DNA from: Candidatus Paracaedimonas acanthamoebae
Lineage (GTDB): Bacteria > Pseudomonadota > Alphaproteobacteria > Caedimonadales > Caedimonadaceae
DNA length: 32,000 bases
Reading direction: 5' to 3'
NCBI GenBank assembly: GCA_000743035.1
Contig: CP008936.1
Location: 450,001-482,000 of the forward strand
Positions 1-32,000 of the stretch are shown piece by piece. Made by a program: the position numbers and the translations under genes. The notes under the pieces were generated by a model. It saw only the letters and a list, made by a program, of their open reading frames with translations. It did not search any database and was not told the origin of the DNA. Position 1 is the first letter of the stretch. Each line of letters opens with the position of its first letter.

Positions 1-1320
1 CCAGACCTAAATATTGTCTTTCTCTCAAGTAAGGAACTAAGTAAGAGTCCTGCTAGTATTGATAGAACCTTAGCAGAAAGAGACCGGTTTAACTCTCAGG
101 ATCCAGCATACATTTTATACACCTCAGGTTCGACAGGGCAGCCTAAGGGGGCACTTATTTCGCATGAAAGTTTAATCAATTGTGTCTTTGCTACGCGTGA
201 TGCTTGTCATATTGATTCAACACATACATTCATTGCTGTAACTTCTTTGACTTTTGATGTTAGCCTACTCGATTATTTTCTTCCTCTGACAGTGGGTGGT
301 AAAGTCGTAATAGTTCCACAAGGGCAAGAAAAGCTAGATTATGAGGTTTGGAACATTATCAAAGACCATAAGAAAGTTGCAATACAGGGAACCTCTAGTT
401 TTTGGCAGCTATTATTTGCAAGGTCAGTCTCTATAAGTGACAAGCTTCTTATTTTAATTGCTGGAGAAGCTCTTAAAATATCTCTTGTGAGAAAACTACT
501 GCCGTATGGAGAGATATACAACCTTTATGGTCCTACAGAAGGGACGATTTATGCCAGTGCTCAATATATTCATGATGAGAGTCTAATCACTATTGGCAAA
601 CCTTTGGCTAATATACAGCTTTACCTTCTTGATGAAACTTTGGATATGGTAGGGATAGGAGTAGTTGGAGAGTTGTATATAGGAGGAGTGGGGTTAGCGA
701 GAGGATATATTAACCGCCCTGAGTTAACAGCGGAACGTTTTATTGATAACCCTTATGCAACAGAAGAAGATCGTCAGGCAGGACGGAATCTGAAGCTTTA
801 TAGGACAGGCGACCTTGGTCGTTATCTTCCTGATGGGACGATAGAGTTTTTAGGAAGAACCGATGATCAGGTTAAGATTAGAGGGTATCGTATAGAGCTT
901 GGTGAGATAGAGTCAGCCCTTCTTCAAGAGAAGGGAGCGAAGCAGGTATTAGTGATGGCTGTTGAGCAAGATCAGCAGAAGAGTCTAGTTGCGTATGTTG
1001 TTCCTGAAGGAGAGTTGAGTAAAGAGACTTTAGGTCGAGATTTAAGGGTTGCTTTAGAGGGAGTCCTTCCTGAGTATATGGTTCCTCAGGCGTTTGTATT
1101 TTTAGAGTCGTTTCCTTTATCAGTGAATGGGAAGATTGATCGGTCAGCGCTTCCAAGACCTGACAGGAGTGATTTAACGAATACTTCTTTTGAAGTACCT
1201 GAGACGGAGACGGAGCGAGTCCTTGCAGAGATATGGAAGGATCTATTACATCTTGAAGCTGTGGGTCGATATGACAACTTCTTCCAGATAGGGGACATTC
1301 TCTCCTTGCCGTGCAGATGA
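1..1320 (+). CDS. NRPS fragment, 5' partial. It covers an adenylation domain (A3-A10) and the start of a carrier domain, and is ended by a 1-nt frameshift. It is almost certainly the same gene as 1311..7256.
   Basis: Frame 1 is open from nt 1, so the TTG at 247 is not a real start. The translation shows these A-domain motifs: YTSGSTGQPKG (A3, 118-150), LTFDVS (A4), NLYGPTE (A5), GELYIGGVGLARGY (A6), YRTGDL (A7), GRTDDQVKIRGYRIELGEIE (A8), LPEYMVP (A9) and NGKIDR (A10). After DNFFQIG it reads GDILSLPCR-stop instead of GGHSLL. Confidence 0.85.
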   Translation, partial: PDLNIVFLSSKELSKSPASIDRTLAERDRFNSQDPAYILYTSGSTGQPKGALISHESLINCVFATRDACHIDSTHTFIAVTSLTFDVSLLDYFLPLTVGGKVVIVPQGQEKLDYEVWNIIKDHKKVAIQGTSSFWQLLFARSVSISDKLLILIAGEALKISLVRKLLPYGEIYNLYGPTEGTIYASAQYIHDESLITIGKPLANIQLYLLDETLDMVGIGVVGELYIGGVGLARGYINRPELTAERFIDNPYATEEDRQAGRNLKLYRTGDLGRYLPDGTIEFLGRTDDQVKIRGYRIELGEIESALLQEKGAKQVLVMAVEQDQQKSLVAYVVPEGELSKETLGRDLRVALEGVLPEYMVPQAFVFLESFPLSVNGKIDRSALPRPDRSDLTNTSFEVPETETERVLAEIWKDLLHLEAVGRYDNFFQIGDILSLPCR

Positions 1321-3341
1321 TAAATCATGCACAGCGTCATTTTAACTGCACTCTTTCTTTAAGAGACTTCTTTACTCAAGCTACTTTACAAGCTTTAGCG
1401 TCACTTATTGAAGAGGCTATAGAGCCTCATTCTAAGAAGATTGTAGGATGGGAGTCTATCCCTCAAGCGGATCCTTCCCTTCCTATTCCTCTGTCTTTTA
1501 CACAGCAAAGAGTATGGTTTTTACAAAAGTTGCTTATGCAGGAAGCTCTTTACCACATACCCTTTAGCATAGAGCTGAGAGGATATGTTTGTGTAGATTC
1601 TCTTTCTTATGCGTTACGGGAAGTGATCAACCGTCATTCAATTTTACGCACGAACATCGTTGAGCAACAAGGACAAGCCTTTCAAGTAATAAAAGCCCCT
1701 CTTTCATCTTTTAAGCTTGAGAGAGTAGATCTTACAAGTTTGAAGGTTGAAGCCCAAGCAGAACAGCTTGAAGAGCTGTTGCGACTTAATGCTCAGAAGC
1801 CATTTAATCTAGCCTCAGATTCTCTTTTAAGAGTCTTGTTAGTGGCTTTAAGCGAAGAGCGGCACGTTTTAGCAGTGACCTTTCATCATCTTATTGCGGA
1901 TGGATGGTCTTTAGCTATTTTTTGTCGGGAGTTGAGTGCTTTTTATAATCATGCGGTTGCAGGAGATGCTGTTAACTTAACACCGCTTGCTATACAATTT
2001 AGTGACTTTGCGCATTGGCAAAGACAATCACCTGTTTCTCATCTTGAGTATTGGCTTAAGCATCTTGAGAATCCTCCTGCTTTGTCGACCTTCCCAACTA
2101 ACTATCGTCGCCCTGCAGAGTTAAGCTATCGAGGACGCACCCTCTCGTTTACGCTTCCTGATGACCTTTTGCAGCAGTTGAAAGCATTTAGTGAGGCACA
2201 AGAAGTGACATTATTTATGACACTTCTTTCTGCCTTTATGGTGCTGTTGCAACGTTACAGTCAGCAAGAAGATTTAATTATTGGTCTTCCTGTTGCGAAC
2301 CGTTCTCATCCTGATGTTGAACCTTTGATAGGTTTTTTTACCAATACCCTAGCTTTTAGATTACAAGGGTTGGAAAGTAATCTAAGATTTTTAGAAGTGC
2401 TTCAGCTAACGAAAGCCACTGTTTTAGAGAGTTTTGAACATCAAGAAGCGCCTTTTGAGCAAGTGGTTGATCATTTGCAGGTACCTCGTATGCTGAATGC
2501 AAACCCTCTCTTCCAAGTCATGTTCTCGTATCAGTCTATGACAGCTTCTCCGATAACGCTTACTCGCCTCGAGACTCATCCTTGGCATTCATCTCACACA
2601 ACAGCGAAGTTCGATATAAACTTCTTCGTTCAAGAACAAGCTGATCATATAGCTATGCTTATCGAATATGCGACAGATTTATATGAGGAAGAGACGGTTG
2701 AGCGACTTGGAGCTCACTATCAACAGTTGTTGACCGAGATTATGGCAGCTCCTCAAGGGGCCATTGGAGCCTTTGAGCTGCTGACCTCCTCTGAGCGTCA
2801 GAAGATTTTATATGACTGGAACAATACGTCTGCTCCTTATCCGAGTGATGTGTGTTTGCATGAGTTGTTTGAGGCACAGGTTGAGAGGACACCTGATGCA
2901 ATAGCAGTAAGGTTTGAAGATGAGAGCCTGAGCTATAGAGAGTTGAATGAGAGATCGAACCGTCTTGCACATGCATTAAGAGCAGAAGGGGTAGGGCCTG
3001 AGGTTCTTGTTGCGATTGCTCTTGATCGTTCTTTTGAGATGATCATCAGTGTGCTTGGGATCTTAAAGGCAGGGGGGGCATATGTTCCTCTTGATCCTTC
3101 CTTTCCTGAAGAGCGGCTTAAGTTCATGGTCGAAGATACGCAAGCTCCAATCGTCCTTTCGTTTGAAAGTAGTCTTTTAGGATCAGCGTATAAAGGGAAG
3201 ATTATTGATCCAAGAGAGATCATAGCACAGGAGAGTTTATCGAGCAGTAATTTGAGGTCAGATGTAAAGCCTCATCATCTTGCCTATGTGATTTACACTT
3301 CAGGTTCAACAGGAAAACCCAAAGGTGTCATGATAGAGCAT
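631..3341 (+). repeat. Repeat family R1, copy a. It spans A6-A10, the frameshifted PCP, a full C domain and A1-A3.
   Basis: 655..3341 matches 11591..14277 (offset 10936, 2687 bp). The translations are identical on both strands and I found no mismatch in spot checks. 631..1292 matches 8342..9003 (offset 7711). Confidence 0.9.
1291..1294 (+). other. Frameshift site: a GGGG tract where GGGGG would restore the carrier-domain motif FFQIGGHSLLAVQMI.
   Basis: Adding one G to ata-gggg-acattctc gives ata ggg gga cat tct ctc ctt gcc gtg cag atg, which is IGGHSLLAVQM. That runs in frame into ORF 1311..7256. The intact sister copy at 9002-9013 reads ggc ggg cat tct. Confidence 0.85.
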
Positions 3342-6300
3342 CATAGCGCTGCAAACACAATTTTGGATATCAACTGTCGCTATAGCGTAACAATACACGA
3401 TAATATATTGGCCTTATCATCTCTGACATTTGACTTATCCGTGTATGACATTTTTGGAGCGCTTGCGGCTGGAGCTGCAATTGTTCTGTTAGAAGGGCAA
3501 AATGCTAAAGATCCATCTTACTGGTATGAGTGCCTAAGTAAGTATAATGTAACAATATGGAATTCAGTGCCTACTTCTATAGGCTTACTTGCACAAACGG
3601 TTGAGAGCTTAAGAGAAGTACATAATTTAACACTTCGACTTGTTCTTTTGAGTGGAGATTGGATTCCTGTTGAACTTCCAAATCGTATTTGGAATAAATT
3701 GGGGGAAAGCATTAAGGTTATCAGCTTGGGAGGTGCGACTGAGGGTTCAATTTGGTCTATTGAGTATCCTATTGATTCTGTCTCTTCTGAATGGAAAAGT
3801 ATTCCTTATGGGAAGGCCCTTACTAATCAAGCTATTTATATCTTTAATTCTTGTGGGAAAATCTGCCCTTTTCTCGGAGTAGGTGAAATTGTGATTGGTG
3901 GAGAGGGTGTAGCAAGAGGCTATCTTAATCGCCCTGAGCTAAACAAAGAAAAATTCCAAATAGCATCATTATTTATAAGCTCCCAATCAGCTAGCACTTA
4001 TTCAAATAATCTTTATTATACTGGTGATTTAGGCCGGTGCTTGCCTGATGGGACGATTGAGTTTTTAGGGCGAAAGGATAATCAAGTTAAGATTAGAGGG
4101 TTTCGAGTTGAAATTGATGAAATTAAAATTACCTTACAAGAACTACCTGAGGTAAAAGAAGCGCTAGTATTACCTGTACAACGAGAGGATAAAGCTCAAT
4201 TTATTAGCTCATATATTCTTCTTAAAAGTTCTATAGATGACTCGCAGAAAACAAGCAAAAGCCAGGAAATCTTGTCACTATTAAAGTACAAATTACCAGA
4301 ATATATGATTCCAAGCACACTTATAATCTTAGACGCCTTTCCTTTGAGTGCTAATGGAAAAATTGACTTTAATGCATTAGCAAGTGCTGGAATAAGAAGT
4401 GAGGAGGTAACTTCTGCCCAACCAGCATTCAAGAATGAAATTGAAATTACTCTTGCAAATTTATTTAAGAGAATTCTGAAACTAGAAAGCATCGGTTTAA
4501 AAGATAACTTTTTTCAAATGGGCGGAGACTCGCTTCTTGCAATACAGTTTGTCTCCTTGGCGCGAGAAGAAGGGCTTCTCTTAAAATTAAAAGATGTATT
4601 TATATACCCTACTATAGAGGATCTTAGTAAGTGCATTACTGTTCTTGAAAAGCCAGTACAGAGCAAGAAAAAGGAAAAAAAATCTTACAAGGAGCCTTTT
4701 ACATTATCTCCTATACAGCAATGGCTCATTAGGGAGTTTAGTTCAACTATTGATAGTATAACTCAGCATCTGTGTCTAGAGCTTGAGGAACATACTGACC
4801 TTGAAATTCTGCAAAGAGCATTAGAAACAACTCTTTCTCAACAAGAAGCCTTCTATTTAGTATTTATGCAAAAAGAACAGAAATGGTTACAAGCTAAGAA
4901 TGATAAAGAACAATGGGTTATTGCACATCTAGATCTTTCACAATATGCTAACGAAGACAGTGAGAATTTATTTATAGAAAAAATTAAGGCTTTAAAGAAA
5001 AAAATATCAATTAAAGGACCTCTTGCAGGTTTCTTATTAACCAAACATCGAGAGAATAAGACTTCCTTAACGCTTATTATCCACCATTTGATTATTGATG
5101 GGATATCTTGGCAAATCTTGCTTGAAGAGCTTGCATATTATTATAACCAATACAAGAAGAACAGTGGATTGGTTGAATATAGGGAGCGAAGTGATACTCT
5201 TGTTGATTATAGCAATTTTCTGGAAACATACAGCAAGAATGTTAGCAATAATTCTTCAGTCATCAGCGTACCTCAACAAAAATTTCTTGCTCCTAGAGAA
5301 AAAGAGATTCCAGCAAGAGTTGGGAGTATGAGTCTCTCGCTTGATAGCTTAACGACCAAATTACTGAGAGATCAGGCCTATTCTATTGGTACAACTATAG
5401 CGAATGTAATTATAGCGGCACTTGTGTATAGCCTTAAGAAGCTAGCGGTTAATGATTCTGTTACCTTAACCTTAGAAGGACAAACAAGAGACTTATCTTC
5501 AGAATATGACTTTTCCAGAACTTTTGGATGGTTTACAACACTGTATCCCGTAGCCTTTGATGTTCCACAAGAATTAAATTTACAAGAGTTTATCGGATTT
5601 ATTACTCGTCATATTCATGCTATTCCGAATGAGGGATTAGATTATGGTATTATGAATTATTATAAAACTGTTGTGCCCTCTTCAACTTTACCAAGTATTC
5701 TCTTTAACTATGCAGGTAATTGGGGAAATTCCCATAATCTCTTCAAGAATTCATTGCCGATTGAAGCATTCGATGAAGAGTATATACCTTTGTTTCCTCT
5801 TGAGGTTAATTCGTTGATTCAAGATGACCAGTTAAAAATTAAATTCATTTTTGATGAGAGAGTATTTCCAAAAAGAATCATAGAGGAACTCTCACAAACT
5901 TTAAGAGAAACAATTAGAGAAATTAGCCTATTAGCTTATGGAAGCCTAGCAATATTCCAGAAATATTCCAGTAAAATTGACTGCTTGATACCATTATCAC
6001 CGACCCAAGAGGGAATTTTATTTCATGCGCTCGCTTACCCAGATCATGAGGCTTATACTGTACAAACCTTAATAGAGATTAACGGAGATCTAGATATTGA
6101 GGCGCTTGAGCGAGCATGTAATAAGACAATAGCAGCCTATGACATACTTAGAACAGGTTTTATTTGGGATACAAGTGATAAACCTATCCAATTTATATTG
6201 AAATCTTTATGCATTTCTCTTAATCAGATGACCCTTCAGGACTACGAGAATCATATACAGGCTCTTGAGGCTATATTAGCCGCGGAACGTAAGCAATTAC

Positions 6301-7256
6301 CTTCTTTAGATACGCCTCCTTTAATGAGATTTACTATTGTAAAATCCTTTGATAATAAATACTATTTCATCTGGACATGCCATCATCTGCTACTCGACGG
6401 GCAATCATTAGCTATTATCTTAGAAAGCATTTTCTCATATTACCAAAATGCTAATCAGAGAGTGATTTCACAGAATACTCCCCCTGCATATAGAGATTAT
6501 ATTCTCTGGCTAAAAAAGAAAGATGATTCAGAAGATAAATCTTTTTGGCAGAACTACTTGACTGATTTTGATAACAACTACCCTAGAATACGTTTAGATT
6601 TTAGAACAACCTATCAGTATAAGACGCATGTATTCACTCTTTCCGCTAAGGATAGAACAAGACTAGTAGCTTTGGGATCACAATATGGATTAACTCTTAG
6701 TACATTATTGTTAAGCATATGGTCGCTTGTATTGAGTATATATTGGAGGCGTAAAGATTTCTTAATAGGATTAACAGTTTCTAGTAGAAATGCTGATATT
6801 CCCAATATGGATAAGATGGCAGGGCCTTTAATTGATACATTACCTTTCAGGGTTCGCTGTCTTTCCGATATCAATTTTTGGGAGTTTGCAGCTCAAATTC
6901 AGAAAGAAATAGCTCTTCTTCAACAATACTCACATGTGTCTCCTTTAGATATACAAAGCTGGAATAATATGGATAAAGCAACCCCACTTTTTGATAGCAT
7001 TTTTACATATCAAAATTTTGGGAAGCCTGAGAAAATTGTTCAGGAATTAACTGATATTAAGGCCCAATTGATAAGCAGTATAGATTATAATGAGTATCCC
7101 CTTACCTTAATGATCATTCCTGAAGATAAGATAAGCATACATGTCACGTATCTGAGCCAATTTTATACTCAAAAGCAAGCGGAGGCTTTTGAAAAAGTAT
7201 TTTGTGACATGATTAACAATATTTTATCTGTTGCTAAAAGCGGAGACGATAGATGA
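1311..7256 (+). CDS. NRPS: (rest of PCP)-C-A(Cys)-PCP-E-C. It continues 1..1320 across the frameshift.
   Basis: - C domain: HHLIADG at 1884-1904.
- A domain: LSYRELN, KAGGAYVPLDP, YTSGSTGKPKG (3294-3326), FDLSVYD, SLGGATEGSIWS, NGKIDF.
- Hand-extracted specificity code: DLYNLSLIWK, the canonical Cys code.
- PCP: FFQMGGDSLL, Ser codon 4530-4532.
- Epimerase-type domain: LSPIQQW, HHLIIDGISWQIL (5082-5102), FNYAGNW.
- DCL-type C domain: LSPTQEGILFH and HHLLLDG (6381-6401). Confidence 0.92.
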   Translation: MQMINHAQRHFNCTLSLRDFFTQATLQALASLIEEAIEPHSKKIVGWESIPQADPSLPIPLSFTQQRVWFLQKLLMQEALYHIPFSIELRGYVCVDSLSYALREVINRHSILRTNIVEQQGQAFQVIKAPLSSFKLERVDLTSLKVEAQAEQLEELLRLNAQKPFNLASDSLLRVLLVALSEERHVLAVTFHHLIADGWSLAIFCRELSAFYNHAVAGDAVNLTPLAIQFSDFAHWQRQSPVSHLEYWLKHLENPPALSTFPTNYRRPAELSYRGRTLSFTLPDDLLQQLKAFSEAQEVTLFMTLLSAFMVLLQRYSQQEDLIIGLPVANRSHPDVEPLIGFFTNTLAFRLQGLESNLRFLEVLQLTKATVLESFEHQEAPFEQVVDHLQVPRMLNANPLFQVMFSYQSMTASPITLTRLETHPWHSSHTTAKFDINFFVQEQADHIAMLIEYATDLYEEETVERLGAHYQQLLTEIMAAPQGAIGAFELLTSSERQKILYDWNNTSAPYPSDVCLHELFEAQVERTPDAIAVRFEDESLSYRELNERSNRLAHALRAEGVGPEVLVAIALDRSFEMIISVLGILKAGGAYVPLDPSFPEERLKFMVEDTQAPIVLSFESSLLGSAYKGKIIDPREIIAQESLSSSNLRSDVKPHHLAYVIYTSGSTGKPKGVMIEHHSAANTILDINCRYSVTIHDNILALSSLTFDLSVYDIFGALAAGAAIVLLEGQNAKDPSYWYECLSKYNVTIWNSVPTSIGLLAQTVESLREVHNLTLRLVLLSGDWIPVELPNRIWNKLGESIKVISLGGATEGSIWSIEYPIDSVSSEWKSIPYGKALTNQAIYIFNSCGKICPFLGVGEIVIGGEGVARGYLNRPELNKEKFQIASLFISSQSASTYSNNLYYTGDLGRCLPDGTIEFLGRKDNQVKIRGFRVEIDEIKITLQELPEVKEALVLPVQREDKAQFISSYILLKSSIDDSQKTSKSQEILSLLKYKLPEYMIPSTLIILDAFPLSANGKIDFNALASAGIRSEEVTSAQPAFKNEIEITLANLFKRILKLESIGLKDNFFQMGGDSLLAIQFVSLAREEGLLLKLKDVFIYPTIEDLSKCITVLEKPVQSKKKEKKSYKEPFTLSPIQQWLIREFSSTIDSITQHLCLELEEHTDLEILQRALETTLSQQEAFYLVFMQKEQKWLQAKNDKEQWVIAHLDLSQYANEDSENLFIEKIKALKKKISIKGPLAGFLLTKHRENKTSLTLIIHHLIIDGISWQILLEELAYYYNQYKKNSGLVEYRERSDTLVDYSNFLETYSKNVSNNSSVISVPQQKFLAPREKEIPARVGSMSLSLDSLTTKLLRDQAYSIGTTIANVIIAALVYSLKKLAVNDSVTLTLEGQTRDLSSEYDFSRTFGWFTTLYPVAFDVPQELNLQEFIGFITRHIHAIPNEGLDYGIMNYYKTVVPSSTLPSILFNYAGNWGNSHNLFKNSLPIEAFDEEYIPLFPLEVNSLIQDDQLKIKFIFDERVFPKRIIEELSQTLRETIREISLLAYGSLAIFQKYSSKIDCLIPLSPTQEGILFHALAYPDHEAYTVQTLIEINGDLDIEALERACNKTIAAYDILRTGFIWDTSDKPIQFILKSLCISLNQMTLQDYENHIQALEAILAAERKQLPSLDTPPLMRFTIVKSFDNKYYFIWTCHHLLLDGQSLAIILESIFSYYQNANQRVISQNTPPAYRDYILWLKKKDDSEDKSFWQNYLTDFDNNYPRIRLDFRTTYQYKTHVFTLSAKDRTRLVALGSQYGLTLSTLLLSIWSLVLSIYWRRKDFLIGLTVSSRNADIPNMDKMAGPLIDTLPFRVRCLSDINFWEFAAQIQKEIALLQQYSHVSPLDIQSWNNMDKATPLFDSIFTYQNFGKPEKIVQELTDIKAQLISSIDYNEYPLTLMIIPEDKISIHVTYLSQFYTQKQAEAFEKVFCDMINNILSVAKSGDDR

Positions 7257-10200
7257 ACAATAGTTTCTTACTTTCTACACTACTAGAAAGTGCTAACTGG
7301 GATAATTCTACAGCATCTAATAATGATTGGAACAATACGTCTGCTCCTTATCCGAGTGATGTGTGTTTGCATGAGTTGTTTGAGGCACAGGTTGAGAGGA
7401 CACCTGATGCAATAGCAGTAAGGTTTGAAGATGAGAACCTGAGCTATAGAGAGTTGAATGAGAGATCGAACCGTCTTGCACATGCATTAAGAGCAGAAGG
7501 GGTAGGGCCTGAGGTTCTTGTTGCGATTGCTCTTGATCGTTCTTTTGAGATGATCATTAGTGTGCTTGGGATCTTAAAGGCAGGAGGAGCATATGTTCCA
7601 CTTGATCCTTCCTTCCCTGAAGAGCGGCTTAAGTTCATGGTTGAAGATACGCAAGCTCCAATCGTTCTTTCGTTTGATCGTAGTCTTTTAGGATCAGCGT
7701 ATAAAGGGAAGATTATTGATCCAAGGGAGGTCATAGCACAGGAGAGTTTATCGAGCAGTAATTTGAGGTCAGATGTAAAGCCTCATCACCTTGCCTATGT
7801 GATTTACACTTCAGGTTCAACAGGTAAACCCAAAGGTGTCATGATCGAACATGAAGGAGTTGTTTGCTTGATGCAAGGGTTGCAAGATCGTTATCCTTTA
7901 GGCTTAGGAGAGACAGTATTATTACAAAGTTCATTCAATTTTGATGCTTCTGTAGAAGAGATTTTCTGGCCAATTCTTTTTGGAGGTACAATGGTTATTG
8001 CTCCTCCTAAAATCCATCAAGACCTTAAAAAATTAGCTCTATTTATAGAAGTTGAAAATATATATAACGTTCGATTCGTTCCTTCCTTATTGGATGCATT
8101 TTTTCAGCAATCTGAGGTAAGTCGGTGCGCTTCCTTACGCCGCATTTTTTCAGGGGGGGAAGCTCTTTCACCAAAGACAAAAGAGTTAATTCTACAAACA
8201 TTCCCCTTAGTTGAGCTCTATAATGATTATGGACCTACTGAAATAACCGTTAGAGCAACTACATATAAATGTAATGCAAGTAGGAATGAGAGCCTTATTC
8301 CCATAGGTCGTCCAATACCTAACAAGACAGTTTACCTATTAGATGAAACTTTGGATATGGTAGGGATAGGAGTAGTTGGAGAGTTGTATATAGGAGGAGT
8401 GGGGTTAGCGAGAGGATATATTAACCGCCCTGAGTTAACAGCGGAACGTTTTATTGATAACCCTTATGCAACAGAAGAAGATCGTCAGGCAGGACGGAAT
8501 CTGAAGCTTTATAGGACAGGCGACCTTGGTCGTTATCTTCCTGATGGGACGATAGAGTTTTTAGGAAGAACCGATGATCAGGTTAAGATTAGAGGGTATC
8601 GTATAGAGCTTGGTGAGATAGAGTCAGCCCTTCTTCAAGAGAAGGGAGCGAAGCAGGTATTAGTGATGGCTGTTGAGCAAGATCAGCAGAAGAGTCTAGT
8701 TGCGTATGTTGTTCCTGAAGGAGAGTTGAGTAAAGAGACTTTAGGTCGAGATTTAAGGGTTGCTTTAGAGGGAGTCCTTCCTGAGTATATGGTTCCTCAG
8801 GCGTTTGTATTTTTAGAGTCGTTTCCTTTATCAGTGAATGGGAAGATTGATCGGTCAGCGCTTCCAAGACCTGACAGGAGTGATTTAACGAATACTTCTT
8901 TTGAAGTACCTGAGACGGAGACGGAGCGAGTCCTTGCAGAGATATGGAAGGATCTATTACATCTTGAAGCTGTGGGTCGATATGACAACTTCTTCCAGAT
9001 AGGCGGGCATTCTTTATTAACAATTAAATTAGCTTCTCAAATTGATAAGAAGCTTGCAGTAAAGTTGCCACTGTCAAGTATGTTCGATAATGTTACTGTC
9101 TATCAACTTGCAGAACATATTGATAAAGAGATTACCAATTCTAAAGGGTGTCAAAGTCAACTATCTCTACTACCTGAGATAACCCCTGATCCTGAAAATA
9201 TGTATGAAGAGTTTCCTTTAACAAGTATTCAGCAGGCTTACTGGATAGGAAGACAAGACCTATTTGAATTAGGAAAAGTCTCAAGCCATGGTTATAGTGA
9301 ATATGATTGTGAGTTTGTTGATATAGAAAGATTAGAGGCAAGCTGGAATAAAGTAATTAATAGTTTTGAAGCACTAAGAATTGTTTTCACAGATCATGGC
9401 ACACAGAAAATATTGCAAGAAATTCCATATTATAAGATTTCAATTGAAGATCTATCCTTACTACGTGATCAAGAAATAGAGAAGGAATTGCTTAGCATAA
9501 GAGATAAGCTATCTCATTACATGTTTGATGAAAAACACTGGCCATTATTTAGAATACAGGTCACAAAGCTAAAAGATAGTTTTAGAATACATTTGAACTT
9601 TGATAGTTTAACCACTGACGCTTGGAGTGATTCAATTATCTTTAATGAATGGGCCAAGTGTTATGCTAATCCCTCTTATGGAATTGCGCCTCTTTCATTT
9701 ACATTCCGTGATTATGTACTAAGTCTTGAAAAGTTAAAAGATACTGAAAAGTTTCAATTAGATCGCCTTTATTGGCTAAATCGTCTGGATAACTTCCCGT
9801 CAGCTCCTAAATTACCTCTTATACAAACAGCAAAGGGATTAAGCGAACAAAAGTTCACCAGGGTCTCAAGCCAGATTCCTATGAACAGTTGGGCCAAAGT
9901 AAGGCAGGCCTTTTCAGGAACCAGCCTCTCACCATCAGCAATTCTTTGTGCCTTATTTGCGGAAGTCCTCGGTTATTGGTCTAACTCCAAACACTTTGCT
10001 ATTAATTTAACTCTCTTTAATCGCCTGCCCCTGCATAAAGATATACACAGAGTTGCCGGCGACTTTACTTCTCTTGATATATTAGAAGTTGATTTTAGGA
10101 CTAAAAATAGTTTTATAGAGCGTGCTAAGAATCTTCATCAGCAGCTTATAAATGATCTCGAGCATCATTTATTTGGAGGGGTTGATTTTTTGAGAGAGCT

Positions 10201-12256
10201 CTCAAAGAAACAGAAGAAATATACTGAGTCATTGATGCCTATTGTTTATACCAGTGTCTTAGGTATGGATACTATTCATTATAAAAATCAACAAACACTA
10301 GATAAACAGTTGAAGGCTAAAGAGGTATATACAATTACTCAAACACCGCAAGTGTGGTTGGATTTTAAATCTCTAGAGCAAGACGGTGACCTTTTTATTG
10401 AGTGGGATTATATCAAAGAATTATTCCCAAAAAATCAAGTTGCAGAAATGCATGCTTTGTTTTGTGACTTATTAAATAAAATTGCAGAAGATAATTCATT
10501 AGTCTATAAGTCTACTCTTCTTAACTTGATAGTTCCTTCACAACAGTCTTTTAGTGTAACTCAAACAACACTTGATAAATTATTTGAAGAAAGTGCGAAG
10601 GCTCATACCCAGCTCCCTGCATTAACTTATAAGAACCAAGATTTATCTTATGGAGAACTTTATAAAAGTGTAGAGAAGATTTCTTCTAACCTCCTAAGAT
10701 TAAATCTTTCAAAAGGAACTGTTATTGCGATTGCTCTCGTAAAGAGCTTTGATTCAACTATTGCTGCTTTGTCTGTTATTAAAGCGCATTCAATTTATTT
10801 GCCGCTAGATCCTGCATGGCCGGCTGAAAGGCTTAGCTATATTTTAAAGGATGCAGAGGCTGAAGTCTTAATAACTTCAAGCGAGTTTATAGAACGCTTT
10901 CAAAAATTTAATGGTACGATTTTATGCCTTGACCAGGATATGAGCGGTTTATCTAATTCTTCAGAATCAGTTCACCATGAGAATTATCATAGAGACTTAG
11001 CGTATGTGATTTACACGTCTGGTTCAACAGGTAAACCCAAAGGTGCTATGCTTGAGCATGAGGGTCCTTCTAACACCATACTTGATATAAACAATCGTTA
11101 TAATATTACCTCGAAAGACAAGATTTTTGCTTTTTCAAATCTTAGTTTTGATTTGTCTATTTATGACTTTTTTGGGGGGCTAGCGGCAGGCGCTAACATC
11201 TTTATCCCTGAGACAGAAAGAAATAAAGATCCTCAATATTGGAAAGCATGTATTCTTCAGAATTGCATTACGGTATGGGACTCTGTGCCACAAATCATGC
11301 AATCATTAATTGATAGTATACCCGAAAGTGAATATTCTTTATTTACAAATACACTAAGATTAGTTTTGTTAAGTGGCGACTGGATTCCGACAAGTTTACC
11401 AGATCGTATCCGATCAGTTTTTGGGAAAGATTGTAAAGTTGTAAGTCTAGGCGGAGCTACTGAAGCATCTATATGGTCTATTTTTTATGACATTGATATA
11501 GTTGATAAGAATTGGGCCAGTATTCCATATGGAAGAGCTCTCAACAATCAAAGCTTTTATGTATTAAATGATGACCTATTAAACAATCCTATAGGAGTAG
11601 TTGGAGAGTTGTATATAGGAGGAGTGGGGTTAGCGAGAGGATATATTAACCGCCCTGAGTTAACAGCGGAACGTTTTATTGATAACCCTTATGCAACAGA
11701 AGAAGATCGTCAGGCAGGACGGAATCTGAAGCTTTATAGGACAGGCGACCTTGGTCGTTATCTTCCTGATGGGACGATAGAGTTTTTAGGAAGAACCGAT
11801 GATCAGGTTAAGATTAGAGGGTATCGTATAGAGCTTGGTGAGATAGAGTCAGCCCTTCTTCAAGAGAAGGGAGCGAAGCAGGTATTAGTGATGGCTGTTG
11901 AGCAAGATCAGCAGAAGAGTCTAGTTGCGTATGTTGTTCCTGAAGGAGAGTTGAGTAAAGAGACTTTAGGTCGAGATTTAAGGGTTGCTTTAGAGGGAGT
12001 CCTTCCTGAGTATATGGTTCCTCAGGCGTTTGTATTTTTAGAGTCGTTTCCTTTATCAGTGAATGGGAAGATTGATCGGTCAGCGCTTCCAAGACCTGAC
12101 AGGAGTGATTTAACGAATACTTCTTTTGAAGTACCTGAGACGGAGACGGAGCGAGTCCTTGCAGAGATATGGAAGGATCTATTACATCTTGAAGCTGTGG
12201 GTCGATATGACAACTTCTTCCAGATAGGGGACATTCTCTCCTTGCCGTGCAGATGA
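7253..12256 (+). CDS. NRPS: A-PCP-Cy-A(Cys-like)-(PCP truncated by frameshift). It is continued by 12247..16272.
   Basis: - The ATGA start/stop overlaps the previous gene at 7253-7256.
- A domain: YTSGSTGKPKG (7805-7837), FDASVEE, NDYGPTE.
- Intact PCP: FFQIGGHSLL, Ser codon 9011-9013.
- Heterocyclisation domain: FPLTSIQQAYWIGR and DSLTTD (DxxxxD, 9602-9619) in place of HHxxxDG.
- Second A domain: YTSGSTGKPKG (11012-11044), FDLSIYD, SLGGATEASIWS. The hand-extracted code DLYDLSLIWK matches the Cys code at 9 of 10 positions.
- The ORF ends GDILSLPCR-stop, as at 1320. Confidence 0.92.
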   Translation: MNNSFLLSTLLESANWDNSTASNNDWNNTSAPYPSDVCLHELFEAQVERTPDAIAVRFEDENLSYRELNERSNRLAHALRAEGVGPEVLVAIALDRSFEMIISVLGILKAGGAYVPLDPSFPEERLKFMVEDTQAPIVLSFDRSLLGSAYKGKIIDPREVIAQESLSSSNLRSDVKPHHLAYVIYTSGSTGKPKGVMIEHEGVVCLMQGLQDRYPLGLGETVLLQSSFNFDASVEEIFWPILFGGTMVIAPPKIHQDLKKLALFIEVENIYNVRFVPSLLDAFFQQSEVSRCASLRRIFSGGEALSPKTKELILQTFPLVELYNDYGPTEITVRATTYKCNASRNESLIPIGRPIPNKTVYLLDETLDMVGIGVVGELYIGGVGLARGYINRPELTAERFIDNPYATEEDRQAGRNLKLYRTGDLGRYLPDGTIEFLGRTDDQVKIRGYRIELGEIESALLQEKGAKQVLVMAVEQDQQKSLVAYVVPEGELSKETLGRDLRVALEGVLPEYMVPQAFVFLESFPLSVNGKIDRSALPRPDRSDLTNTSFEVPETETERVLAEIWKDLLHLEAVGRYDNFFQIGGHSLLTIKLASQIDKKLAVKLPLSSMFDNVTVYQLAEHIDKEITNSKGCQSQLSLLPEITPDPENMYEEFPLTSIQQAYWIGRQDLFELGKVSSHGYSEYDCEFVDIERLEASWNKVINSFEALRIVFTDHGTQKILQEIPYYKISIEDLSLLRDQEIEKELLSIRDKLSHYMFDEKHWPLFRIQVTKLKDSFRIHLNFDSLTTDAWSDSIIFNEWAKCYANPSYGIAPLSFTFRDYVLSLEKLKDTEKFQLDRLYWLNRLDNFPSAPKLPLIQTAKGLSEQKFTRVSSQIPMNSWAKVRQAFSGTSLSPSAILCALFAEVLGYWSNSKHFAINLTLFNRLPLHKDIHRVAGDFTSLDILEVDFRTKNSFIERAKNLHQQLINDLEHHLFGGVDFLRELSKKQKKYTESLMPIVYTSVLGMDTIHYKNQQTLDKQLKAKEVYTITQTPQVWLDFKSLEQDGDLFIEWDYIKELFPKNQVAEMHALFCDLLNKIAEDNSLVYKSTLLNLIVPSQQSFSVTQTTLDKLFEESAKAHTQLPALTYKNQDLSYGELYKSVEKISSNLLRLNLSKGTVIAIALVKSFDSTIAALSVIKAHSIYLPLDPAWPAERLSYILKDAEAEVLITSSEFIERFQKFNGTILCLDQDMSGLSNSSESVHHENYHRDLAYVIYTSGSTGKPKGAMLEHEGPSNTILDINNRYNITSKDKIFAFSNLSFDLSIYDFFGGLAAGANIFIPETERNKDPQYWKACILQNCITVWDSVPQIMQSLIDSIPESEYSLFTNTLRLVLLSGDWIPTSLPDRIRSVFGKDCKVVSLGGATEASIWSIFYDIDIVDKNWASIPYGRALNNQSFYVLNDDLLNNPIGVVGELYIGGVGLARGYINRPELTAERFIDNPYATEEDRQAGRNLKLYRTGDLGRYLPDGTIEFLGRTDDQVKIRGYRIELGEIESALLQEKGAKQVLVMAVEQDQQKSLVAYVVPEGELSKETLGRDLRVALEGVLPEYMVPQAFVFLESFPLSVNGKIDRSALPRPDRSDLTNTSFEVPETETERVLAEIWKDLLHLEAVGRYDNFFQIGDILSLPCR
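7328..7853 (+). repeat. Repeat family R1, diverged copy of the A1-A3 segment (equivalent to 2817..3341).
   Basis: Hand alignment gives about 18 substitutions over about 525 bp and no indels. The G7 run of the other copies (3072-3078) is ggaggag here. Confidence 0.85.
8342..9003 (+). repeat. Repeat family R1, copy b, covering the A6-A10 segment only.
   Basis: 662 bp match 631..1292. The match ends two bases into the Gly-Gly codons, where this copy reads ggcggg (intact GGHS) instead of gggg. Confidence 0.9.
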
Positions 12257-14277
12257 TAAATCATGCACAGCGTCATTTTAACTGCACTCTTTCTTTAAGA
12301 GACTTCTTTACTCAAGCTACTTTACAAGCTTTAGCGTCACTTATTGAAGAGGCTATAGAGCCTCATTCTAAGAAGATTGTAGGATGGGAGTCTATCCCTC
12401 AAGCGGATCCTTCCCTTCCTATTCCTCTGTCTTTTACACAGCAAAGAGTATGGTTTTTACAAAAGTTGCTTATGCAGGAAGCTCTTTACCACATACCCTT
12501 TAGCATAGAGCTGAGAGGATATGTTTGTGTAGATTCTCTTTCTTATGCGTTACGGGAAGTGATCAACCGTCATTCAATTTTACGCACGAACATCGTTGAG
12601 CAACAAGGACAAGCCTTTCAAGTAATAAAAGCCCCTCTTTCATCTTTTAAGCTTGAGAGAGTAGATCTTACAAGTTTGAAGGTTGAAGCCCAAGCAGAAC
12701 AGCTTGAAGAGCTGTTGCGACTTAATGCTCAGAAGCCATTTAATCTAGCCTCAGATTCTCTTTTAAGAGTCTTGTTAGTGGCTTTAAGCGAAGAGCGGCA
12801 CGTTTTAGCAGTGACCTTTCATCATCTTATTGCGGATGGATGGTCTTTAGCTATTTTTTGTCGGGAGTTGAGTGCTTTTTATAATCATGCGGTTGCAGGA
12901 GATGCTGTTAACTTAACACCGCTTGCTATACAATTTAGTGACTTTGCGCATTGGCAAAGACAATCACCTGTTTCTCATCTTGAGTATTGGCTTAAGCATC
13001 TTGAGAATCCTCCTGCTTTGTCGACCTTCCCAACTAACTATCGTCGCCCTGCAGAGTTAAGCTATCGAGGACGCACCCTCTCGTTTACGCTTCCTGATGA
13101 CCTTTTGCAGCAGTTGAAAGCATTTAGTGAGGCACAAGAAGTGACATTATTTATGACACTTCTTTCTGCCTTTATGGTGCTGTTGCAACGTTACAGTCAG
13201 CAAGAAGATTTAATTATTGGTCTTCCTGTTGCGAACCGTTCTCATCCTGATGTTGAACCTTTGATAGGTTTTTTTACCAATACCCTAGCTTTTAGATTAC
13301 AAGGGTTGGAAAGTAATCTAAGATTTTTAGAAGTGCTTCAGCTAACGAAAGCCACTGTTTTAGAGAGTTTTGAACATCAAGAAGCGCCTTTTGAGCAAGT
13401 GGTTGATCATTTGCAGGTACCTCGTATGCTGAATGCAAACCCTCTCTTCCAAGTCATGTTCTCGTATCAGTCTATGACAGCTTCTCCGATAACGCTTACT
13501 CGCCTCGAGACTCATCCTTGGCATTCATCTCACACAACAGCGAAGTTCGATATAAACTTCTTCGTTCAAGAACAAGCTGATCATATAGCTATGCTTATCG
13601 AATATGCGACAGATTTATATGAGGAAGAGACGGTTGAGCGACTTGGAGCTCACTATCAACAGTTGTTGACCGAGATTATGGCAGCTCCTCAAGGGGCCAT
13701 TGGAGCCTTTGAGCTGCTGACCTCCTCTGAGCGTCAGAAGATTTTATATGACTGGAACAATACGTCTGCTCCTTATCCGAGTGATGTGTGTTTGCATGAG
13801 TTGTTTGAGGCACAGGTTGAGAGGACACCTGATGCAATAGCAGTAAGGTTTGAAGATGAGAGCCTGAGCTATAGAGAGTTGAATGAGAGATCGAACCGTC
13901 TTGCACATGCATTAAGAGCAGAAGGGGTAGGGCCTGAGGTTCTTGTTGCGATTGCTCTTGATCGTTCTTTTGAGATGATCATCAGTGTGCTTGGGATCTT
14001 AAAGGCAGGGGGGGCATATGTTCCTCTTGATCCTTCCTTTCCTGAAGAGCGGCTTAAGTTCATGGTCGAAGATACGCAAGCTCCAATCGTCCTTTCGTTT
14101 GAAAGTAGTCTTTTAGGATCAGCGTATAAAGGGAAGATTATTGATCCAAGAGAGATCATAGCACAGGAGAGTTTATCGAGCAGTAATTTGAGGTCAGATG
14201 TAAAGCCTCATCATCTTGCCTATGTGATTTACACTTCAGGTTCAACAGGAAAACCCAAAGGTGTCATGATAGAGCAT
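11591..14277 (+). repeat. Repeat family R1, copy c (A6-A10, frameshifted PCP, C domain, A1-A3).
   Basis: This is the perfect or near-perfect 2687-bp direct repeat of 655..3341. Confidence 0.9.
12227..12230 (+). other. Second copy of the GGGG frameshift site in the carrier-domain GGHS motif.
   Basis: The sequence context is identical to 1291-1294 (offset 10936). It lies inside the 2687-bp perfect repeat. Confidence 0.85.
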
Positions 14278-16272
14278 GAAGGAGTTGTAAATCTTATTTA
14301 CAATATCTTTCCTGAATTTGTGTCAGATGAGTATAAGAGCTTTGCAGGTTTAACAAATTTAACTTTTGATATTGCAGTGCTAGAAATCTTCTGGCCGCTT
14401 GTCTTTGGGAAACAGATTGCCTTGTACCCATCAATCTTACAAGAAGGTCATAGATTTATTACAGATTCTATAGAACCTGATTTAATTCAAGCCACTCCAA
14501 GCGTAGTCAAGCTTTTGAAGCAAGCTGGTTGGAAACCCTCCTCTTGCTCAACACTTATATGTGGAGGAGAGGAGATCCAGCAGGATTTAATAGAGGATCT
14601 AGGTGGCAACATTAAGCAGATTCTTAACGTGTATGGTCCTACTGAAGCAACGATCTGGGCTACAAAGATTAAACTAGCTAAAGGGAATATTATTACGCTT
14701 GGCAGGCCAATTGCTAATTACACAATTTATATTCTAAATGAAAATATGGAACCTAATCCTATAGGAGTTCCTGGAGAGTTGTATATAGGAGGGGTAGGGC
14801 TAGCGAGAGGGTATATTAACCGCCCTGAGTTAACAGCGGAACGTTTTATTGATAACCCTTATGCAACAGAAGAAGATCGTCAGGCAGGACGGAATCTGAA
14901 GCTTTATAGGACAGGCGACCTTGGTCGTTATCTTCCTGATGGGACGATTGAGTTTTTAGGGAGAACTGATGATCAGGTTAAGATTAGAGGGTATCGTATA
15001 GAGCTTGGTGAGATAGAACAAACAATTAAGAAACTTGAAGAAATTAAAGATGTTGTCGTTATAGCAACTGAGAATACAGCAGAAAATAAGAACCTCGTTG
15101 CTTTCTACCTGTGCCATTGTTATTCACAAGATCATAATAAAGGATCTGTGGTTGATAAGATAAAGCGTTATCTTAAGCGCACACTACCACCTTACATGGT
15201 ACCAACCACTCTTATAGAGATAGATAAAATGCCTATGCTTCCTAGCGGAAAGATTAACAGGAAAAAGCTTCTTTCTCAAGTGATAGAAGACAAACAAAGA
15301 GATGTTATACAACCAGAAACTACCCTTGAGTTTCAATTATTAAATATATGGCAACATCATTTACAAAAATTAATTATTAGCATTGATGACAATTACTTTG
15401 AGATTGGCGGTACTTCTCTAACGGCAGTTGTGTTATTAAACATTATTAATGAAAAGTTTAATGTTCAAGTACCTTTTTCTTTATTTTATAAAGCTCCTCA
15501 GATACGTACTATTGCAGAATTCATTACTTCAGATACGCAAGATGTCTTGCCTGTGGTAACTATCAGTAACGGTAAGAACTCCACGTTATTTCTTATCCAT
15601 CCTGCAAGTGGATTGTGTACTGAGTACTTTAATCTATCTCATGTGATTGGTGAGTTAAAAGTCATTGGTATTAATAATCCTTATTTTGGCATGCCTGACC
15701 AGAAGTTTGATTCACTCTCGAATATGGCTACAGAGTATATAAAAATTATTAAATCGATGCAGCCAGAAGGCCCATATAATTTAGGAGGGTGGTCTTTCGG
15801 AGGTAATGTTGCTTTTGAAATTGCAAGGCAATTAAGTTGCGATGGTGCCCAAATCAATAAGCTATTTCTGTTTGATAGTATTAATATGGGGCCGTATCAA
15901 ATTGAGACCACTGAAGAAGACATTTATCTAGCACCTGAGCATCATCAAAATGAAGAGATACAGAAAGGAAATGAGCTTTTCAGTAGAGAAATAAGAAGAA
16001 ATATGAAACTTTTATCCTCCTTTAAGCCTAGTATTTATTCTGGTCCACTTACACTATTAAAAGGAATAAAAGATGATATTACAAAAGATTATACTTTAAT
16101 TACCGAGAAGAATGGATGGGATTTGGTCTGCGGTAACCAAATAGAAATATTGCCAATCCCAGTGCGACATGCTGAGTTTTTCCAGAAAGAGACAATAAAT
16201 GAGGTCGGGAAAATTCTAAAAGATTCATTCGGATTAAAAGATGAACTACAGTGCTATAAGCATGTGGCATAA
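12247..16272 (+). CDS. NRPS terminal part: (rest of PCP)-C-A(Gly-like)-PCP-TE.
   Basis: - The first ~677 aa are identical to ORF 1311..7256 (C domain HHLIADG at 12820, A1-A3).
- Unique core follows: FDIAVLE, IQATPS, NVYGPTEATIW. The hand-extracted code DILQIGVIWK matches the Gly code DILQLGLIWK at about 8 of 10 positions.
- PCP: YFEIGGTSL, Ser codon 15415-15417.
- Thioesterase: LIHPASG and GGWSFGG, Ser codon 15793-15795. Confidence 0.92.
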   Translation: MQMINHAQRHFNCTLSLRDFFTQATLQALASLIEEAIEPHSKKIVGWESIPQADPSLPIPLSFTQQRVWFLQKLLMQEALYHIPFSIELRGYVCVDSLSYALREVINRHSILRTNIVEQQGQAFQVIKAPLSSFKLERVDLTSLKVEAQAEQLEELLRLNAQKPFNLASDSLLRVLLVALSEERHVLAVTFHHLIADGWSLAIFCRELSAFYNHAVAGDAVNLTPLAIQFSDFAHWQRQSPVSHLEYWLKHLENPPALSTFPTNYRRPAELSYRGRTLSFTLPDDLLQQLKAFSEAQEVTLFMTLLSAFMVLLQRYSQQEDLIIGLPVANRSHPDVEPLIGFFTNTLAFRLQGLESNLRFLEVLQLTKATVLESFEHQEAPFEQVVDHLQVPRMLNANPLFQVMFSYQSMTASPITLTRLETHPWHSSHTTAKFDINFFVQEQADHIAMLIEYATDLYEEETVERLGAHYQQLLTEIMAAPQGAIGAFELLTSSERQKILYDWNNTSAPYPSDVCLHELFEAQVERTPDAIAVRFEDESLSYRELNERSNRLAHALRAEGVGPEVLVAIALDRSFEMIISVLGILKAGGAYVPLDPSFPEERLKFMVEDTQAPIVLSFESSLLGSAYKGKIIDPREIIAQESLSSSNLRSDVKPHHLAYVIYTSGSTGKPKGVMIEHEGVVNLIYNIFPEFVSDEYKSFAGLTNLTFDIAVLEIFWPLVFGKQIALYPSILQEGHRFITDSIEPDLIQATPSVVKLLKQAGWKPSSCSTLICGGEEIQQDLIEDLGGNIKQILNVYGPTEATIWATKIKLAKGNIITLGRPIANYTIYILNENMEPNPIGVPGELYIGGVGLARGYINRPELTAERFIDNPYATEEDRQAGRNLKLYRTGDLGRYLPDGTIEFLGRTDDQVKIRGYRIELGEIEQTIKKLEEIKDVVVIATENTAENKNLVAFYLCHCYSQDHNKGSVVDKIKRYLKRTLPPYMVPTTLIEIDKMPMLPSGKINRKKLLSQVIEDKQRDVIQPETTLEFQLLNIWQHHLQKLIISIDDNYFEIGGTSLTAVVLLNIINEKFNVQVPFSLFYKAPQIRTIAEFITSDTQDVLPVVTISNGKNSTLFLIHPASGLCTEYFNLSHVIGELKVIGINNPYFGMPDQKFDSLSNMATEYIKIIKSMQPEGPYNLGGWSFGGNVAFEIARQLSCDGAQINKLFLFDSINMGPYQIETTEEDIYLAPEHHQNEEIQKGNELFSREIRRNMKLLSSFKPSIYSGPLTLLKGIKDDITKDYTLITEKNGWDLVCGNQIEILPIPVRHAEFFQKETINEVGKILKDSFGLKDELQCYKHVA
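14761..15017 (+). repeat. Repeat family R1, diverged partial copy (A6-A8).
   Basis: 257 bp align with 655..911 (offset 14106) with a handful of substitutions. Similarity stops right after GYRIELGEIE. Confidence 0.8.
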
Positions 16273-16291
16273 TAAGGGGGAAGCTGTATCA

Positions 16292-18094
16292 ATGGAACCT
16301 TTTACTCACCATAAATTTATTAGAGATTGCTTAGCTCCATATAAGTTAGGAATAAGCTTTATGTTTTTGGTTGCTGTAATTTGGGCAGCCCATGTTTCAT
16401 TTACTCCTTATATTGTTAAAATACTTTTGGATCGAGCAGCATTTTCACGTAACTTCGAATCCTTATTATTACCTGCTATGGGGCTATTAGTTACGCAATT
16501 TTTTATGTGGACTATGATCCGTCTTTATGACTATTTTGTAAGTTATAAAATGATCCCAAATCTAAGGCGCAGTTTGGCCCAAAAATCGATTAGTTATATT
16601 GAAGCTCATTCATACAGTTTTTTCCAAAATCATTTATCAGGTAGCATAGCAGGAAGATTAGATGATCTTACGCGCGTGGTACCTGATCTAATTTATATTG
16701 TTATTGATAAATTCTTCAGTCATCTGCTCGCGTTAGTAATTGCAATTAGTGTTCTTTGGTTGATTTCACCTTTTTTTGCATTAGCTCTTGGGGTATGGGT
16801 AGTAGTATTTGGCCTTGTTCATTATTATTTTTTCTCGCCTAGTATTATAGAGGCATGCGAGAAATGGAATTACACTGAAGCTGAAACTAAGGGGAGTTAC
16901 AATGATTTTTTCACTAATATTCTTTCTATAAAGCTTTTTAGTTCTTTCAAGAAAGAAGTCTACCTTCAAAAACTTATGGCAAATGTGGTAAAGGAAGAAC
17001 AGAAATTCAAAAAGGCAGTCCTTCTAAGCTACATATTTTATGGATATAGCTTTTTTATTTACCAGACGATTTGTTTCTATTTTCTTCTCAAGAGTTATTC
17101 TGATGGCTCTCTCACAAGTGGGGACTTTGCTTTTGTTATTATGATTAATATCCAATTTGCAGACTATATTTGGCAGCTCACAAATGATACCTTACGCTTT
17201 GCTCAGTACCAAGGAGCTTATAAACAGGCATTTTTATATTTAACAGTTCCTCATGAAATAAAAGATAAACCAGAGGCATCAGACCTTTCTGTTCAAAAAG
17301 GGATGATTGAGTTTAATGATGTCTGGTTTAAGTACGAGAATAGTGATTTCATCTTTAAAAGGAAAACAGTTAAAATCTTCTCTGGCCAAAAGGTTGGTTT
17401 AGTTGGTTACTCTGGGGCAGGTAAATCAACATTTGTAAATCTTATTTTAAGATTATTTGATGCGCATAAAGGGGGTGTACTAATTGATGGAAATGATATT
17501 CGAGATGTAACACAAGAATCTCTAAGAAATGCTATAGGATTTATTCCGCAAGACCCAACACTTTTTCATCGTACGATTCTTGATAACATCTCTTATGGCA
17601 AATTAAATGCGGCTAAAGAAGAAATAATAGAGGCTGCCAAAAAAGCCTATGCGCATGATTTCATCATGCAACTTCCAGACGGTTATGATACTGTTATTGG
17701 CGAACGAGGTATAAAGTTATCTGGTGGGCAACGCCAGCGGCTTGCCATTGCTCGAGTCTTTTTAAAGAATGCACCTATTCTAATCCTAGATGAGCCTACC
17801 TCGCAGTTAGATTCTATAACTGAACATTTAATTCAAAATGCTCTTTATGAGCTAATGAAGGGTAAAACGACTCTTGTCATTGCACATAGACTCTCAACCC
17901 TAACTTTTATGGATAGGATATTAGTGTTTAATAAGGGAAAAATAATACAAGATGGAACGCATGCTAATTTAGTAGAGGAAGGTGGCTTATATCAAGAGTT
18001 GCTTAGCAAATGCGTCCTAAATCAATCTATATTACAGCACAAAGCTCCTTTGGAGAATTTTGAACGCAATACAATAAAATATTCAGGTGGGTAA
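16292..18094 (+). CDS. ABC exporter with fused permease and ATPase (MsbA / type I exporter-like). It is probably the exporter for the NRPS product.
   Basis: The N-terminal half is hydrophobic with multiple TM segments. Walker A is GYSGAGKST (17405-17431), the signature is LSGGQRQR, and Walker B is ILILDEPTS. I prefer the ATG at 16292 to the ORF-track start at 16241. It follows an AAGGGGG Shine-Dalgarno (about 16274-16281) and does not overlap the NRPS stop at 16270-16272. Confidence 0.88.
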   Translation: MEPFTHHKFIRDCLAPYKLGISFMFLVAVIWAAHVSFTPYIVKILLDRAAFSRNFESLLLPAMGLLVTQFFMWTMIRLYDYFVSYKMIPNLRRSLAQKSISYIEAHSYSFFQNHLSGSIAGRLDDLTRVVPDLIYIVIDKFFSHLLALVIAISVLWLISPFFALALGVWVVVFGLVHYYFFSPSIIEACEKWNYTEAETKGSYNDFFTNILSIKLFSSFKKEVYLQKLMANVVKEEQKFKKAVLLSYIFYGYSFFIYQTICFYFLLKSYSDGSLTSGDFAFVIMINIQFADYIWQLTNDTLRFAQYQGAYKQAFLYLTVPHEIKDKPEASDLSVQKGMIEFNDVWFKYENSDFIFKRKTVKIFSGQKVGLVGYSGAGKSTFVNLILRLFDAHKGGVLIDGNDIRDVTQESLRNAIGFIPQDPTLFHRTILDNISYGKLNAAKEEIIEAAKKAYAHDFIMQLPDGYDTVIGERGIKLSGGQRQRLAIARVFLKNAPILILDEPTSQLDSITEHLIQNALYELMKGKTTLVIAHRLSTLTFMDRILVFNKGKIIQDGTHANLVEEGGLYQELLSKCVLNQSILQHKAPLENFERNTIKYSGG

Positions 18095-18280
18095 GTAGTG
18101 GACGATGATTAAGTCTTAAATCTGCTTAAATCTTTTATTTATTATTTGTTGTATAAGAGCGTTTAAATTAAATATTTAAGTAGCCTATGTGATAGTTTTT
18201 TAAAAAATTATGTAGTGTAATTTGGCTTTTATATGCTTTATGCTATGTATAAATTTTATATGTTATAGTTGGGGGCAAGG

Positions 18281-32000: not shown

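Follow-up and report, generated by a model that had tools for sequence, protein, structure and literature searches.

Domains of nonribosomal peptide synthetases and polyketide synthases are known to evolve in concert within a single cluster, as described for the daptomycin/A54145/CDA and syringopeptin NRPSs and for many PKSs (Medema et al. 2014, PMC4256081). According to the published record, NRPSs diversify mainly by swapping A-domain cores, and the core motifs of the A domain are also documented natural recombination sites (Baunach et al. 2021, PMC8097286). A further frequent natural recombination boundary is the FFxxGGxS motif of the T domain, which is at the same time XUT fusion site IV (Bozhuyuk et al., 10.1101/2022.12.02.518901). 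GRINS, repeats associated with gene conversion, were reported as rare in proteobacteria (2021, PMC8256042), the group from which the NRPS analysed here comes. Identical scaffolds wrapped around different cores are usually read as natural A-core swaps, which engineering has copied. The locus described below has just this appearance, but exemplifies cleanly a type of homogenisation that is already known, not the making of a new peptide.

Layout of the assembly line and its shared blocks

The window, a stretch of 32,000 nucleotides of Candidatus Paracaedimonas acanthamoebae DNA, carries on its plus strand modules 3-7, the final five of an NRPS with seven modules in all; modules 1 and 2 lie upstream of the left edge. 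The ordered C, A and PCP domains, accompanied by E, Cy and TE domains with their core motifs, mark it as a modular type I NRPS; Pfam matches were obtained to Condensation, AMP-binding, AMP-binding_C, PP-binding and Thioesterase, and the motifs A1-A10, HHxxxDG, FFxxGGxS and Cy1 as well as the E motifs were found. The A domains in the window, A0 to A4, belong to modules 3-7. Their specificity codes, DVLQLALIYK (A0), DLYNLSLIWK (A1), DAERFGDVRK (A2), DLYDLSLIWK (A3) and DILQIGVIWK (A4), agree with their description in the original prediction, and from published codes we take the second to be Cys, the fourth Cys-like and the last Gly-like.

The gene with the module 3 core extends past the left edge, and the part of its A domain from motif A3 to just before A6, the unique core, occupies the first segment (1..654; motifs, code). 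It is followed by repeat copy A (655..3341; self-blastn), which joins A6-A10 of module 3, a frameshifted PCP, a C domain and A1-A3 of module 4. Within this copy we distinguish a C-block with A6-A10 and the PCP N-half as far as FFQIGG (655..1301; self-blastn, motifs, composition), the C-terminal half of the PCP with the condensation domain (1302..2811, HHLIADG at 1884; Pfam, motif, NCBIfam), and an N-block made up of the C-A linker and the A1-A3 part of module 4 (2812..3341; self-blastn, composition). The Cys core of module 4 (3342..3869; code) leads into unique sequence with a GC content of 0.35 (3870..7252; Pfam, motifs, NCBIfam), encoding A6-A10 of module 4, its PCP (motif FFQMGGDSL at 4509), an E domain (about 4641-5999, identified by the E motifs SPIQQWL, HHLIIDGIS, RTFGWFTTLYP, PNEGLDYG and FNYAG) and the module 5 C domain (about 6000-7252). 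The module 5 gene starts at 7253, a C|A gene split common to the metagenomic cluster L001, the sole close relative found. Module 5 has its own N-block copy (7323..7852; self-blastn), the core of A2 (7853..8326; code) and a C-block copy (8327..9013; self-blastn) in which A6-A10 and the PCP N-half are in frame (ATAGGCGGGCAT, FFQIGGHSL). The next segment is again unique (9014..11590; Pfam, motifs, code) and contains the C-half of this PCP, a heterocyclisation (Cy) domain with the motif FPLTSIQQAYWIGR, and A1-A3 and the core of module 6 (core at 11060-11590; code). Repeat copy B (11591..14277; self-blastn) joins A6-A10 of module 6, a frameshifted PCP, a C domain and A1-A3 of module 7, and is followed by the module 7 core (14278..14760; code), a partial C-block (A6-A8) that ends with the A8 motif RIELGEIE (14761..15017; self-blastn, motifs), and the unique A8-A10, PCP and thioesterase at the end of the assembly line (15018..16272; Pfam).

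In self-blastn, 655-3341 and 11591-14277 are 100% identical over 2687 bp, with starts 10,936 bp apart, which bears out the perfect direct repeat that had been predicted at a distance of 10.9 kb. The C-block is present at 655-1301, 8327-9013 and 11591-12237 and in part at 14761-15017: 615-1301 and 8327-9013 are 99.1% identical (perfect from 631), the copy at 8327-9013 is perfect from 8366 against that at 11591, and 655-911 and 14761-15017 are 96.1% identical. As for the N-block, 2812-3341 is identical to 13748-14277 and 96.8% identical to 7323-7852, and 7323-7863 shares 96.9% identity with 13748-14288. The predicted sharing of A1-A3 and A6-A10 at 96-100% identity thus holds. The module 5 N-block at 7323..7852 would be an older conversion; of its 17 mismatches to 2812-3341, 11 lie within 3047-3219.

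The edges of the blocks are sharp. In a codon alignment, identity falls from 93-100% to 30-60% in one 20-codon step at the A3 and A6 edges (Fisher tests over the two breakpoints, p = 7e-116 and 4e-121). Downstream of the A3 motif (GKPKGVMIEH) the N-block continues for 14 nt, GELYIGG (A6) is preceded by 12 nt of C-block, and the identity of 655-1301 with 8366-9013 stops at the GG of FFQIGGHS, that is, within FFxxGGxS. The recombination mosaic and its breakpoints at A3 and A6, both part of the original prediction, are confirmed by this block structure with abrupt ends. The further claim that the A3-A6 cores are unrelated at nucleotide level is too strong for the Cys-type cores of A1 and A3, which share ~72% DNA identity over 195 nt.

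A missing G in the PCP motif

The repeat unit had been described as a complete (A6-A10)-PCP-C-(A1-A3) unit. The repeat is perfect, but both copies lack one G in the GGHS motif of the PCP. In copy A, a run of 4 G at 1291..1294 stands where 5 are needed (ATA GGG GGA CAT = I G G H S), and this 1-nt deletion splits the PCP at the Ser-attachment motif and gives a false ORF boundary at 1320/1311; the corresponding run in copy B, at 12227-12230, gives a false ORF boundary at 12256/12247. The deletion splits the synthetase and makes two false gene boundaries, and the apparent boundaries at ~1311-1320 and ~12247-12256 come from the frameshift and are not docking-domain splits. When one G is added, a full PP-binding domain (54 bits) is obtained that is collinear with the intact PCP of L001 and identical to it across YDNFFQIGGHSLLAVQMIN.

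We give an even chance to the missing G being a homopolymer error of sequencing or consensus, the synthetase then really consisting of three intact genes as in L001. Both 454 and PacBio, which are prone to homopolymer-length miscalls, were used for the Paracaedimonas genome, reads probably map ambiguously inside a perfect 2.7-kb repeat, the ~16 kb of NRPS coding sequence has no other frameshift or stop, and a single inserted G restores the full PCP. However, a run of 4 or 5 bases is short for such an error, particularly if Illumina polishing was used, and pseudogenes do accumulate in obligate endosymbionts. Moreover, a real deletion would reach the second copy through the very conversion process discussed below, and the missing G may equally be a genuine inactivating mutation copied into the second unit by gene conversion.

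Orthologous cores between homogenised flanks

L001 is collinear with the window from 228 to 17189, at an offset of 9.72-9.94 kb and ~63% DNA identity, with the same domain order, and the two lineages agree in the number and sequence of their modules, seven in each. The repeat unit of the window is homologous, also at ~63% DNA identity, to a repeat of L001 (10593-13273 / 21371-24050). This copy pair of the A6-PCP-C-A3 unit is itself perfect for 2667 bp, starts 3 nt before GELYIGG and ends ~10 aa past A3.

In identity matrices, the cores find their best matches at the same module position across the clusters (60, 50-52, 50, 57, 68 and 43%), and in NJ trees all core pairs by module position have bootstraps of 92.5-100. 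The module 3 core, 50% identical to its L001 counterpart, forms a clade with it at 99, and the values for modules 4, 6 and 7 are 92.5, 100 and 100. The specificity codes of modules 1 and 2 are identical in the two lineages and those of modules 3-7 differ by 1-2 residues, modules 1 and 2 being compared as protein sequence only; in the Cy region, the window and L001 share 56% protein identity. Non-homogenised flanks likewise pair by module position (bootstrap 96-99.5), whereas the homogenised flanks form genome-specific clades (89-100). Over A6-A10, modules 2, 3, 5 and 6 of Paracaedimonas are 100% identical and modules 3 and 6 of L001 98%, against 61% across genomes; over A1-A3, modules 2, 4, 5 and 7 of Paracaedimonas are 98-100% identical and modules 4 and 7 of L001 100%, against 55% across genomes. 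The flank blocks are thus 98-100% identical within a genome versus 55-61% in protein, and ~63% in DNA, across genomes, the signature of concerted evolution, and they have lost the positional orthology that cores and non-homogenised flanks retain. Since cores pair by position and flanks cluster by genome, it is the flanks that moved and not the cores, a polarity that is read from two clusters and one related lineage.

Keeping this in mind, we consider it very probable that gene conversion, acting repeatedly among modules of the same cluster, has made the segments between the cores uniform, and that the A3-A6 cores are ancestral. The original prediction had named ongoing gene conversion as one possibility, and the grouping of flanks by genome and of cores by position points to this as the right process. 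Non-reciprocal homologous recombination between modules would copy the flanks, each tract stretching from A6 of one module, across its PCP and the C domain that follows, as far as A3 of the neighbouring module, or covering parts of this segment. The tract ends lie at short motifs of strong conservation: A3, just upstream of A6, the end of A8 and the PCP motif FFxxGGxS. The cores are in this reading old and vertically inherited, each having a positional ortholog with a nearly identical code in a collinear cluster that is only distantly related. Two barriers may keep conversion out of them: at 30-60% DNA identity they are probably too divergent for heteroduplex extension, and a changed core would alter the product, so that selection would purge such events. 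In line with both barriers, conversion passes through the core in modules of the same substrate, namely modules 2 and 5 (no protein difference separates the module 5 core from that of module 2, which is encoded upstream by IM40_02410) and the two A domains of a second locus. Conversion is probably ongoing, and the predicted peptide is unchanged by it.

Protein-level constraint does not explain the absence of any difference, synonymous sites included, in 2687 nt, given ~37% divergence between orthologs. In both assemblies, consensus collapse may have turned nearly identical repeats into perfect ones; closure of the Paracaedimonas genome across repeats was done by hand. The presence of the repeat in both lineages may reflect either continuous conversion of an ancestral repeat or independent recent conversions in each.

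The original prediction had put the emphasis on subdomain swapping, a snapshot of NRPS diversification. In this reading, different A3-A6 cores from other modules or clusters would have entered duplicated modules whose scaffolds are identical, and would thereby have diversified the peptide. Such swapping would indeed leave identical flanks around divergent cores, yet we regard it as very unlikely here. The nearest match of every core is its positional ortholog in L001, with the same or a nearly identical code, which places the cores before the split of lineages that are now ~63% identical in DNA, and the compositional outliers are the flanks, with a GC content of 0.44 versus 0.35 in cores and neighbouring genes. 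Core swapping in a recent time frame is already contradicted, and a swap preceding the split may have occurred but would leave the 100% identity of today unexplained.

We hold it to be highly improbable that the copies and their contexts are chimeras of repeat resolution in a 454/Illumina/PacBio assembly. The genome was 'closed manually by resolving repeats', both copies have the same frameshift and consensus collapse would yield exact identity; however, the order of cores and flanks matches, module for module, the independent assembly of a different organism, and the product of the upstream gene IM40_02410 has the same blocks. Further, the differences between the other copies, at 96-99% identity, are scattered and in part synonymous, a pattern that collapse does not produce, and at most a few real differences between the perfect copies would have been erased. 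That a module or a pair of modules was duplicated very recently, with no part played by conversion, was also proposed originally on the perfect 2687-bp direct repeat, but is barely credible: the repeat takes up no more than 2.7 kb of each 10.9-kb interval, the cores between and beside the copies are just 30-60% identical in DNA, and L001 has the same seven modules in order and the repeat at the same place.

Comparison with known systems

Like GRINS (2021, PMC8256042), defined by repeats of >500 bp and >80% DNA identity within one synthase and associated with gene conversion, the shared blocks (530-2687 bp, 96-100% identical) deviate in composition, most markedly at third codon positions, where the GC skew of the blocks is +0.61, +0.43 and +0.32. 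The C-block at 655..1301 has a GC content of 0.445 and a GC skew of +0.33, the N-block at 2812..3341 has 0.443 and +0.22, and unique 647-nt NRPS control segments have a skew of 0.045 +/- 0.072 (maximum 0.217). Under the GRINS criterion of a mean absolute skew >0.15 in 150-nt windows with a 30-nt step, GC skew exceeds the threshold in the C-block (0.31-0.33) and N-block (0.24), the C-domain part of the repeat reaching just 0.105. Unlike in GRINS, mean |TA skew| remains at 0.09-0.12 in all blocks, below 0.15, and is not positively correlated with GC skew (r from -0.2 to -0.6). The GC enrichment of the blocks (0.44 vs 0.35) is not part of the GRINS definition. As in GRINS, sign and location of the skew differ between the two lineages. 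We suggest only tentatively, as the less likely case, that the blocks are GRINS-like, conversion-prone elements in the NRPS of an AT-rich alphaproteobacterial endosymbiont. If so, they would represent long-lived, self-reinforcing and possibly GC-biased conversion at fixed assembly-line positions, and some 'A-core swap' mosaics elsewhere would really be flank homogenisation. The GC enrichment and G-skew of converted blocks in any event bear on how such repeats originate, through GRINS or GC-biased conversion.

The block boundary at 1301 / 9013, inside the PCP motif FFQIGGHS, resembles XUT site IV (10.1101/2022.12.02.518901), but lies between modules of one cluster and coincides in two copies with a frame-breaking 1-nt deletion. 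The tract ends at A3, before A6, at the end of A8 and at FFxxGGxS provide more natural examples of tolerated fusion sites. The locus demonstrates in nature that one A6-A10/PCP/C/A1-A3 unit can serve beside several cores, Cys- and Gly-like as well as two unassigned types, and such interoperability of unit and core is what exchange-unit engineering needs.

As in the clusters studied by Medema et al. (2014, PMC4256081), paralogous domains within the cluster are closer than orthologs and the changes are product-neutral, and their model, in which functional divergence shields parts from homogenisation, fits the locus too. In contrast to those cases, the unit is the sub-domain segment A6-PCP-C-A3 that skips the A3-A6 core, it is perfect and has nearly the same ends in two lineages ~63% identical in DNA, and its host is an AT-rich obligate endosymbiont of amoebae. 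With the mosaics of Baunach et al. (2021, PMC8097286) the locus shares breakpoints in the A domain near core motifs and similar flanks around a dissimilar substrate-binding region. The polarity, however, is reversed: flanks were exchanged while the cores are orthologous and the product is the same. Moreover, Asub, PCP, C and the C-A linker, which that study reports to be native as a rule, here fall within the exchanged tract. Seen with an outgroup, the locus thus shows the opposite of what its mosaic suggests, and advises caution in inferring swaps from single genomes.

The assembly line, its repeats and an apparently broken carrier domain

Pfam searches of the window revealed a modular NRPS (locus 1), and a protein search showed ORF2 to be IM40_02420 from Candidatus Paracaedimonas acanthamoebae, which is an obligate endosymbiont of Acanthamoeba. 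The same search returned IM40_02410 (P0025), a protein of 2121 aa with the order C-A-PCP-C-A-PCP, encoded upstream of the window on the same contig. Domain motifs indicate an assembly line of seven modules: M1 and M2 (each C-A-PCP) reside in IM40_02410 and are known from protein sequence only, while the window holds M3 (C-A0-PCP, extending past the left edge), M4 (C-A1-PCP-E, with A1 of Cys type), M5 (C, a gene break, then A2-PCP), M6 (Cy-A3-PCP, also Cys) and M7 (C-A4-PCP-TE, with a Gly-like A4). Downstream of it come an ABC exporter, then an uncharacterised protein of 482 aa, a PPTase and two unrelated genes. These are followed by a second NRPS (locus 2), the paralog of the 482-aa protein and an IS3 transposase. 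Each NRPS locus has one of the two paralogs (482 and 475 aa, 58% identical; 18269-19717 and 28973-30400) in the gene set on its downstream side: the first follows the ABC exporter of locus 1, the second comes directly after the locus 2 NRPS. Neither matched anything in Pfam, NCBIfam or PDB sequences, and they may represent an uncharacterised NRPS-associated family. The IS3-family transposase gene (rve, HTH_21; 30599-31474, minus strand) lies just 3' of locus 2, where local GC is higher (0.42).

Two kinds of shared segment surround the specificity core between motifs A3 and A6 of the locus 1 A domains: an N-block (motifs A1-A3) and a C-block (motifs A6-A10 with the N-terminal half of the PCP). 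Self-blastn of the window confirmed the shared blocks of the original prediction, including an exact repeat of the unit A6-A10/PCP/C/A1-A3, which is 100% identical over 2687 bp between 655-3341 and 11591-14277, with starts 10,936 bp apart. The other matches were 2812-3341 with 7323-7852 (96.8%), 7323-7863 with 13748-14288 (96.9%), 615-1301 with 8327-9013 (99.1%), 8366-9013 with 11591-12237 (99.7%) and 655-911 with 14761-15017 (96.1%). Motif mapping and an alignment by codon of all five A domains placed the block edges at A3 and A6, as had been proposed, the N-block ending 14 nt past the A3 motif (GKPKGVMIEH) and the C-block starting 12 nt 5' of GELYIGG (A6). At these edges identity drops from 93-100% to 30-60% in one 20-codon step (Fisher tests over the two breakpoints, p = 7e-116 and 4e-121). 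Protein-level constraint is ruled out as the source of the identity by 0 differences in 2687 nt, all synonymous sites included. IM40_02410 carries the blocks as well, as judged from protein: its second A domain equals A2 of the window from A1 to A10, core included, and the N-block shared by its first A domain stops earlier, past the A2 motif.

At 1320/1311 and 12256/12247 an ORF boundary separates an A from a C domain, and Pfam detected no PCP at either place. Three-frame translation and alignment recovered a PCP at both, divided between two successive frames that read FFQIG and GHSLLAVQMINH. The underlying DNA is ATAGGGGACAT, where ATA GGG GGA CAT would give I G G H S, while the module 5 copy (ATAGGCGGGCAT) and the PCP of IM40_02410 (FFQIGGHSLLAVQMI) are in frame. 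Each of the G-runs at 1291-1294 and 12227-12230 is short of one G, so that the same deletion is present in both perfect repeat copies. With one G added, the PP-binding domain becomes full-length (54 bits, covering profile positions 2-67 of 67), and over the restored stretch YDNFFQIGGHSLLAVQMIN it matches exactly the intact PCP of a related cluster on metagenome contig L001, in which M3-M4 and M6-M7 are each encoded by one continuous gene. Because the added G restores the PCP and the L001 genes are continuous, these boundaries are derived frameshifts and not natural gene splits; that the synthetase is split by a missing G had been overlooked in the original prediction. Either the missing G is a sequencing error in a homopolymer, or the inactivation is real and was carried to the second unit by conversion. 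The genome was built from 454, Illumina and PacBio reads, and its repeats were resolved by hand to close it (PMC4198247); elsewhere the NRPS coding sequence (~16 kb) is unbroken.

Cores and flanks in a collinear cluster

The closest non-self relative was P0023 (44% protein identity), encoded on L001, a JGI metagenome contig. Between 228 and 17189 of the window the two sequences are collinear, their offset shifting only slightly, from 9.94 to 9.72 kb, and L001 has the same domain order and a similar GC content (0.354). Both lineages share the C|A gene break of module 5 (7253-7256 in the window, with an ATGA overlap; 17077-17088 in L001), and the unusual split of this module across two proteins is apparently genuine. 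L001 also contains an internal repeat (10593-13273 and 21371-24050). Since all differences between its copies fall within 10598-10606, they are identical for 2667 bp, from 3 nt before GELYIGG to ~10 residues past A3. This is again the A6-A10/PCP/C/A1-A3 unit, located at M3-M4 and M6-M7 as in the window, and it is only ~63% identical to the window unit. L001 was the one outgroup lineage in the collections searched. Exact-protein look-ups with window genes (ABC transporter, Vut_1, DUF2608 and IM40_02420) matched no contigs. Species-representative genomes, scanned with the unique E-C stretch, gave no match, and metagenome and genome contigs scanned with a Cy-domain alignment yielded generic Cy domains only (≤43% identity) and no third lineage. 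The A0 core, used as a protein query, matched only short generic A-domain fragments (≤42%) and led to no closer relative (e.g. Ca. Paracaedibacter symbiosus); this search missed the self gene as well.

The 14 A domains, seven per genome, were cut into A1-A3, A3-A6 (core) and A6-A10 segments and compared by identity and bootstrap, with P_ and L_ denoting Paracaedimonas and L001 modules. Cores pair across genomes by module position: M1 at 60% (bootstrap 100), M3 at 50% (99), M4 at 57% (92.5), M6 at 68% (100) and M7 at 43% (100), with M2 and M5 forming one group at 50-52% (100). Flanks, in contrast, group by genome. For the A6-A10 segment P_M2, P_M3, P_M5 and P_M6 are 100% identical (bootstrap 100) and L_M3 and L_M6 98% (100), against 61% between genomes; for A1-A3, P_M2, P_M4, P_M5 and P_M7 share 98-100% (89) and L_M4 and L_M7 100% (100), against 55% between genomes. 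Flanks that escaped homogenisation keep the positional pairing, namely P_M6/L_M6 in A1-A3 (bootstrap 99.5) and P_M4/L_M4 (96) and P_M1/L_M1 (98.5) in A6-A10.

Specificity codes were read by alignment to GrsA-PheA; this reference returned DAWTIAAICK, the canonical Phe code, and therefore the register of the alignment is right. The codes are kept position by position in all seven modules. M1 (DVWHCSLIDK) and M2 (DAERFGDVRK) are the same in both genomes, and the others, Paracaedimonas first, are DVLQLALIYK (A0) and DVLQLAFVYK in M3, DLYNLSLIWK (A1, the canonical Cys code) and DLFNLSLIWK in M4, DAERFGDVRK (A2) and DAEQFGDVSK in M5, DLYDLSLIWK (A3) and DLYNLSLIWK in M6, and DILQIGVIWK (A4) and DIFQIGVIWK in M7. 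Given this conservation, both lineages are predicted to encode essentially the same heptapeptide, with the putative sequence Ser-like, X, Y, D-Cys, X, thiazoline, Gly.

Probable gene conversion around ancestral cores

Since cores and codes pair by position and flanks group by genome, the cores would already have been present before the lineages split, and the flanks would have been overwritten within each genome afterwards, that is, by concerted evolution through gene conversion. The best explanation of the mosaic, which we consider quite probable, is intra-cluster gene conversion that homogenises the inter-core segments around ancestral specificity cores. The original prediction of a recombination mosaic thus stands in part. 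Its gene conversion is supported, but the swapping of cores as a route to diversification is contradicted by the positional pairing with L001 and the conserved codes, and recent module duplication by the presence of the same modules and codes in that collinear cluster.

All tract left ends lie at most 36 nt upstream of A6, at 631 (A0/A2), 655 (A0/A3) and ~655-666 (A4). Right ends occur where the A8 motif stops (911/15017), within the PCP at FFQIGG|HS (1301/9013), 5 residues past A3 (3341/14277/7852) and, in protein sequence only, past the A2 motif in M1. Divergence points to blocks of unequal age: it is 0% for the 2687-bp pair and three C-block copies, 3.2% for the module 5 N-block, where 11 of 17 differences fall in 3047-3219, and 3.9% for the partial C-block of module 7. 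In Paracaedimonas the blocks have spread to M2 and M5 and have reached portions of M1 and M7, and in L001 the homogenised pair is limited to M3-M4 and M6-M7. Repeat collapse during assembly could hide a few true differences behind the exact identity in both assemblies; the mosaic itself is independent of such collapse, as it includes 96-99% copies with scattered differences and the module order is the same in an independent assembly of another organism.

Conversion extends across the core where two modules share a code. P_M2 and P_M5, which have equal codes, are identical in protein over the full A domain, and a similar arrangement is found in locus 2 (ORF 22876-28824; A-PCP-C-A-PCP-TE), where self-blastn detected a perfect 1338-bp repeat (22915-24252 and 26194-27531) from A1 to A8, specificity core included. 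Both of its A domains have the code IDWVTSLADK, which lacks Asp235 and looks beta-Ala-like. This would fit a selection filter that keeps tracts out of unlike cores; a homology barrier would fit too, the cores being just 30-60% identical in DNA.

Rarity, composition and comparison with GRINS

As a background we took 70 unrelated Cy-containing NRPS loci of at least 8 kb from the Cy-domain contig scans. Just one of them contains an internal repeat that reaches 400 bp and 90% identity (11162-12903 and 15370-17111; 1742 bp, 99.5%). That repeat spans a whole Cys-type A domain from the Cy end to the PCP, which fits conversion through the cores of same-substrate modules. With 1/70 loci carrying a comparable repeat, homogenisation this strong is therefore uncommon, though not unique. 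Each of the concepts involved has been described before: concerted evolution of NRPS domains (PMC4256081), A-domain motif breakpoints (PMC8097286), the T-domain FFxxGGxS boundary (bioRxiv 10.1101/2022.12.02.518901) and conversion-associated skewed repeats, or GRINS (PMC8256042). What is added here is resolution below the domain, a polarity opposite to the usual "core swap" reading, and one perfect unit with near-equal ends in two lineages ~63% identical in DNA.

Composition was compared for the blocks at 655-1301, 2812-3341, 7323-7852, 8327-9013 and 14761-15017 and for L001 10593-13273. Shared blocks have a GC content of 0.42-0.45 (GC3 0.35-0.38) vs. 0.34-0.39 (GC3 0.25-0.31) in cores, unique NRPS parts and neighbouring genes. 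The C-block has a GC skew of +0.33 and the N-block one of +0.22, against 0.045 +/- 0.072 (maximum 0.217) in unique 647-nt NRPS control segments, and third-position skew reached +0.61 in the C-block, +0.43 in the N-block and +0.32 in the C domain, compared with 0.0-0.2 in equivalent unique regions. The L001 repeat is likewise GC-enriched (0.40 vs. 0.34), its strong skew being negative and in the C-domain part (-0.26). The locus 2 repeat differs from those of locus 1 in being neither GC-rich nor skewed (GC 0.374, skew +0.05). A foreign, higher-GC origin of the blocks was set aside, as they diverge from L001 (55-61% protein identity) about as much as the cores do (43-68%), and the enrichment of the L001 repeat argues further against it. 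GC-biased conversion is a possible contributor to block composition. By the published definition of GRINS (PMC8256042), the A-domain blocks qualify on length, identity and GC skew, but their mean |TA skew| (0.09-0.12) lies below the 0.15 threshold and GC and TA skews show no positive correlation. Strict membership is ruled out on TA skew, and the blocks are GRINS-like rather than GRINS in the strict sense.
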